Part shown: piece after piece, positions 1 through 62,606 of the stretch
Layout: the number at the start of each line of letters is the position of its first letter
Numbering within the stretch: position 1 is the stretch's first letter
Source of the DNA: an uncultured bacterium
GTDB taxonomy: Bacteria; Verrucomicrobiota; Kiritimatiellia; CAIQIC01; Lenti-01
Reading direction: 5' to 3'
DNA: 62,606 nt
Assembly (NCBI GenBank): GCA_902766695.1
Contig: CACXEY010000254.1
Span: 1-62,606, forward strand
Translations under genes and position numbers: made by a program
Notes under the pieces: generated by a model
Database searches by the model: none
What the model was told of the DNA's origin: nothing
The model's input: only the letters and a program-made list of their open reading frames with translations

Positions 1-30
1 CTGTAGACATCCCTCCCGCCCCCCTTTCAT

Positions 31-529
31 TGTCCGCGAAGCGGTTTTCATGCTTTCCATGCCGAAACCCATTGTCAGGAATTGCCATCATTGTCTGACA
101 AGCCCCCCACGCTCCCGGGCAAAGGGAACCCTGTCGCATGTCCGCGACATCATCTCTGGCATTTTCATCGTCTCAAATCGACGATTTTTGTTTTCCGGCT
201 TGCCATCGATTGTAATCGATGGAATGCCGACGAGCCCGAACTCGACCGCGTGCCCGACCACTACCCGCGTTTCGTCGTCTCGATGGACCCCGTGGACCTG
301 TCCCGGGACGGCATCCGCCACCTCAACATCTGCGACTTCCTCGAAGAAGAGTGATTTCCGCGTCTCCTCGTCCCCACGTCTCCGCGCGGGCTTTTCTCCC
401 GTTTTCTGCCCGTACCCCATCCGTTTTCCCCCTTCCGAGTTCACGCAGCGGTTTTCAAGTCTTCCAATGTTTCTCTCTCCCCCATCCAAGCCGTTCCTGT
501 CCGCGCATCGGTTTTCTTGGGTTTCAATG
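31..529 (+). repeat. three direct copies of a ~31-nt motif (31-61, 439-469, 498-529)
   Basis: Read directly: tgtccgcgaagcggttttcatgctttccatg / gttcacgcagcggttttcaagtcttccaatg / tgtccgcgcatcggttttcttgggtttcaatg, all in apparently non-coding DNA at the left edge. Confidence 0.5.
190..354 (+). pseudogene. possible 3' remnant of an AAA-ATPase (AAA_14/DUF4143-type) gene
   Basis: The tail of ORF 82..354 reads DEPELDRVPDHYPRFVVSMDPVDLSRDGIRHLNICDFLEEE. This resembles the typical C-terminus of DUF4143 ATPases (..YPKYV.S.D....S..GI.H.NI.DFL). No ATPase body lies upstream in any frame. Confidence 0.25.
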
Positions 530-573
530 AAGACATCCCCTCGCACTTTTCCGCCCGTAGGGCGCACCGCATC

Positions 574-601
574 TTGTCACTCGTCACTTGCCACTTGTCA
601 C
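574..601. repeat. tandem heptamer array (TTGYSAC family) x4
   Basis: ttgtcac tcgtcac ttgccac ttgtcac, followed by tgcgcg. The same context (caccgcatc-array-tgcgcgc) recurs at 43452-43487. Confidence 0.8.
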
Positions 602-686
602 TGCGCGGCTGAAAGCCGCACCTCCCCAAAAACGGCGCCCCTCCACCTCACCCTCGTCCCCGCCCCCTGGCGCCCCGCGCCCCGGT

Positions 687-2027
687 TCAGTCCACGAACA
701 CCTCGTCGAAGCCTGCCGCGTCCAGGCGCCCAAGGCACTCCGCCAACGCCCCGAGCGAGACGTCCCCGTCCACCCGCAGCTCCACCGGAGCGCGCTCCCC
801 GGACAGAACCTCCTCCAGCGACGACGCGACCGCCAGCAGCGTCTCGTTCTCCGCCAGTCCCCTCCCGGCCAGCTCCGACGGCGCGAACGTCCGCAATTCG
901 CCCGCCAGACCCCCTTCCCGCGACAGCCGCAGGGCCCAGTACGGCGTTCCCGGCCGTAGATGAACGTCGGGCGACCGCACCGTCAAGACCCCCTCCGAAT
1001 GCGGACGGATGGAGTGCATCACCCCGCGCCGGATGGGCAGCAATCCCTCCGGCGTCCGGAAATAATACCCGCCGTAATGCCGCATCAGCGCGCTGTACGC
1101 CATCGCCGCGCCCACCTCCGCCTCCGGTCCCGCCGCCAGCGGCACAACGAACACCTCCCGCCCGCCCGTCCACGGCAAGTCAGACCGCTTCCGCAGCGCG
1201 CGCGCCGAAGGCGAATCCCCCAGCCGCGTCCCGAACTCGTTCCGCCCGTCCGTCCAGAACCACAGCCACGCATCCTCCCCGCCAACCTCCGGACGCTCCA
1301 CCCAGAGGTCGTACCACGCCAGCATCGCCGCATGCCGCCAACTCCGCACCGCCGGGAGCGGCTCCTGACCCGACCACAACCGCTGCCCCGCCCGCGGCGT
1401 CTGCCCGTCCCACGCCATGAACACCCAGAGCGCGACCGCCGCCGGCGCCAGCAGCAGCTTCCAGCCCAGCCGCCACCGGTGCCCGTCCAGCCACGCCGTC
1501 CACGCCACCGTCAACACCCCCGCCATCGCCACCGTGGCCAACAACACCCCCTCGTCGGCGACGCTCGAAGTATGCCACACATCCCTCCCTCCCATCACGA
1601 TGCCCAAAATCCACAGCGCCCCGCAAGCCACCCCATACGGCGCGAAAAACCACAGCGACCGGAGCGTCCTCTTCCCCCAAGCCGCCCCGTCCGGCGACTT
1701 CTTTCGCTCCGCCGCCATCCACAGCGTCAGCAGCCACGACGCCACGACCAGATACACCACCCCCGCCATCGCCACCGACGCATACATCGCCCCGCCGCCC
1801 TCGTCCGTCCCCCCTTGAAGGAACGGCATCCACTCCGCGTGCGGCCCCGTCTCCGCCGGAATCCACCCCGGTCCCGGCCAGATTCCGGCCCGCCCGGCCC
1901 GTCCGGCCACCCACGACACCCCCATCAACAGCACAAGCGCCACCAGCCCCCCGACCACCCCCAGCTTCACCAACCCGACCGCCCACCGCACCGCCCCCGT
2001 CTCCTTCCGTTTTCCCGTCGCATTCAT
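687..2027 (-). CDS. hypothetical multi-pass membrane protein with a weak ExbD/TolR-like C-terminal segment
   Basis: ORF 687..2063 begins with TTG; the first ATG is at 2027. It has several hydrophobic segments (VGLVKLGVVGGLVALVLLMGVSWVAG, VAMAGVVYLVVASWLLTLWMAA, WFFAPYGVACGALWILGIVMGG). The C-terminus VELRVDGDVSLGALAECLGRLDAAGFDEVFVD is loosely ExbD-like. No family was recognised. Confidence 0.6.
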   Translation of the reverse strand: MNATGKRKETGAVRWAVGLVKLGVVGGLVALVLLMGVSWVAGRAGRAGIWPGPGWIPAETGPHAEWMPFLQGGTDEGGGAMYASVAMAGVVYLVVASWLLTLWMAAERKKSPDGAAWGKRTLRSLWFFAPYGVACGALWILGIVMGGRDVWHTSSVADEGVLLATVAMAGVLTVAWTAWLDGHRWRLGWKLLLAPAAVALWVFMAWDGQTPRAGQRLWSGQEPLPAVRSWRHAAMLAWYDLWVERPEVGGEDAWLWFWTDGRNEFGTRLGDSPSARALRKRSDLPWTGGREVFVVPLAAGPEAEVGAAMAYSALMRHYGGYYFRTPEGLLPIRRGVMHSIRPHSEGVLTVRSPDVHLRPGTPYWALRLSREGGLAGELRTFAPSELAGRGLAENETLLAVASSLEEVLSGERAPVELRVDGDVSLGALAECLGRLDAAGFDEVFVD

Positions 2028-2495
2028 GTTACCATCCTGCCAATTTTTTCGCCCCTCTGTCAATCCCCGCCCCGCCCCCCTCCCGCCCCATCCCGGCCAC
2101 TTGCGATATCAAGGAAAAACAACGGCTTCCGCCCGATTTCCCCCTGCATCCCCTCCCATGGAATTTTCCCGCCCGCCCCCGTGTACGACGCCCTCTTTTC
2201 GATTCTCCCCACCCACGCCCTCTCCCGTCCATTTGCACCCACGCCACCTCGTCCGAACCACTCTTGGAAACAGGAAAAACCTTGAGTTTTCCCCCTGTTT
2301 TCCCCCACACCGGTGGACCATGAATGCGAGGGGGCCTTCCCGTCCCTCCGGCGGCGGAAAAACGGTTTACCTCCCCCCCTCCCCCCGGCATTGCCAAGGC
2401 CCCCTCCGCGGGGGTACAGTCGGGGCGTAACGATACGAGAGAAACACGGGTCCGCGGCGTTCGCGGGCCGAACAGCAGGAAGGAAGAGGTACGGC

Positions 2496-2732
2496 ATGGA
2501 GCAAGGGTCGCGGTCGCTGATGATCATATTGTGCGTGGCGCTGGTGCTGGGAGCGCTGGTGGTGGGGTTCCATCCGGCTTACCGGAACGCCCTGCTGTCC
2601 ATCGCCGGCGGCCACCCCGAGGAATCCCCCATCTGGCAGGCCAACCGCGACTACTATCCCGACGTCTCGCTCCCGGCCGCCCCCGCCGCCGCCGAAGCGG
2701 AAGCCCCGGCCGCCCCCGCCGAGTCCCTCTGA
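2496..2732 (+). CDS. small single-pass membrane protein (78 aa) with an Ala/Pro/Glu-rich tail
   Basis: Internal ATG of ORF 2313..2732, preceded by AGGAAGAGG. The product MEQGSRSLMIILCVALVLGALVVGFHP... has one TM helix. The gene lies 37 nt upstream of comEC on the same strand. Confidence 0.4.
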   Translation: MEQGSRSLMIILCVALVLGALVVGFHPAYRNALLSIAGGHPEESPIWQANRDYYPDVSLPAAPAAAEAEAPAAPAESL

Positions 2733-2769
2733 TTCCCGCCCGTTCCCCCCTGATACCCGGAGAGTCCCC

Positions 2770-5700
2770 ATGACCCAGAACAAGCTCATCGCATTCTGCT
2801 ACCTGTTCATCATCGGCATCGCCGTGGCGATGGCCTTCCCGCTGGCGGCCTCGGCCCTGGCGCCCCTGTGGCTGCTGACGGTGCTCCTCGGCGCGGCGAG
2901 CCTGGCGGCGCTGGCGCTGCTACGCAAGTGGCGTCCCCCGGTGGAGAGCGAGAGCGTGTACGACGCGCCGTTCCGCTTCGACGGCCTCCAGACGGGCGTA
3001 TGGGCGCTGGTCCTCGTGACGGGCTTCGTCTTCGGCTACACCCGCTACCTGGCGATGATCCAGTCCCCCGACCGCCTCATCGCGCACGTGACGGTGGAAG
3101 ACGGCCGCGCCATGATGGAGGAGCCCCGCGACCTGGGCGAGACCGGTTTCCTGGCCATCCGCCTGGCGTCGCGGGCGGAGAGCGAAATCCGCCTGCGCCT
3201 GGTGGGCGAGACGGACGCGCTCCTGCCGGTCCCGGACGCCGCGGGCAAGCCGACCCTCGACGCCGACGGCCGCTGGGCCTTCACCCAGACGACGCTCCCG
3301 CAGCCGGGCAACGAGATCGTGATTCCCGAGGGCGCGCGCCCCGGGACGGTGGTCGTGGTCGAGCAGCCCTACACGCGCCTGAAAGGCATCGAAGTGGTGT
3401 CGGCTCCCGCGCGCGCGCGTTTCGATATCGTGAAGCCGGTGAACACGGTCTCGCTCTTCGCCCGCCACGGCCGCAACGTGGTGCCGGTGCGCGTGTTGGG
3501 ACGGATCACGGCGGACCCGTGGGTGTACTCCTTCAAGACGGTGCTCTCCATCACGCCGGCCTTCATCCAGTACCAGCCCGACGGCCCCTACCTCCCGATC
3601 GACCGCCAGACCATCCGCGTCACCGTCGAGCCCGACCTCCCCGGCTACTCCGAAATCGCCCGCAGCGCCGCCTACGGCTACGATGTCGCCTTCGGCGGCC
3701 AGCTCATCTCCCCCTCCGGCGCCGCGACGGCGGGCTCCTTCGACCAGGCCAAGTACCTGCGCAACTACAACATCGGCGGCCAGGTCACCCTCAAGGCCAC
3801 CCAGAACGCGTTCGACGTGATCGTCCCCCGCGGCGCCACCGCCCCGCGCGAAGGCAACGGCCTCGTCGAGTTCTCCCTGTACCTGCGCGACGAAATCGTG
3901 CGGGTGATCAAGCAGACCATGCCGCAGCCGAACAGCGCCTTCCTGGGCGCCCTGACCCTCGGCCTCCGCTACGGCATGCAGAACACCCGCTCCATCGCCT
4001 CGGGCGACTACGACGACGCGACCGTCGCGCCCATCCTGGACTTCGGGTCCGACAGCGACGAACTGATCGCCGACGAATTCAAGGCGTCCGGCATCAACCA
4101 CGTCCTGGCCGTCTCCGGCCTGCACGTCACCATCATCACCATCATGTTCATGGGCATCTTCACCCTGCTGAAGATTTCCAAGAAGGTGTACGTCCCCTTC
4201 GTCGTCTTCGCCCTCGTCGTCTTCGCGATCATCACCGGCGCCCGTCCCTCGACCCTGCGCGCGGTCATCATGAACTCCCTCTTCCTTCTCACCTGGGGCT
4301 ACATGGGCCAGGGCGTCCGCTCCTCCGCCCTGCTCGGCGTGCCGGTCGCGGCGTTCATCATCCTGATCCAGAACCCCGCGATGGCGGTCGACCCGTCCTT
4401 CACCCTCTCCTTCGGCGCCATCCTCTCCCTGGCGTTGCTCACGCAACCCTTCTTCGACCTCTTCAAGAAGGCGCAGGGCAACGACTTCATCGCCCTGTGC
4501 ATCCTCGTGGCGGTCCTCACGTGGGTCTTCGCCGCGCACTGGCTGCTGGCGACGACGGTCCGCTTCTGGATCCTCTTCGCGGTGCTGGCGGCGGTGCTCT
4601 TCGGGCTCTCCAAGGCCCTGACGAAGCACGGCTTCACGCCCATCGGCAACTACGGCTTCGCGGACATCCCCGTCGGCATCTCCGGCTTCATCGCCGCGCA
4701 GTTCGGCATGCAGATCGGCATGATGATCCCCCTGAGCGCCTACTACTTCTACCGCTGGCCCGTCGCCGGCGCCTACGCCAACCTCCTGGCCATCCCGCTT
4801 GTCGGCGTCGTCCTGCAGCTCTCCATGCTGGCGGGCCTCATCGGCCTCATCCCGGGGATCGGCATCTACATCGCCCTCTTCCTGAACGCCGCCAACTGGA
4901 TCTTCTCCACCGGCTTCCTCCTCATCGGCCGCTACTTCTCCAGCTGGTTCGTGTACCCCTTCGTGACCAAGCCCACCCTCGCCTGGCTCTTCGCCTACTA
5001 CGCCTGCTGCGCCCTCTTCGTCTGGTGGCGTCCCCTCTGGTACCGCCACGCCCGGCCCGTCTGGCGCCGCGCCTCCGCCTCCGCCCGCGTCTTCTCCGTC
5101 GCGGCCCTGCTGGCCGTCGTCCTGCTGGCCGCGTGCGGCCTGCGCGCCCAGAAGACCGCCATGCTCGACGAAGGCCGCCTCGACGTCGCCGTCCTCTCCG
5201 TCGGCTACGGCTCCGGCATCTACGTCGGCACCCCCGACGGCAAATCCATCCTGATCGACACCGCGTTCGTCCAGACCGACCGCGGCCGCCGCAACGACGC
5301 CGAGCGCACCATCATGCCCTTCCTCTGCTCCCGCCAGATCAAGCGCCTAGACGCCCTGATCCTCACCTCCGGTGCCCCCGAGCACACCGCCGGCCTGCCG
5401 ACCCTCCTCGAATACCTCGACATCGACGAACTCCTCTATCCCGCCTCCGCCGCCTCCGCCCTCGACCGGCCCGAAATCGCGTCCATCCTGACCGAGCGCA
5501 CCGCCTTCCGTCACCATCTCTCCGACACCGAGATCCCGCGCCGTGTCCTGGCCGCCGGCGAACGCCTCTTCGAGACCGAATACGACGGCAAGCCCTTCGC
5601 CATCGAAGTCCTCGGCCCGGCCGCCGGCGACGCTTCGGCCCCCCTCACCCTCCGCCTCGTCTACGGCGACGCCTCCCTCCTCCTCTGCGGCGAACTGACC

Positions 5701-6126
5701 TTCGCCCAGCAGCAGGCCCTCCTCGACCGCGTCCCCGCCGACGCCCTTGCCTCCGACGTCGTCATCGCCCCCGCCCACGGCACCGCGGGCCTCGACGAAG
5801 TGACCGTCGGCATGCCCAATGACTACGACACCCGCCTCGCCACCGTCACCGGCGAACTCCTCAAGCGCAGCGGCGCCGACACCGTCATCTACGAATTCGG
5901 CAACCCGCGTCCCGTCGTCCAGGACAAATACAAGATCGCCGTCCGCCTCCACGGCGCCGCCAAGCGCGCCGCCGAAGAAGCCCTGCCCGATGCCGACATC
6001 CTGGCGACCGACATCGCCGGCTCCATCACCCTCCTCACCGACGGCACCGCCTGGACCGTCTCCACCCGCTTCCTCACCGAAGCCGGCGACACCGACGCCC
6101 CCACCTCCCTCGAAGTCGGCTGGTAA
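2770..6126 (+). CDS. comEC: ComEC/Rec2 family DNA-internalisation competence protein
   Basis: Competence-domain signature GINHVLAVSGLHVTIITIMF and more than 10 hydrophobic segments. The C-terminal metallo-beta-lactamase-like domain reads VAVLSVGYGSGIYVGTPDGKSILIDT...LILTSGAPEHTAGL. GGAGAG lies upstream of the ATG. Confidence 0.9.
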   Translation: MTQNKLIAFCYLFIIGIAVAMAFPLAASALAPLWLLTVLLGAASLAALALLRKWRPPVESESVYDAPFRFDGLQTGVWALVLVTGFVFGYTRYLAMIQSPDRLIAHVTVEDGRAMMEEPRDLGETGFLAIRLASRAESEIRLRLVGETDALLPVPDAAGKPTLDADGRWAFTQTTLPQPGNEIVIPEGARPGTVVVVEQPYTRLKGIEVVSAPARARFDIVKPVNTVSLFARHGRNVVPVRVLGRITADPWVYSFKTVLSITPAFIQYQPDGPYLPIDRQTIRVTVEPDLPGYSEIARSAAYGYDVAFGGQLISPSGAATAGSFDQAKYLRNYNIGGQVTLKATQNAFDVIVPRGATAPREGNGLVEFSLYLRDEIVRVIKQTMPQPNSAFLGALTLGLRYGMQNTRSIASGDYDDATVAPILDFGSDSDELIADEFKASGINHVLAVSGLHVTIITIMFMGIFTLLKISKKVYVPFVVFALVVFAIITGARPSTLRAVIMNSLFLLTWGYMGQGVRSSALLGVPVAAFIILIQNPAMAVDPSFTLSFGAILSLALLTQPFFDLFKKAQGNDFIALCILVAVLTWVFAAHWLLATTVRFWILFAVLAAVLFGLSKALTKHGFTPIGNYGFADIPVGISGFIAAQFGMQIGMMIPLSAYYFYRWPVAGAYANLLAIPLVGVVLQLSMLAGLIGLIPGIGIYIALFLNAANWIFSTGFLLIGRYFSSWFVYPFVTKPTLAWLFAYYACCALFVWWRPLWYRHARPVWRRASASARVFSVAALLAVVLLAACGLRAQKTAMLDEGRLDVAVLSVGYGSGIYVGTPDGKSILIDTAFVQTDRGRRNDAERTIMPFLCSRQIKRLDALILTSGAPEHTAGLPTLLEYLDIDELLYPASAASALDRPEIASILTERTAFRHHLSDTEIPRRVLAAGERLFETEYDGKPFAIEVLGPAAGDASAPLTLRLVYGDASLLLCGELTFAQQQALLDRVPADALASDVVIAPAHGTAGLDEVTVGMPNDYDTRLATVTGELLKRSGADTVIYEFGNPRPVVQDKYKIAVRLHGAAKRAAEEALPDADILATDIAGSITLLTDGTAWTVSTRFLTEAGDTDAPTSLEVGW

Positions 6127-6136
6127 GCCCCCCCAA

Positions 6137-6217
6137 GGACTTGCGACTTGCGACGGGCGACTTGTTTTTCCCCGAGCCCCTCCAAGCCCAAGTCGCAAGT
6201 CGCAAGTCGCCAAGTCC
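6137..6217. repeat. long hairpin built from inverted heptamer arrays (GACTTGC)n / (CAAGTCG)n; possible terminator between comEC and the prepilin peptidase gene
   Basis: The left arm ggacttgcgacttgcgacgggcgacttg (6137-6164) is followed by ttttt. The right arm caagtcgcaagtcgcaagtcgccaagtcc (6189-6217) is its near-perfect reverse complement. Confidence 0.6.
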
Positions 6218-6227
6218 TTCCCATCCC

Positions 6228-7055
6228 ATGCTCCCCCTCCCCCCCCCCGCCTACGCCGTCGCCTCCGCCTTCGTCTTCCTGACCGGCCTCTGCATCGGCA
6301 GCTTCCTGAACGTCTGCATCTGGCGCATCCCCCGCGACGAATCCATCGCCTGGCCCGGCTCCCACTGTCCCGCGTGCAACCACCCCCTCTCCGTCCTCGA
6401 CAACATCCCCCTGCTCTCCTGGCTGTTCCTGCGCGGACGCTGCCGCTACTGCAAGGCCCCCATCACCCCGCGCTACTTCCTCGTCGAACTCCTGACCGGC
6501 CTCCTCTTCTTCCTCCTCTGGTGGACCCGCGGCATCACCTGGACGACCCCCGTCTACATCCTCTACGCCTGCGCCCTCGTGGTCGGCGCCTTCATCGACA
6601 TCGAGCACCTGATCCTACCCGACCGCATCACCCTCGGCGGCATGGTCACCGGCCTCGTCCTCTCCCCCCTCTGGCCGCCCCTCCAAGGCGAAACCGCCCG
6701 CCTTCCCGCTTTCTGCTCATCCCTCGTCGGCCTCGTCCTCGGCTACGGCCTCCTCTGGCTGGTGGCGGTCCTCGGCCGTGCCGCCCTCAAGCGCGAAGCC
6801 ATGGGCATGGGCGACTGGAAACTCCTCGGCGCCATCGGTGCCTGCCTCGGCTGGAAGGCGGTCCTCTTCACCGTCCTCGTCTCCTCCCTGACCGGCACCC
6901 TCACCGGCTTCGCGTTCATCCTCCTCGGCCGCAAGGAATGGCAAAGCCGCATCCCCTACGGCCCCCACCTCTCCCTCGCCGCCATCCTCTGGCTCCTCTG
7001 CGGCCCCGAACTCCTCTCCCTCTACCTCTCCTGGGCCCTCCCCCCCGTCTCATGA
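6228..7055 (+). CDS. pilD: prepilin peptidase (peptidase A24, PilD/GspO type)
   Basis: LCIGSFLNVCIWRIP; zinc-knuckle CPACNHPL...CRYCKAPI; catalytic Asp boxes GAFIDIEHLILPD and GMGDWKLLGAIG. The ATG at 6228 was chosen because the upstream part of ORF 6141..7055 lies inside the hairpin repeat. Confidence 0.9.
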   Translation: MLPLPPPAYAVASAFVFLTGLCIGSFLNVCIWRIPRDESIAWPGSHCPACNHPLSVLDNIPLLSWLFLRGRCRYCKAPITPRYFLVELLTGLLFFLLWWTRGITWTTPVYILYACALVVGAFIDIEHLILPDRITLGGMVTGLVLSPLWPPLQGETARLPAFCSSLVGLVLGYGLLWLVAVLGRAALKREAMGMGDWKLLGAIGACLGWKAVLFTVLVSSLTGTLTGFAFILLGRKEWQSRIPYGPHLSLAAILWLLCGPELLSLYLSWALPPVS

Positions 7056-7125
7056 CGGTGGGCGGTCCCGCCCGCCGCTTCTCCCCATGTCCCGCGCCCC
7101 GCCGGAAACGGCGGGATTCCCTCCC

Positions 7126-8145
7126 TCACCACACCCTTCTCGTCTCCCCCGGGAACAGCCGCCCGAACAGCAAATCCTTCAGCTCCTCCACGCCCTCCCC
7201 CAGCGCCGCCGAAATCGGCAGCACCGGCTCCTTGATCTTCCGCTTGAACGCCGCGAGGTTCTTCTTCGCCCCCGGGTCGTCCATCTTGTTCGCGACAATC
7301 GCGTACGGCCTCTCCGCCAGCTCCGGATTGTACAGCCGCAGCTCCTCCCGCAGGCTCGCGTAGTCCTCCGCCGGCTTCCGCCCGTCCACCCCGGCCATGT
7401 CGATCACGAACAGCAGGAAATGCGTCCGCTCGATGTGCCGCAGGAAGTCGTGCCCCAGCCCCACCCCCTCGTGCGCCCCCTTGAGGAGACCGGGGATGTC
7501 GGCCACGCGCGTCCGGTGGAAATCGTCGAAGATCACCGTCCCCACCTGCGGATGCAGCGTCGTGAACGGATACGCCGCCACCTTCGGCCGCGCCGCGCTC
7601 AGCTGCGAAAGCAACGTGGACTTCCCCGCGTTCGGGTAGCCCACCAGCCCGACTTCCGCGACCGTCTTCATCGTGAGCCGCAGCGTCTTGATCTCGCCCG
7701 GCGTCCCCTCCGTGTACTCCGTCGGCGCCTGGTGCGTGCTGCTGATGAAGTGGAGGTTCCCCTTTCCCCCGCGCCCGCCCTGCGCGACCTTGAGCCGGTC
7801 CCCGTCCGCGAGAACCTCGCCGACGAACTCGCCGGTATCCAGGTCCACGACCTCGGTCCCGAGCGGCACCGGCACGACCTTGTCGGCCCCGCCCTTGCCG
7901 TACTGCTGGCGGTTCCGCCCCTTCTCGCCGTGCTGCGCGCGCACGATGGGCGCGAAATGCAGGTCGAGCAGCGACGACACGTCCTTGCTCGCCTGCAGCC
8001 ACACGCTGCCGCCGTTGCCGCCGTCGCCGCCGTCCGGCCCCCCGTGGGGCAGGAACTTGGCCCGCAGGAACGTCGCCGCCCCGTCGCCGCCGTTGCCGGC
8101 GAACGCCTGGATGCGCACCATGTCCACGAACGTGATCGGTTTCAC
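7126..8145 (-). CDS. obg: GTPase Obg/CgtA
   Basis: Glycine-rich Obg fold FVDMVRIQAFAGNGGDGAATFLRAKFLPHGGPDGGDGGNGGSVW. G motifs GYPNAGKST, DIPGL and NKMD are present. GTG start. Confidence 0.95.
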   Translation of the reverse strand: MKPITFVDMVRIQAFAGNGGDGAATFLRAKFLPHGGPDGGDGGNGGSVWLQASKDVSSLLDLHFAPIVRAQHGEKGRNRQQYGKGGADKVVPVPLGTEVVDLDTGEFVGEVLADGDRLKVAQGGRGGKGNLHFISSTHQAPTEYTEGTPGEIKTLRLTMKTVAEVGLVGYPNAGKSTLLSQLSAARPKVAAYPFTTLHPQVGTVIFDDFHRTRVADIPGLLKGAHEGVGLGHDFLRHIERTHFLLFVIDMAGVDGRKPAEDYASLREELRLYNPELAERPYAIVANKMDDPGAKKNLAAFKRKIKEPVLPISAALGEGVEELKDLLFGRLFPGETRRVW

Positions 8146-8191
8146 CGCCGCACTCCTTCCGCACTGCGCCGCGCACCGGCGGCGCGGCCGT

Positions 8192-9457
8192 TCAGGCCAC
8201 GCCCTCCGTCGCCGCCATCGCCGCGTCCGCGTTGCACTCCACGGGGATCGGCTCGCCGGCCGCCTTGCGCGCCGACGCGATGTCCTTGAGCCCGTTGCCC
8301 GTGCACATCAAGACCACTTCCTCGTCCGCGCCGACGATTCCCGCCGCCGCCGCGCGCTTGAGCCCGCCCCATGCGCACGCCGCCGCCGGCTCCGCGAAGA
8401 CCCCGCTGTGCCGCGCGATTTCCGGGATCGCGGCCAGGATCTCCGCATCCGGGACCTGCACCGCCCTCCCGCCCGACTCCCATACCGCGCGCACCGCGGC
8501 CAGCCCGTCGCGCGGGATGTCCACCGATATCGAGTCCGCGACCGTCGTCGCCTGCACCGGCGCCACCTCCACCGACTTCCAGTCCGGGGTGCCGCCCTTC
8601 TCGCGCAGCCTGTCGAACGCCAGCGCGATCGCGTTGCTGGCCTCCGACTGCGCGCAAAGCAGCTTCGGCAGCTTGTCCGTGATGCCCGCATCCTTCAAAT
8701 CCCGGAACCCCTTCCACACGCCCGATATGATGTTCCCGTCGCCGACCGGCACCGCGACCCATTCCGGCACGTGCCCCAGCTCGTCGACGATCTCGAACGC
8801 CACCGTCTTCTTCCCCTCGCGCGTGAACGGATTGTACCCGGTGTTCCGGTTGAACCACCCGCGCTTCGCGCAAACGTCCATGCACAGGTCGAACGCGTCG
8901 TCGTACGTCCCCTTCACCGCGAGCACGCGCGCCCCGAACGTCAGCAGCTGCGCGATTTTCGCCGCCGGCGCCGCCTCGGGCACGAAGATCACGCACGGCA
9001 TCCCCACGCTCGCCGCGAGGCACGCCATCGAGCTGCCCGCGTTGCCCGTGCTCGCCCCGCAGACCACCGACGCCCCCGTCTCGCGCGCCCGCGCCAGCGC
9101 CACCGCGCCCGCCCGGTCCTTGAACGACGCGCTCGGATTCTGCCCGTCGTCCTTGATCCGCAGGTTCTTGAGCCCCGCCAGTTCCCCGAGCCGAGGCGCG
9201 TCGATCAGCGGCGTGAGCCCGACCCGCAGCGGCGGCACCAAATCCAGCCTCGACACCGGCATCAGCGCCGCGTACCGGAACACGTTCCGCCGCGCGACCT
9301 CCTTCCACCAGTCCGGCACGGGCCGCACGCGCGGCCACTCGTACACCACCTCGAGGTTCCCCCCGCACGCCGGGCACACGTACCCGTTGAAATCCCTGTC
9401 CTGCACCGCTCCGCACCGGAAGCACCTGAAACCGTTGAAATGCGTCTTGTAGTTCAT
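8192..9457 (-). CDS. thrC: threonine synthase (PLP-dependent) with N-terminal zinc ribbon
   Basis: PLP-lysine motif PSASFKDRAG, GASTGNAGSS, and N-terminal CFRCGAV...CPACGG. The start was taken at ATG 9457 (MNYKTHF), inside ORF 8192..9526. Confidence 0.9.
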   Translation of the reverse strand: MNYKTHFNGFRCFRCGAVQDRDFNGYVCPACGGNLEVVYEWPRVRPVPDWWKEVARRNVFRYAALMPVSRLDLVPPLRVGLTPLIDAPRLGELAGLKNLRIKDDGQNPSASFKDRAGAVALARARETGASVVCGASTGNAGSSMACLAASVGMPCVIFVPEAAPAAKIAQLLTFGARVLAVKGTYDDAFDLCMDVCAKRGWFNRNTGYNPFTREGKKTVAFEIVDELGHVPEWVAVPVGDGNIISGVWKGFRDLKDAGITDKLPKLLCAQSEASNAIALAFDRLREKGGTPDWKSVEVAPVQATTVADSISVDIPRDGLAAVRAVWESGGRAVQVPDAEILAAIPEIARHSGVFAEPAAACAWGGLKRAAAAGIVGADEEVVLMCTGNGLKDIASARKAAGEPIPVECNADAAMAATEGVA

Positions 9458-9550
9458 GCCGCCAGTATGGCCGCACCGCTCCCCGCACGCAAACAAAATC
9501 CGCCGCGTTCCCGTTTTCCCCCGCACCTCCGGGCCCCCCCCTTCCGCGCC

Positions 9551-10741
9551 TCAGGGCGCGGCGCGGAGAATGCGGGCGGCGGCGTGGTCGAGGGCGGACT
9601 GCGGATCCTCCTGGCCGGCGGTCACGTTCGAGAGGGTGGACTCCATCGCGCTCCAGAAGGAGCCCATCTGCGGGATGTTCGGCATCAGCATGCCGGCTTC
9701 GACGTTCTGCATCGCGCCCGCGATGAGCGGGTCGGCGGCGAGTTCCTCGGCGTAGGCCTTGAGGGCGGGGACGCCGAGGGCGACGTGGCGGTTCATCGCG
9801 GCCAGGCCTTCGGGCGTGACGAGGTAGTGTTCGAGGAATTCCTGCGCGAGTTCGAGGTCGGGGCTGGAGCGGTTGTACATCGCGCCGACGATCCCCACGA
9901 ACGGGCGCGCGGGCTTGCCGTGGATGCCCGGGATCGTCGCGACGCCGAAGTCGATCCCGCTCTTGCGCAGGTTCGCCCACGCGAAGGGGCCCGAGATGAA
10001 CATCGCCAGCCGCCCAGTCGCCATGCGTTCCTCCGCGATGGAGTAGCTCAGGGCCGACGGCATCGTGCCGTTCTCGATGAGGCCGCGGATGGCGGAGAGC
10101 GCTTCGACGGCGCCCGGGGCGTTGACGCCGATGTCGCGGACGTCGTAGTCGCCGGCGGCGTCGCGGCCGAAGACGTAGCCGCCGTCGGAGGCGAGGATGC
10201 CGAAGGTGAAGTAGCTGTTGTTGTAGTCCCACATGATGGGGGAGGCGTTCTTCGCGGCGAGCGGCTTGGCGAGGGCCGCGCAACCGGCGAGGTCGGCGGG
10301 GATTTCGCCGGGGGAGATGAGCGCCTTGTTGTAGATCAGGCCGGTGACCTCCATCGCGATGGGGTAGCCCCAGAGGCGGCCGCGGTGGGTGAAGCCTTCC
10401 CACGCCTTCGGGTAGATGCGGTTGGTGAAGGCCGGATCGGGGTCGATCGGCAGCAGCAGCCCCGCGTCCGCCCACTCGCCGAGGCGGTCGTGCGCCCAGA
10501 TCAGGATGTCGGGCCCGCGGCCGCTCTTCGCGGCGTTGAAGAACTTGTCGGGCACGCCGTCGGGATGCTCCACGACCACGGGCACGCCCGTGTTCTCCGT
10601 GAAGACCTTCCCGATCTCCTCGATGCCCTGGTATCCCTTGTCGCCGTTGATCCAGATGCGGAGGAGGCCTTCCTCGTCCGCCCGGACCCGCGGCGCGGCC
10701 GCCAGCAGCACGGCGGCGGCTACGGTCCGAAACAATTGCAT
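9551..10741 (-). CDS. malE: maltose/maltodextrin-binding periplasmic protein (MalE-like ABC solute-binding protein)
   Basis: Collinear with E. coli MalE by eye: LRIWINGDKGYQGIEEIGKVF..GVPVVVEHPD...GPDILIWAHDRLGEWADAGLL...GRLWGYPIAMEVTGLIYNK...ISGPFAWANL...MPNIPQMGSFWSA. The signal peptide MQLFRTVAAAVLLAAAPRVRA starts at ATG 10741; an alternative ATG lies at 10768. Confidence 0.85.
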   Translation of the reverse strand: MQLFRTVAAAVLLAAAPRVRADEEGLLRIWINGDKGYQGIEEIGKVFTENTGVPVVVEHPDGVPDKFFNAAKSGRGPDILIWAHDRLGEWADAGLLLPIDPDPAFTNRIYPKAWEGFTHRGRLWGYPIAMEVTGLIYNKALISPGEIPADLAGCAALAKPLAAKNASPIMWDYNNSYFTFGILASDGGYVFGRDAAGDYDVRDIGVNAPGAVEALSAIRGLIENGTMPSALSYSIAEERMATGRLAMFISGPFAWANLRKSGIDFGVATIPGIHGKPARPFVGIVGAMYNRSSPDLELAQEFLEHYLVTPEGLAAMNRHVALGVPALKAYAEELAADPLIAGAMQNVEAGMLMPNIPQMGSFWSAMESTLSNVTAGQEDPQSALDHAAARILRAAP

Positions 10742-11042
10742 GGTGCGCGGTGTGTTCACGGGACGCATCCTATCCCGCGGAGCCGCCCCGGCAAAGGAAA
10801 AAGCGCCGGCGCCCCGCGGGAAACCCTCCCTCGGAGAATCGAAAGCATGGAAAACCGCCGGTTTCGCGCAAGAATGAAATAATCTCATTTGACGGGCCGC
10901 CGGCTTCCCGCCGGGCACGGGACAGGGCGCGGAGACGCCGCGACGCATGGGCAGGGAGGCGAGCCCCCTCGCCTACCCGCGGTCGGGGCCTGCATCTTGG
11001 CGAAAGCGCGGAGGGAATGCACCGGGCGCCTTGCCGCCCCCC

Positions 11043-13172
11043 TCAGAAGTCGTCGAGGAGTTCGTCTTCGGCGTCGGGGAAGCCGAACAGACCGCCGTCC
11101 CCGTCGCCGTCGCCGTCTTCTTCGCCGGAGAGCGGGTCGGCGGAATCCGGGGCGGGCGTCGCGGCGGCCCCCCCTTCGGGCAGTTCGAGGCCGAGGGATT
11201 CGGCGCGGGAGAGGGCGTCGCGGAGGTGGTCGGTGATGGTTTCGTCGCCCGGACGGAGGCGGGCGGCGCGGTGGAGATGGCGGACGGCTTCGGGAATGTT
11301 CCCCATCTGGTAGTGAATCCAGCCGAGGGTGTCGAGGTAGGCCGCGTTGTCGGGGTCGCCGGCCAGGGAGCGGAGGCTGTAGTCGAGGGCTTCGTCGAGG
11401 TTTTCGCCGGCTTCCGCCCAGACGTACGCGAGATGGTTGAGGGCTTCGGCGAAGTCGGGGTCGAGTTCGAGGCAGCGCCGCAGGACGTCGAGGGAGGCGT
11501 CGCACTCGCCGGCGCCTTCGAGGGCCACGCCGTACCAGTAGAGGGTGCGCGGAGTCTGGTTGCGCGCCTTCTCGAAGGGATGCTTCTCCATGGTGTCGAA
11601 GGCGCGGCGGAAGGCGCGGACGGCACCCGGCGCGTCGGCGGCATCCATCAGCAGCGCGGCCTGCGCGATGGACAGGGCGGCGTTTTCGTGGCCGGTGAGC
11701 TTGTCGGCGCGGCGCAGGACGGAGAGGACGTTGCGCCGCTGGGTCCGCGAGGAATAGCGGTCGAGGGCGAGGGCGATGTAGCGGAGGTGGAGGTCGGGTT
11801 CGGCTTCCATGCCGCGGACGAGCCAGGCCGCGGCTTCGTCGAGCCGCCGCACGCGGGTGAGGGCCAGGGCGTAGTTGTTGCAGAAGGAGGCGGAGAGGGG
11901 GGCGACGTCGTCGTCCCCGCCGTCGGCCCCGGCGGCCCGTTCGTGGAGTTCCGCGGCGCGCTCGAAGAGGGCGATGGCCTCGGACGGACGGTCGAGGGCG
12001 AGGGTGAACCCGGCGAGCATCTCGATGATGCCGGGGTCGTCGGGAAGGTGCGCGGCGGCGAGCCGGAGGGTCTCGGCGGCTTCGGCGGGATCGTCGCGGT
12101 ACTGGAGGGCGGCGAGGCAGAGCCAGCCGTCGGGATACCCGGGGTCGAGTTCGGTGGCACGCCGGAACTGGGCCTCGGCTTCGTCGGGAAGGCGGTTTTT
12201 CAGGTAGAGGCGGCCCTGCCGGACGCAGGTGGCGGCGTCGGGGGCCTCGGGCAGGGGCGCTTCGGCGGAGTCATCGCCGCCGGCGCCGGCGAGGCGGAAG
12301 CGGGTGAGCAGGATGCGCTCCCGGAGCGCGCTGTCGTCGGGGCGGAGCTTGAGGGCTTCCTCGAAGCAGGTCAGCGCCTCCGCGGGATTCCCCGCGCGCA
12401 GATACAGGGACCCGAGGCCGATCCAGGGGGCGCCGTCGCCGGGCTCCGCCTCGGTGGCGATGCGCAGGTGCGCGATGGCGGCGTCGAGGGAGCGGCGGGC
12501 GTCTTCTTCGCGTCCGGCCCCGAGGGCGTCGAGGCGGGCGAGCTGGATGCGGGCCGCGAGGCGGTGGAGGTCGAGGGCGGGCGGCGCGGCGGCGATGCCG
12601 CGGTCGAGGACGGACTGGACGGCGGCGACCGCCGCGTCGTCGGTCGGCGAGTCGCCGTGTTCGGCAGCGGCCGCGGCGGAGAGGAGCATCCAGTTGGATT
12701 CCGTGGCGGGGTCGAGCGCGACGAGGCGTTCGAGGAGTTCGCGGGCGCGTCCGGGTTCGTCGTTGGTCGCGTAGTACTGGCCGAGCCAGCCGAGGACCCG
12801 GTCGGAATCGGGATGCCCGGCGAGGAAATCCTCGGCGAGTTCCAGGGCTTCGCGCTCGCGGTGCAGCCGCACCAGCATGGACGCGGCGCCGAGGGCGGCG
12901 CGGGAGGACCCGGGATCGAGGGCGAGGGCGCGGCGGTAGGCGTCGCAGGCGGCGGCGAAGTCGGCCTCCCGCTCCGCGCCCGCCGCGGTGGCGTACCAGG
13001 CGTGGGCCCCGGCGCGGCGCACGGCCGCATCGTCGAGGGGCATTGCCACGAACCCTCCGTCCTGCAGGGGCGGAGGGTTCTGGATGGAGCGGCAACCGGT
13101 TCCCCACGCGGCGACGAGGCCGCAGAGGAGGAACGCGGCGGCCGCCCGGGGCGTGCCGGGAAGGCCGCGCAT
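11043..13172 (-). CDS. TPR-repeat lipoprotein with acidic C-terminal tail
   Basis: Signal/lipobox-like N-terminus MRGLPGTPRAAAAFLLCGLVAAWGTGC. TPR-like helical pairs occur throughout (A..YY..A...P....A...LG). The tail reads EEDGDGDGDGGLFGFPDAEDELLDDF. Confidence 0.8.
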   Translation of the reverse strand: MRGLPGTPRAAAAFLLCGLVAAWGTGCRSIQNPPPLQDGGFVAMPLDDAAVRRAGAHAWYATAAGAEREADFAAACDAYRRALALDPGSSRAALGAASMLVRLHREREALELAEDFLAGHPDSDRVLGWLGQYYATNDEPGRARELLERLVALDPATESNWMLLSAAAAAEHGDSPTDDAAVAAVQSVLDRGIAAAPPALDLHRLAARIQLARLDALGAGREEDARRSLDAAIAHLRIATEAEPGDGAPWIGLGSLYLRAGNPAEALTCFEEALKLRPDDSALRERILLTRFRLAGAGGDDSAEAPLPEAPDAATCVRQGRLYLKNRLPDEAEAQFRRATELDPGYPDGWLCLAALQYRDDPAEAAETLRLAAAHLPDDPGIIEMLAGFTLALDRPSEAIALFERAAELHERAAGADGGDDDVAPLSASFCNNYALALTRVRRLDEAAAWLVRGMEAEPDLHLRYIALALDRYSSRTQRRNVLSVLRRADKLTGHENAALSIAQAALLMDAADAPGAVRAFRRAFDTMEKHPFEKARNQTPRTLYWYGVALEGAGECDASLDVLRRCLELDPDFAEALNHLAYVWAEAGENLDEALDYSLRSLAGDPDNAAYLDTLGWIHYQMGNIPEAVRHLHRAARLRPGDETITDHLRDALSRAESLGLELPEGGAAATPAPDSADPLSGEEDGDGDGDGGLFGFPDAEDELLDDF

Positions 13173-13183
13173 GCGCGTTCGCC

Positions 13184-13273
13184 CTACTTGTTCTTGTGGC
13201 GGTCCGCGCGGAGGCGTTTGCGGCGTTTGTGCTTGGCCATCTTGACGCGGCGTTTCTTCTTTACCGAACCCAT
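13184..13273 (-). CDS. 29-aa basic micro-protein resembling ribosomal protein bS22
   Basis: Not in the ORF track. The reverse complement reads ATG GGT TCG GTA AAG AAG AAA CGC ... TAG, giving MGSVKKKRRVKMAKHKRRKRLRADRHKNK. AGGAG lies 5 nt upstream. It resembles mycobacterial bS22 ([21 protein letters not shown]...). Confidence 0.65.
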   Translation of the reverse strand: MGSVKKKRRVKMAKHKRRKRLRADRHKNK

Positions 13274-13315
13274 GTATTGACTCCTGTTGGTTTTTGAAAG
13301 GATTGTCTTGCCATC

Positions 13316-14188
13316 CTACGGCACGACCTTGTTCAATGCAAGCTCAATCATGCCTTCCGCGCCCGCCGCCTTCAGCTTGGGCAGGATCTCGCGGACGACC
13401 GATTCGTCCACCACCGCCTCGATCGCGACCCAGCTGGGGTCGGAGAGGGTGTTGACGGTCGGCGAATGCAGCGCGGGCAGGACGGACGCGACGGCGGCCA
13501 CGTCGCCCTTCTTGGCGTTCATCTTCAGCAGGACCTTGCTTTCCGCGCGGAGGGCGCCGGAGAGGAGCATCGCGAGCTGTTCGAGCTTGGCGCGCTTGGC
13601 GGGGTCCGCCCAGGACTCCTTGTTGGCGATCAGGCGGGTGGTGCTGGTCAGCACCGTGTCGATGATGCGCAGGTGGTTGGCGCGCAGGGAGCTGCCCGTC
13701 TCGGTCAGTTCGACGATCGCGTCGACCAGCTCGGGCGCCTTGACTTCGGTCGCGCCCCAGGAGAATTCGACTTCGGCGTGGACGCCGTGTTCGGCGAGGT
13801 AGCGCTTGGTGAGGCCGACGGCTTCGGTGGCGATGCGCTTGCCTTCGAGGTCCTCGACCTTCTGGATGGGGGAGGCTTCGGGGACGGCGACGACCCAGCG
13901 GACGGGATGGCTGGTGGCCTTGGAGTAGCAGAGTTCGGCGACTTCGACGACGTCGGCGCCGTTCTCGTAGATCCAGTCGTAGCCGGTGAGGCCGGCGTCG
14001 AGGAGGCCCAGCGAGACGTAGCGGGCGATTTCCTGGGGACGGACCAGGCGGGCGGCGATGTCGGGATCGTCGATCGTGGGCACGTACGAGCGCGAACCGC
14101 ACGTGCAATTCCAGCCCGCGCGCTTGAGCAACGCAAAGGTGCTTTCCTGCAGGCTGCCCTTCGGCAGCGCCAATTTCAATGTCGCCAT
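13316..14188 (-). CDS. hisG: ATP phosphoribosyltransferase, long form
   Basis: [22 protein letters not shown]; PRPP-loop-like [14 protein letters not shown]; a C-terminal regulatory domain is present (290 aa). Confidence 0.9.
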
Positions 14189-14357
14189 GGGATGTCTCCT
14201 CTTCTTCTACTACTGCTTCTTCTTCGTCTTTCGCTTCTTGCTTGCGTTCCGGGGAACCGCGGCGCACGGCCCGGTCCCGACGGATTGGCCGCGCATGATA
14301 CGCCCTCCCCCCGCCGCAATCAACTCCCGATTCCGACTCTTTCCCGCCGCGCGGGAT

Positions 14358-14386
14358 TTGACGTTTCGGGAAACCGTGGGTATCTT
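14358..14386 (+). promoter_or_regulatory. candidate sigma70-type promoter for grpE (TTGACG-17 nt-TATCTT)
   Basis: ttgacg (14358-14363), a 17-nt spacer, then tatctt (14381-14386), about 30 nt upstream of the grpE ATG. No CIRCE element was seen. Confidence 0.3.
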
Positions 14387-14415
14387 TGCCGGATGACAAG
14401 GAAACAGGACCGCCC

Positions 14416-15018
14416 ATGAAGAAACACACCCATCCGCACGAACACCCGTCCAAAACCGAGGAAGAGGCCGCCGTCCGCGAACCGGCGGAGGAAGAACCCA
14501 TGCCCGCCGGGGAGGCGGAACCCGAAGCCGCCCCGGAGGTCCCCGCCGATGCGCCCGACGGCGCCGGAGACGCCGCCCCGTCCGCCGAAGACGCCCTCCG
14601 GGACCAGTTGCTCCGCCTCCAGGCCGACTTCGACAACTACCGCAAGCGCATCGACCGCGAGCGCAAGGACTGGGCCGTCTTCGCCAACGAAAAGCTCCTC
14701 AAGGACCTGCTCCCCGCCCTCGACAACTTCGAACTCGGCCTCGCCAACGGCGTCAAGGCCAACGCTCCCGAACCCCTCCTCGAAGGCCTCCGCCTGGTCA
14801 AGGGACAGCTCGAAGGCGCCCTCGCCAAGTCCGGAGTCACCCCCGTCGACGCCGAAGGTCTCCCCTTCGACCCCAACCTCCACGAAGCCATCACCCACAT
14901 GCCTTCTCCCGACGTTCCCGAAGGCACCGTCCTCGCCCAGACCCGCCGCGGCTACAAGATGGGCGACAAGCTCCTCCGCCCCGCCCAGGTCGTCGTCTCC
15001 TCCGGCCCCCCCGCCTGA
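14416..15018 (+). CDS. grpE: nucleotide exchange factor GrpE
   Basis: LRDQLLRLQADFDNYRKRIDRERKD...LLKDLLPALDNFELGL...HEAI. ATG 14416 is preceded by AAGGAAACAGGA; the ORF-track start at 14386 is a TTG inside the putative -10 box. Confidence 0.9.
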   Translation: MKKHTHPHEHPSKTEEEAAVREPAEEEPMPAGEAEPEAAPEVPADAPDGAGDAAPSAEDALRDQLLRLQADFDNYRKRIDRERKDWAVFANEKLLKDLLPALDNFELGLANGVKANAPEPLLEGLRLVKGQLEGALAKSGVTPVDAEGLPFDPNLHEAITHMPSPDVPEGTVLAQTRRGYKMGDKLLRPAQVVVSSGPPA

Positions 15019-15138
15019 GCCCGGACCAGCCGGCGTCGGTTCTTTTCGCACACCGCCTCTTTTCAACCCCGTCCCTTTCCGCGGAGAACAGACCTCCAAG
15101 GAACGATGGAGTTGTCAGGTTTCGTGCGAAGCCGTGTT

Positions 15139-15340
15139 GGTAGGGCGGCGAGTCCCCTCGCCGCCGGAAACTGGAACGCGCAAGCGAATGTCATCGGAGG
15201 TGCGGATGCAATCCGGCCAGGCCCCGGAAAAACAGGCCTCCGCGCATCTCCGGCGTGCTCCGTCGGCATTCCTCTCTCCGGCGGGCAGGGACTGCCCGCC
15301 CTACCCTTCCCTGCACACGGGGAATCGCAGGGGTTTCGCC
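15139..15340. repeat. cluster of dispersed intergenic repeats, including two TAGGGCGG-type palindromes
   Basis: ggtagggcggcgagtcccctcgccgcc (15139-15165); perfect palindrome ggcgggcag-gga-ctgcccgcc (15280-15300); cccttccctgcacacggggaatcgcaggggtttcgcc (15304-15340). All three have copies at 60.0-60.5 kb. Confidence 0.75.
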
Positions 15341-15464
15341 TGACGACTCCCCGTGTCCCATTCGGGGGGTACCCTTGCACGCTCTCCGGCATGCCGGGAC
15401 GGCAACAATGCGAGTGACAAAAGGGGACGGCCATGCGAAATTCCGGCAACGTCCAAGGTGCGAC

Positions 15465-16652
15465 ATGGAAGAATCCACTGAACAAACGGGAGGGAACGGG
15501 GGGATGGCCCCGAAAACGGCAGGCTCCATCCGGCCCCCCGCGAGTTCCGGGCTCTACGTCCACGTCCCGTTCTGCGTGCGGAAGTGCGCGTATTGCGCTT
15601 TCTTCTCGGAGGTGCGCGCTTCGGACGGCGGCCTCGCACGGGAGTGGTTGAGGGGAATCGGGAGGGAGATGAGGGACGTCCCGGAGGGGTTTGCGCCGGA
15701 CACGGTGTTCATCGGCGGAGGGACGCCGACGGCGTTGCCGGAAGACGCCTTCGCACGGCTCCTGGCGATGATCGCGGAGAGATGGGGCGGGCCGGGCGTG
15801 CGGGAATGGACGGTGGAGGCCAATCCGGGGACGCTGACGCCGGGCAAATTGCGGATCATGCGGGAGGCGGGGGTGACGCGGCTGTCCCTGGGGGCGCAAT
15901 CGTTTTCGGAGAAGGCGCTGGCGGCGCTGGGACGCATCCACACGCCGGGACAGATCCGCGAGGCGGCGGCCCTGGCGAGGGATGCCGGAATCGGGCAGGT
16001 GTCGCTCGATCTCATGTACGGGTGGGCGGCGGCCTCCGCGAAGGAGGCGCTCGACACGGTGCGCGCCGACCTCGACGCGGCGCTGGCGCTGGCGCCGGAC
16101 CACCTCTCGGCCTACTGCCTCGAAATCGAAGAAGGGACGCCCCTCGCCGCCCGCCGCGGCGCGGGCGGGACCGTGACCGCCCCGCCGGCCTGGCAGCGGC
16201 GCGCCTACGACCTGATCCGGCGGCGCCTCGCGGCGGCCGGATTCGTGCACTACGAACTCTCCAACTTCGCCCGTCCGGGCCGTGAATGCCGCCACAACCT
16301 GCTTTACTGGACGGGCGGCGCCTACATCGGCCTCGGCCCCGCCGCGCATTCCCACTGGAACGGTGAACGGCGGGGCAACTCCCCCACCCTGCCGGCCTGG
16401 TCGGTCGCCTTCCGCGAGACGCTCCCCCCCCGGCGCAAGGCGTGCGAAACCCTGGTGATGGGACTGCGCCGGACCGCGGGCTGGACACGGGAGGGATTCC
16501 GCGCCGCCACGGGATTCGACTACCTGGACCTGCGGGGACCGGAAATCCGGCGGCTGGCGGCCGACGGGCTCCTGCTCGCCTCCCCGGACCGAATCCGCCT
16601 CCCCGCCTCGGCCTACTTCACCAGCGACGCCGTCTTCGCCGCGCTCGTCTGA
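15465..16652 (+). CDS. hemW: radical SAM heme chaperone HemW / oxygen-independent coproporphyrinogen oxidase-like protein
   Basis: GLYVHVPFCVRKCAYCAFF (CxxxCxxC radical-SAM cluster), GGGTPT, and about 395 aa. ATG 15465 (MEESTEQ) lies inside ORF 15255..16652. Confidence 0.85.
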   Translation: MEESTEQTGGNGGMAPKTAGSIRPPASSGLYVHVPFCVRKCAYCAFFSEVRASDGGLAREWLRGIGREMRDVPEGFAPDTVFIGGGTPTALPEDAFARLLAMIAERWGGPGVREWTVEANPGTLTPGKLRIMREAGVTRLSLGAQSFSEKALAALGRIHTPGQIREAAALARDAGIGQVSLDLMYGWAAASAKEALDTVRADLDAALALAPDHLSAYCLEIEEGTPLAARRGAGGTVTAPPAWQRRAYDLIRRRLAAAGFVHYELSNFARPGRECRHNLLYWTGGAYIGLGPAAHSHWNGERRGNSPTLPAWSVAFRETLPPRRKACETLVMGLRRTAGWTREGFRAATGFDYLDLRGPEIRRLAADGLLLASPDRIRLPASAYFTSDAVFAALV

Positions 16653-16792
16653 CGGCGTCCGCCGCGTCTTCCGCCCCGCCCTGCAAAGCGCCCGGCGGCG
16701 CCGTCTGCGCGCCACCGGGCTCTCCGCCCCTCCCCGTCCTTTCCCCGGGCTCAGTCCCCTCCGCCACCGCCGGACGCCGGCTCTTCGACACG

Positions 16793-19700
16793 CTAACGGC
16801 CCATGTTGCGCGTCGGCGGCTGGTAGAAGTCTTCCGGGCTGTACGTCCAGTTCCACGTATCCCCCGCACCCTCTTCCTTTTTGCCCGAAATCAGCACGAT
16901 CATGTCGTTGGGGTGGATGGGCGTGTCCGTGGACGCGATTTCCGCGCGGTTCTTGTTGTAGCGCCACGTGCCGTTGGCATCGCAGTACATCGTCGTGTCG
17001 CCGCGGGGCTCCTTCGTCTCGGTATCGACCACGTACAGCTTGTCCGTCGTCGCATCCCACGGATTGCCCGCCTTCATCTTCCCGGACGTCGGCTCTCCGG
17101 TTTCCTTGTCGAATTCCACCAGCATCAGCTTGCTCGGGTGCACCGCCACCGGCAGGTTCAGCGACAGCAGGTTGTACACGCCCTTTCCGCGTACGACGGT
17201 CTGCTGGAACACCTGTTTCGACGCCGTACCGTCCCGTGCCCCCGGCTTGGCGGAGGACGTGGACGCGGTGGCGGCCACGGGCACCCCGTTCGTCGGCACC
17301 TGCATGATGGGATGCCACAGCATCGCCAGCACGGTCCGGTTCCTCCCGTATTGCGACTTCAGCTCCGTATGGTCCTTCCACCAGCCGTTGGTCTCCACCG
17401 TCCCGTTGTTCGTGGTGATGTTGGCCTTCGGCAGCAGGATTCCGAACGGCCTGGCGAAGAAGTTGGCGGGAAGGTCCTTATCCGTCACATCCGCACCCTT
17501 GTCATCGAACCACCGGAACTTCTTGTCCGCTTCCGTGGCCTTCTTGTCATAAGCGAAGAAGTAGGAACCGTTCGTCATCGTCGTCGTCCCGGACGAATAG
17601 AACTCGACTTTCGTCACGTCGTCGTCCGAAGCGGCCCCGTTCGTTGCCGCCGGCCACATCGACGGGTCCGTCCCGAAGACCCCGCGGAACGTGTTCGTCC
17701 ACGGCACGCCCTGCAGGCTCACGTAGTTGAACCCTTCGGACAGCACCACGTTGTTCATCGAGTACACTTCCATGCTCGCGAGCGGAATCTGCTTTTCGTC
17801 CGTCCCCGGCTTCGTGTCCTGCCACCGCCCCGTGTAGCTTGCGCGGTAGAAGCGCAGGCGTCCGGGCGTCGCGAGCCCCTCGTCCGCCTGGTAGTTCCAG
17901 TTCGTCTTGGACGTGCCGGAGTTGCCGGCGGTCGAGGCCATGTTCCACTGCTCCGTCCCCTTCTCGGTGAAGCTGGAGGCGTCGCGGTAGATCAGGTCGT
18001 ATTGCTTGTTCACGGCGTGCTTGAACTCGCCGGTCTTCGCGTCCTGCCCCGCCGCCAGCCAATGCAGCACCGCGGCCTTCGAAGGAGCACCCTCTCCGGG
18101 GACCGCCATCCCGATGTCCTCGAGATCGGCGGACTCGAGCATCCCGGAGATGGCCGCCGTCGTCCGTACCACGCCCGCGGTCACCGCGAACTTGATGGTG
18201 TTGTTCGTCGCCCAGCTCCACATTCCCGCGGGCCCTTCGTTGCCGGCCTTGTCCACGCCGACGATGATCACGATGTAGTGGTTGTCGAAGTCAAGGTCGT
18301 ACAGGCGGACGGACTGGTTCGTCGTCCCGACGTTCGCGGCGACCCGTCCCAGCGAATCGTACGCGGTGGACCGGCCGGTCCCCGTATCCTTCGGCGCCGT
18401 CGGATCCTGCACCGGGCTGTTCGTCATCACGAAGGCCCAGTTCGTGTAGTAGTTGGCGGCCGTCGGGTCGGACATGAACGTCTGGTACACCCAGCTCTTG
18501 GCCTCCACGTCGGGATTGTCGTCCGACGCGATCGCCGATTCCTCGTAGTTCGTGAAGTAGATCTTGTAGCTGTACCACGGCGACAGGGTTTCGTAGGCGC
18601 TGGCCTTGTACGTCGTCTCGATGTAGTTCGGGTCTGCCGGATCGTCCGGTCCCACTCCGTAAATCGGCCAGCTCAGGTCGAACTGCGTCGTCGGGTCGTC
18701 CGTGTTGTCCGGATTCGCCGTCAGGCGGCGCGGCGAACCGCCCGACACGTACCCGATCTTCGTCGGCTTCGTGATGTCGTATGCCAAAGGCACGTCGACC
18801 GGATCGCTGGCCAGACCGTCGCCCGGGCGGTCGTTGTCGCCGTCCACCGCGAACAGCTGGTACTTGCCGAAGCCCTGGTCCATCGTCACGGCCCCGAGAT
18901 TCGCCTTCAGCTTCTCGCCGTCGACGCTCGTCGTGATCTTCTTGCCGGCGTTCGTCGAAGTATGCGTGATGGTCGCATCCTCGCCCGCCAGGTGGTACCG
19001 CACCACGCCGGACTTCTTGGTGTCAAGTCCGGTCGGATCCTGGTCCGTCGCCGCCGTGAACCGCACGTTCACGTTGCCCAGGTTGTTCGTCCACGGCGCC
19101 GTCTCGCGCGTCATCTCCCCGACCGTCGTCACCGGAGTCCCGTTCACCTCGAGGCCCGTCGGCGGGTTCGGCCACAGGGTGTCGTTGTCGCGGACCGTGA
19201 TCTTGGGTCCGGCCAGCTGGGCATACTTCTGGTCCTCCTGGCGGTCGGCATCGGCGTCGTAGGCGTGGATGCGCAGCCAGAGGTCGCGGTAGTCCTGTCC
19301 GCCTGGCAGGAGGTTCCCGACGTCATCGTAGGTGAACTCGTCCCACGTCCACGTCGTGAACGAGACGGAGGCGGCCATCTTCGTCTGCCCGTCGGAGCTG
19401 CTCCAGCCGGTTCCGGGGAGCTGGTAGTGCGCCAGGGCGTTGGAGACCACGATTCCGTTGGTGGCGGCGGTTTCCCACGCCAGGTAGGTGTTGGTCAGCG
19501 TGATGGAGGAGGCGAGGGCGGAGGACGCGCCTTCCGTTGCCGCCGTCCCGCGCTTCACCCCCGTGTTGGAGCGGCCGCTCGTCCGGTCGGACGGGTCGAC
19601 CAGGTCGGCCGTGACGGCAAACTGCTTGCTCGCGGAGACCTCGCGCAGTTCTCCGTCGTAGATGGTGAACGCGCGGGTGGCGATGTCGTCGAGGGACCCG

Positions 19701-22700
19701 TTGTGGGCGCTCAGGCTGCCGCCCAGCGCGTAGTGCCCGTAATCCGCGGAGTCGAGGTCCTGCAGCGTCGCCCCGTCGGCCACGTTCGTCGCCACCAGGA
19801 TGCCCTTGAACTTGGAGGTGGACGCGTTCCGGTAGTGCGGCGCGCTCACGTCCTGGTCCATCACGCGGAAGTTGCCCACGTGGGCGATGCCGGTGGCGAG
19901 CGTGTCGCCCGCGCGGTCGTTGTCGCGGTCGGTCACGCCGGCGTACACCGCGTTCGTCACGATGGCGTCGGACGCGAATTCCGCCGCGTGGAGGGTGTAG
20001 AAGTCCAGCACCGCCTGCTCCCAGCCCACGGTGGCGCTCGGCACGTTGGCCTCGCCGAGGTCGCCCGTGTTCCCGGCATCGCGGGAATACCCGCCGGCGA
20101 GGGTGCCCGCCGCGTCGACGGTCCCGCCGGACAGGACGGTGGTCGTCCCGGCCTCGGCCCCGGTCGCCGGGTTCAGCTTGCGGAACTGGAGGTCGGTGAC
20201 GCGCCAGCCGCTGTAGTCATAGTAGTCGAGCGCGAAGCCGAGCTTGGAGTTTGCGCTGCTGCCGGCCGCCTCGGCGATCGAGTGGTCGCTCAGGGCCCAG
20301 ACGGAGGCCGCCCCGCTGTTGATGCGCTGCTTGGTGGGCAGGAGGGTGCCGTTCACCTTGACGCCGAACGGCCCCCCGAACTGGCTGCCCGTCTGCGGGG
20401 CCGCCTCGTCGTTGTCGTAGAGCCAGAACGCGTTGGTCACGGCCGCGGCGCGGGCGTCCGCGGTCCGGTCGTGGTCGTAGTCGTACACCCGGCTCACGAT
20501 CTTGTAGTGCTGGTTGTCCGGCTGCGTGCTGCCAGACTTCACCGAGAGCGGCATCCCCTTCGCCAGCGTCTCGGCGCTCAACCCCTGCGTCCGCACCTTC
20601 AGCTGGGCCGACACCATCTCGCCGTTCTTTCCGGTGCCCGGAGCCGAATTCACCATCGGCGCAAAGGCCGAGACGGAGATGACCACGCTGTCCACCTCCA
20701 GGCCCGTGCCGGCGGTGGTCTCCTCGGCAATCGATACCGCCACCTTGCCCACGCTCGAGTTCGCCACGGAAACCGGCCCCAGCGTGTATTCCCGCCAGGC
20801 CTTCGTCGCGCTGAACGTCTCCTCTTCGCCGATGGAGAGGGTGTCCCCGGCGGAGGTCTGGAAGTCCACGCCCAGCGTGAACCCGTTGGCGGCCCCGTCC
20901 GCCCCGGCGGCGAGCACCGAGCGGACCTTGGCCTGCACGATGACCGTCACGCCTTCGAGACCGCGTTCCGGCGCCGCCACGACGATGGTCTGCGAAGCGG
21001 AGGCCGCCTTCGAATCGCCACCGGGCAGCGAGAGCCAGTTCCGGCTTTCGGTCGTCCCCGCCACGATCTCCGCCCCGCTGGCCAGCGTCCAGCTGCCATC
21101 GTCGTCGGCGAACTGCGGATCCCCGCCGCTGGCCAGTTCCGCTTCCGCGTAGGCCAGTTCCACGAGGTTCGAGCTCCAGAACTCGGCCCCCTCCTTGGCC
21201 GACGCCGCGGGATAGTACACCGTGAAGTCCGGCACCCAGGCGTGGCAGTTGTCCGCCGAGTTCGAGGCGACCCACAGGCCGCTCCGCACCGTGTCGTACC
21301 CCGTCACCAGCCCGTCCTGGACCTCCAGCGTGTTCGTCCACGCCCCCTGGTTCAGGTCGTGGTCCGTCACTTCCTGGCCCTTCGGACCGGACAGGATTCC
21401 GTGCAGCTCCAGGTTGTTGATGCCCCAGTTGCCGTTGCCCGAGAACGTATCGTCCGCCTCGTCCTCGGCCACGCTCCCCGTCGCGCGCCAGCCGTACAGG
21501 CGGAACGTCTTCTTCTGCGTCCCCGTCGCCTCCACCGACTGCGAGAACACGATGCTCACCAGGTTCGTCGAAGCGAAGTACTGGCCTTCCCCGTTTTCTT
21601 CCTTGTCCACCACGACCGTCCCCAGTTCCGTCTCCACGGCGGTTCCCTTCACCGTCGTCACCTTCGGATTCCAGAGATTGAAGCCGGCATTGCCGTTGAC
21701 GCCGCTGTCGACGCCTTCATTGTTGGAAGCATACCAGCGAACCAGCATCTGCCCCGTGCGGGGGACCAGCGGGGAACCGGAAATCCTGATGTCGGAGAAA
21801 TTCTTGACATAGGCTTTCTGTTCGCCTGTTGCCGCGCTCTCCGACGGTTTGATGGTCGTCACATCCGTCCAACTCGCCCCGTTGTCCAAGCTGATTTGCA
21901 GTTTCAACGTCCGGTTGTCGGTGCGGTTGTACCGTGCGCCGGCATCATAGGAAATCGTCCCGGACGAAATCGAAGTCAGGGGAATCGAGACGGACTGCAC
22001 CGCAGCCGTGTGGACGCTGCTGGACCCCTTCAATGCCACCTGGTTCGTCGCCGTCAACTCGGCGCTGGTGGCGGCGCCGTTCTGCCAAACCGTCCATTTC
22101 TGGGAGGCACTCGGCGTATACACCGTCTCCGTCACCTCGCCCTGCACGGTCAGCGTGTAGCGGGTGGGGCCGTACGCGGTGACATAGCTCTTGAAGGTGA
22201 GGTTGTCGGCCAGCCAGTACGCCGTCTCGGTTCCGCCCAGCACCCACTCGAAGTACTTCGAGGAGGCCAGGTAGCTGGCGCCGTTCATTCCGCTTTCCAT
22301 GTAGGCCACGCCCGGATTCTCCGTCGCAGTGTAGTACAGCGTCGCCGAACCCGTCGTGCCGTTCGCGGCCTTGCTCTTCACGGCCACGGAGCCGTCCTGC
22401 ACGACCTGCGCGGTGCCCAGGGTCATCCCCTCGAAGGCCTGGAGCGCCCCGTAATGCGGGTTGCTCCCGCTTCCGATGGCATCTCCCTTCGAGAACGTGT
22501 CGAGCGCCAGCGTCCCGAACTTCACCATGTTCGTCCCGGTGCCCAGCAGGTTGGAGCGGGAGATTTCCGGCGCCGTCGCGTCGTCGTCGCTGAAGAGCAG
22601 GCGGCCGAAGGTGATTTCGGCGTCGGCCTGGTCGTTCGCGCGGTTGTCGTCGCTGTCCCAGGCGTGCAGCTGGACGACGTTCGTCACGCCGTCGCTGTGG

Positions 22701-25700
22701 GTGCCGATGTAGGAGAGGATGTCCGTCATGCCGAACAGGCTGTTGATGTCGGAGGTGGCGAAGTCCCAGCGCAGGACCGTGCTCGGCCCGGTACCCTTCG
22801 TCCCGGCGGCCTCGTGCCAGCCGGAGCCGTCGTGGACCATGTCGGAGATGTAGCTGCCGTCGGCGACGAAGTTGCCCGTGTTCTCCGTGGAGGCGACCCA
22901 GGCGCCGGCGCCCTCGTTCAGGGCGGGATCCCAGGTCTTGACCACGAACGCGGAGTTCGTCAGCGTGTGCCCGGTGGAGGCGGGCGTCGTCGTCTGCGTC
23001 GCCCCGCGCTGCGTGCCGCTCTCGATGTAGTCGTCGAAGACGTTGAAGAAGAAGGAGAGCGGGCGGGTGCCGCCGACCATCATCGCGTCGGTCAGCTGGT
23101 ACATCGTGTCGCGCTGCACGCCTTCGCGCCGCGGCAGCTTGCCGGTGATGGTCGCCCACGTCGTGTTGGCGGAGCTCTTCGCGATGTTGTTGGTGCTCAC
23201 CAGCATCGAGGGCTTGAACTCCGTCCCATCCTCATCGACAGCCGTAGCGGCCCACCGCTCCGTGGAGGCGATCGGCGGGACCACGTCGTTGTCCTTGACG
23301 TTGATCTTGATCAGCTGGTTGACCGTCACGTTGCGCGCCGGGTTCGGCCCGTCCGCGCACCAACCGCCGGTCAGAACGTTTACTTCGTTGCAGGAGAGCC
23401 CGCGGTAGCTGCCCTGGTGGTCGCGTTCGGTGGAAGGCGGCCACGGATCCCACGGCTGTTCGCCCCACTGGTCGCTGGTGCAGCAGTCTTCCGCCGACAG
23501 CGTCAGGTACAGGTCCACTTCCGGATCGTACTCCGGCAGGCCGAACACGCCGCTGACGTAGTTCGTCAGGTACTGCACCCCGTTGCAGCTGATTTCGGTT
23601 CCGCCGTCGTACGCCCGCAGCGTCTGTCCCGAGAACGTGGTGCCGCTTTCGGTGCCCACGCCCAGGAAAGCGTCGTCATAGCCCCACTGGATGACCCACC
23701 CTTGCGCCGGCTGGTACTCGCCCATCGCGTCGGGAATCAGCAGTTCCGGTTCGCCCGTCCCGCCGTGGTGTTCCCACGTCAGCGTCTTTTCGCCGCCGCT
23801 GGTGTGCACCGTGATGTTCAAGGGGCTCGGCGGATTGGCCGACGTCCGGTTCGTGTTGACCATCATCAGGTCCCAGTTCGGCGAGACGCGCCCGAACACC
23901 GTCCCGTCGCCGTTCGTCGCCAGGATGTTCCACGTGTAGTCGCCTTCAACCTTCCCTGCCGGCCACTTGCTGGGCCCGATATCACAGTCGTCCACGCCGT
24001 CGTAATCGTTCACCCACCCGCGCATGTGGTTCGTCGCGTACACGCCGTTGATGTCGTACCACTCGATGACGAACCCGAATTCCGCGCTGCTGCCGCCGAA
24101 TTCGCTGTCCAGGATGGAGTAGGCCTCGCCGTTGCGTTCCACCTCGGCGCGGTACTCGGAATCGCCCAAGAACTTCCCGACCTGCGATCCGACGTACTTC
24201 AGCGTCGCCACCGGCCCGTCGTTGTCCTGCTTGCCGGTCACGGTGTAGTGCTGGACCGTCGCCGCGGAGAGCTGCCCGGCGTTGTCGCGGGCGCGCACGC
24301 GCCACCAGAATTCCTTGCAGTTGGTCATCGGCTTGAAGGAGATCTTCCGCGACGGGGTGGCCGCGATCGCCGCCGCCAGCTCGGGCGTCATCTCGATGTT
24401 CACGCGGTAGAGGACGGGGCCGTTCTCGGTGTGCCCGCCGTCGCCGCCGAAGTTCGGCGTGTCGGCGACTTCGAGCAGCCAGCCCGTCACGAAGCCTTCC
24501 GCGTCGGTGCTGTTGCTCCACTGGAGCACCGGGTTGCCGGCGCCGGTGCCGTCGTTGGCGGGCTCGGGGTTGGCGGGCGTAGAGGGCGCCGTGTCGGACA
24601 GCAGCGCCGTGGCGCCGAACCGCGCGTCCATCCAGAAGTCCACGTTGTTGTTCTTGAGGCCTTCGTCCCAGGCGCCCAGCGCGTAGTCCTTGTCGTTCGA
24701 CCCGTACGGCGCGATCGCCAGCGCGTCGACCGCCGCGCAGCTGTTGCTCGCGATGAGCACCACGCCCACGGCCTCGTTGTTCCAGGAGCCGCTGTTGAGG
24801 AACGTCGCCACGCTGAAGCGGCCGGTCACCGCCGCGTCGCCGGTCACGCCGTCCAGCCCGAGTTCGTTGCGCGGCACCACCCATTCCACGCACGGGGTGG
24901 CGCTGGCGACGGGATTGCCGCTGCCGTCCAGCGCCGACGACGCCTTCCACCAGAGCGGGGCGTGCCAGCTGGCGCTGTCGGTGTCGTAGAGTTCGACCTG
25001 CCACTCGTTCCGGTCGCCGCCGACCCAGTGGACGGCCATCTGGATCTTCGGATAGTGGAACGCCGGGCTGTTCGTGTAGTACGCCCCGCCCAGGAACGTG
25101 TACGACTCGTCGGCCAGCCAGTTCAAGTCCGTGCTTTCCGTCGAGAGCCGCGTGTCCAGGCCCACCGCGACGTGCGCGTTCGTCGGCATCGTCGCCGTCC
25201 CGCCGTTCAGCTGCAGCAGGAAGTACACGTTCGTCGAGTCCGCCTTCACGCGGAATTCCGTGATGTCCGCCGACGGACACCTCTCCGGATTATCCGTCCG
25301 TTCCTCGCCCCGCTTGTCGGTCCAGATCAGTTCCCCTTCGCTGAAGATCGAGCTGTTCCACGGTTCGGCGGGCGTCCCCACCCAGTCCGTCGGGTCGCCG
25401 TCGATGTCGATGTCGCCGCCCGTGTTGCTGGGCGTCGCGTCGGCCACCGCGCTGCGCGGCGAGTAGTAGCTGTTGTTCACCGTGTACGCCGCGTAGTACG
25501 AGTGGCTCGAGCAGGGCCGGTTCGTGTAGTACTGCGCCGTCCCGCGGTAGATCACCGTCATGTAGTTTTCGGGATTGCTGTGGTAGATGACGTCACCGGC
25601 GTAGTACGCCTTGCCGTCTTCAGGCTTCAGGTTGTTCGCGCTGATGGTGTTCGCCGCATACGCGCTGGAATACTTCACCACCATGACCTCCTCGAACGTC

Positions 25701-28700
25701 CGCCCGCCGGAAGACCCGCGGTCCCAACCCAGCGGAACCCTGTAGCTCGCGTCGTTGGTCGCGTGGAGCACCGGCGCCGGCAGCGCCGCGACCGTGTACG
25801 TGTTCCTCTTGTAGCGGTCGTCGCCGTGCTGCCACGAGTACACCGTCTCGCCGTCGCCCGTCGCGGACCCGTAGGCGTACAGCGTGCCCGTTGTCTTGAA
25901 CTGGTTCGTCGCGATCCACTCCGTCTGTGGCGGCGTTTCGGTCGTGATGTTCCGCACCCACGCCGCGTCCACCCCGGCGGCCCAGGCGGCACCCGACGGC
26001 TCCGCCGCACCGCTCAGCAGGTGCTTCGCGCTCTGGCCGGGGCCCTGCGGCTTGCTCGTGATGTTGTTGACCACGTAGTCGCCGAGGAACACGTCCTCGC
26101 TGAGCCCGGCCATCCACACGTCCGTGGGAACCTTCGGTCCCAGCAGGTCGTCCCAGCTGCCGCCGAAGCGGATTTCGTCGAAGTACGTGTCGCCCGGCGT
26201 CACGTCGCTGCCGGTCCCGCCGGCCAGCAGCTCGATCATGTGCACCCCGGAGAACGTCATGTTGATCCACTGCGCGTTCCACCCGGTCGTCGGCTCTTCC
26301 TCGGGGAACTCGGTCTCCCCGTCCGCGTACTTCGCCATCGCGTACACGTTCACCTTGTCCGCCGCGGTCCACTGGACCTTCGCCACCACCACGTAGGCGT
26401 TCCCGGCGCCCGCGTTCAGCGAGTAGTTGCCGAAGCCGATTCCGAGGCCCCCGCCCGGATCGATCGACAGCAGGTTCTGCTTCGACGAGTCGCTTGTCCC
26501 CGGTTTGCCGACGAACACCCCGCGGTGGCTCCCGCTGTTGTCGATCAGCTTCAGCCCCGCCCACTTGTTCACCCCGTCGTACGTGTACGCCATCCGGTAG
26601 GCGATGTAGAACGTCTTCCCGGCCTCCCCGCCCCAGTCCTGCGCCAGCGTCCGGCCCAGCGAGGCCGACGTGTTCGCCGACGGGCTCACCTTCATCACGT
26701 TGCCCGCGCTCACCTTGTAGTTCGGGATTTCAGTACCCATCTTGGCGGGCGCATCGGCCGGCTTCACCGGCGTCCACGTCGCCGCGTTCGCCGTCGTCCC
26801 GTTCTGCCCGTCACCCGTCGCCCAGAAGTGCACCGTGTTCCCCGCCGTGTTCGTGAACCCGTTGCCGCCCCGCCACTCCGTGTGCGTCCCGCTCCCGCTC
26901 ACCTCGAACGAATTCGTGTAGCTGAACGGGTTGACGTATTCCGTCTCCCCGTACTTGTCCATCGTCAGCGGCCCGCCGGTGTTCGAGTCCGTGCTCACTT
27001 CCAGCGCGCTCTCCGCGTACACGCCCGAGGCGTAGCTGATGAACGCGTAGCGGTGCGACGTCCCCGGCAGCACCACGTGCTCCAGTTCCGTCCCGCTGCC
27101 GTTGTAGAGGAGCGTGACGACCGCATCGCCGATTTCGGAACTCTCGCCCACCCCGTGCGTCTTCCACGCCAGCTGGTCCGCCGTGAAGGGGCTGTTCACG
27201 TTCTTTTCAAGGACGTAGACCCGCGTCGCCGCCGGGCGCTCCACGTCCGGGTCGGGCGCCGTGTCCGTCCCCGCCGCGGGCTTCACCCAGTCGAGGCGGA
27301 TCATTTCCTTCCCGTCCATCACCGCGTGCGCCGTCGCCACCGGGAACGGCGGCACCGGCTCCTTGCCCACCAGCTCTTCCCAGCTGCTGCCGATGCGGAT
27401 TTCGTCGAACCACACCGGGTACAGCAACCCGCTGCCGTTCTCGGCCACCAGCCGGATGGCGTGGATGTCGTCCATCGACAGCGTCTCGGACACGTCGAAT
27501 CCCGGGAACGTCGCCGTCCGCGCCCATTGCGGCTCGGTGTCGCTGCCGCGGTAGAACGTCTTCAGCCACATCTTGCTGCCGTCCCACTTGAAGACGACCA
27601 CGCACGTCTGGCCGTCGTTCAGCACGTAGTTGCTGGCCTTCGTGGTGCTGCCCTGCTGGAAGCCGATGACCTTGCCTTCGTTGGCGTTGCTGGAATCCTT
27701 CGCGTTCCACAGCTTGCCGATGCTCACCTTGCTCGCGCCGGACTCGTCCAGCAGCTGGATGCCCGCCCACTTGTTGGGGCCGCTGTAGTATATCTTCATG
27801 GTGAACATGCCCCACCACTCCGAGCTCTTGGAGAGCGGCGTCGCCAGGGTGCGCTTGATTTCGACCTTCTTGTTCTCGTTGGTCGGGTACAGCACCAGCA
27901 TGTTCCCGCCGGTGCCCCACAGCTGGTTCGTCTCCAGCAGGCCGTACGGACGCGAATCGTTCCGCGTTTCCTGCCCCGCCCACGCACCGGACCACGGCAC
28001 GGTCTCCACGTGCCAGGGACCGGCCCACCCCTTGCCGGTGTTGAACGCCGCCTGGTCCCCGGTCGCCGGCATCGACGTGCCGTTCGTCACGGCGAACGCG
28101 TCCGCCGCCGCGCACACGTACGTGTTCAGCACCACGTTCGTCTCCAGCCGCCCCTCCCAGTAGCTGCCGTGCTTCCAGTACACCACGTACTTCTGGTCCA
28201 CCGCGTCCGTCCGCGACCCGTAGGGCACCACGTGCTCGAAGCCCGCCCCGCTCTGCGCGCTGGTCGTCCGGGCAATCACCACGCCCTGACCGACCGCCGA
28301 ACCCACCGCGGGCGTCCCCGTCGGCGCCGGCACGTCGGAGAACGCCTTGCCGTCGTTGACGGCGATGACGGCGATGCCGCTGCCGGGGTTGCCCCACGTC
28401 GAGCGGGTCATTTCGAACCCGTCGGCCGCGACCGCGAAGTCGCCCGCCGTCCAGTCCGCCGTCTCGCCCCACGCGCTGCGCACCACCACGCCAGCCGGGG
28501 CCCCCACCGCGCGCACGTGCGCCAGGTACCGCTTGCCGCTCGCCAGGCCCGTCACGACCTGGTTCGTCGCGGACACGCCCGGGAAGCTCTTCACGCCCGC
28601 GACCGTGTACACGCCCTCGCCGTGGAACTCGATGTCGTCCACGTAGATGCTGTCGGAGGTGCCCGACCCGCCCTCGCGGCGGAACCGCACCTGCGTCCAC

Positions 28701-31700
28701 TGCCGGTTCGGCAGCGAGTTCGTGTACCCCTTCCACGAGCCCGTCAGCTGCGCGGCCGTCCACGACCCGATTTCCTCCCATTCCGTGTCCTTGTCCCCCT
28801 TCGCCTCCACGATCAGCTTCGCCGACCCGGACGCGTTGTACGCCTTCGCGTAGAACTGCAGGTTCGTCGTCCCGCCGACCTCCGGGCTGGTGAGCGCGCC
28901 GCTCCCGCCGCTGAGGTTCAGGCCGTGGTCGTGCGCCGTCCCGGAGACGCTGGCGTACAGGCGGCTCGCCGTCTTCGTGAACGTCGCGCCGCTGGAACTC
29001 GCTTCCCAGTCCTTCGGGCAGCCGTCCACCACGAACGCCTGCGCGAGCTTGATCTTCGACTCGTCGCACACCTCCGTGACTTCCACGTCGTACGTGTCCG
29101 CGTCCGCGACCGGCTCCCAGTGCACCATGAACTGGTTCTTGCCGATTTCGGAGATGTACGGCTTCGGCGCCTCGATGGCCACTTCGCCCGTCAACCGCAC
29201 TTCGTCCACGAAGATCAGCGCCTTGCGCTGGTCGACCGCCGTCGTGTCGAAGAACGTCAGCCGCACCGTCAGCTGCGTCACCGCGTCCGGCACCTGCAGG
29301 ACGAACGGGTTGCCGTACGGCGCGCGCGACTCGTCGTAGAAGTCCACGTTCCCGCCCGAGAAGTCCCCGGTCATCGTCTGCAGCTGCAGGCCGTAGTCGC
29401 GGCTCGTGTCCGTCCGCTGCCGCCACATGCCGTCGTTCTTGTTGTCGTACGACATCCATGTCCCGTCCGCCCCGTTCCCGTTCGTGCTGATGGCCACGTG
29501 CATGTAGTTGCCGCCGCCGCTGTACGTCTGCGCGTAGTGGAAGCTGAACTCCACGTTCTTGTACCCGCTCAGGTCGATCGTGTCGAACTGGATTGCCGGG
29601 TTGTTCGTGTTGATGACGATGTCCGTCCCCGTCTTGACCTGCCCCTCGTTGTTCGTCCACGTGTGCGGCCCGTACCACGTCCAGCCCGAACCGCCGCTCA
29701 GGCGGAAGCAGTTCGTCCCGAAGTAGTTCGTGTAGCTGCTCACGCCCAGCTGGTTCGTGCAGTCCGGGTCCGTCCGCCCCGCCGGCCCGTACGTCTTGCC
29801 CGCCCCGTAGTAGTACGCGTAGTCCTTCACCCCGCTCGGCACGACCCCCTTCGACGTGTTGCGCCCCGTCTGCCCGTCGTATTCCCACGACCCCTCGACG
29901 AAGTGCGCCCACTCGTACGGCAGCGTGTCCCCGCTCTGGTTGTACGCCCAGTACCCGCAGTCGCCCGCGCGGCCCGGGTTCGTCGTGCGGCCCTTCTTGT
30001 AGCCCCACGGGTGCACGTCCCAGCCGTCCCAGCCCTGGGAGGCGATGGCTTCGACCATGCCGCGCACGATGACCTCGCGCTGCACGCACTCCTTGCTCAG
30101 CGTGTACGTCCCGTCACCGTTGTCCAGCGCCCCGTAGAAGTAGTAGAAGTACTTCCAGCCGCCGGTCACGCCCGGGTCGGTCGCCGTCGCGTGCACGCCC
30201 GGATCGGCGGTGTTCACCCAGTAGTTCCCGCCCGTGTCGTTCGTCACCACCTCGTATCCGTGCGGCAGGCTGTTCAGGTCGAGGCTCGCCGGCGGATTGC
30301 GCATGTCCTGCCCGCGGATGACGACCACGCTCTGCCCGCCCGCCGGCGTCCAGCCCAGGTCCACCGTCCCGTGCGTGTTGGCGGAGGCCGTCACGTCCGT
30401 CGGCGGCGTCGCCAGCCGTTCCAGCTTCACCTCGTCGATGTAGAAGTAGTGCTTCGCGCCGCCGCTGTTGCCGCAGAACGCCACCCGCACCGCCAGCTGC
30501 CGGATGCCGTGCAGCTCGAACGAGTACGCGTCCCCGGCCGGCCGCGTCGTGCTGTTCGTCCCGCGGTTGTACGGCCAGTTCTGGTTCATCACGTCGCCCC
30601 CGCCACGCCCGATCTTGCCCATCGTCCACCCGCCCTTCGTGAGCGTCGCCAGCCCCTCCGGCGCCACCCATGCCGTCCCGCCGTCCGTGCTGTAGCTCAC
30701 CCACAGGTTTTCCCCTTCCGCCAGGTCGCACGCCGCGAACGGGATCGTGACCACCACGTTCTCCGAGTGCCCGGCCCCGAAGTCCTTGTTCGCGAACTCC
30801 ACCACCCCGTACGTCCCCGCCGCCGCGCTGCCGCTCATCCGCAGCGCGCGGTCGCCGTACATCGGGTTCTCCCCGTCCACCACCTTCACCTCCGGGTCGG
30901 TGGAGAGCCGCTGCGACTCCGTCCGCCACGTCGTCGTCCCCACGACGTTGTACTTGATGTCGTACCCCCACGCCGTCGTGTCCAGCGCGCCGTTTTCGCC
31001 CGCCCCTTCGAAGCCCTGGCTCTGCACCACGCCCGCGGTCTTCTGCCGCGTCGCCGCCGTCTGCACCGCTTCCGCCGTGAACGTCTGGCTGTTGTACGTC
31101 TCCGTCGCCGTCAGGCGGAACCAGTACCGCCGCCCGATGGCCAGCCCGGACAGGTTCTGGATCCCGCCGCTCACGGTGCCGCTGAACGTGCTCGCGCTCT
31201 GCGGATACGCTTCCAGCTTGATCCGCAGGTCCTTGATTTCCGCCCCGTACCCGTAGCTGCCGCCCGCCGCCGCGTCCGGCGCCTGCACGCGGATTGCCAC
31301 CGTCCGCTGCCCCAGCGCGCGTTCCGGCAGCGCGAACCGCGTCACCGTCTTCTCCCCGCCCGACGCCGCGCTCCCCGGCACCGCGTTCGCCGTCGAAGCG
31401 ATGTCGCCCGCCAGCGTCCACGTCGTCCCGCCGTCGATGCTGTAGAACACCTGCAAGGCCGAGTTCTTCCCGTCGTTGAACCAGCGCCCGTGCAGGAACT
31501 CGATTGTCGCGCTCTTCGCGCCGAACGTGCTGAACCACCGGCTCTGGATCCCCGGCGCCCCCGCGCTGCTGTACGACAGCACGTGCCCCTGGTCTTCCGC
31601 CTTCTGCGCCGCCGTCCCGCTCGACTTCACGTAGTACTTCGGATAGTTCGCGTTCCCGCCCAGGTAGAACCACCCGTTCCCCTTGTCGCTGCGCGCCAGC

Positions 31701-34700
31701 GTCGTCGCCGGGCACTCGATCGTCTCGTACAGCGCCCCCGTCGCCCCGTCCGTCGTCATCGGCCCCACTTCCAGCGTGTACGCCGTGTCCGCCACGTTGT
31801 CCCACTTCACCGACAGGCTCGTGTCCAGGATGTTCGTCACGCAGAAGCCCGTCACCGCCAGGCTCGCGCTCGTCGTCCCCGTGCAGTTCGCCGTCCCGCT
31901 GCTCGACTCCCCGTCCGCCTTGGACTGGATCGTGTAGTAGTACTGCCTCTGCGCGTCCAGTCCCGTCACCGTCAGGCTCGTCGAAGCGGTTTCGATCGTC
32001 TGCTTCAACGTGCCGCTCGCGCTGCTGCCCTGGTACACCTTGACCACGTACGTCTCCGCGTCGGCCACCGCGTCCCACTGCACCGTCATCGCGTGGCGTC
32101 CGATGCTCTCCGGCACCACCCACGCGCTCGCCGGGGCCGCCGGCGCCGACTTCGTCGTCGCCATCGACTCCGTCCACGCCCCGTACTGCGGTGCGCCGCC
32201 CACCAGCACCCCGTCGCTCGCCGCGACGTGGAAGTAGTACGCGTGCCCCGCTTCGAGCTCTTCCAGCTCCGCCGACAGCTTGTCGGCCGTCAACCCGGTC
32301 CCGCTCGAAATCACGCACCCGCTCCCCGAGTAGTCCCCGCCCTGCTTCGTCAGCGTCACCTTCGCCTTCTTCAGCGCCGCCCCCACCGGCTTCGTCACCG
32401 TCCCTACCGAATCCGCGGCCGCCCGCGCTTCCAGCCGCACCTTCACGTGCGCGTGGCCCAGCGCCCCGGACGGCAGCGCCAGCGAACGCGAATACGTCGC
32501 GTACGCCGTCGAGATGTCCGTCGCCGACTGCACCGGACCGTCCGTCCAGCTGTCGCCCCCGTCGATGCTGTAGCTCAGCGTCACCGCCGCCGTCGCCAGG
32601 TAGCCATCGTTGTACCACCGCCCGTGCAGGAACGTCACCGTCCCCGCGCTCGCCCCCACCGTGCTGAACTCCGCGCTCTCGATGCCCGGACTGCCCGCGC
32701 CCGCCAGCACGATCGAGTTCTCGCTCAGCCGCGCCCACGCCGGATACGTCTCCCGCAGGAACCCGTAAGTCGACTGCTGCGTCGCCTCCGGCGCCGTCCC
32801 CCCGCCCGTGTACGTCCAGTCGTCCACCCCTTCCTCCAGGTCCCCGTCCGTCCGCGTCTCCTGCGCCGCCACTTCCGTCGAGGTCGCCCCTCCGCACTTC
32901 GTCACCTCGTACTTGTACAGCGTGCCCGCCGACGCCCCCGGAGCCTCGCTCCAGGCCACCGTCATGTGGTTCTGCCGGATGCTCTCGCCCCAGATTTCCT
33001 CCGGCGGCGGCTGCGGCACCGCCGTCGAGGCCGGGATTTCCGTCCACGCGCTCCGCTCCGCCGCGCCCCCGCCGACCGGCGTCAGAACCGTCCGCACCCG
33101 GATGTAGTATTCGCCGCCCGCGGAGAGGCCGCTGAAAATCTTGCTCGTCGAAGACTGCGGCCCTTGTATTGCCGTCGCCGTCCCGCACTCGTAATCACCG
33201 CCGCCGACCCCGCGCGCCGTCACCTTCAGGTTCGCGATGCTCGCCCCCTGCGCCCGCCAATCCTCGTTCGGCGGATTCAGGTCGTAGTTCGTCGCGTGCT
33301 TCGTCCGCAGCAACAGCTTCACGCCGCCCGCCAGCGCCTCCGCCGGCAGCGGGATGCTCCGGCTGCTCGCCGTCGCCGCCGTCGCCCCGGCCGCCGTCCC
33401 CGTCTCCTGCACCAGCGTCCAGTTCGCCCCCTCGTCCAGCGAATAGTACAGCGCCACCTCCGACATCGTGCTCCGGTTCACGTACATGTGCGAGAACTCC
33501 ACGTTCGCGCTCACGTACCCCGCCAGGTCCAGTTCCGGCGACAGGATGCCCGGCTCGATGCTCGTGCTGCTGTACTGCCCCCACAGCTTGTGCACCCCGT
33601 TCTCGTACTTCGGATAGCTGCTCGCCGTGCTCCCGCTGTACTCCCGCTGGTACGTCCAGTCCGTCGCGCTCGTCCCGAACGCCAGGTTCTGCGCCGGGCA
33701 CTCCCCCGCCGTCGCCGCTTCCGCCCCGGCCTTCGCGCACGGCGTCAGCTGCACCTCGTACTGCGTCGTGTACCCGCTCTCCGCGTACGCGTCCCACCCC
33801 GCCGTCAGCGTGTACCGCCCCGCCTCCGTGATGGCCAGCCCCGTCGGGCCGTTGAACGGCGTCGTGCTGCTGCTCCCCGCCGTCCACGTGCTTCCCGCGC
33901 CGTCACCGCTCCCCACCGCCTGCACGCGGAAGTAGTACAGCGTCTCCGGCGCCAGCCCCGTCAGCACCGTCGTCGTCCCCGGCACGTTCCGGCTCTGCGT
34001 CGCCGCGCACTCGTAGTCCCCGCCCGTCCGGTACTTGTACACCTTGATGTCCTTGATTCCCGCCCCCGCCGGCTTGTATGCCGACACCGACGTGTCGTAG
34101 TACGCCGCCGCCTTGTCCGCGCGCAGCTGCAAGCGCACGTTCTTCCGCCCCAGGACCACGGCGGGCAGCGCGATTGTCTTCGTCACCCAGCTCCCCGTCC
34201 CCTCCGAGCAGCTGCTCACGTTCGTCCACCCCGCCCCGCCGTCCAGGCTGTAGTACAGCGTCACCGGCGAGAACTTCGCCAGCGTGTTCGTCCCGTCGTT
34301 CGCCTTCCGGTGGGCGAACTCGATGTACCCGCTCGCCGCGTCGCTCAGGTCCAGCGCCGGCGTCTCCACGCCCGGCTTGTACGTCGTGTTCACGTACTGC
34401 CCCGCCAGCCAGTGGCCGAACGTTGAATGCCAGTACGGATACGCCCCCGCCGCGTACCCCGCGCTCGAACTGTACCCCTTCCGGTACGTCCAGTCCGTCG
34501 CCGAATGCGTGTCGTACGCCCGCGTGCTGCTCGGGCACGTATCCCCCTCCTGCACCGGCGTGTCCGAATCCAGACCGCACGTCGTCCACTCCACGTTGTA
34601 GCTCGCCGCCCCGCTCACCGCGTCCCACGCCAGCGTCATCCCGTTCCGCGTCTCCCCGCTCGCCGCCACCGTCGCCGGCCCCGGGAACCCGCTCGTCGTC

Positions 34701-37700
34701 TGGTTCGCCGTCGGGCTCCAGGCGCTCTCCTGCCCGTCCGTCCCCACCGCCTTCACCCGGTAGTAGTACTTCGTGCTCGCCGCCAACCCCGTGATGGCCT
34801 GGCTCGTCCCGCCCGTCACGTCGTAGCTCGTCACCCCCGACGAGAAGTCGGACGCCGTGCTCCGCTGCAACACGTATTTGCCCAAGTCCGTCGTGTTCCC
34901 CGCCGTCCAGCTCACCGTCATGCTGTTGCGCGTCACGCTGCTGAACGTGATGGCCGACGGCGCCGTGTACGCCGCCGTCGTCGCGTTCCCGGTGGACGAC
35001 CACGCGCTCTCCTGCGAATCCGTCCCCACCGCCTTCACCCGGAAGTAGTACTTCGTGCTCGCCGTCAGCCCCGTGAGGCTCTTCGTCAGCGTCCCCGCCG
35101 CCACGTTCGCGCTCGAAACCCCGCTCGCGAACGTGCTGCTCGTGCTCCACTGCAGCACGTAGTGGTCCAGGTCCGTCGTGTCCCCCGCCGTCCACGTTAG
35201 CGTCATCGCGTTCCGCAGGATTCCGCTCGCCGCGGGCGTCCCCGGCGCCGTGTACGCCGTCGCCGTCCCCGTCGCCTCCACCCACACGCTCTTCGCCGTC
35301 GGATTCGCCGCGCTCCCCTGCAGCGCCTGTACCCGGAAGTACACCGTCTCGCCCGCCGTCAGCCCCGTCACCGTGTAGCTCGTCCCCGATGTCGTGCCCT
35401 CGACCGTCTTGTAGCTCGTCCAGCTCTCGCTCGTCCCCGTCCCGCTGTAGTCCCCGCTCCCCTTGCTCAGCCGAGAAACCTTGACGTTCGTGAGCCTCGG
35501 GCTGATGAAATACGCCGTCCCGTACGCATGTGCGTTCGGCGCAACCAACTTGAACGCCACCCGGTCTCCTTCCCCCCAAGCCCCGGCAGGCACGTCGAAC
35601 TGGGCGGTTGTCGGGACGTCCGTCGACTCGGGCGCAGCCGCCCCAAGATAGCACCACGGCCCATCGTCGATCTGGTAGTAAACCTCCACCGTCCCGTCCG
35701 ACAGCTGTCCGTCCCCGATTCCCAGGTTGAACGACGCCACCGTGAACGACACCCGAATCCCCGTCATTCCCGCAATCGGGAAGCTTTTGCTTTCGAGGCC
35801 ATTCCCCGCAACGCCCGGAATGTGGCCCGAAGCATACCCCGGTGCGGTGCTCAACGTGGAGCTCGTGGTGGTCGCCGTCGTTCCGATGTACTTCCAGTCC
35901 TTCGTCCCGAAGCTGCCCAGCGCCAGCGCCGCCGTCCCCGCGCTCTTGTCAGCCCACGTCGACGGCGCCGCCGTCTTCGTCACCTGCACCCCGTACCCGA
36001 CAGCCCCGCTCTGGACGTCCGTCCACGTGAACGTCACCGCGTTGCGCACCGCGCTCGCGCTGACCGTGTTCGGCCTCACCCCGGCCTTCACCCCCAGCTC
36101 GTCGCTCCAGTCCCCGTCCGGAGCCTTCCGCACCCGCGCGTAATACGTGCTCCCGCTCGTCAGCCCCGTCACCTCCTTGGCATATCCCGGAATTCCGCTC
36201 GTCCCCGGCGTGTACGTGTACGAAATCTCGCTGAGCATCGCCAGATATTCGTTGTTGTCCGGCTTCGCCCAGCGCAACCGCACGCCCTGCTCCCCGCCCT
36301 TCAGGGAACTCGTGCTGTACGTGAACGTCGAAAATGCCGTCTGGCTCGCCGGCTCGTACGTGTCCAGTTTCGTCCAGCTCGCCCCGCCGTCGTAGCTCAC
36401 GCTGAAATCCAGATGCCGTTTGGCGTTGTTGCCGTCCCCGCCGGCGCGCATCTTCGTCGTCACCGACGTCACCTCCCCGTAAATGGGTTCCGTGTAGATG
36501 CACGAACCGACCGCGCTGAACCGGATTTCCCCGTCGTAAGTCGTGCTCTGGTTGTTCCTCGGGCAGGTGTTCGCGCTGCTCACCCCCAGCGTGTTGCTGA
36601 ACGTGTACACATGCCCCGCGCTCGTGATGTTCCGCGCCGCCGTCGGATACGAACTCTCGTTCGCCCAGACCGAATCGCTGTCGAACGTTTCCGTCACTGT
36701 CGACGAAGAGAACGAGCTGCTCGTCCCCGTCTGCACGTCATACCCCGCCGAGTCGCTCGACAGCTGGCTCCAGTTCAGCAGGTAACTCGTCCCGTCCACC
36801 CCCGTCGCCCACACGTTCGGCCCCTGGGACGCGATGGTCGTGATGCTCCGCGACGCCGGGCTCGTCGCCAGGTAGTTCGCCGTCGTCCCGTCACCGCCCT
36901 CCGCGTACGCGTACGCGTAAATGGTATAGGTCTGCTCCGGCGTCAGTCCCGTCACCTCCGCGCTCGTCCCCGCCCCCGCGAACGCCACCGTCCCCGCCCC
37001 GATTGCGTCACCCGCCGAATACGCCACCCCGTCCGTCGGCGCCGTCACGCTGCTCCCGCTCGGCACCACGATCAGCAACGTCTTCAGCGACGCCGTTTCC
37101 CCGCTAGCCGCCGCCCAGCTCCCCGCCGTCCACGTCATCGACGCCTTCCGGCTCCCCACCGTCCCCGCCGTCAACCCGCTCGCCTGCCCGCTCGGCTCCG
37201 TCGCCAGCGTCCAGAAATCGCTCGTCGCCGGAGTGGTAGCATACGAGGAGAATTTCAGGTTTGCGGAAGTAGCGGAATTCGGGGTGCGCCCGTACAACGC
37301 CAGATAATAATGCGTTGCAGGCGTTGCCCCCGACACCGCGATGTTCGCGCTCGCTATGGCCCGGTGGACGAGGGCCTTGGTCCCGCTGGAGGCCGGATAT
37401 TCCTCTGCGCTGCCCCATGCGATGCTGGCCTCCGTCTGCGCCGCCGGCCCCGACCCGTCCGTGGGCGCCGTCGGCGAACTCCCCGCCTTTGCCAGCAACA
37501 CGTTGTGGGTCGCCCCCGTCCCGCGCGAATATGCCACCGTGAACTGATTCACGCCCACGCCCGTCACGCTCGTGATGCTACCGCTCGTCGACGGCCGCAC
37601 CCCCATCACCTTCACCGTGCAAGTTGCCGTCTGCCCCAGATAATTGTCCGTCGCCGCCGCCGTCGCCGTGATTGTCACGTTCCCGTACCCCGTGCTGCCC

Positions 37701-40027
37701 CTGGTCACCTCGCCGCTGCTCGACCCTACCCCGGCCACCGCAGTCTTCCCGCTCGTGTACGTGATGGTCGGGCTTCCATGCCCTGCCGTCGCCGTCACCG
37801 TCACGCTGGAGTGGTCACCGTCCAGCGTCACCGACGAAGGCGAAAAGCTCAGCGTCTGCGCCGCCTTGTTCACCGTCAGCGTCGCCGTCACGTTGTCCGC
37901 CGCGTTCCACAGGCCGTTCCCCGCCTGGCTCGCCGTGATGGTCGCCGACCCCGCCCCGGCAATCGTCACCGTGCTTCCGCTCACCGTCGCCACGCTCGAA
38001 GGGCTGATGCTGTACGTCACCGTCCCCCCCTGCGCCGTCGCGCTCAGCGTGAACGTCGCGTCCCCGTACGTCTTCTCGACGTTACTCAGCCCCGTGATGG
38101 ACTGATTCCCCTTGTTCACCGTGATCGTCACCTCGTCCGTCCGCGCGGTGTAGCCCGTGCTCGCCGCCCGGGTCACGTCGAACACGAACTTCCCGGCCTT
38201 CGTCACCGTCAGCACGCCCGCGCTCGTCAAGGACCCCGTTCCCGTGGTCCCGGTCTTCAGCGTTGTCCCGAACGTGTACACCGCCGTCCCTGTCCCGTTC
38301 CCTCCGGTTCCCACCAGCGTGATCGTGCGCCCCGCGTACGTGTGCGTCAACTCCGTCACCGACACCGCCGTCGACTGCGGCACGTCCGCCGGCCTGTACG
38401 TCACCACGATGGACTTGCCGCTGATGGATTTCGTGAAACAGCTCTCCGACAGCCCCGAAAACGCCGTCGTGTCCAGCTTGACATGCCCCAAATCGGTAGA
38501 ATTGAAGCTCCCCTGCGTCGTCAGAATCGTCCATGTTGCCGTACTCCCCGAGTCGAACGATGACCCCGGCGTCAGCTTCAAATTAAAGTCCGAGCTGATT
38601 GCCCACCCACCGTCATTCATGGTGGTCAGGCTTTCGCTCACGTTCTGCCCCGTCGTTCCGACATCCACCTTGATGGTCGTCGACGCCTTGATGTTCATCA
38701 CCCCGACTTTGACCGCCCCATTCAAATCGATGTACGTCCCTGCCGTCGCGTTTGTAATGGCCAAGTTCGTCACAACCCCTGCCGACGTCAGCGCCAGCTT
38801 ACCGCCATTCAGGACCAGCCCCTGCCTGTCCGCCTTCTTCGTTAGGCTCGTCAGCGTCAACGTCCCCGCCCCTGTCTTGTACATTTCAGGTGCATCTACC
38901 TTGGGCTTCCAATTTGCAATCGTGATGTTCCCCGCCCCGCCGACCGTCGTCGACACCGTGTTCGAAAATGTCCCCGAAAGGTTCAGCGAGGATCCCGATG
39001 ACACCAGCAACGACCCTGCCGTGCTTTGGTTGTAAATGAGTCCACTCAAAGTGTTGTTCCCCGACGAACTCAAAATCGCACCCTTGCTGCTGGGCCCCAC
39101 ACCTTTGTACAGGATTTTCTCCGCCACGGTGATCCCCCCCGTCAGCTCCAGCTCGCCGCCCGATTGGATGGTCGTCATGCCCGCCCCGCTTCCCAGCGCG
39201 CTGTTGTTCGAAACCCGCAGGACGCCCCCTGTGACCGTGACTGCATTCGTGAACGTGTTCGCCCCGCTCAAAACGACCGTACCAGTTCTGGAACTCTTCG
39301 AAAGCTTCCCGACGTTGTTGGCGATCACACCGCTGATGGTAATCGTCTTTCCAGAGGCCGCATCCAAGGTCACATCTGCATTCAAATAGCAAGTATCGCT
39401 GAACGTCAAATTCCCGTTGTCTGCCCAAACATACTGGGAATTGTCGAATGAAACGGGTGCGGCGAACTCGTGTTTGACCGTCGCAAGGTTCTTTATGCCG
39501 TATTTGATGTTGATACCGCCATCGCTGCCCTTGTTGATGGTTCTGGCCGTCGATGCCCCTGATTCGAATTCAAGGTAATTAACTTTATACCATGCATCAA
39601 GCCACATGGTGGTCTGGGCATTGTTGTTGAAGTGGATGTCTCGGTAAGTGCTGCTGGCATCTTGATTGGCGGTAGTAGCATCAGGCCGCTTGTAATAAGT
39701 GCCGCCACCACCAGATCCAGTGCACCACGGATACGGATCCCAGTACCAATTCCCGGCACTCGGATCTGGCCTCCAATAAATTGTCTCTGCCTCTGCCTCC
39801 CTCGCGCCCCCCACCCACGCCCCGGCCACGACCGCCGCGACGGCGGCCCACCGCGCCACAAGTCCCATGCGTTCCCCGGGGGCTCTGCGTGTTTTCATTC
39901 CGTCCATTGTGCATTGTGCATTGTGCATTGTGCATTGCTCTTTGTGCATGTTCATCGTCTTTTCCTCCGTCGTTGCGGTCGTGGTGTGCATGTCGATTCG
40001 GCGAAAAACTTTGAAAAACCGGTTCAT
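16793..40027 (-). CDS. giant secreted multi-domain surface protein 1 (~7,744 aa): PATR beta-helix, Ig-like, many FN3, jelly-roll modules with Asp-boxes, LamG-like and cadherin-like Ca-motif modules, unknown C-terminal domain
   Basis: Uninterrupted minus-strand frame. Domain grammar is present throughout (see findings) and there is a signal peptide. The ATG at 40027 overlaps the DUF1016 stop (ATGA) and follows AGGAGG plus 7 nt. Alternative in-frame starts lie at 39955 (GGAGGAAAAGACG-ATG), 39907 and 39898. The ORF-track extension to 40981 is rejected. Confidence 0.9.
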   Translation of the reverse strand: MNRFFKVFRRIDMHTTTATTEEKTMNMHKEQCTMHNAQCTMDGMKTRRAPGERMGLVARWAAVAAVVAGAWVGGAREAEAETIYWRPDPSAGNWYWDPYPWCTGSGGGGTYYKRPDATTANQDASSTYRDIHFNNNAQTTMWLDAWYKVNYLEFESGASTARTINKGSDGGINIKYGIKNLATVKHEFAAPVSFDNSQYVWADNGNLTFSDTCYLNADVTLDAASGKTITISGVIANNVGKLSKSSRTGTVVLSGANTFTNAVTVTGGVLRVSNNSALGSGAGMTTIQSGGELELTGGITVAEKILYKGVGPSSKGAILSSSGNNTLSGLIYNQSTAGSLLVSSGSSLNLSGTFSNTVSTTVGGAGNITIANWKPKVDAPEMYKTGAGTLTLTSLTKKADRQGLVLNGGKLALTSAGVVTNLAITNATAGTYIDLNGAVKVGVMNIKASTTIKVDVGTTGQNVSESLTTMNDGGWAISSDFNLKLTPGSSFDSGSTATWTILTTQGSFNSTDLGHVKLDTTAFSGLSESCFTKSISGKSIVVTYRPADVPQSTAVSVTELTHTYAGRTITLVGTGGNGTGTAVYTFGTTLKTGTTGTGSLTSAGVLTVTKAGKFVFDVTRAASTGYTARTDEVTITVNKGNQSITGLSNVEKTYGDATFTLSATAQGGTVTYSISPSSVATVSGSTVTIAGAGSATITASQAGNGLWNAADNVTATLTVNKAAQTLSFSPSSVTLDGDHSSVTVTATAGHGSPTITYTSGKTAVAGVGSSSGEVTRGSTGYGNVTITATAAATDNYLGQTATCTVKVMGVRPSTSGSITSVTGVGVNQFTVAYSRGTGATHNVLLAKAGSSPTAPTDGSGPAAQTEASIAWGSAEEYPASSGTKALVHRAIASANIAVSGATPATHYYLALYGRTPNSATSANLKFSSYATTPATSDFWTLATEPSGQASGLTAGTVGSRKASMTWTAGSWAAASGETASLKTLLIVVPSGSSVTAPTDGVAYSAGDAIGAGTVAFAGAGTSAEVTGLTPEQTYTIYAYAYAEGGDGTTANYLATSPASRSITTIASQGPNVWATGVDGTSYLLNWSQLSSDSAGYDVQTGTSSSFSSSTVTETFDSDSVWANESSYPTAARNITSAGHVYTFSNTLGVSSANTCPRNNQSTTYDGEIRFSAVGSCIYTEPIYGEVTSVTTKMRAGGDGNNAKRHLDFSVSYDGGASWTKLDTYEPASQTAFSTFTYSTSSLKGGEQGVRLRWAKPDNNEYLAMLSEISYTYTPGTSGIPGYAKEVTGLTSGSTYYARVRKAPDGDWSDELGVKAGVRPNTVSASAVRNAVTFTWTDVQSGAVGYGVQVTKTAAPSTWADKSAGTAALALGSFGTKDWKYIGTTATTTSSTLSTAPGYASGHIPGVAGNGLESKSFPIAGMTGIRVSFTVASFNLGIGDGQLSDGTVEVYYQIDDGPWCYLGAAAPESTDVPTTAQFDVPAGAWGEGDRVAFKLVAPNAHAYGTAYFISPRLTNVKVSRLSKGSGDYSGTGTSESWTSYKTVEGTTSGTSYTVTGLTAGETVYFRVQALQGSAANPTAKSVWVEATGTATAYTAPGTPAASGILRNAMTLTWTAGDTTDLDHYVLQWSTSSTFASGVSSANVAAGTLTKSLTGLTASTKYYFRVKAVGTDSQESAWSSTGNATTAAYTAPSAITFSSVTRNSMTVSWTAGNTTDLGKYVLQRSTASDFSSGVTSYDVTGGTSQAITGLAASTKYYYRVKAVGTDGQESAWSPTANQTTSGFPGPATVAASGETRNGMTLAWDAVSGAASYNVEWTTCGLDSDTPVQEGDTCPSSTRAYDTHSATDWTYRKGYSSSAGYAAGAYPYWHSTFGHWLAGQYVNTTYKPGVETPALDLSDAASGYIEFAHRKANDGTNTLAKFSPVTLYYSLDGGAGWTNVSSCSEGTGSWVTKTIALPAVVLGRKNVRLQLRADKAAAYYDTSVSAYKPAGAGIKDIKVYKYRTGGDYECAATQSRNVPGTTTVLTGLAPETLYYFRVQAVGSGDGAGSTWTAGSSSTTPFNGPTGLAITEAGRYTLTAGWDAYAESGYTTQYEVQLTPCAKAGAEAATAGECPAQNLAFGTSATDWTYQREYSGSTASSYPKYENGVHKLWGQYSSTSIEPGILSPELDLAGYVSANVEFSHMYVNRSTMSEVALYYSLDEGANWTLVQETGTAAGATAATASSRSIPLPAEALAGGVKLLLRTKHATNYDLNPPNEDWRAQGASIANLKVTARGVGGGDYECGTATAIQGPQSSTSKIFSGLSAGGEYYIRVRTVLTPVGGGAAERSAWTEIPASTAVPQPPPEEIWGESIRQNHMTVAWSEAPGASAGTLYKYEVTKCGGATSTEVAAQETRTDGDLEEGVDDWTYTGGGTAPEATQQSTYGFLRETYPAWARLSENSIVLAGAGSPGIESAEFSTVGASAGTVTFLHGRWYNDGYLATAAVTLSYSIDGGDSWTDGPVQSATDISTAYATYSRSLALPSGALGHAHVKVRLEARAAADSVGTVTKPVGAALKKAKVTLTKQGGDYSGSGCVISSGTGLTADKLSAELEELEAGHAYYFHVAASDGVLVGGAPQYGAWTESMATTKSAPAAPASAWVVPESIGRHAMTVQWDAVADAETYVVKVYQGSSASGTLKQTIETASTSLTVTGLDAQRQYYYTIQSKADGESSSGTANCTGTTSASLAVTGFCVTNILDTSLSVKWDNVADTAYTLEVGPMTTDGATGALYETIECPATTLARSDKGNGWFYLGGNANYPKYYVKSSGTAAQKAEDQGHVLSYSSAGAPGIQSRWFSTFGAKSATIEFLHGRWFNDGKNSALQVFYSIDGGTTWTLAGDIASTANAVPGSAASGGEKTVTRFALPERALGQRTVAIRVQAPDAAAGGSYGYGAEIKDLRIKLEAYPQSASTFSGTVSGGIQNLSGLAIGRRYWFRLTATETYNSQTFTAEAVQTAATRQKTAGVVQSQGFEGAGENGALDTTAWGYDIKYNVVGTTTWRTESQRLSTDPEVKVVDGENPMYGDRALRMSGSAAAGTYGVVEFANKDFGAGHSENVVVTIPFAACDLAEGENLWVSYSTDGGTAWVAPEGLATLTKGGWTMGKIGRGGGDVMNQNWPYNRGTNSTTRPAGDAYSFELHGIRQLAVRVAFCGNSGGAKHYFYIDEVKLERLATPPTDVTASANTHGTVDLGWTPAGGQSVVVIRGQDMRNPPASLDLNSLPHGYEVVTNDTGGNYWVNTADPGVHATATDPGVTGGWKYFYYFYGALDNGDGTYTLSKECVQREVIVRGMVEAIASQGWDGWDVHPWGYKKGRTTNPGRAGDCGYWAYNQSGDTLPYEWAHFVEGSWEYDGQTGRNTSKGVVPSGVKDYAYYYGAGKTYGPAGRTDPDCTNQLGVSSYTNYFGTNCFRLSGGSGWTWYGPHTWTNNEGQVKTGTDIVINTNNPAIQFDTIDLSGYKNVEFSFHYAQTYSGGGNYMHVAISTNGNGADGTWMSYDNKNDGMWRQRTDTSRDYGLQLQTMTGDFSGGNVDFYDESRAPYGNPFVLQVPDAVTQLTVRLTFFDTTAVDQRKALIFVDEVRLTGEVAIEAPKPYISEIGKNQFMVHWEPVADADTYDVEVTEVCDESKIKLAQAFVVDGCPKDWEASSSGATFTKTASRLYASVSGTAHDHGLNLSGGSGALTSPEVGGTTNLQFYAKAYNASGSAKLIVEAKGDKDTEWEEIGSWTAAQLTGSWKGYTNSLPNRQWTQVRFRREGGSGTSDSIYVDDIEFHGEGVYTVAGVKSFPGVSATNQVVTGLASGKRYLAHVRAVGAPAGVVVRSAWGETADWTAGDFAVAADGFEMTRSTWGNPGSGIAVIAVNDGKAFSDVPAPTGTPAVGSAVGQGVVIARTTSAQSGAGFEHVVPYGSRTDAVDQKYVVYWKHGSYWEGRLETNVVLNTYVCAAADAFAVTNGTSMPATGDQAAFNTGKGWAGPWHVETVPWSGAWAGQETRNDSRPYGLLETNQLWGTGGNMLVLYPTNENKKVEIKRTLATPLSKSSEWWGMFTMKIYYSGPNKWAGIQLLDESGASKVSIGKLWNAKDSSNANEGKVIGFQQGSTTKASNYVLNDGQTCVVVFKWDGSKMWLKTFYRGSDTEPQWARTATFPGFDVSETLSMDDIHAIRLVAENGSGLLYPVWFDEIRIGSSWEELVGKEPVPPFPVATAHAVMDGKEMIRLDWVKPAAGTDTAPDPDVERPAATRVYVLEKNVNSPFTADQLAWKTHGVGESSEIGDAVVTLLYNGSGTELEHVVLPGTSHRYAFISYASGVYAESALEVSTDSNTGGPLTMDKYGETEYVNPFSYTNSFEVSGSGTHTEWRGGNGFTNTAGNTVHFWATGDGQNGTTANAATWTPVKPADAPAKMGTEIPNYKVSAGNVMKVSPSANTSASLGRTLAQDWGGEAGKTFYIAYRMAYTYDGVNKWAGLKLIDNSGSHRGVFVGKPGTSDSSKQNLLSIDPGGGLGIGFGNYSLNAGAGNAYVVVAKVQWTAADKVNVYAMAKYADGETEFPEEEPTTGWNAQWINMTFSGVHMIELLAGGTGSDVTPGDTYFDEIRFGGSWDDLLGPKVPTDVWMAGLSEDVFLGDYVVNNITSKPQGPGQSAKHLLSGAAEPSGAAWAAGVDAAWVRNITTETPPQTEWIATNQFKTTGTLYAYGSATGDGETVYSWQHGDDRYKRNTYTVAALPAPVLHATNDASYRVPLGWDRGSSGGRTFEEVMVVKYSSAYAANTISANNLKPEDGKAYYAGDVIYHSNPENYMTVIYRGTAQYYTNRPCSSHSYYAAYTVNNSYYSPRSAVADATPSNTGGDIDIDGDPTDWVGTPAEPWNSSIFSEGELIWTDKRGEERTDNPERCPSADITEFRVKADSTNVYFLLQLNGGTATMPTNAHVAVGLDTRLSTESTDLNWLADESYTFLGGAYYTNSPAFHYPKIQMAVHWVGGDRNEWQVELYDTDSASWHAPLWWKASSALDGSGNPVASATPCVEWVVPRNELGLDGVTGDAAVTGRFSVATFLNSGSWNNEAVGVVLIASNSCAAVDALAIAPYGSNDKDYALGAWDEGLKNNNVDFWMDARFGATALLSDTAPSTPANPEPANDGTGAGNPVLQWSNSTDAEGFVTGWLLEVADTPNFGGDGGHTENGPVLYRVNIEMTPELAAAIAATPSRKISFKPMTNCKEFWWRVRARDNAGQLSAATVQHYTVTGKQDNDGPVATLKYVGSQVGKFLGDSEYRAEVERNGEAYSILDSEFGGSSAEFGFVIEWYDINGVYATNHMRGWVNDYDGVDDCDIGPSKWPAGKVEGDYTWNILATNGDGTVFGRVSPNWDLMMVNTNRTSANPPSPLNITVHTSGGEKTLTWEHHGGTGEPELLIPDAMGEYQPAQGWVIQWGYDDAFLGVGTESGTTFSGQTLRAYDGGTEISCNGVQYLTNYVSGVFGLPEYDPEVDLYLTLSAEDCCTSDQWGEQPWDPWPPSTERDHQGSYRGLSCNEVNVLTGGWCADGPNPARNVTVNQLIKINVKDNDVVPPIASTERWAATAVDEDGTEFKPSMLVSTNNIAKSSANTTWATITGKLPRREGVQRDTMYQLTDAMMVGGTRPLSFFFNVFDDYIESGTQRGATQTTTPASTGHTLTNSAFVVKTWDPALNEGAGAWVASTENTGNFVADGSYISDMVHDGSGWHEAAGTKGTGPSTVLRWDFATSDINSLFGMTDILSYIGTHSDGVTNVVQLHAWDSDDNRANDQADAEITFGRLLFSDDDATAPEISRSNLLGTGTNMVKFGTLALDTFSKGDAIGSGSNPHYGALQAFEGMTLGTAQVVQDGSVAVKSKAANGTTGSATLYYTATENPGVAYMESGMNGASYLASSKYFEWVLGGTETAYWLADNLTFKSYVTAYGPTRYTLTVQGEVTETVYTPSASQKWTVWQNGAATSAELTATNQVALKGSSSVHTAAVQSVSIPLTSISSGTISYDAGARYNRTDNRTLKLQISLDNGASWTDVTTIKPSESAATGEQKAYVKNFSDIRISGSPLVPRTGQMLVRWYASNNEGVDSGVNGNAGFNLWNPKVTTVKGTAVETELGTVVVDKEENGEGQYFASTNLVSIVFSQSVEATGTQKKTFRLYGWRATGSVAEDEADDTFSGNGNWGINNLELHGILSGPKGQEVTDHDLNQGAWTNTLEVQDGLVTGYDTVRSGLWVASNSADNCHAWVPDFTVYYPAASAKEGAEFWSSNLVELAYAEAELASGGDPQFADDDGSWTLASGAEIVAGTTESRNWLSLPGGDSKAASASQTIVVAAPERGLEGVTVIVQAKVRSVLAAGADGAANGFTLGVDFQTSAGDTLSIGEEETFSATKAWREYTLGPVSVANSSVGKVAVSIAEETTAGTGLEVDSVVISVSAFAPMVNSAPGTGKNGEMVSAQLKVRTQGLSAETLAKGMPLSVKSGSTQPDNQHYKIVSRVYDYDHDRTADARAAAVTNAFWLYDNDEAAPQTGSQFGGPFGVKVNGTLLPTKQRINSGAASVWALSDHSIAEAAGSSANSKLGFALDYYDYSGWRVTDLQFRKLNPATGAEAGTTTVLSGGTVDAAGTLAGGYSRDAGNTGDLGEANVPSATVGWEQAVLDFYTLHAAEFASDAIVTNAVYAGVTDRDNDRAGDTLATGIAHVGNFRVMDQDVSAPHYRNASTSKFKGILVATNVADGATLQDLDSADYGHYALGGSLSAHNGSLDDIATRAFTIYDGELREVSASKQFAVTADLVDPSDRTSGRSNTGVKRGTAATEGASSALASSITLTNTYLAWETAATNGIVVSNALAHYQLPGTGWSSSDGQTKMAASVSFTTWTWDEFTYDDVGNLLPGGQDYRDLWLRIHAYDADADRQEDQKYAQLAGPKITVRDNDTLWPNPPTGLEVNGTPVTTVGEMTRETAPWTNNLGNVNVRFTAATDQDPTGLDTKKSGVVRYHLAGEDATITHTSTNAGKKITTSVDGEKLKANLGAVTMDQGFGKYQLFAVDGDNDRPGDGLASDPVDVPLAYDITKPTKIGYVSGGSPRRLTANPDNTDDPTTQFDLSWPIYGVGPDDPADPNYIETTYKASAYETLSPWYSYKIYFTNYEESAIASDDNPDVEAKSWVYQTFMSDPTAANYYTNWAFVMTNSPVQDPTAPKDTGTGRSTAYDSLGRVAANVGTTNQSVRLYDLDFDNHYIVIIVGVDKAGNEGPAGMWSWATNNTIKFAVTAGVVRTTAAISGMLESADLEDIGMAVPGEGAPSKAAVLHWLAAGQDAKTGEFKHAVNKQYDLIYRDASSFTEKGTEQWNMASTAGNSGTSKTNWNYQADEGLATPGRLRFYRASYTGRWQDTKPGTDEKQIPLASMEVYSMNNVVLSEGFNYVSLQGVPWTNTFRGVFGTDPSMWPAATNGAASDDDVTKVEFYSSGTTTMTNGSYFFAYDKKATEADKKFRWFDDKGADVTDKDLPANFFARPFGILLPKANITTNNGTVETNGWWKDHTELKSQYGRNRTVLAMLWHPIMQVPTNGVPVAATASTSSAKPGARDGTASKQVFQQTVVRGKGVYNLLSLNLPVAVHPSKLMLVEFDKETGEPTSGKMKAGNPWDATTDKLYVVDTETKEPRGDTTMYCDANGTWRYNKNRAEIASTDTPIHPNDMIVLISGKKEEGAGDTWNWTYSPEDFYQPPTRNMGR
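38600..39450 (-). other. autotransporter-associated beta-strand (PATR-type) beta-helix region of giant protein 1 (approximate limits)
   Basis: TGTVVLSGANTFTNAVTVTGGVLRVSNNSALGSGAGMTTIQSGGELELTGG...KTGAGTLTLTS...LVLNGGKLALTS. The phrase VTVTGGVLRVSNNSALGS maps to 39181-39240. Confidence 0.7.
39788..39898 (-). other. predicted Sec signal peptide of giant protein 1
   Basis: MKTRRAPGERMGLVARWAAVAAVVAGAWVGGAREAEA / ETIYW: a basic n-region, an Ala/Val h-region and an AEA cleavage-like site. Confidence 0.7.
39905..39939 (-). repeat. perfect tandem heptamer (plus strand cattgtg x4 plus cattgct; coding strand CAATGCA) inside the 5' leader of giant gene 1
   Basis: Read directly. It encodes QCTMHNAQCTM. 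Each unit carries an ATG, so ATGs occur in all three frames. Confidence 0.9.
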
Positions 40028-41118
40028 GGGCAAACCTCCTGGGCGGGGTTGTTCAGTGTCTGGCACGGATGCTGTGCCTCGAAAATCGCCTTTTGGGCCT
40101 CGATTTCGGCCCGGAGCGCCTCCGCGCTGGGAAGGACCAGCACGTATTTGGAGGCGAAAAGCTGCTCGCTCCCCTTGAGCACCGAATAGCGCGCCACGTC
40201 GGAATCCGTGTCCGCGCACAGGAGGATGCCGAGCGTCGGGTTGTCCCCCTCCCCGCGGCGCTTCTCGTCGAACATCCGCACGTACATGTCCATCTGCCCC
40301 ACGTCCTGGTGCGTGATCTTCGACGTCTTCAAGTCCACCAGCACGAAGCACTTCAGCAGGTAGTTGTAGAACACCAGGTCGATGAAATAGTCTTCCTTCT
40401 CCGTGTGGATCCGGTGCTGGCGCGCCACGAAAGCGTAGCCTTTCCCCATCTCCATCAGGAACTTGCCCAGATTGTCCAGGATGCGCGTCTCCAAATCGCT
40501 TTCCGTGAAGTCCGTCCGCGGCGCCAGCCCCAGGAACTCCGCCACCACCGGGTTCTTCACGAACTCCAGCCGGTCCTGCAACGGCGCCGTCAGCCGCCGC
40601 ATCTCCGCCTTCACCGCCCCCTTCGACTGCGACAGCAGCGTCCGCTCGTAGTACTGCGACGAAATGTTCCGCTGCAGCGTCCTGACGCTCCACGTTTCCG
40701 ACGCGGCCTCGTCCAGATACCACTTCCGCGCCTCGGCGTTCTCCACCTGCAGAAGCTTCAGGTAATGCGACCATCCCAGAAGCCCGCCGGATTTTGGCGA
40801 CAGTGTCTCCAAAATTGGGAAAGTGCGGTAAAACTGCACATATTTGTATAGGCTCCCGAAGTCGAACCCAGCTCCGTATTCTTCGGTCAATTGCGCCGCC
40901 AGCTCCTTGACAGCCTGCCGCCCGTATTCCGCCCTCTCCCCCTTCAACTCCTCTTCGGCGATGCGCTTCCCGAGCAGCCAATTCCGCTGCACCAGCGCCG
41001 CGTTGACGGCCCGGTACGCGCCCGTGCGCGCCGACTCGATGATTTCCCGCGCGTCCGCGAGCAACCCCTTGCCGGCGGCGGCCGCCGCCCGGACATCCTT
41101 CTGGAGCGTCCCGCCCAC
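40024..41118 (-). CDS. DUF1016 / YhcG-like PDDEXK-family nuclease
   Basis: N-terminal YhcG-type region (NAALVQRNWLLGKRI, GWSHYLKLL). PDDEXK core IDLVFYNYLLKCFVLVDLKTSKITHQDVGQMDMYV. GTG start overlapping the upstream TAG (TAGTG); its stop overlaps the next ATG (ATGA). Confidence 0.85.
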   Translation of the reverse strand: MGGTLQKDVRAAAAAGKGLLADAREIIESARTGAYRAVNAALVQRNWLLGKRIAEEELKGERAEYGRQAVKELAAQLTEEYGAGFDFGSLYKYVQFYRTFPILETLSPKSGGLLGWSHYLKLLQVENAEARKWYLDEAASETWSVRTLQRNISSQYYERTLLSQSKGAVKAEMRRLTAPLQDRLEFVKNPVVAEFLGLAPRTDFTESDLETRILDNLGKFLMEMGKGYAFVARQHRIHTEKEDYFIDLVFYNYLLKCFVLVDLKTSKITHQDVGQMDMYVRMFDEKRRGEGDNPTLGILLCADTDSDVARYSVLKGSEQLFASKYVLVLPSAEALRAEIEAQKAIFEAQHPCQTLNNPAQEVCP

Positions 41119-41231
41119 TATGCGACCTCCGCCTCCCTCCGGGCCTCCGCGTCTCCGCGCGGAGCGCTCTCCGCGTCTCTGCCTATCCGCGCCTCCGCGT
41201 GCCCGAAAACCTTCTCAAAGAATGCGTTCAT
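41118..41231 (-). CDS. 37-codon leader ORF (MNAFFEKVFGHAEARIGRDAESAPRGDAEARREAEVA)
   Basis: Not in the ORF track. Its ATG lies 3 nt after the A1 stop, in the same conserved AAGGAGAATGAGAG-ATG context as the giant gene 2 start. Its first residues resemble the giant-gene N-termini (MNRFFKVF, MSAFSNNF). Confidence 0.35.
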   Translation of the reverse strand: MNAFFEKVFGHAEARIGRDAESAPRGDAEARREAEVA

Positions 41232-41253
41232 CTCTCATTCTCCTTCCGCGCCC
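41219..41253 (-). promoter_or_regulatory. conserved 35-nt cassette/leader junction (stop + Shine-Dalgarno + ATG), copy 1
   Basis: agaatgcgttcatctctcattctccttccgcgccc is identical, except for one base, to 58679-58713. Confidence 0.8.
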
Positions 41254-41447
41254 CGGCGGGCCGAATCCGTCTCCCCGTTTGGCAGTTTGGTGGGGTGGTG
41301 GTTTGACGGCACCCCTGCCGCCTGCCGGGCCAACCGCTCCGCACGGTGCCGCCGCAGATACTCGCACACGCCGTGGAGGGTTCCCCCGCCCTTTTCCCAG
41401 AGGCGACGCCGCGGAGCCATGATTTCCTCGTAGATTTCCCTATTCAT
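41235..41447 (-). CDS. small PIN-associated protein A1 (70 aa), unknown family; putative antitoxin/partner
   Basis: MNREIYEEIMAPRRRLWEKGGGTLHGVCEYL.... It is a paralog of A2 and A3 (MN..DPV..E....R.K.WE..GGT..G). Its start overlaps the PIN-1 stop by 8 nt (ATGAATAG). Confidence 0.5.
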   Translation of the reverse strand: MNREIYEEIMAPRRRLWEKGGGTLHGVCEYLRRHRAERLARQAAGVPSNHHPTKLPNGETDSARRGAEGE

Positions 41448-42225
41448 CGATCCGCTCCTCCAGACGTTGCTCCGGTGTCGCGATGGCCGGACAGGCATAC
41501 CCGGCCACCGCCAACGTCGCGGCCACCTTCGGAATCGTAGCCGAATTGGCGATGTGCCTGCAGTTCCACGACAACAGCAAATCCGCTTTCCGGATGGCAG
41601 CCAACGCCATGTGCATGGCATCCGTCCGGTACTTTGCATCCAGCTTGGTCGCCGACATCAACATGTCAGCCACTGTCTCGGCCTCCCTGGAAATGTCCAT
41701 CGACTCGAAACCCTTGATGAACTCCAAGCGCCTTGCCACCGCCTCGGAGTCGCCATCCTCCGCCTCCGTCCAGACGGCCTCCGACACCACGGGATGCCAC
41801 TTTTCCCCCTCCTCTTTCCACCAGCGGAGCGTCGCCTCCCTCATTTGCGCCTTGCGGGGATCTTTCGATGGCCGTCCCGTCAAATAGCTGACGAAGCTCG
41901 TCTCCAAGTACACCACCGGCTTCCCCTCCCGCGCACCGTACTCCGGCCCCTCCCCTTCGCAAACCATCATGGACTCCCCCGTTTCCCGGCCCATGAATTG
42001 CCCCCAGTCCCCGCGCAGCAGCCCCGCCAACGACAAATCCTCGTCGATGTCCGGCCAATGCATCCCCGTTTCGTCCACCTCGACGTGGACGAGCTGTTCC
42101 GGCGTCGCATTCTCCAGGCGCGGATTCCCCGCAATCGGGAACGAGAACAACACGCTGCCCCCGGGCCGGACAGCGATCCGCCCGTCCTCGAACGACACGT
42201 CAACCTTGTGCCGGATGCTCGGCAT
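41440..42225 (-). CDS. DUF2442 domain fused in frame to PIN-domain (VapC-like) toxin PIN-1 (261 aa)
   Basis: The N-terminal part MPSIRHKVDVSFEDGRIAVRP...NPRLENATPEQLVHVEVDETGMHWPDIDEDLSLAGLL is DUF2442-like. No stop precedes MMVCEGEGPEYGAREGKPVVYLETSFV...TDAMHMALAAIRKADLLLSWNCRHI (PIN, from about 41970). An internal start at 41970 is possible. Confidence 0.7.
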   Translation of the reverse strand: MPSIRHKVDVSFEDGRIAVRPGGSVLFSFPIAGNPRLENATPEQLVHVEVDETGMHWPDIDEDLSLAGLLRGDWGQFMGRETGESMMVCEGEGPEYGAREGKPVVYLETSFVSYLTGRPSKDPRKAQMREATLRWWKEEGEKWHPVVSEAVWTEAEDGDSEAVARRLEFIKGFESMDISREAETVADMLMSATKLDAKYRTDAMHMALAAIRKADLLLSWNCRHIANSATIPKVAATLAVAGYACPAIATPEQRLEERIDE

Positions 42226-42527
42226 CAACCTTCTCCCACCACGCCTTTCCCGGCCCCCGCTGCGTACCCCGGCGCATCCTCGCACACCATCATCGCGCCA
42301 TCAGCCAACGCGGCCGTTCCCTCGGCGGCACCGTCTCCCGACGCTCCGGCGCGTGTCCACGTCCCCGCCGCCTTCTTCCGCGCGACCTCGGCGGCGACGC
42401 GCGCGCGGAACTCCCGCGCGACCTCCTCGCAATGCCTGCTGTAGCCTTCCAGCGTCCCGTCGCATTCATCCCAGAGCTTGCGCCGGGCCTCGTGGATTTC
42501 CTCGATGACCGGATCGATGACGTTCAT
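42225..42527 (-). CDS. small PIN-associated protein A2 (100 aa)
   Basis: MNVIDPVIEEIHEARRKLWDECDGTLEGYSRHCEE.... ATGA overlap with the PIN-2 stop and TGATG overlap with the DUF2442 start. The tail MMVCEDAPGYAAGAGKGVV copies the linker that precedes PIN-1. Confidence 0.5.
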   Translation of the reverse strand: MNVIDPVIEEIHEARRKLWDECDGTLEGYSRHCEEVAREFRARVAAEVARKKAAGTWTRAGASGDGAAEGTAALADGAMMVCEDAPGYAAGAGKGVVGEG

Positions 42528-43024
42528 GGCATGGCCTCCAACTGGTCCTTGGGCGAAACGAGCAACGGACAGCGGTATCCGGCCTGTTCCACCACGCTTT
42601 GGATGAGAGGCAACTTCCTCTCGTTCACGATGTCCTGGAAATTCCAGCTCAGCAGGATGTCCGCCCCCCACACCGACGCCAAGGCGATGTGCGTAGCATC
42701 GTTGTCTTTTTTCCTCTTTACGGCTCCCGAGTCCAGCAACACGCCCGCCAGCACGTCGGCCTCGGCGCGGGGAGACCACGACTCCATCCCGGAAATCATC
42801 TTGCCCCTCCGCAACGCATCCGCAGCATTCTTTCCCTTGGAAATCTCGGCCCAAACGAGATATGACACCACGGGCCGCACCTTTCCCGACATTTGCCGCC
42901 ACCACGCCACCGACATCTCGTGCCTCTCCTCCTGCAACGGGTCATCCAAATCCTGTCCCGCCCAATGGCTGACGAAGCAGGCGTCCAGGTACACGACGGG
43001 CTTCTTCTGTCCATTCCCGCTCAT
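42524..43024 (-). CDS. PIN-domain (VapC-like) toxin PIN-2 (166 aa)
   Basis: MSGNGQKKPVVYLDACFVSHW...PVVSYLVWAEI...NDATHIALASVWGADILLSWNFQDIVN...GYRCPLLVSP. Acidic positions D/E/D/D are conserved. ATG 43024 follows a GGAGG-rich tract. Confidence 0.75.
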   Translation of the reverse strand: MSGNGQKKPVVYLDACFVSHWAGQDLDDPLQEERHEMSVAWWRQMSGKVRPVVSYLVWAEISKGKNAADALRRGKMISGMESWSPRAEADVLAGVLLDSGAVKRKKDNDATHIALASVWGADILLSWNFQDIVNERKLPLIQSVVEQAGYRCPLLVSPKDQLEAMP

Positions 43025-43264
43025 GCCGCCCCCTCCCCTCCGCGCCTCCGCGTCTCCGCGCGAGCCCTCTCCGCCCCGCCCGATCCCCTCCGGGCAAAGT
43101 CCATGCGGACAAGACCGCGCGGCCCTGTCGAGGCAAGCAGTTTTGGAATAGGATTGGGCATGGACTCTCTCCATGTAAATTTACCCCCTCCCCCATCCCC
43201 GCGCAACCCCGGCCCGCCCCCCACGCGGTAAAACGCTCTACCGGAAGGCGCCCTGCGGGCGCAG

Positions 43265-43481
43265 AGACGAGTGACGAGAGACGAGTGACGAGTTGCGGTG
43301 CGCCCGCTGCGCGGGCGGGATGGGAGGGAATGGGGCGCGGCTGGAAGCCGCACCTCCGGAAGTGGCGCGGAACTTCATCCACAAGTAGGGCGGAGCTTCC
43401 GGGGGTGCGGCATCTTGCCGCGCCTCGGCACGGCGCGCCCGAAGGCGCGCCCACCGCATCTTGTCACTTGTCACTTGTCAC
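43265..43481. repeat. imperfect inverted heptamer arrays flanking a GC-rich palindromic segment, between the giant gene 2 stop and the PIN-2 start
   Basis: (WGACGAG)x4 at 43265-43292 and (TTGTCAC)x3 at 43461-43481. Between them lie short palindromes such as gcgcgcccgaaggcgcgc. Confidence 0.6.
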
Positions 43482-43526
43482 TGCGCGCCCGCAGGGCGCG
43501 TCGCCGCGGCCGTGCGGCCGCCCCCC

Positions 43527-46500
43527 CTACCGGCCCATGTGGCGGGTCGGGGGCTTGTAGAAGTCGGTCGGCGAGTAGGTCCAGACCCAGTCCACCGTCG
43601 CGCCTTTCTCGCCGTTGCCGCCGGCGGAGATGAGCACGAGCATGTCGTTCGGATGGATGGGCGTGCCCGTCACTTCCAGCCTGTTCTTGTTGTAGCGCCA
43701 GGTGCCTTCGGCATCGCAGTACATCGTCGACTTCTCGCGGATTTCCTTCGTGGCGGTGTCGATCACGTACAGCTTGTCCGCGTCCACCCAGTTGCCCGCC
43801 TTCATCCGGCCCGGCTGGGGCACGCCTGCCGCGTTGGTCGCGACCAGGCGCAGCTGCTTCGGATGCACGGACACCGGCAGGTTCAGCGACAGGGTGTTGT
43901 ACACGCCCTTCGTCGCCGTGACGGACTGGCGGAAGACCAGCGCCCCGGACGCCGTCCCGTCCCGGCCCCCCGGCTTGGCGGAGGACGTGGACGCGGAGGC
44001 GACCGCGACCACCTCGTTCGTCGGCGGCACCTGCAGGATCGGATGCCACAGGATGGCGTTGAGCCGGTTGGTGCCCTTCGTGGCCGTGATCGACGGGTCG
44101 TTGTGCTCCGTCCACCACGGGAGGTCCGTGCCATCCGCCTTCTTGCCGCTCGGCAGGTTGATGGAGAACGGCCGCATGAAGAAGTGGTCGGCCAGCACCT
44201 TCGTGGTCACGTCCTCCACGGCCGCGTTGTTCTCGCATTTCCACCACTTCCCGTCGCTGGCGAAGAAGTACTGCTCCTTGGTGCTGCCGCGGACGTGGTC
44301 GGCATCCCCGGCCGTGTAGAACTCGATGACGACGGCGCCGTTGGTGGATGCCGGGCTGTCGGCGTTGGGCGGCCACATGTCCGTGTCCGTCCCGAACACC
44401 CCGGCGAACGTGTTGGTGTAGGGCACGCCCTGCAGGCTCACGTAGTTGAACCCTTCGGACAGCACCACGTTGTTCATCGAGTACACTTCCTCGCTCGCCA
44501 GCGGTTTCTCGCCCTGCCACCGTCCCTTGTAGCTCGCGCGGAAGAACCGCAGGTTGTCGTTCACCGTGTCCAGACCGTCCGTCTGGTAGTTCCAGTTGGT
44601 CTTGACCGTCCCGACGAGGTTCCAGCCTTCGTCGCCTTCCTCGGTGAAGCTCGGCGCGTCGCGGTAGATCAAGTCGTACTCCTTGCTCACCTTCCCGACA
44701 CCGTCCTTCTGCCCGGCCGCCATCCAGTACAGGGCGGCTCCGCGCTTGGCCTGCGGATTGATGGGCTTCATTCCGGTGTCGCCCGAGGCGGGGATGTCGG
44801 CGGCGATGTCCGCGCTCGCCCGGACGAGGCCCTGCGTGACGGCGAACTTGATCGTGTTGTTCGTCGCCCAGCTGGAGTCGTTGACGGGGCCTTCGTTGCC
44901 GGCCTTGTCCACGCCGACGACCACGAACAGGTATTCACGGTCGAAGTCCAGGTCGTACACCCGCACCGACGGGGTCGAGACCTCGTCCAGGCCGCTGTAC
45001 TTCCTCTGGGTCGTCGACGGATCCGCGATCGGCGCGTCGTTCGTCACCGCGAGCCAGCCCGCGGCCTCCGAGCCGAAGGTGTCCGCCTCGACGTAGTCGC
45101 GGAGGATGATCTGGGCCGCCGACATCTCTTCGGACGCCGCCTGCGCTTCGACCGCCTGCGGATCGTACTCGCGGTAGTACACCTTGTACGTCCGCCACGG
45201 CGAGAGGATGTCCGTCGCCGCGCGGCCCTTGGCCTTCGCATCCGCCTTCACCGCGTCCGGAATCTTGTCGTAGTTCGTCTTGTCGCCCGTCGGATCGTCC
45301 GGCCCGACTCCGCTCGGGGTCCAGGTGATGTCCATCTGCGTCGTCGGGTCGTCCACCGCGTCGGTGCTGGCCCCGGCGCCATGGCCGCCCGGGAGGGCGA
45401 CCGCGGTCGGCTTGGTGAAGTCGAGCGCCAGCGGGACGTTCGCGGCGGCCCCGGCGAGCGCGTCGCCGGCGCGGTCCGCGTCCTTGTCGACGGCGAACAG
45501 CTGGTAGTTGCCGAAGCCCTGGTCGATGGCAAGGCCGGTAAGGGTCTTGGTGACCTTGTGCTCGGCCGTGTTGGTGGTAGTGCCGGTCAGATCGGTCCCT
45601 TCGGCGACTCCGGGGGTCGTCCCCGGCGCCACCAGACGGTACCCGGCGATCCCGGCGACCTTGATGTCGTTCCCGGCCGTCCCGAAGCCCGCCGGTTCCG
45701 GGTCGACGGCCTCGGTCCACGCCACCGTCACGCTCGACAGGCTCTGCTTCCACGGCGCGTTGTCACGCGTGATCTCCCCGGACGCCACCGCATCCCCGTT
45801 CAGCCAGACGCTGGCGGGCGCCTGCGGCGCCGTGGTGTCGTCGTCGCGGATCCGCAGCGTCGGGTCTTCCAGACGCGCGTGGGCCTGGTCCGACGGGCGG
45901 TTCGTGTCGCTGTCGAAGGCTTCGACGAGGACGCGGAAGTCGAGGGATGTCGACTCGGGCGGCAGGAGGAAGCCCACCTCGTTCGTGGTCATCCCGGTCG
46001 GCCAGTACCACGTCTGCGGCGCGGCCGCGGTACCGCCGCGCGTGGTCTTGAACGCGGAGCTGTAGCCCTCGTTGAAGTGCGTCGCCAGGTTCGTCACGAT
46101 TGTCGCGGAGTTCGAGAGAACCATCGTCGTGTTCGAGACGGCGATCGTGTCGTTGAAGCCGTTCTGGATGCTCTTGGAAACCGCGTTGCCGCGCTGCAAC
46201 CCGGAGATGGAGACCCCGGTGCCGCTCTGGAGGGCGTCGCCGACGTTGGCCATCAGGTAGAACGGGGCGCTGCGGCAGAGTTCGCCGTCGTAGATTAGCT
46301 GCAGCCGCTCCGAGGCCGTGTCGCTGGCGGTGAGGGTCAGCACCTCGTACTCCGACTTCGCGCTCCAGTCCTTGTTGCTGACGCCGCTCAACGCCGTCTC
46401 GATCGAACCGCTCGGCGGGTTCGTGGCGATGAACATGCCCTTGAGCGAACCGCTCGTGCGCATCGCGGGGGCCGTCGTGTCGTTGTCCATGAACTTCAGG

Positions 46501-49500
46501 AAGCCCAGCTGCGAAACCGTGTCCAGCGAATCGTCGGCCCGGTCATCGTCCTGGTCGGTCAGCGTGGCGTTGACGGTCATGTTTGCGGTGTACGCGGCGA
46601 ACTGGTTCTTGACGAACGTGTTGGCCCACAGGGTGGAGAGGGAGTAGTGGAACGTGTTGGTGGCCGAAGGCAACCCCGCGGCCCCTTCCGTGACGTCGGC
46701 GCCGTCGTAGGCCAGAGACTTGGCGCTCCCGCCCTCCGTGTAGTTGAGCGTCAGTGCCGCCGTTGTCCACCCGCTCTGGTCGTATCCGTCGATGTCGAGG
46801 TACGCGAGCGACTGCCCGTCCCGCTTCGCCGCATCCATCTGATGGTCGGTCACCACGACCTGCACGTCCGTGCCGCTGGCGTTGTACGGCAGGCCCGACC
46901 GGTTCCCCAGCCGCATCCCCACCGGTCCGCCGAACTTCGCCCCCAGGGACGGCGCCTGGGTGTCGTCGTCGTGCAGCTCGAAACCGGTCGCGATTGTGAC
47001 GGCGAGCGCGTCGTCCGTCCGGTCGCGGTCGTAGTCGTGGACCGTGCTGGCGAGGACGTACTCCTTACTGCCCTCGCCCGTCAGTTCGCTCGAGAGCTTG
47101 AGCGTCTTGCCGGCGGCCACTTCCTGCGTCTGGAGTTCCAGTTTCGCGCCGGGCTCGCCGTTGTCGAAGTCGCCGGTCGGCGCGCCCCACGTCGCCAGCT
47201 GCAGCGCCACGTTGGCGACCAGCAGCTCCGTGCCCTCGGCCGTCGTCTGCGCGATTTCCGCTTCCGCCTTGCGCACCAGCGCGTTGTCGGCGGTCCACGG
47301 CCCGATTTCCAGCTGCCGCCACGCCGCCACCGGCGCGTACTCGAACGTCTTCGCCAGCAGCACGTTCCCGCCGGCATCCTTCAGCCGCACCGTCACGGTC
47401 AGGCCGTTCACGCCCCCGCTCCCTTCCGCGACCGACGCCTTCGCCTCGAAGCCGCCGCTGACCGTCACGCCCGACACATCGGCCGCGGCGATGCTCCCGA
47501 GGGAGACGTCGAAGCCCTTCGTCGCCGACGAAACCGCCGAATCCTCGCCGGCCAGCTTCAGCACCCGCTCGCGGGTCCCGCTGCCGGTCCCGATCGTCGC
47601 GCCGGACAGCGTCCACGCCGTCGGATCGGCCTCGAACGTCCCGTCCGGGAGGACGGAGTAGGCCGCCTTGCGGATCTTGCCGTCCTTGTAGGCGAACGTC
47701 CCGCTGGCGACCGCGGTCCCGGCGCGGCCCGCCGCGTCCGCCTCGGGGTACGAGATGACGTACGCGGGGGCGTTGTCGCCCTTGAGCCACAGGCCCGACT
47801 TCTCGGTGTCCCAGCCCGACTTCTCGCCGTCCACGACTTCCAGCGAGTTGACCCACGTCGCGTGCCGCAGGTCCCCGTCCGTCACGTCCATCCCGCGCGG
47901 CGACATCGTGATGCCGAGCAGCTTGATCTTGTTGATGCCCCAGTTCCCGGTCCCGTCCGCCCCGTAGGCATACAGCCGGTACCGCCACGTCGTCCCCTCC
48001 GCGTTCTCCGTGCCGGCCCAGGACATCACCACGTTCTTGATCGTCTCCTGGCTCCCGTCCGTGGACGAATCCACCGCCTTTTCGACCAACAGGTCTTGCA
48101 CCAGCGGGTGTTCCGTGTTGAACGAGTTCTGCATCACCACGCTCACGTCCGTCAGCAGGAAGCCCTGCGACCCGTTGATGCCGCTCGCCTCCCACGTCAC
48201 CGTGAAGTCCCCCGCCTGGTCCGTCGGCAAATCGAAGCTCACCACTTCGTAGTTCGCGAATTTGTTCGCCGCGGACTCCGCGAAGTCCGCACTCGCGTGC
48301 GTCTTCACCACCGTCCGCGTTCCGCTCCCGATCCGGTACCCCACCGTCAGGGTCGCCCCGTCCTTGACGCCCCCGATCCGCCCCACGCGGTACTGCACCC
48401 GCGTCATCGCGCGGCCGTTCGAGTTCGGTTGGAACGACGGGCTCGCCAGCGACGCCGTCCCCCCGGTGCTCTCCAGCGTGAACCGCAGGATGCCGTTCGC
48501 CTTCTCGAACAGCCCGCCCGACACGTTCCAGGCCGGATCCTTCTGCCCGTCGGCGGTCACCGCGGCCAGCGTCGTCACGTTGGCCGCCTCCTGCACCGTC
48601 AGCGTGTACAACGTCGGCCCCTTCGCCGTCACGCGGTTGTCGAACTGCAGCGTGTCCGCCGTCCAGCGCGCCCCGTTCTCCCCGCACACGTCGAACTGGA
48701 AGTACTTCGCCCCGCCCGCCGTCTGGTACGTCGCGCCCTGCATCCCGCCTTCCAGCGACATGTATCGCCGGCTCATGGCCGACCAGTCCTGGCCCTCCGG
48801 AACGCTGCTCGCCCGTTCGGTCCATTTCACGCTGTCCCCCGTGATGGCCGTGTCGCCGGACGACCCCACGCTCCACGCGCTCATCTCCGTCGCGTCGATC
48901 CCCTTCAGCCCCGTGTTCGTGGACCAGCTGGCCGGCTTGCCGCTCGTCGACCATTCCCACGACGCCAGCGCCCCGAAATCCACGTAGTTCGTCCCCGACC
49001 CCAGCAGCGCGTATCCCGGGCTCGTCGGCTCCGTCGCGTCGTCGTCCGTCAGCATCAGCGTACCGAAGGTGATTTCCGCCTCGGTCTGGTCGCCGGTGCG
49101 GTCGTTGTCGCAATCCCAGGCGTGGAGCTGGACGAGGTTGGTGACGCCGTCGCTGTGGTGGCCGATGTAGTCGAGGACGTTGGGCACGCCGAAGAGATGG
49201 CCGAGGCTTGCCTCTGTGAGTTCGCCGAACTCCCAGGCGAGGATCGTGCCGTCGCCGGTTCCGGGGCCGTGGAGTTTGGTGTCGTCCTTGTAGTACTTGA
49301 TCGTGCTCTTGTCCGAGTTGAACTTGTCCACGTTCTCCTCGGAAGTCACCCACCCGTCTTCCGAGCGCGTGTAGTAGGTCGTCCCCGCCTGCACGCTCGT
49401 GTCCTCCGCCGGCACGTACTTCCCGCCCGCGAGCACGTACCATCCCTGTTCCTTCGGGTTCGCCGCGCCCGGCGACACCACCGCGGAATACGGGTACCCG

Positions 49501-52500
49501 GTCGAGTTCCACGACCGCGTCCGGAACGCCGTGTTCGTCCAGGTCCAGGTCTTGACGGACTCGCTTGCGGCCGTTCCGTACTTCAGCCCGCTGGTGATGT
49601 GCTGGTCGTACACGTTGAAGAGGAACGTCAGCGGCGCTCCCAGCATCGCGTCCGTCAGCTGGTACGTCACGCCCTGCCCCGTCCCGTCCAGGCGCGGCAG
49701 CAGCTTCTGGTTCGTGTACATCGCCGACCAGCTCGCGGCCTGCGCCTTCGTCACGGCCTGCGTGGCGATGACGAGCGAGGGGGCGAACGGCTCGCCGTCG
49801 TTGGCGCCCGCCCAGGCCGTGGTCGCGGCCTCGGGGCCGGCGCTGTCGTCGTCGCGCACCGGGATGAGGATCAGCCGGTTCGTCGTGATGTTCCGGGCGT
49901 AGGCCGGCCCGTCGTTGCACGAGCCGCTCGACTCGGCGGTGTCGGCCGAGTAGTGGGCATGGCTCACGCCGCCTTCGGGCGTGTCGTCGTACCAGTTGTC
50001 GATCCACCCGTCGGGGACCGTGTTCCCGTTGCCGTACGTGTTGCCGTCCTCGGCCGAGACCGTCAGGTACAGCGACACGTCCGGGTCGTACGCGGGCAGC
50101 TTGAACGCCTGCGACACGAAGTTCGTGATGCACGTCGCCAGGTTCGCGTTCGGCGTCGCCGTCGTGTCCCAGAGCGTCTGGCTCGGCAGGAAGGGCAGGT
50201 CCTTGTCGTACACGTGCGTCCACCCTTCCGTCACGATCTTCTTGTCCGGGTCTTCCTCAGTTGGCAGCTCCAGGTGTGCTTCGTACACCCAGTGGATGCC
50301 GGTCTCCTGCAGGTTCGGCTCGGCCCCGGACGCCATCTTGTAGTAGCTGGTCAGGCCCGACTCGGAGGCCGACAGCTTCGTGTACGTCCAGCCCAGGAAC
50401 TCGTACCACCCTTCCGCCGACGGATTCTTCCCCGACGGGTTCGCCACCTTCGTGTACGTCCCGCCCGACTCCGTGTAGTAGTCCTTCCCGGCGGCCACGC
50501 TCGTGTCCGCCGTCTTCTTGTACGAAGCCCCCCGCTTCCAGACATAGCCGCCCGAGGTGCTCCAACCGCTCGGGCCGGTGAACGTCGCCGTGTGCTTCGT
50601 GTCCACCAGCATCAGGTCCCAGTTCGGGCTGACGCGCCCGAAGGGCGACCCGTCGCCCTTCTCGCCCAGGATGTTCCACGTGAAGGCGCCCGCCCCGCCG
50701 CCCAGCGTGTAACCGTCCGTCCCCAGCCCCTGGGAGACGCGCGCGTCGTACCGCGTCGTCTTCGTGTAGCTGCTGTCCCACGACCGGTTCGTCGCGTACA
50801 CCCCGGCATCGTCCGACCATTGCAGCACAAACCCGAACGTCGGCTTCGACCCCTCGCTGTACACGCTGTCCACGACGGCCAGCGCGTCCCCTTCCGCCTC
50901 CACCTCGTCGCGGTAGCCGATGCCGGTCTCCGGATCCGGGGTGTTGGCGAGGAAGTCCGCCACCTGCGTCCCCACGTACAGCAGCTCCGGCTTCGGCCCG
51001 TCCATGTCCTTCTGCCCCTCGACGCTGTAGCGGCGGATGGTGCCGGCCGAGAGCTGGCCGCCGTTGTCGCGCGCGCGGACCCGCCACCAGAACTGCGCCG
51101 CCGTCGTCTGCGGGCGGTAGCTCGTGTTGTCGGCCCCCTTGAGGTTGATGCGGTAGAGCACGCTGCCGTTCTCCGTGCCGCCGTCGCGGCCGTTGAGCGT
51201 CGCGCTGTCCTCGGCGAGTTCGAACAGGTAGCCCGTCACGAACCCCTTCGCGTCCGTGTCCGTGCTCGCCGTCCAGTTCAGCGTCGGGCTGCCGTGCCCC
51301 GTGTCCGCGCCCGAGAAGCCCGGCTCGTTCGGCAGGCCGTTCGGCACCACGCCGTCCTTGTCGAAGCCCACGTCGGCCCAGAAGTTCACCGTCTTGTCCT
51401 TCAGCCCCTCGTCCCACGCCCCCAGGTTCGCGTCCTTGTCGTTCACCCCGTACGGCGCGATTTCCATCGCGTCCACCGCCGCGCTCTTGCCCGGGTCGAT
51501 GTCCACCGTCGCCTTCGTGTCCTGGTTCCACCCCTGCGCGTTGACGAACGTCGCCACGGAAAAGCGCCCCGTCGTCACCGCCGTCCCGGAGGCACCCAGG
51601 CCGAGGTCGGCGCGGGAGACCCTCCATTCCACGCACGGGTCGGTGGTCCCGGCGGCGGCGGCCTGCCAGCCTTCCGTCGGCGGCTCGTACCACCGCGCCC
51701 CGTCTTCCGCGTACATCTCGACCTGCCACGTGTTCTCGCTGCCGCCCACGTAGTGCACCGCCATCTGGCGCGAGGCATACCGCTCCGCCGCCGTCCCGTG
51801 GTACGCCCCGCCCAGCTCCGTCGCGCTCTCGTCGCCCAGCCAGTTCATCGCCGTGCTACCCTCGCTCAGCCGCGTGTCCACGCCCACCGACACGTACGTC
51901 TTGTGCAGGTCCACGCTCTTGCCCGCCGGAACGTTGCCGTTCAGCCGCAGCAGGAAGTACACCCACTCCCCGTCCGCCTTCACCCGGAACTCGTCGATGT
52001 CCGCCGAGTAGCAGTCGTCCGTGTTCGACCGCAGGTCGCCCTTCTTGTCGTTCCAGACGAACTCGTTGTCGCTCGTGTCCGAACTGTTCCACGCCACCGC
52101 CGGCGCACCCGTCCAGTCGCTCCCGTCGCCGTTGACCTCCGGCATCGTCCCCGACGACCCCTCGGCCGTCGTCGCGTTCGCGTTCAGGCGCCCCGCCCCG
52201 CCCCCGGACGGCGGCTCCGAATAATAGCTGTTGTTGACCGTGTAGGCCGCGTAGTAGTAGGTCGTCTCCGGCGTCAGCCGCGTGTCGGTGAAGCCCGTCC
52301 CCGTCCCCCGGTAGATCACCGTCGCCGTGTACGAACCGTACTTGAACGTGTCGCCCACCGTGTACGCCGTCCCCTGCGCCGGATGCAGATGGGCTTCGGT
52401 CTGGGTCGACGCCCCCGCCGTCGCGAACCGCACCACCATCACCTCGTCGAACGTCCGCCCCCCGGCCGTCGCCGGCGTCCACGTCAGATTGATCTTCGTC

Positions 52501-55500
52501 GCCCCGCCCGATTCCGCGCTGAACGCCGCCGGCTTCGGCAGCACGCTCAGGTTGTACGTGTGCTTCCGCTGCGCCGTGTCGCTGTGGTCCATCGAATAGA
52601 CCGCCGTCCCGCCGCCCGACACCGCGCCGAACCCGTACAGCGGCGGCGTCGTCACGCTCGTGATCTGGTGCAGCCCGTGCCACACCGTCACCGTGTCGCC
52701 TTCCTCGCGCCCGAAGTACGTCGCGCCGACCGCCGCCGAGAACGCCGACGCCGCCGGCGAGTCGCTGCTGGTCAGCAGCGACTGCGCGCTCTGGCGGTCG
52801 CCCACCGGCCGGCTCTTCACCGCGTTCGTCACCCAGTCGCCCCGGTAGGCCGTCGTCGTCTGCCCGTCCAACCACACGAACTCCGGCGGCACCCCGCCCA
52901 GCAGGTCCTCCCACTTGCTGCCGAACCGCACCTCGTCGAAATACACGTCGCCGATCTGGTCCGTGCCGATCGACCCCGCCTGCAGCTGGATGACCCGCAC
53001 GTTCGCCAGGTACGCCCCTTCCCAGTGCGCCATCCCGTTGCCGGACGGCTCCGTTGTCGGGAGCGGCGTCCCTCCCTCCACCTTGTACGACCACGCGTCG
53101 ACCGTCGCGTGCGCCGTCGACGTCCACTTCACCCGCGCCACCACCAGGTACGCATTGTTGGCCCCGCCCGTGTCGTTCAGCGCGTACAGCGTCCCGCTCG
53201 CCGCCGACCCCACCGAAGGCGTCCCGCCCGACGACGTCGCCGCCTCGATCCCCAGCTTCGAGTGCTTCACGCTCGCCCCCGTGTCGTCCTTCATCGTGCG
53301 GCCGATGAACACCCCCTTGCTCCCGTCCGTCGTGTCGATCAGCTTGAGCCCCGCCCACCGGTTCGGGTCGTTCCACGAATACGCCATCCGGAACGCCACG
53401 TAGAACGTGTTGTTGTACCCCCCGCCCCACGCGTCGCCGCCCGTCGTGCGCTCCAGCGTCCCCGCCCCGCCCTCGCCCGGGTTCGTCAGCTTCACCGCGT
53501 TGCCCACCGCCGTCGAGTTCGCGATCGTCCCCGCGATGTTCACCGTCGAAGCGATTTCCGTCGGCCGCACCGCCGTCCACGTCCCCGCGTCCGTGTGCCA
53601 CCAGTTCGCGCCCCACCCCTGGCCGCCCTTCCAGCTGTTCCCCGACGACGCTTCCGTCGTCCCGTTCGTGTAGCTGAACGTGTCCAGGTACTCCGACGCG
53701 TCGTACGACCCCGTCTCCACCGGATTCCCCGTCGCCGCCGTGTAGCTCGGCGAATACTCCGTCGAATTCTTCGCGTACGCGAAATACCCGTGCTGCGATC
53801 CCGTCGCCACCACGTGGTCCGCCGTGCAGTACGACCCCGCCGTCGCGTCCAGCACCGCGATCACCTCCGCGTTCCCCGCCGTCGCCCCCGGTGCCCTGCT
53901 CTTCAGCGTCTGTTCCGTGGTCGACAGCGTCGTCAGCGTCCCGCCCGACTTCGCGATGAACACGATCTGCCGCGCGTTCGCCGGCGCCAGCGCCCTCACC
54001 CGCACCAATTCCTTCCCGTCCGCGGCCGCCGTCAGCTCCGCGATGTTCTCCGGCACCGCCACCGTCCCGCCCAGCAGCGCCTCCCAGCTCGTCGCCACGC
54101 GCACCTCGTCGAAGTACACGTCGCCGACCGCACCCCCGTCGGTCGCCCCCGCCAGCAATCCGAACCGCGACAGGCTGCCCGGACGGCTCCCGCTGGGAAC
54201 CGTGTACGTCACGTCCCACAAATTCGCCGCCGGCTCGCCCTCCGGCACCGCGGCCCCGTGGTAGTACCCCTTCACCGAAATCTTTCCCGTCGAGAACTCG
54301 TACTTCAGGATCACCAGATATTCGTTGTCGGTGTCCCACTGGTACGGATTGATCTCGAACGAACCGGAGTACTCCTTGTGGTCGTACGCATCGATTCCCA
54401 GGTGGTAGTCCGCCGAACTGGACCAGATGTGGCCCGCCTTGATGGCGACCCCGCTGCCGTTCCCCAGGCCGATCTGGGCCCATTTCTTCGCCCCCTCGTA
54501 CTGGTAGCTCAAAATCGCCGCCGCGTAGATCGCCCCGCTCGACACCGCCGTGAAATCCCGTGTCGCTTCCGTCTGCCAGTTCGCCTCCCCCAGCGATGTC
54601 TTGATCCGGTTCCCCGTGTTGTCCGGATACTCCGTGTAGTTCGGGAACACCGGGATGTCGCTCCCCGACTGGCTCACGATGGTCGGCGCCGTCGTCGCCC
54701 CCGTGTCCCACGCCCCGCTCCACCCGTGCTCCCCGTTCAGCCCGTTCAGGCTCACCCCGTTCGTGTAGCTGAACGTGTCCACGATTTCCTCCGCCCCGAA
54801 CGACCCCGTCGTCACCGGCTTCTCCAGCACTGCCGAATACGCATTCGCGCTGCTGTAGGCGTAGATCTTGTACGTGTGGGTGCTCCCCGAAGCCACCACG
54901 TGCTCCAGGCTCGTCCCGGTGCTCCGGTAGATGACGTGCCCGCCCAGCGTCGTGCTTCCCACCGTGTAGGTGGACCCCTGCGTCGGGGCCGTCGTCCCGT
55001 TGTCCACGACCATCACCCCGCTCGCCCCGCTCGGCTTCGTCCACGAAAGCCGGACCATCGTCTTCCCGTCCGCCGTCGCCGACGCCACCGTCACCGGGTT
55101 CGCCAGCGTGTAGCCGTTAGCGCTTCCGTAGGCTGTCGTGTAGTAGTTCGCCGCCCCCCCCGACCCGTTGAATGAGTACGCCCGGAAGTAATACCGCGTT
55201 CCCGCCGAAAGCCCCGTCACTTCAAGCGTCGTGCTCGCATCCGACCCCGCGTACACCACGTATCCCTTCGAATCGATCCTCGTCCCGCTCCCGTACCTCG
55301 CGTTCGCCGTGTACCCCGTCCCGTCCGCGGGGGCCGTGAACGAGTTTGCCGCATTGGCCTGGATCAGCGTGTACCCCGACCCGCTCGCGCGCGTGATGCT
55401 CAGCGTCAGCGTCCCCGTTGCGTTTGCCGTGATGGCAATCTCCGGTGCCGCCGCCGGCTCCGTCGAAAACGTGTACCCGTCGCATGTCGTCGCCGTCGCC

Positions 55501-58500
55501 CGGTAGTTCTCCCGGCCCGTCGCCCCGTTGTACGCGTACGCCGCGAAATAGTAGTGCGTTCCCGGCGTGAGGCCGCTGACCGTCACCGTCGTCCCGCTCG
55601 CCCCGCCAGTAGACGCGTACACCACCTTGCCCGCCCCAAGCGACGACGACGAAGCGCTCGTGAAATCGAGATTGGCCGTGTACGTCGTCCCGTCCGTCGG
55701 GGCCGTGTAACTCGGTGCCGACTCGCTCTGGTAGGCCACGATCAGCGTGTACCCCGCGCCGCTGGCCCGCGTCAGGTTCAGCTTGATGGTGCTGTCCGTC
55801 CTGCTGTTCACGCTCAGCGTGGGGGAAGCCGACGGCTCCGACGCCAGCGTGTACCCGTTCGCCGTCGCCGCCGACGAATACGCCAGCGAATTCAGTGCCG
55901 CCGTCGCGTTCGCCGTCCCCTTGTAGGCGTACGCCCGCACATAGTACCGCGTCCCCGCCGCCAGCCCCGTCACGTCCACGCTCGTCCCGCTCCCCACGTA
56001 CACGATCTTCCCGCTGCCCAGCGTCGACGCGCTCCCGTACGCCGCGTTCCCCGTGTACGTCTTCCGCGCCGTCGGCGCCGTCGTCGGGTCGCTCGTGTAC
56101 ATCACCACCATCGTCCCCGCGCTCCCGCTCGCCGCCGACCAGCTGACGTGCAGCGTGTTCACCCCGCCCGGCTGCGTCACCGCCAGCGCCGTCGGCGCCC
56201 CCGGCGCGCTCGCCGTCGTCCGGAACGTCGCGTCCGCCGTGTACCCCGTCTTGCCCGCGTCGTTCACCCCGTACCCCCGGTAGTGGTACACCGTGTCGGC
56301 CGAAAGCCCCGTCACCGCCTTCGTGTACGCCCCCGCCGCCGGCGAAGCCACGTTCGCCGTGCTCCCGTAGCTCGTCGTCTTTCCGTACTGCACCCCCAAG
56401 GTCGAGATGTTCGGCGACCCGATGGCCCCCAGCGTCGCACCCAGCGTCGCACCGCTCGACGAGAAGCCCGTCGCCGTCGGCGACGAAAGTGTCGGAGTCA
56501 CCCCGTTCACCGTCACCATCACGTCCGTGTACTGCTCCGCGTACGGGGCGTCCGCCGCCTTCGTCACCCGCACCTTGATCGTTCCGCACGCCGTCACCGT
56601 CAACTTGTCCCCGCTGATCGTCCCGGCCCCCGTCCCGCCGCTCTGCACGCTGTAGCTGAACGCCCCGCCCACGCTGCTGCCGCCCACCGTTCCGCCGTTC
56701 CCCACCAGCGTCAGCGCGCTCCCCGTGTAGTCGTACTCGTCATCAGCCAACCCCACCGCCGTCGGCGTCGAAAACGTCGCGTCGGGCGTGTAGGACGTGC
56801 CCACCCCGTTGATGGCATACCCCCGGTAATGGTACGTCGTGCCCGCGGACAGCCCCGTCGCGCTGAACGTGAACGGCGTCCCCGTCGTCGGCGCCCCCGT
56901 CGTATTGAATTTCAGGGTTGCACTCGTCGTCGGGGCCGCGCTCGTCGACACCACCACGCCGTATTCCGTGATCGTGTCGTTCCCGTCGCTCGTCACCGTC
57001 GCCCCCAGCGTCGCCGTCGTCGGCGCGATGTTCGCCGCCGTCGGACTCGCCACCGTCGGCTCCCGCGCCGCCGCCGTCGGCGTGAAGGGGCCGTAGGTGT
57101 CCCATCCGGTATCGCTGGTGCTGGTTTTGGCGCGCGCCCTGACGTGAATGTAATACGCCGTGCCGGTGGTAAGCCCGGTTTTCGTGATAGTGGTGTTGTT
57201 GTTGACCGCAGTGGTGCAATCGGTACTTGCCGTGTGGCTGGAACTTGTGGTGACAGTGTAGTGGTATGCCGTGTTGTCCCCGTTCCCGTTCGGGTTTACT
57301 TTGAAGGTGACGCTGGTCGCATCATAGGCAACATCGGTGATGGTAGGGGCAACCGGTTTCGTCGTTGCACTAATGGTGGTATCCGCCGTGCTCCCGCCGG
57401 CCGAAGCCCTCACCGTAAAGTAATACAATGTTCCCGGAGTGAGGGAACTTGTCTTTTTGTTGGTTCCCGGAGTGATGCTGGCGGATGGCGTTGCAGGGTT
57501 GGAAGTGCCGTATCCGTACGTGTGGGTAGTGGCAGCGCCATTCACACCTGTTGCGGCCAAAATGGTAATGTAGTCCGTAGATCGCGCCACAACCGAAACC
57601 GAGGGAGCCGTCGGCAGCGTCGTCACCGTCTCCGTGACCGTCGAGCTGTTGTTCCCTCCCGCCGTCGCCATCGCGGTGATGGTGTACGTCGTCCCCGGCG
57701 AAAGGCTGCTGACCGTCACGGCGGTTCCCGCCGTGCAGGCCTCTGTGGGCGTCCCCGAGCTCGTGCCCACGATGTACTTGTACGTCGCCGCGCTCCCGTT
57801 CCCGTTCGCGTTGACCGTGAACTTGACGCTCGTGCTGCTCGGTGCCGAAACGCTCGTGATGGTCGGCGCCTTCGGCGATGTCGTTCGTGTCGTGTTGCCG
57901 CTAGTGGCGCTTGAACCTCCCGCCGTGGCCGTGGCTTTGATATAATACGTCGTCCCTGGTGTCAGACTGCTCTTCGTCACGGCCGTTCCCGCCGTGCAAG
58001 CGGTGTCCGGCGTCCCGGAGCTGCTCGTCCCAAAATAGTACTTGTACGTCGTTGCACTCCCGTTTCCGTTCGCGTTGACCGTGAACTTGATACTTGTGGA
58101 ATCCGAGGAATTCACCGTGATGGTCGGTGCCGTCGGCGCCGTCGTGAAAGAGGCGTTGGGATTGTTATAGGCATAAATATTCCCATTATTCCAATCATCC
58201 CAACCATGGAAATAGTATTCAACCGTTGTCCCAGGAGGAAATGCGCTACTGGGCGTATACTGCCAAATCGAGTTCCCGTCATCGTGCTTGATGTAGCTCA
58301 TGCTGTGGGTACCCCATGAGCCGTCGTTGATACCCACTTCGGCATGCAAACCCGAATAGTCTTGGTTCATCGCAATGGTGAAGGTTCCCTTGTCTCTTCC
58401 ACTATACGTCGTATAGCTACCGAAAATACCCATCCAAGATGGGAACGCCTTCGCCACACCCGCGCCCCCCAGCAGCGTCCCGGCGGCCAAAATCCAAGCG

Positions 58501-58691
58501 GCGGCGGCGGCGGTCCACCGTCGTCCCGAGCGCACCTTCCGCGATTGGGCATTGAGCATGGAGCATGGTGCATGGATGGAAGTGGATTGAGCCTTCATGT
58601 TCGTTTCCTCCGTCATGGCGGTGGGTGGAATCGTGGGATCGTTGAATCGTTGGATCGTTGAATCGTTGAAATTGTTCGAGAATGCGCTCAT
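43527..58691 (-). CDS. giant secreted multi-domain surface protein 2 (~5,054 aa), paralog of giant protein 1
   Basis: Uninterrupted frame with a signal peptide. There is an N-terminal beta-sandwich-like domain and more than 15 FN3-like modules, followed by a part collinear with giant protein 1. ATG 58691 lies 3 nt after the antitoxin stop and follows AAGGAG plus 8 nt. Alternative in-frame starts are at 58616, 58598 (GGAGGAAACGAAC-ATG) and 58559. Confidence 0.9.
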   Translation of the reverse strand: MSAFSNNFNDSTIQRFNDPTIPPTAMTEETNMKAQSTSIHAPCSMLNAQSRKVRSGRRWTAAAAAWILAAGTLLGGAGVAKAFPSWMGIFGSYTTYSGRDKGTFTIAMNQDYSGLHAEVGINDGSWGTHSMSYIKHDDGNSIWQYTPSSAFPPGTTVEYYFHGWDDWNNGNIYAYNNPNASFTTAPTAPTITVNSSDSTSIKFTVNANGNGSATTYKYYFGTSSSGTPDTACTAGTAVTKSSLTPGTTYYIKATATAGGSSATSGNTTRTTSPKAPTITSVSAPSSTSVKFTVNANGNGSAATYKYIVGTSSGTPTEACTAGTAVTVSSLSPGTTYTITAMATAGGNNSSTVTETVTTLPTAPSVSVVARSTDYITILAATGVNGAATTHTYGYGTSNPATPSASITPGTNKKTSSLTPGTLYYFTVRASAGGSTADTTISATTKPVAPTITDVAYDATSVTFKVNPNGNGDNTAYHYTVTTSSSHTASTDCTTAVNNNTTITKTGLTTGTAYYIHVRARAKTSTSDTGWDTYGPFTPTAAAREPTVASPTAANIAPTTATLGATVTSDGNDTITEYGVVVSTSAAPTTSATLKFNTTGAPTTGTPFTFSATGLSAGTTYHYRGYAINGVGTSYTPDATFSTPTAVGLADDEYDYTGSALTLVGNGGTVGGSSVGGAFSYSVQSGGTGAGTISGDKLTVTACGTIKVRVTKAADAPYAEQYTDVMVTVNGVTPTLSSPTATGFSSSGATLGATLGAIGSPNISTLGVQYGKTTSYGSTANVASPAAGAYTKAVTGLSADTVYHYRGYGVNDAGKTGYTADATFRTTASAPGAPTALAVTQPGGVNTLHVSWSAASGSAGTMVVMYTSDPTTAPTARKTYTGNAAYGSASTLGSGKIVYVGSGTSVDVTGLAAGTRYYVRAYAYKGTANATAALNSLAYSSAATANGYTLASEPSASPTLSVNSRTDSTIKLNLTRASGAGYTLIVAYQSESAPSYTAPTDGTTYTANLDFTSASSSSLGAGKVVYASTGGASGTTVTVSGLTPGTHYYFAAYAYNGATGRENYRATATTCDGYTFSTEPAAAPEIAITANATGTLTLSITRASGSGYTLIQANAANSFTAPADGTGYTANARYGSGTRIDSKGYVVYAGSDASTTLEVTGLSAGTRYYFRAYSFNGSGGAANYYTTAYGSANGYTLANPVTVASATADGKTMVRLSWTKPSGASGVMVVDNGTTAPTQGSTYTVGSTTLGGHVIYRSTGTSLEHVVASGSTHTYKIYAYSSANAYSAVLEKPVTTGSFGAEEIVDTFSYTNGVSLNGLNGEHGWSGAWDTGATTAPTIVSQSGSDIPVFPNYTEYPDNTGNRIKTSLGEANWQTEATRDFTAVSSGAIYAAAILSYQYEGAKKWAQIGLGNGSGVAIKAGHIWSSSADYHLGIDAYDHKEYSGSFEINPYQWDTDNEYLVILKYEFSTGKISVKGYYHGAAVPEGEPAANLWDVTYTVPSGSRPGSLSRFGLLAGATDGGAVGDVYFDEVRVATSWEALLGGTVAVPENIAELTAAADGKELVRVRALAPANARQIVFIAKSGGTLTTLSTTEQTLKSRAPGATAGNAEVIAVLDATAGSYCTADHVVATGSQHGYFAYAKNSTEYSPSYTAATGNPVETGSYDASEYLDTFSYTNGTTEASSGNSWKGGQGWGANWWHTDAGTWTAVRPTEIASTVNIAGTIANSTAVGNAVKLTNPGEGGAGTLERTTGGDAWGGGYNNTFYVAFRMAYSWNDPNRWAGLKLIDTTDGSKGVFIGRTMKDDTGASVKHSKLGIEAATSSGGTPSVGSAASGTLYALNDTGGANNAYLVVARVKWTSTAHATVDAWSYKVEGGTPLPTTEPSGNGMAHWEGAYLANVRVIQLQAGSIGTDQIGDVYFDEVRFGSKWEDLLGGVPPEFVWLDGQTTTAYRGDWVTNAVKSRPVGDRQSAQSLLTSSDSPAASAFSAAVGATYFGREEGDTVTVWHGLHQITSVTTPPLYGFGAVSGGGTAVYSMDHSDTAQRKHTYNLSVLPKPAAFSAESGGATKINLTWTPATAGGRTFDEVMVVRFATAGASTQTEAHLHPAQGTAYTVGDTFKYGSYTATVIYRGTGTGFTDTRLTPETTYYYAAYTVNNSYYSEPPSGGGAGRLNANATTAEGSSGTMPEVNGDGSDWTGAPAVAWNSSDTSDNEFVWNDKKGDLRSNTDDCYSADIDEFRVKADGEWVYFLLRLNGNVPAGKSVDLHKTYVSVGVDTRLSEGSTAMNWLGDESATELGGAYHGTAAERYASRQMAVHYVGGSENTWQVEMYAEDGARWYEPPTEGWQAAAAGTTDPCVEWRVSRADLGLGASGTAVTTGRFSVATFVNAQGWNQDTKATVDIDPGKSAAVDAMEIAPYGVNDKDANLGAWDEGLKDKTVNFWADVGFDKDGVVPNGLPNEPGFSGADTGHGSPTLNWTASTDTDAKGFVTGYLFELAEDSATLNGRDGGTENGSVLYRINLKGADNTSYRPQTTAAQFWWRVRARDNGGQLSAGTIRRYSVEGQKDMDGPKPELLYVGTQVADFLANTPDPETGIGYRDEVEAEGDALAVVDSVYSEGSKPTFGFVLQWSDDAGVYATNRSWDSSYTKTTRYDARVSQGLGTDGYTLGGGAGAFTWNILGEKGDGSPFGRVSPNWDLMLVDTKHTATFTGPSGWSTSGGYVWKRGASYKKTADTSVAAGKDYYTESGGTYTKVANPSGKNPSAEGWYEFLGWTYTKLSASESGLTSYYKMASGAEPNLQETGIHWVYEAHLELPTEEDPDKKIVTEGWTHVYDKDLPFLPSQTLWDTTATPNANLATCITNFVSQAFKLPAYDPDVSLYLTVSAEDGNTYGNGNTVPDGWIDNWYDDTPEGGVSHAHYSADTAESSGSCNDGPAYARNITTNRLILIPVRDDDSAGPEAATTAWAGANDGEPFAPSLVIATQAVTKAQAASWSAMYTNQKLLPRLDGTGQGVTYQLTDAMLGAPLTFLFNVYDQHITSGLKYGTAASESVKTWTWTNTAFRTRSWNSTGYPYSAVVSPGAANPKEQGWYVLAGGKYVPAEDTSVQAGTTYYTRSEDGWVTSEENVDKFNSDKSTIKYYKDDTKLHGPGTGDGTILAWEFGELTEASLGHLFGVPNVLDYIGHHSDGVTNLVQLHAWDCDNDRTGDQTEAEITFGTLMLTDDDATEPTSPGYALLGSGTNYVDFGALASWEWSTSGKPASWSTNTGLKGIDATEMSAWSVGSSGDTAITGDSVKWTERASSVPEGQDWSAMSRRYMSLEGGMQGATYQTAGGAKYFQFDVCGENGARWTADTLQFDNRVTAKGPTLYTLTVQEAANVTTLAAVTADGQKDPAWNVSGGLFEKANGILRFTLESTGGTASLASPSFQPNSNGRAMTRVQYRVGRIGGVKDGATLTVGYRIGSGTRTVVKTHASADFAESAANKFANYEVVSFDLPTDQAGDFTVTWEASGINGSQGFLLTDVSVVMQNSFNTEHPLVQDLLVEKAVDSSTDGSQETIKNVVMSWAGTENAEGTTWRYRLYAYGADGTGNWGINKIKLLGITMSPRGMDVTDGDLRHATWVNSLEVVDGEKSGWDTEKSGLWLKGDNAPAYVISYPEADAAGRAGTAVASGTFAYKDGKIRKAAYSVLPDGTFEADPTAWTLSGATIGTGSGTRERVLKLAGEDSAVSSATKGFDVSLGSIAAADVSGVTVSGGFEAKASVAEGSGGVNGLTVTVRLKDAGGNVLLAKTFEYAPVAAWRQLEIGPWTADNALVRKAEAEIAQTTAEGTELLVANVALQLATWGAPTGDFDNGEPGAKLELQTQEVAAGKTLKLSSELTGEGSKEYVLASTVHDYDRDRTDDALAVTIATGFELHDDDTQAPSLGAKFGGPVGMRLGNRSGLPYNASGTDVQVVVTDHQMDAAKRDGQSLAYLDIDGYDQSGWTTAALTLNYTEGGSAKSLAYDGADVTEGAAGLPSATNTFHYSLSTLWANTFVKNQFAAYTANMTVNATLTDQDDDRADDSLDTVSQLGFLKFMDNDTTAPAMRTSGSLKGMFIATNPPSGSIETALSGVSNKDWSAKSEYEVLTLTASDTASERLQLIYDGELCRSAPFYLMANVGDALQSGTGVSISGLQRGNAVSKSIQNGFNDTIAVSNTTMVLSNSATIVTNLATHFNEGYSSAFKTTRGGTAAAPQTWYWPTGMTTNEVGFLLPPESTSLDFRVLVEAFDSDTNRPSDQAHARLEDPTLRIRDDDTTAPQAPASVWLNGDAVASGEITRDNAPWKQSLSSVTVAWTEAVDPEPAGFGTAGNDIKVAGIAGYRLVAPGTTPGVAEGTDLTGTTTNTAEHKVTKTLTGLAIDQGFGNYQLFAVDKDADRAGDALAGAAANVPLALDFTKPTAVALPGGHGAGASTDAVDDPTTQMDITWTPSGVGPDDPTGDKTNYDKIPDAVKADAKAKGRAATDILSPWRTYKVYYREYDPQAVEAQAASEEMSAAQIILRDYVEADTFGSEAAGWLAVTNDAPIADPSTTQRKYSGLDEVSTPSVRVYDLDFDREYLFVVVGVDKAGNEGPVNDSSWATNNTIKFAVTQGLVRASADIAADIPASGDTGMKPINPQAKRGAALYWMAAGQKDGVGKVSKEYDLIYRDAPSFTEEGDEGWNLVGTVKTNWNYQTDGLDTVNDNLRFFRASYKGRWQGEKPLASEEVYSMNNVVLSEGFNYVSLQGVPYTNTFAGVFGTDTDMWPPNADSPASTNGAVVIEFYTAGDADHVRGSTKEQYFFASDGKWWKCENNAAVEDVTTKVLADHFFMRPFSINLPSGKKADGTDLPWWTEHNDPSITATKGTNRLNAILWHPILQVPPTNEVVAVASASTSSAKPGGRDGTASGALVFRQSVTATKGVYNTLSLNLPVSVHPKQLRLVATNAAGVPQPGRMKAGNWVDADKLYVIDTATKEIREKSTMYCDAEGTWRYNKNRLEVTGTPIHPNDMLVLISAGGNGEKGATVDWVWTYSPTDFYKPPTRHMGR
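58446..58559 (-). other. predicted Sec signal peptide of giant protein 2
   Basis: MLNAQSRKVRSGRRWTAAAAAWILAAGTLLGGAGVAKA / FPSW. Confidence 0.7.
58547..58574 (-). repeat. degenerate heptamer array (coding strand CATGCAC CATGCTC CATGCTC AATGCCC) in the giant gene 2 leader
   Basis: Plus strand gggcatt gagcatg gagcatg gtgcatg. It occupies the same position relative to the signal peptide as the perfect heptamer array in giant gene 1, with an ATG every 7 nt. Confidence 0.75.
58628..58667 (-). repeat. tandem octamer array (RRATCGTK x5) in the giant gene 2 leader
   Basis: gaatcgtg ggatcgtt gaatcgtt ggatcgtt gaatcgtt. It encodes FNDSTIQRFNDPTI if translated from 58691. Confidence 0.85.
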
Positions 58692-58713
58692 CTCTCATTC
58701 TCCTTCCGCGCCC
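58679..58713 (-). promoter_or_regulatory. conserved 35-nt cassette/leader junction (stop + Shine-Dalgarno + ATG), copy 2
   Basis: agaatgcgctcatctctcattctccttccgcgccc; one mismatch to 41219-41253. Confidence 0.8.
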
Positions 58714-58916
58714 TTCCGGGCCTCTTCCCACGGCACGAACTTCGCTTCGCCCGATTCGGCGAGGCGGCGTCTCTCCGCCAGCACCTCCGCATGCCACGCG
58801 GGAGGCTCGGCCGTCGCCTCGCCCTCGGCGAGGCTGTCCCAGAGCCATTCCATCGCGCGGAGTTTCTCCTCGCGGGACATCTTCCCGATTTCTTCCTGCG
58901 TTGCCAACATCGTCAT
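58695..58916 (-). CDS. putative addiction module component (Unstab_antitox / TIGR02574-like antitoxin), 73 aa
   Basis: MTMLATQEEIGKMSREEKLRAMEWLWDSLAEGEATAEPPAWHAEVLAERRRLAESGEAKFVPWEEARK fits the L..ER..L...LWDSL....P.WH..EL..R......G.....W pattern. ATGA overlap with the A3 stop. Confidence 0.7.
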   Translation of the reverse strand: MTMLATQEEIGKMSREEKLRAMEWLWDSLAEGEATAEPPAWHAEVLAERRRLAESGEAKFVPWEEARKGAEGE

Positions 58917-59239
58917 TCTCCTTCCCCGCCCTCCCGGGCCGAACCGCCCGTATCCCCGGCCCCGTACTCCGGCGAATCCTCGTGCACGCACACGGCATTC
59001 TCCGCGTCCTTCCGCCCTCCCCGCCTCCGCGGCGTCTGCCTGGACGGCGCACTCCCCGCAGGTTCCGCAGGCATCCGCCCCACGCCGCGCCACCTGTCCC
59101 CGTACAAGGCATACTCCTCCAATGCCTGCTGCGCGACCCTGTGGCAGTAGTCGAAAACACCATCCACCGTTCCGCCCCCTGCTTCCCAAATCTTCCGCCC
59201 CGTTTCCTCCAACTCGACCAAAACAGGATCGTCGTTCAT
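58913..59239 (-). CDS. small PIN-associated protein A3 (108 aa)
   Basis: MNDDPVLVELEETGRKIWEAGGGTVDGVFDYCHRV.... ATGA overlap with the PIN-3 stop. The tail VCVHEDSPEYGAGDTGG again copies the pre-PIN linker. Confidence 0.5.
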   Translation of the reverse strand: MNDDPVLVELEETGRKIWEAGGGTVDGVFDYCHRVAQQALEEYALYGDRWRGVGRMPAEPAGSAPSRQTPRRRGGRKDAENAVCVHEDSPEYGAGDTGGSAREGGEGE

Positions 59240-59733
59240 GGCAAGTCCTCCAGCAGCGGTTTGTCGGGCGAAACGAGTTGCGGGCACCGGCATCCGGCCC
59301 GCTCCACCACGCTCTTGATGAGGGGCAGCTTCCTCTCGTTCACGATATCCTTGAAATTCCAGCTCAACAAAACGTCCGCCCCCCCTGCCGACGCCACGGC
59401 GATATGCAACGCGTCGTCCGGTTTGGACATCTTCACGCCCCCATTGTGCAACAATTCCCTGGCCAACGCCCTTGCCTTCGCGTCCGCCACCCAGACTGGC
59501 AATCCCGAAACAACCCCCATCCGCCGTGCCGCCCCATCCGCCGGCCCATCGGAGATTTCGGTCAGCACGACCTCCGACACCACGGGCGTCACTTTTCCCT
59601 CCATGCGCCGCAGCCATGCAACGGATTTCTCGTGCTTCGCGAGCTGCGCCGGATCTCCGAGATCCTGCCCCGCCAAATGGCTGACGAAGCTCGTCTCCAG
59701 GTACACGACCGGCTTCTGGACGGCTTTCGTCAT
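59236..59733 (-). CDS. PIN-domain (VapC-like) toxin PIN-3 (165 aa)
   Basis: MTKAVQKPVVYLETSFVSHLAGQDL...PVVSEVVLTEI...DDALHIAVASAGGADVLLSWNFKDIVNERKLPLIKSVVERAGCRCPQLVSP. Closest to PIN-2. Confidence 0.75.
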   Translation of the reverse strand: MTKAVQKPVVYLETSFVSHLAGQDLGDPAQLAKHEKSVAWLRRMEGKVTPVVSEVVLTEISDGPADGAARRMGVVSGLPVWVADAKARALARELLHNGGVKMSKPDDALHIAVASAGGADVLLSWNFKDIVNERKLPLIKSVVERAGCRCPQLVSPDKPLLEDLP

Positions 59734-59997
59734 GCCTTCGCCGCTCCCTTGCGTGCAACGGTTTTCCCTTGCGCGGGCGTCTTCCGCGTCCGCATTCCAA
59801 TCATTTCGGGGCCACCATCCATGTCCCATCCGGGCGCACGCCAAGCGCCGGGGGCCCCGCGCGCGGGGCTCCGGAAAAACGTTTCGACTGCAAGGCAACT
59901 AGACATGACCACTCCATTGCATACTGTACCCCTTCTCCGCCACCGATTGCAATCCGCCCCCGCCCCCGCCGGTAAACCGCTTTACCTGCGTCTCCGG

Positions 59998-60526
59998 TGA
60001 CGAGTGGCGAGTTGGCGAGCATCCCCTTCCCTGCCCACCGGGAATCGCAAGGTTTTCGCCAGCGAAGCCGCGGGCGGATGCCCCGCCCGTTTTTCCCTTT
60101 CCCTCCCGCCCGCGTTGCGGTCGCACCCCGGCTCGTCCCGCCACTCGCGATATCAAGGAAAACATGTGGAACATCCCCATGTTTTCCACATGATTACGCC
60201 CATGAACGTTCCCACCGCGCCCTTCCAACACGGCCCCGCGCCAGAAACGCACTCTCCGCCGGCTTTCCGCTGGTAGGGCGGGCAGTCCCTGCCCGCCGGA
60301 GACCGGAACGCCGAAGGAGGGCACCGGGAATTCGCGGACGCGTGTATTCCGTTGGTACAGGATGGATTGCATCCTGGCGAATTGCATCCGCGCCCCCGAC
60401 GGCATCCGCTTGCACGTTCCGGTTTCCGGCGGCGAAGGGACTCGCCGCCCTACCACCGCGCTTCGCGCAAGGAACGCTCTCTCCGCCGGATTTCCGCGGA
60501 TAGGGCGGGCAGTCCCAGCCCGCCGC
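59998..60526. repeat. repeat-rich non-coding region: heptamer array, hairpins and three TAGGGCGG-type palindromes
   Basis: tgacgag tggcgag ttggcgag (59998-60019). 60024-60060 is a copy of 15304-15340, and ccactcgcgatatcaaggaaaa (60141-60162) is a copy of 2098-2120. Hairpin ggaaaacatgtgg..ccatgttttcc. Palindromes at 60277-60297, 60428-60450 and 60502-60526. 60370-60450 is an inverted copy of 15139-15215. Confidence 0.75.
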
Positions 60527-60642
60527 GCGCATGGTTTTCCACTGCGCCGCAACCGGTTCGCGCGGACGCGATGGATTGTTCCCCCCCCCCGTACGGGACG
60601 TCGTGCCCGAACGGGAACCGGCCGCCGGCCCGGCGGGGCGGG

Positions 60643-62391
60643 TCAAGGCGGGGTGCAGCGGATGCCGAGGAGGCAGACGTCGTCTTCGAATTCGGTGCAG
60701 GAGCCGAATTCGGCGGCGTCGGAGACGATGGCGGAAAGCAGCGCGTCGAGGGGGGTGCCGCCGTGCGCCTGGAGGGAGTGGATGAGGCCTTCCTCGGAGA
60801 ATTCGTCCTGGGCGGCGTTGCGGGTCTCGGTCAGGCCGTCGGTGTAGAAGAGGTACTGGGCGCCGGGCGCCAGCGGGGCCGCGAACTGGGCGTAGGCGGC
60901 GTCGGGGAAGAGGCCGAGGGCCGGGCCGAGGACGTCTTCGGGCACCGCCGCTTCGTGCGCGGGGGCGTCGGCCGACATCACGATGGGGAGCGGATGGCCG
61001 GCGTGGGCGTAGGCGATGGCCCCGGCCGCGACGTCGATGCGCATACAGCTGGCCGTCGCGAACATCAGTTCGCCGGCGCGGCCGAAGATGCGGCAGTAGG
61101 CCGCGTTGAGGCGGGTCAGGAATTCACCGGGCTCCTGCGTCTCCTTCGCGATCTGTTCGAGCAGGCCGCGGAGGGTCGCGACGACCAGCGACGCGCGCAC
61201 GCCGTGGCCCATGACGTCGGCCACGAAGACCATGACGCGGCTGGGCGAGAGTTTCAGGAGGCTGAAGAAGTCGCCGCCGACCAGGCCGCTCGGGTGGTAG
61301 ACGTGCGCGAAGGAGAGGGTGCCGGCGGGGCCCGAGACGGCGGGGTAGCCGGCGGGGAGGAAGGCGTACTGGAGGTCGCGCGCCATGCGCAGGTCCGCCT
61401 CCATCTCCTCGTTCTTCTGGCGCAGCTGCGTGGCGTAGTGCTCCAGCTGCTGCTGGGCGGTGCGGGCGGGGGTCACGTCCACGAGGGAGATGACGATGCC
61501 GGTCATCGCGCCGTCGGGGTTCAGGTTGGGCGCGAGGGCCGCCTGCGCGAAGAACGGGGTGCCGTCGGTGCGGCGCATCTCGAGTTCGCCCGCCCAGGTG
61601 CCGCCCTGCTGCGCGCTCTCCAGCATGTCGGCCATCAGCGCGGGCTCGGCCATGAATTCGTCGAAGCGGTGCTGCATCGCCTCTTCGGCCGAGGCGAGGC
61701 CGAGGAGCTGCATCATGGCCGGGTTGACGTAGCCGGCGAGGACGCCTTCGACGTCCGCCACGGCGATGCCTCCGCCGGCGTTCTGCAAGGCGTTGAAGCC
61801 GGTCTGCAGGCGCTCCTCGCGCTCGCGCCGCAGCGTGATGTCGCGCACGAAGAAGCTCAGGTGCTGCTGGCCGCCGATCTTGAGGTGCGATACGGAGATT
61901 TCCGCCGGGAACATCGTCTCGTCGGTGCGGCGGCAGAGCGCCTGGATCAGCACGAAGCGGTTGTTCTGGAGCGTCCCCAGGATGGTGTCGAGCAGGCTGC
62001 GTTCGGCGCCGCAGAGCCAGTCGAAGATGTTCGTCTTGCGGAACTCGGCGCGGGTGGAGTGGAAGAACTGTTCCGCGCGCGCGTTGGCCGTCTGGATGGC
62101 GCCCGCGGGATCGGTGATGAAGACGGCGTCGTAGATGCTCTGGAGCAGGACCTGGAAATCCTCGCCGCCGAGCGGGCGCGCCACCGCGGAGGGGATGCGG
62201 ATGACGGCGGGCCCGCCGGGCCGTCCGGCGTAGGGGGAGGCCCCGGCGCCGCCGCGCGCGATGCGGGCGGTGGTGGTCGCGACGGGCGCCTGCTGGAGCT
62301 GTTCGAGCATCGCGGGCGTGATGTCGATCCGCATGGTGGCCTGGGATTGGGTGGACGCGTCTTCTTGGGGGTTCTGGCTCATGGGGGGCAT
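60643..62391 (-). CDS. PAS-PAS-PP2C (SpoIIE/RsbU-like) serine phosphatase
   Basis: Two PAS-like segments (SIYDAVFITDPAGAIQTANARAEQFF..; GGGIAVADVEGVLAGYVNPAMMQLLG..). A coiled linker follows, then PP2C/SpoIIE motifs ARDLQYAFLP...SGLVGGDFF...VFVADVMGHGVRASL...YTDGLTE. The start is ambiguous (ATG 62391 or 62382; the ORF-track start is 62424). Confidence 0.85.
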   Translation of the reverse strand: MPPMSQNPQEDASTQSQATMRIDITPAMLEQLQQAPVATTTARIARGGAGASPYAGRPGGPAVIRIPSAVARPLGGEDFQVLLQSIYDAVFITDPAGAIQTANARAEQFFHSTRAEFRKTNIFDWLCGAERSLLDTILGTLQNNRFVLIQALCRRTDETMFPAEISVSHLKIGGQQHLSFFVRDITLRREREERLQTGFNALQNAGGGIAVADVEGVLAGYVNPAMMQLLGLASAEEAMQHRFDEFMAEPALMADMLESAQQGGTWAGELEMRRTDGTPFFAQAALAPNLNPDGAMTGIVISLVDVTPARTAQQQLEHYATQLRQKNEEMEADLRMARDLQYAFLPAGYPAVSGPAGTLSFAHVYHPSGLVGGDFFSLLKLSPSRVMVFVADVMGHGVRASLVVATLRGLLEQIAKETQEPGEFLTRLNAAYCRIFGRAGELMFATASCMRIDVAAGAIAYAHAGHPLPIVMSADAPAHEAAVPEDVLGPALGLFPDAAYAQFAAPLAPGAQYLFYTDGLTETRNAAQDEFSEEGLIHSLQAHGGTPLDALLSAIVSDAAEFGSCTEFEDDVCLLGIRCTPP

Positions 62392-62606
62392 CCTACCAGC
62401 CGCGGGCGGGAGCGCAACCCCCAATGCGGGTGGAGAGGGACAAGATGAAATGCGGGAGACGAATGCAAGGGGAAAACCACGGCCGCGGGCCGCCGTACTT
62501 CATGTGGGGGACCATGACGGAAAAGGGGATGAAAGTCCAATGTTTTCCGTAATCTCAAATGCATGCCGCCCCCCCCGCCGGAACACCCCCCCTCCCCCAC
62601 CCCCCC

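Follow-up and report, generated by a model that had tools for sequence, protein, structure and literature searches.

The locus examined here raises the question of why toxin-antitoxin (TA) cassettes should be chained, twice, to the 5' ends of giant secreted-protein genes. The stretch of DNA analysed (the window, 62,606 nt) comes from an uncultured bacterium of the Kiritimatiellia, and its features are collected in Table 1. All nine minus-strand junction strings listed in a preliminary description of this DNA were found exactly at their positions, and the pattern of a translationally coupled operon (stop/start overlap with a Shine-Dalgarno (SD) site in the preceding ORF) was seen at every one of them. 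The two units span 16,207 nt (59733-43527) and 26,232 nt (43024-16793), in agreement with the 16.2 and 26.2 kb given before, and the 35-nt block conserved between them contained the single mismatch reported. An SD-like GGAG or GGAGG was present at -11 to -14 for 11/11 starts in the window, within the preceding ORF. The tight chaining exceeds chance, since this motif accompanies all 11 starts and since 53 of the 66 junctions tabulated in nine arrays overlap, 41 of them by exactly 4 nt; six more leave 0-3 nt, so that 59 of 66 overlap or leave at most 3 nt. The two units of the window are old paralogues and not recent copies: nucleotide identity is 70% between PIN-2 and PIN-3, and amino-acid identity between the C-terminal halves of the giants is about 36%.

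Table 1. Features of the window, in order of descending position
Feature	Position	Strand	Basis or remark
Palindrome GGTAAAGCGGTTTACC, array A head, candidate operator or promoter-upstream element	59971..59986	-	conservation
Promoter-like TTGCAA-N18-TACAGT, ~190 nt upstream of PIN-3	59923..59952	-	conservation only
PIN-3, VapC-like PIN toxin, 165 aa	59236..59733	-	PF01850, 25.9 bits (cut-off 23.6)
A3, PIN partner, 108 aa	58913..59239	-	ATGA overlap with PIN-3; dN/dS 0.34
Orphan Unstab_antitox, Phd-type addiction-module antitoxin	58695..58916	-	PF09720 at 1.5e-16
Array A terminal linker	58445..58722	-	UTR/SD block 58680-58722; coupled ATG 58691
Parts of array A terminal linker		-	8-nt tandem repeats 58628-58670; internal SD+ATG 58598; signal peptide ~58559-58448
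Giant gene 2, 5054 codons, secreted fn3-rich protein	43527..58691	-	same start called in independent assemblies
GC-rich palindromes right after giant gene 2 stop	43432..43525	.	terminator-like, without T tract
Palindrome GGTAGAGCGTTTTACC, array B head	43227..43242	-	conservation
Promoter-like TTGCGC-N16/17-TAAAT, ~155 nt upstream of PIN-2	43179..43206	-	conservation
27-codon ORF, MDFARRGSGG..GEGAA	43021..43104	-	ATGA-chained to PIN-2; absent from the preliminary description
PIN-2, 166 aa	42524..43024	-	93% aa identity to L151; dN/dS 0.19 vs L102
A2, PIN-2 partner, 100 aa, tail ..MMVCEDAPGYAAG	42225..42527	-	dN/dS 0.22
DUF2442-PIN-1 fusion ORF, 261 aa	41440..42225	-	DUF2442 match 5.8e-13; dN/dS 0.29
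A1, PIN-1 partner, 70 aa	41235..41447	-	90% nt identity to L004
37-codon linker relic, giant 5' end copy (leader + signal-peptide end)	41118..41231	-	pairwise alignment to L004 linker
DUF1016/YhcG PD-(D/E)XK nuclease cassette, 364 aa	40024..41118	-	DUF1016_N + YhcG_C, Pfam ~1e-40 and 1e-50
Array B terminal linker	39790..40027	-	coupled ATG 40027; internal SD+ATG 39955; signal peptide ~39898-39790
Array B 7-nt repeats, ATG in each	39905-39949	-	within terminal linker
Giant gene 1, 7744 codons, secreted	16793..40027	-	fn3, Reelin-subrepeat, MAM, PATR-like matches
ATGA junctions	59236-59239, 58913-58916, 42524-42527, 40024-40027	minus	read directly
TGAGAGATG junctions	58689-58697 and 41229-41237	minus	read directly
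TGATG junction	42223-42227	minus	read directly
ATGAATAG junction	41440-41447	minus	read directly
TAGTG junction	41116-41120	minus	read directly

The PIN, Unstab_antitox, DUF2442 and DUF1016 domains named in the preliminary description held, but DUF2442 and PIN-1 proved to be a single ORF rather than two. In this ORF the DUF2442 antitoxin-type domain is followed by the tail motif MMVCEGEGPEYGA and then by the PIN domain; the fusion is kept in L006 (263 aa) and within a 393-aa ORF of L004, and is also present in independent assemblies. The AlphaFold (AF2) model of PIN-3 had a pLDDT of 92.8, its best 25 PDB matches were all VapC, and its dN/dS against L100 was 0.20. PIN-2 and PIN-1 matched PF01850 weakly, yet both are clear homologues of PIN-3. 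The acidic/active-site residues E/D, S53, E59, D107 and N126 were invariant or near-invariant among 26 homologues. The partner proteins A1-A3 have an N-terminal motif in common, and the partner family matched no Pfam or NCBIfam family. The C-terminal tail of A3 (..VCVHEDSPEYGAG..GGEGE) is array-specific, and the C-terminus of A1 (..DSARRGAEGE) falls inside the conserved UTR/SD block.

Hundreds of other genomes carry the PIN/partner pair as an ordinary, autonomous module of two genes, so its wiring to giant genes is lineage-specific. In loci from unrelated phyla, a partner of 55-75 aa with the motif DPIV.E[VI]R..R..HA..[FY].YDL came after PIN in about 75 of 83 cases and mostly overlapped the PIN stop. 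As in VapBC, the toxin has a VapC-like fold with conserved acidic residues, and the small adjacent partner is co-conserved and overlaps it by a few nucleotides. The classical VapBC order was not found: the toxin comes first, and the downstream partner carries no Pfam/NCBIfam DNA-binding domain and is unrelated to known VapB DNA-binding antitoxins. Also unlike VapBC, the modules of this lineage are packed too tightly to hold a separate promoter; in the window, coding sequence runs right up to PIN-1, and the sole non-coding DNA preceding PIN-2 and PIN-3 is the shared array head. We describe PIN/A as a predicted TA module made of a VapC-like PIN and a new partner family.

The other cassettes of the window include a DUF1016 gene that matches the PADLOC candidate defence family PDC-S02 at 9.5e-133 (dN/dS 0.09) and the Unstab_antitox gene. 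In L004 the orthologue of the latter is followed by a ParE-like ORF; the window copy is joined between EEARK and GAEGE via an 11-nt microhomology, GGCGCGGAAGG, at which its ParE/RelE-like toxin appears to have been deleted. DUF4160/DUF2442 is an experimentally identified TA pair, dhiTA (PMC8198452). Complete pairs were present in L009, L011, L014 and L138; no DUF4160 stands beside DUF2442 in the window, where DUF2442 is fused to PIN-1. The 27-codon ORF at the head of array B is a degenerate head linker with CGCGGAGG 8-nt repeats. GC3 was 0.75-0.87 in the cassettes vs 0.93-0.95 in host genes, which suggests that the cassette composition is foreign.

Between the cassettes of every array lie linkers, and each array closes with one. 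The linker is a copy of the giant gene's own 5' end, consisting of a UTR of about 36 nt with a Shine-Dalgarno site, an N-terminal leader and a signal peptide up to the cleavage site. DNA and protein alignments of linkers with giant 5' ends hold as far as ..GCGAGGGAGGCGGAGG at the cleavage site, beyond which similarity ends and the cassette sets in, and the array B terminal linker is 92.6% identical to the 5' end of a 1124-codon gene of L004. The 37-codon ORF, previously described as a leader ORF, equals the 109-codon L004 linker minus 236 nt of internal sequence; it is what an internal deletion has left of a giant 5' end, signal peptide included, and the idea of a dedicated coupling device was rejected. 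The leaders resemble the MN+hF+hhF pattern of the ESPR (extended signal peptide region) of type V secreted proteins; in a Pfam search for the ESPR profile with E values up to 10, five leader sequences had no hit. As in phase-variable contingency loci, non-triplet tandem repeats occupy the 5' coding region (a 7-nt unit x 6.4 in array B and an 8-nt unit x 5.4 in array A); the repeat number was identical in contigs of the same locus, and the L004 orthologue had the same copy number. The predicted signal peptides of the giants begin at residues 44-45, and a strong internal SD with an ATG lies 72 nt (giant gene 1) and 93 nt (giant gene 2) past the coupled ATG. The junction is thus tight, but the coupled ATG is not the sole possible start, and, judged from these sites, translation of the giants need not depend on coupling.

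All array genes are co-oriented, and a conserved promoter-like module was found at array heads only. The motif TTGCGC-N16-TATAGT occurs in L006, L100 and L102 at the position equivalent to that of TTGCAA-N18-TACAGT in array A, which itself scores below the threshold of a generic promoter scan. The array B head is 79% identical over 319 nt to the array head of L009. The head palindrome has three sites in the window vs 0.37 expected; it occurs once per array head in L001-L003, L006, L007, L009-L011, L102, L103 and L105, and was seen inside none of the arrays. The combined palindrome and -35/-10-like module was absent from every cassette-giant junction. A generic sigma-70 scan found nothing; promoters of this phylum may be of another type, and internal ones may exist. 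No terminator-like sites beyond chance were detected at the junctions, and neither linkers nor junctions contained significant inverted repeats or stable structures. The operon proposed in the preliminary description gains indirect support from a promoter-like motif that stands before the first gene and never between cassettes and giant; its argument that the junctions leave no room for a promoter does not cover promoters within coding sequence.

A survey of cassette-giant synteny, as suggested before, showed that the arrangement recurs. In metagenomes of related Kiritimatiellae from rumen and gut, ten independent arrays end in giant ORFs, with PIN/partner cassettes chained into ORFs of at least 1,400 to 8,200 codons. 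The giants behind the cassettes have 6509 aa in L004, 8202 aa in L006, and 4585 and 5277 aa in L009/L010; PIN/A cassettes chained to giant ORFs were also found in window arrays A and B, L100, L102, L138, L139 and L151. A reverse search of JGI metagenomes with a 20-nt signal-peptide DNA pattern gave five true loci, with PIN cassettes upstream in 5/5 and giant ORFs downstream in the 4/4 that were long enough. Tight chaining is not universal, since the related array L013/L014 has gaps of 60-470 nt and repeats that carry promoters. All members of this giant family that were seen had cassettes, and it is for this reason that we only infer the direction of change to be insertion. We found no description of TA or defence genes strung between a putative promoter and a giant gene and set apart by leftover copies of the giant's 5' end.

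The content of the arrays varied between strains, with different cassettes between orthologous flanks. Flanks 90-93% identical enclose DUF1016 in the window vs PIN170+A85 in L004, while L151 has PIN2/A2 in common with the window (93% and 90% aa identity) and other cassettes downstream. A 2.9-kb cassette block between 340-bp direct repeats is present in L014 and missing from L016, and L004 and L006 both carry a DUF1016 that ends prematurely at one identical residue, where it is joined to a PIN. The rearrangements were observed at short GGAGG-rich direct repeats. The dN/dS values were 0.09-0.34 for cassette genes vs 0.8-1.07 for linkers, which shows purifying selection on the cassette genes and not on the linkers. 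Although the linker proteins evolve neutrally and internal deletions have occurred, the linker ORFs remain uninterrupted between the coupled ATG and the following start, which is hard to explain unless translation through the linkers matters. Unrelated cassette genes have a common 5' adaptor (M-x-G-x-V/L-Q-K) and 3' tail (VCEGDAPGYGAG), and how newcomers obtain these two elements is not accounted for by simple homologous recombination. Taken as a whole, the arrays bear the marks of cassette turnover driven by recombination, with selfish cargo, and not those of a regulatory unit built by design.

The explanation that we consider moderately probable is that each unit forms one long operon, in which promoter-less TA and defence cassettes have colonised the stretch between the promoter of the giant gene and its coding sequence. 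The cargo, which is of a typical selfish or defence kind, comprises VapC-like PIN with its downstream partner A, DUF4160/DUF2442, Unstab_antitox with or without ParE, DUF1016 and ORF6N. As direct repeats, the linkers would allow cassettes to be acquired, dropped and swapped through homologous and microhomology recombination, including deletions that fuse neighbouring ORFs or truncate linkers, and TA cassettes would resist loss through addiction. The survivors would be arrangements that keep ribosomes on the transcript, with stop/start overlaps and an SD inside the preceding ORF, since untranslated sequence in front of a 15-23 kb ORF would presumably cause polarity. Cassettes would ride on giant transcription, and the giant would then be expressed by read-through of the array.

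The anti-deletion role suggested in the preliminary description, here made specific by addiction cassettes between and ahead of the giants that kill deletion segregants and are kept because they stabilise these costly genes, has some plausibility and is nevertheless unlikely as the explanation of the architecture. The giants are in tandem, with a common 5' signal-peptide region and 3' halves 65-75% identical, and as tandem paralogues with homologous 5' linkers and 3' ends they would be prone to recombinational deletion. Array B sits exactly between them, and a linker-linker crossover that removed giant 2 would also take two or three PIN/A modules. Linkers demonstrably recombine, and TA cassettes stabilise chromosomal integron arrays, which provides a precedent. 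However, the internal linkers are signal-peptide relics without a gene body, as if the cassettes had persisted and the bodies had been lost, the reverse of what protection would give; moreover, many cassettes are non-TA cargo (DUF1016, ORF6N) or orphan or truncated modules.

It is improbable that each giant has its own promoter inside the last cassette or linker and that the chain is without consequence for expression. The absence of the head module from every cassette-giant junction, the lack of terminator-like sites and stable structures, and the openness of linker ORFs all speak against it, although the internal SD and ATG past the coupled start would fit separate transcription, the T-rich conserved start of the leader could hide promoter elements, and L014-type arrays have promoter-like repeats ahead of each cassette block.

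Insertion by a recombinase at a defined site, the end of the signal-peptide coding region, with the junction blocks serving as attachment sites, we regard as quite improbable. It would account for the fixed 5' boundary (..GGCGGAGG followed by TCGCGTAA-GTG-nnn-GGn-Ann-nTC-CAG-AAR), for the first ~21 nt common to unrelated first genes (PIN, DUF1016, ORF6N) and for a ~36-nt 3' boundary block common after A, ORF6N and Unstab. Selection for the SD sequences that the signal-peptide end supplies might just as well account for the fixed position, and the rearrangements lie at short direct repeats. No IntI tyrosine recombinase/integrase or transposase domain was found among the genes called up to 10 kb away from the arrays, nor IntI or integrase among the window ORFs scanned, and there were no attC sites or attC-like inverted repeats at junctions that overlap or leave at most 3 nt. 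The arrays do resemble chromosomal integrons such as Vibrio superintegrons in their co-oriented, apparently promoter-less cassettes behind what may be a single upstream promoter, their richness in TA genes, the conserved sequence between variable cassettes and the strain-to-strain turnover. They differ in that the repeated element is the 5' end of a resident gene (UTR, leader, signal peptide), stop/start overlaps take the place of intergenic sites, and the array is wedged between a presumed promoter and a terminating giant structural gene.

That the cassettes have been co-opted for regulation, with PIN RNases cleaving or tuning the giant mRNA or the cassette acting as a dedicated translation-coupling leader, is very unlikely. 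The cis-linkage is strict and recurrent and the PIN fold VapC-like, but cassette content varies freely between arrays, even at orthologous positions, the same PIN/A family is autonomous elsewhere without giant genes, and orphan antitoxins and truncated genes occur in the arrays; these data lend no plausibility to PIN control of the giant mRNA. Chance juxtaposition or an assembly artefact has a negligible probability, for although linker repeats could mislead assemblers and the independent assemblies in which the window arrays are present appear to be re-assemblies of one same sample, the ten arrays, all from metagenome assemblies, differ in cassette order and come from different studies, assemblers and sources (ENA, JGI, NCBI, Logan).

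Two further known systems were compared with the arrays. Polymorphic toxin orphan arrays (CdiA-CT/CdiI, Rhs) likewise combine a giant secreted-protein gene with a row of toxin-plus-protector pairs, each preceded by a giant-gene fragment that gives homology for recombination. In those loci the orphans lie downstream with the C-terminal pre-toxin region, and recombination exchanges the toxin tip of the giant. The present cassettes, by contrast, are upstream with an N-terminal leader and signal peptide; a stop or frame change sets them off as TA genes of cytoplasmic type in their own right, PIN being its own ORF and not a domain of the giant protein. Assignment to the CDI/Rhs orphan arrays was therefore rejected. 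Defence/TA islands and minimal mobile elements also bring TA and candidate defence genes (DUF1016 = PDC-S02, ORF6N, AAA_14) together at one hotspot, where cassettes are replaced between strains within conserved flanks. In contrast to these, the hotspot here is the presumably transcribed and translated leader of a specific gene family, it is flanked by internal direct repeats of the leader, and the ORFs remain continuous throughout.

Read as an operon colonised by promoter-less cassettes, these arrays may, tentatively, represent an undescribed kind of cassette platform, in which the 5' end of a giant gene would act as a repeated attachment and expression module. TA and defence cassettes might then be captured, shuffled and expressed as one translational chain without an integrase or attC, and the addiction cassettes might in turn stabilise the tandem giants.

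The gene junctions of both arrays, which the preliminary description had read as start/stop overlaps, were confirmed on the minus strand. ATGA joins PIN-3/A3, A3/antitoxin, PIN-2/A2 and DUF1016/giant 1 (PIN, VapC-like toxin candidates; A, their downstream partner proteins), TGATG joins A2/DUF2442, ATGAATAG joins PIN-1/A1, TAGTG joins the leader ORF to DUF1016, and TGAGAGATG is found at both antitoxin/giant 2 and A1/leader. The 35-nt block common to the two units differs at one position, and the units span 16,207 and 26,232 nt, as described. An additional 27-codon ORF was joined to PIN-2 through another ATGA, and DUF2442 and PIN-1, taken earlier for separate genes, proved to be one 261-codon ORF. 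An SD-like motif lies 11-14 nt before every start, within the preceding ORF. The two units had been called tandem copies; their paralogy stands but a recent tandem duplication does not, as the PINs are about 70% identical and the C-terminal halves of the giants share about 36% protein identity. By sequence divergence the units are old paralogues.

The domain assignments were also upheld: Unstab_antitox, DUF2442 and full-length DUF1016/YhcG were unambiguous, and PIN-3 was above the Pfam PIN threshold. PIN-1 and PIN-2 had lower Pfam PIN scores, yet are clearly homologous to PIN-3. The PIN profile had no significant match among PDB sequences, so a fold search was needed for VapC likeness; for the AlphaFold model of PIN-3 (pLDDT 92.8), the top 25 PDB structure matches were VapC toxins. 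The giants (5054 and 7744 codons) gave fn3, Reelin-subrepeat, MAM and PATR-like matches, and their C-terminal halves are large and unannotated. DUF1016 was the sole PADLOC match, the PIN and A genes being absent from PADLOC; the A-partner family has no entry in Pfam or NCBIfam, and neither Rfam nor tRNA scans matched anywhere in the window. In GTDB species genomes, a PIN gene with a downstream 55-75 aa partner (motif DPIV.E[VI]R..R..HA..[FY].YDL) forms a two-gene module with more than 554 matches in many phyla. We regard PIN/A as an uncurated, putative TA family of VapC type, with the toxin gene first, that is common and autonomous. The array cargo is typical of selfish cassettes: PIN/A is autonomous elsewhere, DUF4160/DUF2442 is a TA pair identified by experiment (PMC8198452) and DUF1016 is the PADLOC candidate PDC-S02.

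Exact proteins of the window were found on rumen metagenome contigs, and named homologues were labelled Kiritimatiellae; close PIN homologues were scarce (29 clusters among 5.8 billion proteins). The cassette-giant synteny for which a survey of relatives had been proposed does recur, in ten distinct arrays, and a giant ORF was terminal wherever the array was long enough to judge. Overlaps were present at 53 of 66 junctions in nine arrays (41 of them by 4 nt), and 6 of the 66 had a gap of 0-3 nt. In a reverse test, JGI metagenomes were searched with a 20-nt pattern from the signal-peptide coding region of the giants, which is independent of the cassettes. Five of 74 matches were true relatives, PIN cassettes lay upstream in all five, and the four loci long enough downstream (L107, L138, L139 and L151) had ORFs of at least 1,600 to 3,600 codons. 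In 80 GTDB loci with 30-38% identical PINs, the ordinary two-gene module was found. Since giant ORFs downstream of these PINs were rare and unchained, with an opposite-strand gene between PIN module and giant ORF in one locus (L036) and autonomous modules plus a giant of unrelated sequence whose signal peptide is ordinary in another (L026), the wiring is considered lineage-specific. When profiles of leader and giant N-termini were run against 5.8 billion proteins, 17 short linker ORFs and zero giants came back, which makes the search uninformative on cassette-free giants. In L004 the giant is split into a gene with leader and signal peptide and, 10 nt later, a gene without signal peptide; the same locus has a ParE/RelE-like toxin after Unstab_antitox, fused with DUF2442 and PIN in one 393-codon ORF.

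Features of the window and of the loci fetched for comparison (L numbers), with positions
Feature	Locus	Positions	Detail
PIN/partner module	window	58913-59239 (A3); 42225-42527 (A2); 41235-41447 (A1)	
PIN/partner module	L017, L020-L099	PIN ~10001-10480 in most	wider PIN homologues
Array	L004		10 small chained genes; terminal ORF 1124 codons, then 6509
Array	L006		11 small chained genes (4 PIN domains); terminal ORF 8202 codons
Array	L009/L010		17 small chained genes; terminal ORF 4585 / 5277 codons
Array	L100		chain PIN-A; terminal ORF at least 2383 codons
Array	L102		chain PIN-A-linker-PIN-A; terminal ORF at least 1416 codons
Split giant	L004	11219-18218	
ParE/RelE-like fusion ORF	L004	8526-9925	
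C-terminal tail motif	window	42260-42300; 41935-41975; 58955-58995	
C-terminal tail motif	L004, L006, L009, L138, L139, L151		cassette ends
7-nt repeats, ATG in each	window	39905-39949	
8-nt tandem repeats	window	58628-58670	further site 58544-58576
GTGACAA / ACTCGTC / CGTCACTCGTCTCT tandem repeats	window	43263-43293; 43460-43482; 59997-60019	
Third palindrome and promoter-like motif	window	2356-2425 (+)	
Small membrane ORF	window	2496-2732	
ComEC competence gene	window	2770-6126	PF03772, 1.8e-33
First 3 kb of giants	window	37028-40027; 55692-58691	
Segment matching L004	window	42198-41150	DUF2442-PIN-1, A1, linker start
2.9-kb block and direct repeats	L014	2983-6540	
Corresponding region with hybrid repeat	L016	856-1963	
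Break against L009	L011	5291-5678	L009 position 6946

When all array ORFs were translated, an ORF of 37-186 codons recurred between the cassettes, starting M-[KNS]-[AW]-x-[FI]-F-x-x-[VF]-F and ending ..ARWAAVAAVAAGAWLxGAREAEVA*. This linker ORF is a predicted N-terminal leader plus complete signal peptide, and it stops where A-x-A cleavage would occur. The giant proteins open with this leader and signal peptide too (giant 1, ..LVARWAAVAAVVAGAWVGGAREAEA/ETIYW; the giants of L006, L004 and L009 alike). DNA homology between linkers and giants runs from about 36 nt before the ATG (GGATTTCGCCCGGAAGGGCGCGGAAGGAG, with the SD inside) to ..GCGAGGGAGGCGGAGG at the cleavage site, past which the giants continue into mature protein and the linkers through TCGCGTAA-GTG into a cassette. 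The 37-codon ORF had been described as a leader; it matches the 109-codon linker of L004 from end to end, minus 236 nt internally. The first gene of each array, too, is directly preceded by a degenerate linker. An array therefore runs from the candidate promoter through alternating linkers and cassettes to a last linker that is fused to the mature giant. The dN/dS of linkers was 0.8-1.07, and by this measure they evolve neutrally at the protein level. Pfam gave no match of the leaders to ESPR, and this identity was dropped.

The predicted signal peptides of the giants start at residues 44-45, no earlier, and each giant has a strong internal SD with ATG beyond the coupled ATG, at a distance of 72 nt in giant 1 (ATG at 39955) and 93 nt in giant 2 (58598). 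The N-terminal extension between coupled ATG and signal peptide also holds 7-nt and 8-nt repeats. Non-triplet repeats at such an N-terminal position are a hallmark of phase-variable surface genes. The repeats were identical between contigs of the same loci, which is no evidence for or against phase variation.

The cassettes share their ends. The first ~7 codons (M-x-G-x-V/L-Q-K) are common to the unrelated cassette-first genes PIN, DUF1016 and ORF6N, and autonomous PINs elsewhere are without this extension. Unrelated last genes (A, DUF2442, ORF6N, Unstab) run into the same UTR block, ending ..ARKGAEG(D/E)..*, and many have the tail ..VCEGDAPGYGAG in common. The motif ..[AM]M[VC]VCE[GD]xAP[GE]YGA.. 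was observed in the C-terminal tails of unrelated cassette-last proteins (A, DUF2442 and the ParE-DUF2442 linker) and between DUF2442 and PIN-1 in the fusion ORF, and is missing from A proteins of autonomous modules elsewhere; it is possibly a duplicated UTR part, a degron or a PIN-binding peptide.

Comparison of loci showed cassette turnover. The window and L004 are 90% identical from DUF2442-PIN-1 to the start of the linker, and the 5' end of giant 1 is 92.6% identical to the 1124-codon gene of L004; the interval enclosed by the two is occupied by DUF1016 in the window and by a PIN170/A85 cassette in L004. L151 shares PIN-2/A2 (93% and 90% amino acid identity), followed by other cassettes and a different linker type. 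In L013/L014, a 2.9-kb block (PIN-A, DUF4160-DUF2442, AAA_14/DUF4143) lies between 340-bp direct repeats; in L016 the block is absent and a single hybrid repeat is kept. The repeats of L014 are 86% identical, each has a promoter-like TTGCAC-N16-TATTAT, and this array type has real intergenic gaps. The ParE-like toxin that follows Unstab_antitox in L004 is missing after the orphan Unstab_antitox of the window, whose joint lies inside a stretch of microhomology, 11 nt long, to the UTR block. L004 and L006 each have a DUF1016 that breaks off at one and the same residue and runs on into a PIN cassette, and the DUF2442-PIN fusion resembles the product of a linker deletion. After all these rearrangements the ORF chain is unbroken. 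L011 matches L009 at 99.9% identity as far as the first 10 nt of the ORF6N cassette, within the 5' adaptor that cassettes share, and continues with an opposite-strand peptidyl-tRNA hydrolase gene; the contig was either rearranged at a cassette junction or is chimeric through assembly.

The dN/dS of cassette genes was 0.09 for DUF1016, 0.14 for Unstab, 0.19-0.20 for PINs, 0.22-0.34 for A and 0.29 for DUF2442-PIN; these ratios are those of genes under purifying selection. GC3 was 0.75-0.87 in the cassettes and in the opening 3 kb of each giant (about 0.79-0.82 in the latter), and 0.93-0.95 in the remainder of the giants, 12-20 kb, and in housekeeping genes. The cassette-like GC3 of the first 3 kb, together with N-terminal parts of giant 1 and giant 2 that are not homologous to each other, suggests that horizontal exchange takes in the entire 5' end of the locus.

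The palindrome GGTAAAnCGnTTTACC was found about 200-250 nt before the first gene of every array, followed about 20 nt later by TTGCGC/TTGCAA-N16-18-TATAGT/TACAGT/TAAAT. Chance would place 0.37 copies in the window; it holds three, one at each array head and one before the ComEC operon. The fetched loci have one per array, at its head, and none between cassettes and giant. Downstream of the giant 2 stop codon are GC-rich palindromes. The third copy (GGAAAAACGGTTTACC), with TTGCCA-N17-TACAGT, has the same -35/-10 layout as the array heads and precedes a small membrane ORF and ComEC. From these sites, a shared regulator may act on the giant-gene arrays and the competence operon. In both cassette regions, a generic sigma-70 scan found no promoters and an intrinsic-terminator scan found terminator-like sites no commoner than in shuffles, both scans being uninformative for this phylum; folding of six junction or head segments detected no structured element (z-scores -1.75 to +1.3). 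Non-coding 7- and 14-nt tandem repeats (GTGACAA x3.3; ACTCGTC / CGTCACTCGTCTCT) lie upstream of both candidate array promoters, and similar CTTGTCACTTGTCAC repeats upstream of the L009 array.

These data best fit an array that recombination has built up from selfish cassettes within the transcribed leader of genes of one giant family. Transcription would start at the giant gene's own promoter, and selection would keep only arrays that can be translated without interruption; between the direct-repeat linkers, homologous recombination would be able to excise cassettes and insert them again. That the signal-peptide coding region is rich in SD sequences at its end would explain why this position works as a junction. 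Co-transcription, translational coupling and the argument from polarity are points that we infer. That addiction cassettes guard the giant genes against deletion becomes more specific and plausible because array B, which ends in giant 1, is placed between two recombination-prone tandem giants; however, the signal-peptide relics suggest that giant bodies were lost while cassettes persisted. Control of the giant mRNA by the PINs is not favoured because arrays exchange their cassettes freely. An integron-like mechanism acting at specific sites is improbable; no recombinase was seen among called genes within 10 kb of the arrays, and no attC-like site.

The arrays resemble integron cassette arrays in how they would work, but are without IntI and attC. 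They also resemble CDI/Rhs orphan toxin/immunity arrays, but those lie downstream with C-terminal fragments, whereas the Kiritimatiellae arrays lie upstream with N-terminal fragments and separate ORFs. In full-text literature of incomplete coverage, neither a giant gene with TA cassettes wired to it nor a TA system from Kiritimatiellota was described, which is absence of evidence only. The arrays offer concrete testable material: defined junctions, a candidate operator shared with the competence operon, an uncurated PIN/partner family and natural variants in cassette presence or absence. If co-transcribed with the giants, they would be a third route to expressed cassette arrays, beside integrons and polymorphic-toxin orphan arrays, with the duplicated translation-initiation and secretion leader of a resident gene as building block. 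If true, this would join three usually separate topics: where selfish TA and defence genes settle, how genes of 15-25 kb are transcribed and translated, and how costly repeated genes are retained or lost.

Follow-up and report, generated by a model that had tools for sequence, protein, structure and literature searches.

Gene content and reading frame of the locus

The window, that is, the whole 62,606-nt stretch of DNA that was analysed, derives from an uncultured Kiritimatiellae bacterium, probably of gut or rumen. Two giant genes on the minus strand, encoding giant proteins 1 and 2, occupy 38 kb of this 62.6-kb contig (Table 1). The coding sequence of giant protein 1 lies in a frame that is open over 16793–40981. 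Its best-supported start codon is the ATG at 40027, which has AGGAGG 7 nt upstream, overlaps the stop codon of the preceding YhcG/DUF1016 gene (ATGA), and is identical to the start chosen in the public gene call. GC contents by codon position are 0.56, 0.53, and 0.91, and this GC3 value is the pattern expected of a coding frame; the plus-strand ORF at 16442–34426 (5,994 aa), with a GC1 of 0.93, is its mirror image. Four independent assemblies, with contigs of 62,606, 62,579, 76,757, and 76,746 nt, yielded the exact 7,744-aa product, with differences of one or two residues or solely in the choice of start codon. Homologues collinear over ~6,000 aa include P0015 (up to 72% identity) and P0013 (45%), and collinear homologues of 6,000–7,700 aa are present in other samples. 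A chimeric assembly or a decaying pseudogene held open by high GC content, as might be suspected from the long spurious ORFs that high GC yields and from the 5,994-aa ORF on the opposite strand, is effectively refuted by the GC3 of the frame that the antisense ORF mirrors, by the agreement of the four assemblies within two residues, by the in-frame Pfam domains, and by the long collinear homologues found elsewhere.

Giant protein 1 is encoded by a genuine, intact gene. The original prediction of a giant intact ORF of ~7,700 residues was confirmed, and the frame is uninterrupted in all four assemblies. All peptide strings quoted in that prediction are present within ~50 nt of the positions given for them (TITVNKGNQSITGL at 38128, TATLTVNKAAQTLSF at 37888, YIDEVKL at 30442, FVDEVRL at 29212, FDEIRIG at 27409, FDEIRFG at 26182, and DGDPTDW at 25402). 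The Rfam search of the window and of the leader gave no match.

Table 1. Features of giant protein 1 and its paralogue in the window (P1, P2: giant proteins 1 and 2; residue numbers refer to giant protein 1 unless indicated).
Feature	Position (nt)	Strand	Basis
Giant protein 1, coding sequence, 7,744 aa + stop	16793..40027	-	open frame, SD, GC3, 4 assemblies
N-terminal leader before the signal peptide, residues 1-43	39899..40027	-	sequence; homologous giants
Heptanucleotide tandem repeat CACAATG x6.4 (minus strand)	39905..39949	-	TRF + sequence
Sec-type signal peptide, residues 44-79 (MKTRRAPGERMGLVARWAAVAAVVAGAWVGGAREAEA then E)	39791..39898	-	n-region, h-region, A-x-A
Trp-rich segment + PATR-type beta-helix head, residues ~80-520	38468..39790	-	PATR/TIGR02601, homologues
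Ig-like (Big_2-like) region, residues ~540-1023	36959..38410	-	aBig_2 E = 0.002, residues 741-808
FN3 modules alternating with 170-196-aa Asp-box jelly-rolls, residues 1024-3032	30932..36958	-	Pfam, HMM, alignment
Further jelly-rolls, residues 3033-3815	28583..30931	-	Pfam near threshold, hhalign
Part collinear with giant protein 2, P1 3661-7744 = P2 983-5054	16796..29047	-	BLASTP
Conserved core block, residues ~3868-5840	22508..28426	-	collinear BLAST, alignments A4/A5
Two FN3 + ~300-aa units ending FDEIR[IF]G	27323-28540, 26108-27322	-	alignment A5
Most conserved core module, contains DGDPTDW	24533-25627	-	alignment A4, 59% mean column identity
Modules ending in Asp-rich motifs, residues ~5791-7090	18758..22657	-	motif positions, alignment A8
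Family-wide constant region, residues 7030-7744	16796..18940	-	aligned at 28 genome loci
C-terminal domain (CTD), last ~430-450 residues	16796..18145	-	homologue searches, AF2
Terminal motif F-Y-Q-P-P-T-R-N-M-G-R-COOH	16796..16828	-	family statistics
Giant protein 2, 5,054 aa, paralogue	43527..58691	-	GC3 0.92; BLASTP

Domain organization of giant protein 1

The leader consists of a conserved M-x-x-[LF]-F-x-x-[IF]-F-like decapeptide followed by a low-complexity spacer, and similar leaders are found in the homologous giants P0163, P0017, P0061, P0066, P0063, and P0064. An ESPR identity was rejected because none of 10 leaders matched Pfam ESPR at E ≤ 10, the likeness being one of pattern alone (MNRFFKVF). 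The heptamer repeat is read through in frame as QCTMHNAQCTM. Since its copy number is identical in the four assemblies and similar in orthologues, phase variation by this repeat was also rejected; an identical array occurs in >120 unrelated metagenome contigs and is therefore not specific to these genes. The signal peptide combines a basic n-region, the sole N-terminal hydrophobic stretch (residues 54–72, KD 1.69), and an A-x-A site, the cleavage position being judged by eye. Giant protein 2 and the homologues have equivalent signal peptides with A-x-A sites conserved after the h-region. The leader and the Sec-type signal peptide of the original prediction were both borne out. The only other TM-like segment in the protein is a conserved strand-like stretch at residues 5086–5107, which, together with the conserved Sec signal, argues for a secreted protein.

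A PATR-type head was recognized through its relatives: PF12951 is present in 96 of 96 head homologues, seven of which also contain the PEP-CTERM domain PF07589, and PF03797 in none of them, whereas giant protein 1 itself scores just below the thresholds (PATR, 22.5 bits with a cut-off of 27; TIGR02601, 19.8 bits with a cut-off of 19.85). The Ig-like modules proposed to follow the head, with a sequence pattern of the VATVSGSTVTIAGAGSATITA type, are suggested by a weak aBig_2 match. The alternating FN3 modules are well established (fn3 PF00041, 146 bits with a cut-off of 25; ~10 copies), with titin and fibronectin as their PDB matches. A purpose-built HMM placed copies at residues 1024, 1285, 1552, 1650, 1744, 2021, 2297, 2587, and 2686, and a weak tenth at residue 2958. 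The intervening Asp-box jelly-rolls were correctly recognized but are shorter than the ~250 aa first proposed, and the strict Asp-box (S-x-D-x-G-x-T-W), expected in each, was found in three of the six aligned (residues 1211, 2487, and 2863). Reelin_subrepeat-B (PF21471) scored 66 bits (cut-off 27) over the whole N-terminal half and 20–35 bits in single tiles. The array contains internal repeats, including a 285-nt tandem repeat at 34718–35262. Two of the further jelly-rolls end in [FY][VI]DEV[RK]L, and one, at residues 3640–3815, is MAM- or choice-of-anchor-J-like (MAM, 26.4 bits, equal to the cut-off; choice_anch_J, 25.5 bits with a cut-off of 30). In hhalign comparisons, the MAM-like module matched the jelly-roll alignment A6 (96.9%), and the module at 3033–3205 matched the MAM-like one (94.5%). 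The recognized domains are binding or stalk domains only (fn3, Reelin-B/Asp-box, MAM/choice-of-anchor J, PATR, and aBig_2), with no catalytic domain among them, which makes the protein adhesin-like.

Giant protein 2 has a similar leader, an N-terminal part of its own, and the same core and CTD as giant protein 1. The long paralogous part shared by the two proteins was correctly foreseen, but it comprises 4,084 aa rather than ~3,880, aligned at 35% identity in a single BLASTP HSP of 2,061 bits. The core block within it is common to a subset of family members, with collinear BLAST matches at 10+ genome loci, and had no Pfam or PDB-sequence match; by hhalign, its modules (A4, A5) and the CTD show no relationship among themselves or with the jelly-rolls. 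Pfam and NCBIfam searches of the C-terminal 3,900 aa (as halves, 860-aa tiles, and single homologues) returned weak FN3-type matches at most, and PDB sequence searches of the C-terminal half (raw halves; profiles A2, A4, A5, and A8) returned none at E ≤ 1. The units called LamG-like in the original prediction had no Pfam match at E ≤ 1 in giant protein 1 or in 16 A5 members and no PDB sequence match, and hhalign against the MAM-like and Asp-box jelly-rolls gave < 3%. The segment called CBM9-like had no PF06452 match in giant protein 1 or 11 A4 members and no PDB sequence match, and the modules called cadherin-like had no Pfam Cadherin match in giant protein 1 or 11 A3 homologues. These three labels derive from short motifs and are not supported at the sequence-profile level.

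What stands of the cadherin-like Ca-motif modules is the Asp-rich motifs themselves, D.D.[DN]R..D followed ~20 residues later by D[DN]D...P, at residues 5791, 6516, 6700, 6924, and 7062 and at residues 5814, 6538, and 6947, respectively. The units that they delimit measure 140–700 aa and are not ~100-aa cadherin-sized repeats, so that the likeness to cadherins is limited to the junction motif. The pattern also occurs in giant protein 2 and is conserved in alignment A8; the modules had no PDB sequence match. The Asp-rich motifs at several junctions probably bind Ca2+.

The conserved C-terminal region and its family

The constant region consists of an FN3-like module with an insert, followed by the CTD, and was aligned at 35–46% identity at 28 of the 28 genome loci found. 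In giant protein 1, the FN3-like module (VGVDKAGNEGP) and a D.D.DR motif lie just upstream of the CTD, and residues 7030–7300 align with all loci at 38–46% identity. The last 700 aa are common to all 28 loci and to ~70 representatives, the N-terminal parts of which are non-homologous. Between giant protein 1 and its closest relative, identity is 20–40% at residues 1–1600 and 80–100% at residues 4000–7200. The CTD identity with the nearest relative, 52–56%, is below that of the core; a signal that served purely for docking with machinery would be expected to behave otherwise.

A word-index search with the CTD among 5.8e9 proteins gave 10 matches (E = 1e-114 to 1e-46), none of them annotated, and a profile search (A1) among 1.84e9 representatives gave at least 246 clusters at 50% identity, ~70 of them full length. 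Every family member came from a MAG with the label Kiritimatiellia, Verrucomicrobia, or Lentisphaerae; most members are 3,000–7,900 aa long, and the genomes usually contain two or three copies. The stalks of other CTD-bearing giants contain DUF11, SdrD_B, LTD, Big_9, Cadherin, Calx-beta, SprB, and CBM96 domains (SprB repeats in one member, true Cadherin domains in one distant member) and no enzyme domains. One protein, P0003, consists of a signal peptide and a CTD standing alone. An AF2 model of the CTD from a 30-sequence alignment, which was needed since 8 sequences gave a pLDDT of 49, is confident (pLDDT 82.9, pTM 0.83) and all-beta, with short strands of 3–8 residues. The stand-alone P0003 and this model indicate that the CTD is an autonomous unit. 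Foldseek searches of the model against PDB and BFVD returned nothing at E ≤ 1e-3 (best TM-score 0.14), the best of the weak, non-significant matches being phage tail-tip and receptor-binding proteins, and there was no PDB sequence, Pfam, or NCBIfam match. With no counterpart among known families or solved structures, the ~430-residue CTD represents a new domain family. The original prediction had listed it as an unknown C-terminal domain; it is indeed without a known match, but it is no leftover, being the key constant part of a lineage-specific family.

The CTD ends in a conserved motif. In 107 of 143 motif-bearing sequences, [FY]Y..P[TD]R.M ends ≤ 3 residues from the C-terminus, in 94 of them exactly two; the FY..PTR.MG motif of giant protein 1 lies at this distance of two residues. 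A second subfamily ends in Y..PTR.M[ST]P, and a few members have 130–370 extra residues beyond the CTD. No conserved downstream neighbour of the CTD gene was found at the 28 loci, synteny being limited to close relatives.

Export, attachment, and comparison with known systems

Signals and genes of known export and anchoring systems were searched for. The T5a barrel PF03797 had no Pfam match at E ≤ 0.5 on the last tile, and Foldseek gave no OMP match; the TPS domain PF05860 was not matched in tile 1, and there is no adjacent TpsB. The window contains no Omp85/POTRA/TpsB, T1SS, T2SS, or sortase-like gene. RTX repeats are lacking, the protein having a single GG.G.D match (residue 4603). PEP-CTERM had no NCBIfam or Pfam match, PEP does not occur within the last 60 aa, and the chain does not end in a hydrophobic segment; the sole LP.[TSA]G match lies 875 residues before the end of the protein; and the T9SS domains TIGR04183/TIGR04131 had no NCBIfam match in giant protein 1 or in 30 CTD family members. 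The statement that beta-barrel, LPXTG, PEP-CTERM, and terminal TM helix are all lacking was thus correct, no characterised adhesin or S-layer family with a known anchor was found for the protein, and the earlier view that known signals leave its export and retention unexplained still stands.

The reading preferred here, with even chances of being right or wrong, is that giant protein 1 is exported by Sec and serves as an adhesin fibre on the cell surface, its N-terminal end being variable and used for binding and its C-terminal end forming a constant base. The fibre would be acidic, all-beta, and non-enzymatic, with a mass of ~830 kDa, and would act as an adhesin or a glycan-binding "tentacle". 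Its leader and cleavable Sec signal peptide would take it unfolded across the inner membrane, and some 50–60 modules of beta-sandwich, jelly-roll, or beta-helix type would make up the mature chain. The variable, target-binding end may be the N-terminal third to half (PATR head, Ig-like region, FN3 modules, and jelly-rolls). The C-terminal ~700–1,250 residues, finished by the 430-residue CTD, would be the constant end and most likely mediate a shared step: passage to the envelope, attachment, or both. By analogy, the short relatives of the PATR head that end in PEP-CTERM suggest a C-terminal anchor and an exposed N-terminal head. If an anchoring or export module is to be sought within the protein, the CTD is the leading candidate. 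A conserved terminal domain is, however, equally compatible with a conserved distal ligand-binding tip.

An unlikely but credible alternative is that giant protein 1 is released or loosely held, as a matrix, S-layer-like, or free glycan-binding scaffold in which the CTD acts as an oligomerisation or ligand-binding module. It would account for a protein with no anchor of known type, and P0003 demonstrates that the CTD can work without a stalk; a class of giants with a signal peptide only has been reported for other PVC-related lineages (bioRxiv 10.64898/2026.06.07.730766). However, a constant C-terminus and a variable N-terminus over non-homologous stalks are more easily explained by an interaction with the cell that all members have in common than by a common external ligand, and a released 830-kDa protein still needs a route across the outer membrane.

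A reversed orientation is distinctly doubtful. Here, the N-terminus would be cell-proximal, held by an uncleaved signal-anchor or by the PATR head at the outer membrane, and the CTD would be the distal adhesive tip. RTX adhesins, the ligand-binding modules of which sit near the C-terminus, are built in this manner; divergence between close relatives is faster in the CTD than in the core, as it might be in a tip under selection; and its weak, non-significant Foldseek matches to phage tail-tip and receptor-binding proteins point in the same direction. Against this orientation are the A-x-A cleavage sites conserved in giant proteins 1 and 2 and the homologues, the N-terminal 1,600–3,800 residues, which differ most between paralogues and orthologues, and the head relatives with C-terminal PEP-CTERM anchors.

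Type V-like export, in which an unlinked translocator of the Omp85 family or TAM recognizes the leader and PATR head and the N-terminus is threaded first, appears improbable. Large size, an N-terminal beta-helix, and a Sec signal occur together in TpsA proteins, as they do in giant protein 1, and the leader of the latter opens with the ESPR-like pattern MNRFFKVF. According to PMC8111173, it was in autotransporter passengers that PATR repeats were defined (Doyle et al. 2015 Mol Microbiol 97:315). Nevertheless, neither a TPS domain, an autotransporter barrel, nor an ESPR match was detected, there is no TpsB-like gene in the window, PF03797 was absent from all 96 head homologues, and the conserved CTD would be left unexplained.

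For the preferred surface fibre with a C-terminal base, a more specific mechanism can be offered tentatively, although it is itself unlikely: the CTD and its terminal motif may form the recognition and attachment module of an undescribed, Kiritimatiellia-specific export or anchoring pathway. Such a pathway would carry Sec-exported proteins of 3,000–8,000 residues through the outer membrane or fasten them to it, with a function analogous to that of the T9SS C-terminal domain or PEP-CTERM/exosortase sorting but an unrelated fold.

Guts, rumens, and sediments are home to Kiritimatiellia, which specialize in degrading glycans, and to our knowledge almost nothing has been established about their envelope biology. 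The 38 kb taken up by the two genes and the two or three copies per genome indicate a heavy cell investment in fibres. The conserved, foldable CTD, with its fixed terminal motif, offers concrete access to the question of how PVC bacteria, which are diderm, expose near-megadalton proteins on their surface when known secretion and anchoring signals are absent. Should the CTD serve in sorting or anchoring, it would represent a new route of surface display and a marker by which cargo could be found; otherwise, the outcome is a new domain family, together with a corrected domain map for the many proteins that now go under the names "hypothetical" or "autotransporter-associated repeat".

A literature search found no paper on giant proteins of Kiritimatiellia. 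T9SS cargo resembles the CTD giants in having a Sec signal, a huge beta-rich stalk, diverse cargo, and a conserved beta-rich C-terminal domain, and the T9SS cargo SprB of Flavobacterium johnsoniae is a gliding adhesin of 6,497 aa. However, T9SS CTDs of ~70–100 aa are confined to Bacteroidota and relatives, the Kiritimatiellia CTD is ~430 aa long, and we know of no T9SS in Kiritimatiellia. RTX adhesins (LapA, MpIBP, SiiE, and FrhA) share with giant protein 1 a similar size, an acidic beta-sandwich stalk, modules of carbohydrate-binding type, and Asp-rich putative Ca2+ motifs at module junctions. They lack a Sec signal and have C-terminal GGxGxD repeats with a T1SS signal, an N-terminal retention module, and linked ABC/MFP genes, whereas giant protein 1 has a signal peptide, one GG.G.D match, and no T1SS neighbours. 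TPS exoproteins (FHA and HMW1/2) are likewise very large, with a pre-signal extension and an N-terminal beta-helix, and 7-bp repeats occur near the start of the HMW genes too, at their 5' end; they form one long beta-helix, in contrast to the modular beta-sandwich stalk of giant protein 1, which is without a TPS domain or adjacent TpsB.

The PATR surface proteins of PVC bacteria, many of which have PEP-CTERM anchors, share the Sec signal, Trp-rich start, and PATR head of giant protein 1, but those among the head homologues listed are ~300–770 aa long, some ending in PEP-CTERM (PF07589), compared with 7,744 aa and a CTD end; public annotation gives family members the name "autotransporter-associated beta strand repeat" (PF12951/TIGR02601). 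The giants of Omnitrophota and other PVC-related bacteria are, like giant protein 1, lineage-specific, secreted, several thousand residues long, and repeat-rich (PATR, TSP3, and concanavalin-like modules, for example); they are mostly TM-anchored, and many contain enzymes or dockerins (bioRxiv 10.1101/2023.11.21.568195; 10.64898/2026.06.07.730766; PMC12057145). Giant protein 1 differs from them in having a signal peptide only, in being non-enzymatic, and in its different conserved C-terminal region.

Reading frame and N-terminal architecture

Giant protein 1 (P1) is the product of a real gene. In the window (G+C content about 68%), the first 954 nt of its stop-free frame overlap a YhcG/DUF1016 PDDEXK nuclease gene that is read in a different frame, and the start was therefore placed at the ATG downstream (see the table). 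This ATG is preceded at 7 nt by AGGAGG, overlaps the nuclease stop codon (ATGA), and is also the start in the public gene call of an independent contig. The overlap would imply co-transcription and, possibly, translational coupling of the two genes. The protein comprises 7,744 residues (~830 kDa), with 10.1% Asp+Glu versus 6.9% Lys+Arg. The GC content at codon position 3 is 0.91; a long antisense frame is a shadow ORF rather than a gene, since its GC1 mirrors this value. Four assemblies represented in public collections (contigs of 62,606, 62,579, 76,757, and 76,746 nt) encode the exact P1 protein, with differences of one or two residues or of the called start alone. The frame was intact in each, and therefore its interruption on re-assembly, considered in the original prediction, does not occur.

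Coordinates of features in the window
Feature	Position	Strand	Details
P1 stop-free frame	16793-40981	-	
P1 start codon	40027	-	ATG
Antisense open frame	16442-34426	+	5,994 codons; GC1 0.93
Internal hydrophobic stretch of P1	24707-24772	-	residues 5086-5107
P1 leader repeat	39905-39949	-	CACAATG x6.4
P2 gene	43527-58691	-	5,054 aa
P2 leader repeats	58549-58576; 58628-58670	-	7-/8-nt units
YhcG/DUF1016 PDDEXK gene	40024-41118	-	
Other toxin-antitoxin/nuclease-type genes	41440-42285; 58695-59189; 59236-59898	-	
Intergenic arrays	573-602; 6138-6164; 6189-6216; 41136-41199; 43037-43061; 43266-43293; 43460-43482		7-8-nt units

The leader (residues 1-43) consists of a conserved short peptide, MNRFFKVFRR, and a repeat-encoded spacer. 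A signal peptide, assigned by eye, is predicted at residues 44-79 (a basic n-region, an A-x-A site, and a hydrophobic stretch that is the only one at the N-terminus). The head (residues ~80-520) scored 22.5 bits against the autotransporter-associated beta strand repeat (PATR, PF12951; cut-off 27) and 19.8 against TIGR02601 (cut-off 19.85); PF12951 was present in all 96 homologues of the head, seven of which additionally carried PEP-CTERM. The Ig-like stretch matched aBig_2 (E = 0.002). Residues 1024-3032 contain about ten FN3 copies alternating with jelly-rolls that match Reelin_subrepeat-B, and residues 3033-3815 contain three further jelly-rolls, one scoring near threshold as MAM/choice-of-anchor J; these and the Asp-box modules form one superfamily (hhalign 94-97%). 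The N-terminal architecture had been described essentially correctly, and all peptide strings quoted from P1 were located at their positions; the alternating jelly-rolls measure 170-196 aa instead of ~250, and the proposed single Asp-box per module is strict in three of the six aligned, the other three having no strict Asp-box.

The C-terminal half and the terminal domain

The long C-terminal part said to be common to P1 and its paralogue, giant protein 2 (P2), was recovered as a single HSP with 35% identity (P1 3661-7744, P2 983-5054). For P1 ~3,830-7,744, neither Pfam or NCBIfam matches at E <= 0.1 nor PDB sequence matches at E <= 1 were obtained. Family alignments made from P1, P2, and related genome loci covered the FDEIRFG-terminated unit (A5), the DGDPTDW module, which is the most conserved one (A4), and a junction module (A8). 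Their profiles had no matches in PDB, and a Pfam scan of every alignment member gave just weak FN3-type matches at the start of A4. Across the entire C-terminal half, eleven homologues matched fn3 and Ig_Rha78A_N, with isolated MBG_2, PATR, and CBM53, and had no LamG, CBM9, or cadherin match. Because the profile searches were empty and the cadherin-like feature is a motif alone, the proposed LamG, CBM9, and cadherin labels should be treated as guesses. The Asp-rich motif itself is real: D.D.[DN]R..D, followed ~20 residues on by D[DN]D...P, occurs five times each in P1 and P2, closing modules of 140-700 aa. The sole internal TM-like hydrophobic stretch of P1 (AVGVVLIASNSCAAVDALAIAP, KD 1.89) is most likely a buried strand rather than a membrane anchor, since it falls within a conserved strand-like segment of A4 (consensus ...AVD..SI.P).

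P1 is one of a considerable number of proteins that make up an unstudied family, confined to one lineage and marked by a new C-terminal domain (CTD, the last ~430-450 residues). As predicted, this domain matches no known one, with no Pfam, NCBIfam, or PDB-sequence match and no significant Foldseek match in PDB or BFVD. The last 450 residues of P1 had ten relatives among 5.8 billion proteins by word index, all unannotated and one from a Kiritimatiellae MAG; a profile built from them retrieved 246 clusters in an exhaustive search of 1.84 billion representatives. About 70 clusters contain the full CTD, nearly all being proteins of 3,000-7,945 aa with the CTD at the very end. Screening a single genome for each species revealed 28 CTD loci in ~18 MAGs, often two or three per genome, all labelled Kiritimatiellia, Verrucomicrobia, or Lentisphaerae; in almost every locus the CTD closes an open frame of >3,000 aa. 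The nearest genome loci were in a sheep-rumen Kiritimatiellae MAG. In public records the members are called "hypothetical protein" or [quoted passage not shown]. P1 7030-7744 is common to all members and a second block, P1 ~3868-5840, to a subset. Twelve distant members have stalks of DUF11 (x11), SdrD_B, LTD, HYDIN/ASH Ig, Big_9, Cadherin, Calx-beta, SprB repeats, and CBM96, with no catalytic domain. One homologue, P0003 (467 aa; locus L001, 10001-11404), has nothing but a signal peptide and the CTD, joined by a short linker; its gene adjoins that of a 1,424-aa Exo_endo_phos/LTD/TSP_3 protein on a 90-kb metagenome contig.

The AlphaFold model of the CTD is confident (30-sequence alignment; pLDDT 82.9, pTM 0.83) and all-beta; its strands are 3-8 residues long, one loop is disordered, and the C-terminal tail is well packed. 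Foldseek against PDB and BFVD returned no match at E <= 1e-3 (best TM-score 0.14). The CTD is therefore neither a membrane barrel nor any anchor fold known so far. In 107 of 143 sequences with the motif [FY]Y..P[TD]R.M, at most three residues separate its end from the C-terminus (exactly two in 94), and all sequences of a more distant subfamily terminate in ...Y..PTR.M[ST]P. Seven sequences extend 25-370 residues beyond the motif, five from genome loci by ~130 or ~370. The minority with ~130 or ~370 residues past PTRWM (loci L026-L028 and L030-L031; protein P0028) ends in ...EYNGTG....

Genomic neighbourhood and tandem repeats

ObgE near P1 belongs to a 90% cluster named "Kiritimatiellae bacterium". 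The low-coordinate side carries genes for ComEC, prepilin peptidase, Obg, a PLP enzyme, a solute-binding protein, a TPR protein, HisG, GrpE, and a HemN-like radical-SAM enzyme. Small toxin-antitoxin/nuclease-type genes (YhcG/DUF1016 PDDEXK, DUF2442, Unstab_antitox, and PIN) flank and separate the two giant genes, with a PAS-PP2C phosphatase gene upstream of these small genes.

The leader repeats of both giant genes lie between an ATG with a strong SD and the signal peptide and are translated in frame: the P1 array encodes QCTMHNAQCTM, and TTCAACGA (x5.4) encodes FNDSTIQRFNDPTI. The peptide strings also start homologous giants from other samples. The exact heptamer array occurs in >120 unrelated metagenome contigs (GC 0.32-0.70; 3.7-22.7 copies) and is therefore a widespread element. 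No evidence was found for phase variation by the heptamer, the copy number being the same in four assemblies. Among the intergenic arrays, CTTGTCA immediately follows the stop codons of two genes on the minus strand, P2 among them; two mutually inverted arrays (GACTTGC/CAAGTCG) lie between the ComEC and prepilin peptidase genes; and CCTCCGCG was found as x8 and x3. These arrays look like a genome-wide habit and are perhaps terminator-like or REP-like.

Organization, function, and comparison with known systems

Several features together suggest that P1 is an adhesin or a glycan-binding fibre of the cell surface: its domain inventory comprises exclusively binding and stalk modules, it has a signal peptide, it is acidic, its junctions are Asp-rich, and the giant genes are multi-copy, mosaic, and paralogous. 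The main clue to the organization of the family is its conservation pattern. The nearest relative (P0015/P0163, ~7,700 aa; P0163, 7,703 aa) is collinear with P1 over 6,000 aa. Identity between P1 and P0163 is 20-40% over residues 1-1600, 44-78% over 1600-3800, and 80-100% over 4000-7200 (98-100% in windows 4001-4200 and 6801-7200). Such a mosaic suggests that giant genes have recently recombined or undergone gene conversion. The N-terminal parts, the most divergent here, are interchangeable across the family; the C-terminal 700-1,250 residues form the constant part, and short PATR-head relatives carry C-terminal PEP-CTERM anchor signals. For these reasons, a model is favoured in which the head would be distal and the C-terminal region would form a cell-proximal base needed by every member for export or retention; the reversed orientation is one alternative.

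A released protein is another alternative to a surface-retained P1, in which, as the original prediction held, no known anchor was detected: there is no terminal TM helix, PEP-CTERM, T9SS tail, or C-terminal LPXTG (a single match lies 875 residues from the end), and no RTX repeats (one GG.G.D match). Type-V-like export, a further alternative, would suit the PATR head; P1 has no autotransporter barrel, TPS domain, or ESPR, none of the 96 head homologues has a barrel, and Omp85/TpsB, T1SS, T2SS-secretin, and sortase-like genes are absent from the window.

In the favoured model with a cell-proximal base, the fixed distance from the motif to the carboxyl end would be compatible with recognition by some machine as well as with a role as a structural plug. 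That the CTD is the key to a new pathway of sorting or anchoring has a low probability. Against a simple docking signal stand the P1/P0163 CTD identity of 52-56%, below that of the core (CTDs of the compared relatives share 37-69%), the C-terminal extensions in a few members, and the lack of a linked partner gene.

Giant proteins are known in other PVC-related lineages (bioRxiv 10.1101/2023.11.21.568195; 10.64898/2026.06.07.730766; PMC12057145); those are mostly TM-anchored or enzyme-bearing. A literature search found no paper on Kiritimatiellia giant proteins. P1 has three closest functional analogues: T9SS cargo such as SprB, which combines a Sec signal with a giant modular stalk and a conserved sorting domain at the C-terminus; PATR proteins anchored by PEP-CTERM; and RTX adhesins, which have a Ca-stiffened stalk that can be likened to that of P1. 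By the defining membership test of each, P1 falls outside all three groups.

Follow-up and report, generated by a model that had tools for sequence, protein, structure and literature searches.

Leaders of the Two Giant Genes

The window, a 62,606-nt stretch of DNA, contains two giant surface-protein genes, each preceded by a leader whose elements are listed in Table 1. The gene upstream of giant gene 1 is assigned by Pfam to YhcG/DUF1016, and its TGA (40026-40024) overlaps ATG 40027-40025 as ATGA; the public gene call for giant gene 1 (7744 aa) starts at this ATG. From the sequence comparison, the AGGAGG at 40040-40035 belongs to the leader and not to the ancestral YhcG, because homology to the G003 copy of YhcG stops near 40072. 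The original leader start survives as a remnant ORF, whose TAG overlaps the YhcG GTG. The same ORF is carried by G003:C150 minus 48 nt (six octamers), an in-frame deletion.

Table 1. Leader features of the giant genes.
Feature	Coordinates	Strand	Remark
Remnant of original leader start (MNAFFEKVFGHAEAR...)	41118..41231	-	37 codons; severed by YhcG insertion
Gene 1 Shine-Dalgarno AGGAGG, upstream start	40035..40040	-	7 nt, then ATG 40027
Gene 1 upstream ATG (MNRFFKVF...)	40025..40027	-	in frame with signal peptide
Gene 1 internal Shine-Dalgarno GGAGGAA	39962..39968	-	6 nt, then ATG 39955
Gene 1 internal in-frame ATG (MNMHKEQ...)	39953..39955	-
Gene 1 (CAATGCA)x4 perfect + CAATGGA	39903..39937	-	gene-frame translation QCTMHNAQCTM
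Gene 1 Sec-type signal peptide	39788..39898	-	read from sequence; n-region MKTRRAPGER, h-region WAAVAAVVAGAWVGG, c-region AREAEA
Gene 2 upstream start, AAGGAG + 8 nt + ATG 58691 (MSAFSNNF...)	58689..58705	-	3 nt past antitoxin TGA
Gene 2 octamers (AACGATYC)x5	58628..58670	-	translated in frame
Gene 2 internal GGAGGAA + 6 nt + ATG 58598	58596..58611	-
Gene 2 degenerate heptamers (C[CA]ATGC[ATC])x4	58548..58575	-	substitutions only, frame preserved
Gene 2 signal peptide (SRKVRSGRRWTAAAAAWILAAGTLLGGAGVAKA)	58446..58544	-

The gene 1 ATGs at 40027, 39955, 39907, and 39898 share one frame, with spacings of 72, 48, and 9 nt, as do those of gene 2 at 58691, 58598, and 58559. No stop interrupts the 174 nt from ATG 40027 to the anchor codon CGG TGG (RW, opening the hydrophobic stretch of the signal peptide). 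Direct reading thus upholds the two strong Shine-Dalgarno-ATG starts in one frame, and the coordinates for both genes, given by the sequence-only reading; only its array limits, 39905-39939, are a few bases off, the four perfect units spanning 39937-39910 and the fifth 39909-39903. The array has a TRF score of 69, and its 14-mer is matched 4 times versus 0 in 100 dinucleotide-preserving shuffles. The gene 2 heptamers read CCATGCA CCATGCT CCATGCT CAATGCC.

A Plan Shared by Four Leaders

A single plan, new in this analysis, is common to four homologous leaders from three genomes: those of gene 1, gene 2, the metagenome ortholog L037, and G001:C104. In each, a strong ribosome-binding site and ATG are placed at the stop of the upstream gene, followed by an N-terminal motif, M-N/S-A/R-F-F/L-x-K-V-F, spacers of differing 7/8-nt arrays, and a Sec-type signal peptide, for which cleavage in gene 1 is predicted between MKTRRAPGERMGLVARWAAVAAVVAGAWVGGAREAEA and E. 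Gene 1 and L037 are 92.6% identical over 189 nt, the homology ending at 39795, seven bases before the predicted signal-peptidase site at 39788. Within it, a 75-nt block free of differences includes the internal GGAGGAA and the identical 4+1 heptamer units. The block ACGGAGGAAA[AC]GA..ATGAA around the internal Shine-Dalgarno is common to gene 1, gene 2, and L037.

Since the leader lengths (174, 171, 321, and 192 nt, in the order above) are all divisible by three, in-frame stops are absent from all four, and GC3 peaks in the signal-peptide frame, the leader is probably translated, forming a pre-sequence with two nested starts. Its padding comes from the genome's own stock of 7- and 8-base repeats, the reading frame being kept. 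The earlier proposal of a conserved, non-accidental architecture is borne out, as it recurs in frame each time. Likewise, MNRFFKVF is a real conserved motif, with counterparts MNAFFEKVF, MNAFLKMVF, MSAFLKTIL, and MSAFSNNF. Its suggested kinship to the ESPR signal extension is not supported: profile PF13018 gave no match at E<=10, the search for type V secretion domains came up empty, and the PATR match fell below threshold.

Heptamers and the Reading Frame

Could the heptamers serve as an on/off switch of the leader by phase variation? Arithmetically this is possible, as changes in copy number can uncouple the upstream starts. With 3 or 6 units, both are computed to end at the +1-frame TGA 39897-39895, which overlaps ATG 39898; with 2 or 5, both are read in the wrong frame. 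Whatever the copy number, ATGs in the gene frame remain at 45 and 54 nt before the anchor codon, as had been predicted. However, a purpose-built, frame-tolerant switch is not backed by the available data. The gene 1 array has just four copies, their number is unchanged in the diverged L037 lineage, and ATG-free octamers stand in their place in the G001 leader; the sequences compared gave no sign of switching. Moreover, the unit belongs to an ordinary repeat family of the genome: the leader heptamers are among about 140 period-7 arrays genome-wide, which have three to four copies, lie outside genes in 87% of cases, and are stable in comparison with a 97%-identical relative. Beyond this genome, (CAATGCA)n arrays are present in many phyla, some in frame within gyrA and thrS.

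Organization of the giant-gene leaders

Both giant surface-protein genes, gene 1 and gene 2, lie on the minus strand and open with a leader, the stretch running from an upstream ATG to the signal-peptide anchor, that is, the CGG TGG codons (RW) at the start of the hydrophobic stretch of the signal peptide. The sequence-only reading had described two strong SD-ATG starts in one frame together with a perfect heptamer array, and direct inspection of the minus strand bears this out; the coordinates are collected in the table. In gene 1 the upstream ATG, which is also the start in the public gene call, overlaps the TGA of the preceding gene, a YhcG/DUF1016 PDDEXK nuclease gene (Pfam E=1e-50). The (CAATGCA)x4 array, for which 100 shuffles gave no match, begins 18 nt, or six codons, past ATG 39955 and in frame with it, with a unit that is not a multiple of 3. 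Two more ATGs, at 39907 and 39898, share the frame of the upstream starts.

Coordinates of leader features and of repeat arrays in the window
Feature	Position	Strand	Remarks
Gene 1 upstream SD, AGGAGG	40040-40035	minus	7 nt before ATG 40027
Gene 1 internal SD, GGAGGAA	39968-39962	minus	6 nt ahead of ATG 39955
CAATGCA x4 perfect, then fifth unit CAATGGA	39937-39910 (perfect units)	minus	TRF score 69
Gene 2 upstream start, AAGGAG+8+ATG	58691	minus	direct reading
Gene 2 octamer array, (AACGATYC)x5	58628-58670	minus	between the two gene 2 starts
Gene 2 internal start, GGAGGAA+6+ATG	58598	minus	direct reading
Gene 2 degenerate heptamers	58575-58548	minus	signal peptide follows
37-codon remnant ORF	41231-41118	minus	opened by the 28-nt start block; its TAG overlaps the YhcG GTG
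Arrays in the window	573-602, 6138-6216, 41136-41199, 43037-43061, 43263-43293, 43460-43482, 58628-58670, 59997-60019

The gene 1 leader is followed by a Sec-like signal peptide, MKTRRAPGERMGLVARWAAVAAVVAGAWVGGAREAEA, with E as the next residue. Read by eye, with a positive n-region, a hydrophobic core of 10-15 residues and small residues at -3/-1 as the Sec criteria, the putative signal peptides consist of KTRRAPGER, WAAVAAVVAGAWVGG and A-E-A before E in gene 1, and of RKVRSGRR, WTAAAAAWILAAGTLLGG and A-K-A before F in gene 2. A Tat motif (TRRAPG, GRRWTA) was considered and dropped because the RR is absent in G001, a relative's genome. The codon model of the genome scores the first 350-390 codons of both giant genes poorly (38885-39955 and 57429-58598), and the gene caller trimmed them; these N-terminal parts may be recently acquired or atypical in composition.

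It had also been claimed that gene 2 has the same layout and that the architecture is conserved, and the plan does recur in four homologous leaders, those of gene 1, gene 2, L037 and G001:C104. L037 is a metagenome ortholog of the gene 1 unit (contig JAEEGG010003551.1), syntenic with it in the order giant gene 3′ end, PIN cassette (88% identity), leader and mosaic giant gene, without YhcG. G001:C104 belongs to a congeneric genome and lies downstream of a 97%-identical antitoxin gene (an antitoxin gene precedes gene 2). In all four, the signal-peptide frame is open back to a strong SD-ATG right after the upstream stop. The distances from the upstream ATG to the anchor (174, 171, 321 and 192 nt) are each a multiple of 3, frame 0 holds no in-frame stop, and the chance that four of four leaders would be in frame is about 1/81. 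The spacers are built from CAATGCA heptamers in gene 1, from AACGATYC octamers in gene 2, from both of these plus GAGTGAC heptamers in L037, and from GGAGGCGC and CAAACCAC octamers in the G001 leader.

An N-terminal motif, M-N/S-A/R-F-F/L-x-K-V/I-F/L, is conserved in five copies, namely MNRFFKVF, MSAFSNNF, MNAFLKMVF and MSAFLKTIL, and MNAFFEKVF in a remnant reading frame; none was found elsewhere in the genome. MNRFFKVF and MNAFLKMVF differ by a length change of 3 nt. Of the extensions up to the n-region (43, 50, 92 and 49 residues), the first nine or so residues make up the conserved part, and the remainder is variable and repeat-encoded.

Comparison of the window with L037 shows how conservation is distributed. 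No position differs within the 75 nt that hold the heptamers and the internal SD with its ATG, and the neighboring coding part of the signal peptide shows 9 differences in 104 nt. Taken together, leader and signal peptide form a cassette that is 92.6% identical (window 39795-39983, L037:6832-7020); homology ends close to the signal-peptidase site, past which the mature N-termini are unrelated. Better conserved than the proteins behind it, the cassette resembles, from these alignments, a 5′ module common to different giant genes, which may aid the exchange of segments among them. With residues 1-100 of the 7744-aa product as query, the only match in a protein search was that product, a pattern search for the internal SD block in 25 relatives gave no additional homologs, and a look-up of the exact antitoxin protein, made for more leader alleles, found no record.

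The nuclease gene upstream of gene 1

The 28-nt start block GGAAGGAGAATGAGRGATGARCGCATTC, which is conserved, also occurs at 41247-41220, upstream of YhcG, where it opens the remnant ORF. The nuclease gene (40024-41231) accordingly has a version of the leader start on either side, MNAFFEKVF and MNRFFKVF, and stop-start overlaps at both of its ends (TAGTG and ATGA). As read from these flanks, the gene 1 leader has been interrupted by the insertion of YhcG. A contig of another relative, G003:C150, carries the same YhcG with a different downstream gene, and its homology to the window stops near 40072; therefore, the AGGAGG-ATG at 40027 belongs to the leader and not to YhcG. Between G003 and the window's own genome, the remnant ORF differs by 48 nt, equal to six octamers or sixteen codons, and the surrounding sequence is identical.

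Heptamer and octamer arrays across the genome

The assembly (3.04 Mb, 67.5% GC, 318 contigs) holds 139 period-7, 147 period-8, 45 period-6 and 3 period-5 arrays at a TRF score of at least 40. Among the heptamers, AAGTGAC (31), ACGAGTG (30), AAGTCGC (19) and AAAAGTG (12) account for 92 of the 139 arrays, and AATGCAC, which is equivalent to CAATGCA, for 5; the remaining CAATGCA arrays of this genome are not beside giant genes. There are 55 perfect heptamer arrays, with three copies in 35, four copies in 20, and never more than four. With genes called by a GC3/codon-based method (2445 genes, 84% of the genome), 121 of the 139 period-7 arrays (87%) fall outside predicted genes; the spacers that hold them may be convergent, divergent or tandem, and both array orientations occur. 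The mean GC content of the array units is about 50%. CAATGCA arrays were found in three of three genomes of the genus and in none of the 58 other relatives searched.

Many arrays, few unit families, mostly non-coding positions and a small preferred copy number are the features of LSSR/STRR-type repeats. The LSSR class, as Mrazek 2007 is reported in PMC4679880, comprises long simple sequence repeats of 5-11 nt, with heptamers dominant, and includes families such as TAACTGA in Beggiatoaceae (PMC4679880) and GGGNATC in Xanthomonas and Nostoc (PMC4692102). Like those families, the present set has dozens to hundreds of short arrays, few unit families, a non-coding excess, a preference for about four units, frequent positions beside starts or stops, and a patchy phylogenetic distribution. 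Unlike them, it occurs in a different phylum with other units (AAGTGAC, ACGAGTG, AAGTCGC, CAATGCA and others), its octamers are equally abundant, and a probable coding leader contains several arrays in succession. A Kiritimatiellae-type genome is thus added to the poorly understood lineages that are rich in heptamer arrays.

The arrays between comEC and the prepilin peptidase gene (6100-6260) give an indication of their rate of change. These inverted heptamer arrays are almost unchanged in G001:C72 (97% identity) and are wholly replaced by unrelated ACCTAGAT-type octamers in G002:C129, a contig of a third relative that is 80% identical. Therefore, turnover occurs between species and not between close strains.

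Other repeats accompany the arrays. A tandem AT-rich palindrome, TTTTCCAAYSATTGGAAAAA, is found with a spacing of 22 or 31 nt in 88 and 55 TRF rows (e.g., C264:9900-10000) and has the look of a promoter element or an array of binding sites. Both the starts of the giant-gene leaders and the AACGATTC octamers are similar to parts of this palindrome. In addition, MITE- or REP-like families of dispersed intergenic repeats of about 60-120 nt (window 43333-43424; L037:3500-3990 and 6700-6765) are present in dozens of copies across the contigs of this genome, at 75-95% identity.

Is the leader translated?

We propose that the leader would be a translated, modular pre-sequence of giant secreted proteins, and neither an untranslated region nor a dedicated switch. 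Translation would begin at the strong SD-ATG adjoining or overlapping the preceding gene's stop codon (40027 in gene 1; 58691 in gene 2), and the second in-frame SD-ATG (39955; 58598) would allow a renewed start. The product would consist of the short conserved motif followed by low-complexity spacers drawn from the non-coding 7- and 8-nt array families of the genome, after which a normal Sec signal peptide would export the giant body and would probably be cleaved. Since the array units are not multiples of three, it would be selection that keeps the total length of each leader in frame and purges in-frame stops, while the arrays, with their present three to five copies, would behave as fixed sequence. 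We regard such a repeat-padded pre-sequence with two nested starts as the best reading, and one that may well be correct. Within it, translation from the upstream start seems the likelier case, and the internal SD-ATG probably serves as a true second start; SD motifs stand at 43% of predicted starts in this genome and at 9.5% at a control position. What the data show directly is the anatomy, its conservation in four leaders, the statistics of frame and stops, the membership of the repeats in genome-wide families, and their stability between lineages. We infer that the long frame would really be translated, with one or the other start dominating, and that the extension might take part in coupling or in export, where the parallel with ESPR is one of analogy only.

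The principal alternative is that the true start is the SD-ATG at 39955, or ATG 39898, and that the whole sequence ahead of it, whether 5′ UTR or intergenic DNA, has acquired repeats by drift. At most, the arrays would then offer ribosomes a CA-rich, unstructured stand-by or enhancer region, and the frame would be open by chance. We consider this possible but somewhat unlikely. The codon scores speak for it and against translation: the leaders score -0.05 to -0.17 per codon, where genes score +0.47 ± 0.18 and intergenic frames -0.36 ± 0.14, so that they fall only in the upper tail of the intergenic range. The repeats are likewise those of non-coding DNA, and the leaders hold remnants of an intergenic AT-rich repeat (TTTTCCAAYGATTGGAAAA-like) that is typical of it. 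An extension of 45-107 residues ahead of a signal peptide is, moreover, unusual. On the other hand, in four of four leaders frame 0 has a higher codon score than the other two forward frames and a GC3 above its GC1 and GC2.

The frame itself argues against an untranslated leader, since the upstream ATG is in frame in all four leaders and the indels between them preserve the frame. Stop-freeness alone is weak evidence because the second forward frame is also free of stops in three of the four. Across the genome, moreover, arrays that lie ahead of genes are not open in frame more often than in the alternative frames (frame 0, 71 of 139; the other two, 87 and 70), and arrays are therefore normally untranslated in this genome; the in-frame constraint is specific to the giant-gene leaders. 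In the (GAGTGAC) array of L037, the two units in which TGA would be in frame read AGA and TTG, and the three out-of-frame TGAs are intact, which indicates selective removal of the in-frame stops. The N-terminal peptide motif has been kept despite the 3-nt indel. The G001:C104 leader contains no ATG, GTG or TTG between the octamer array and the hydrophobic core, so that its array must be translated if the gene is expressed.

Certain observations remain favorable to an untranslated leader. A similar octamer array in G001:C53 is clearly upstream of an SD-ATG, Clostridia MAGs have (CAATGCA)n just ahead of TAAGGAGG, and Beggiatoaceae carry TAACTGA heptamers directly upstream of starts (PMC4679880). 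The perfectly conserved 75 nt around ATG 39955 would suit a translation-initiation region, and the RNA structure of the leader is not above that of shuffled sequence (z=+1.1). An Rfam search of 39600-41400 at E<=1 gave no known RNA element. If the long frame is translated, these genes would give giant surface proteins a pre-sequence that is composed of non-triplet simple repeats and that selection keeps in frame, a case between neutral genome-wide heptamer repeats and classical repeat-driven phase variation. The start codons and N-termini of such genes call for care in gene calling.

Do the arrays act as a switch?

Since a 7-nt unit is not a multiple of 3, the leader might be a contingency locus, in which slipped-strand mispairing adds or removes heptamers (or the 8-nt units further upstream), uncouples the two SD-ATG starts from the body and so yields full, reduced or no giant protein. 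The reduced state would come from re-initiation at ATG 39898 by way of the ATGA overlap, or at the ATGs of the array. The arithmetic behind the earlier claim that a heptamer change would uncouple the upstream starts holds: the array lies inside a likely ORF, and a simulation of copy number yields three different results. Both upstream starts are in frame when there are 4 or 7 units; with 3 or 6, both end at a TGA that overlaps ATG 39898; with 2 or 5, they are out of frame. However, nothing observed supports active switching, and we judge it improbable. The array has four perfect units, where known Haemophilus influenzae loci have 7-51 and the hmw heptamer arrays 13-38. The count of 4+1 units is the same in the window, in its ENA twin and in L037, and L037 retains both copy number and sequence even though the adjoining signal peptide is about 9% diverged; a Logan contig (ERR3211459) stops inside the CAATGCA array.

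Some variation does exist: octamer arrays of the same leader family vary between close relatives (48 nt), and the AACGATYC octamers number 5 units in gene 2 and 7 in L037. Yet the observed length change is a multiple of 24, which keeps the frame, the gene 2 array has decayed through point substitutions without indels, and a relative at 97% identity has nearly unchanged comEC-pilD heptamer arrays. Other bacteria have similar arrays in frame within essential genes, in which slippage at high frequency would kill the cell. A broader proposal combines dispersal with switching. A unit-specific dispersal process would have laid down the arrays across phyla, and in this genus they would have been built into a multi-state translational device, where a change of unit number shifts the giant adhesin among long coupled, short internal-start, re-initiated (ATGA 39898) and off states. 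This, too, we hold to be decidedly improbable.

Known switches offer precedents for repeats in such positions. The leader peptides of Neisseria opa genes have CTCTT repeats. Those of lic1A, lic2A and lic3A are CAAT tracts in the 5′ coding ends (PMC2651432). The giant-gene leaders resemble both in having units that are not multiples of 3 just past nested in-frame starts, ahead of or inside a signal sequence, and in encoding a hydrophilic N-terminal peptide. The lic and opa tracts, however, have 7-51 units and are hypervariable, whereas here the arrays are short and stable, of a unit that is genome-wide and mostly outside genes. In the account of Dawid et al. 1999 given in PMC2651432, the repeats upstream of the Haemophilus influenzae adhesin genes hmw1A and hmw2A are of 7, 8 and 9 nt, and the likeness is that two paralogous, very large adhesin-type genes have arrays of 7-8 nt just ahead of the coding body. 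According to the same account, the hmw arrays comprise 13-38 units in the promoter/5′ UTR, about 100 bp upstream, vary among strains and tune transcription. Here, in contrast, there are 4-5 units, apparently within the reading frame and the same between lineages.

Relation to the extended signal peptide region

The N-terminus had been likened, on a short match, to the ESPR, the N-terminal extension of type V secretion proteins (PF13018; PMC8151025, PMC2805444). There is a likeness in plan: a short conserved hydrophobic/aromatic motif, within an N-terminal extension, precedes a canonical signal peptide in very large secreted proteins, and a single weak PATR match was obtained (20.2 bits against a cutoff of 27 bits). 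Nevertheless, hmmscan with PF13018 of the first 200 residues from ATG 40027 and of 197 residues from ATG 58691 gave no match at E<=10, and membership in this family was rejected on that result; the suggested ESPR link is not supported. Pfam found no autotransporter barrel or TPS domain in either giant protein, only fn3 and related folds; the carriers thus lack type V domains, and PATR stays below its cutoff. Furthermore, the extension is variable, repeat-encoded and two to four times longer, and not a conserved block of about 25 residues (PMC8151025). That these N-termini are a divergent ESPR is therefore scarcely credible. A functional analogy, in which the extension would pace the export of a huge passenger, is conceivable but speculative.

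CAATGCA arrays beyond the genus

CAATGCA is free of stops in all six frames. Exact (CAATGCA)x3 occurs in more than 120 MAG contigs from Bacteroidota, Bacillota, Planctomycetota, Acidobacteriota, Chloroflexota and Pseudomonadota (the (CAATGCA)n loci are L038-L117, G061-G063 and L273-L292). Many copies lie in frame inside conserved genes, where they read NAQCTMH, among them those for GyrA, ThrRS, RecN, CoaBC, an ABC ATPase and an M16 peptidase; the ThrRS array falls within a length-variable loop. The pattern matches 91 times in one Bacteroidales MAG, where the reversed control has 0 matches, and on the reverse strand (TGCATTG)n often codes for the hydrophobic core of a signal peptide, e.g., MKKTLLFVLCIVHCALCI (..LLCIVHCALCI..). 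In a scan of viral contigs, CAATGCAx3 was present in 11 contigs, and stop-free controls of the same composition were present in 2, 2 and 73, the last mostly from one metagenome. Because heptamer arrays of other units are also common in viral contigs, we claim no uniqueness for CAATGCA. A Phycisphaeraceae contig (L074; CAYWRO010000126.1) carries GCGCAGAG octamers followed by (CAATGCA)8 and then (GAATGAC)4, and its unit types are those of the present Kiritimatiellae-type genome, despite the different phylum.
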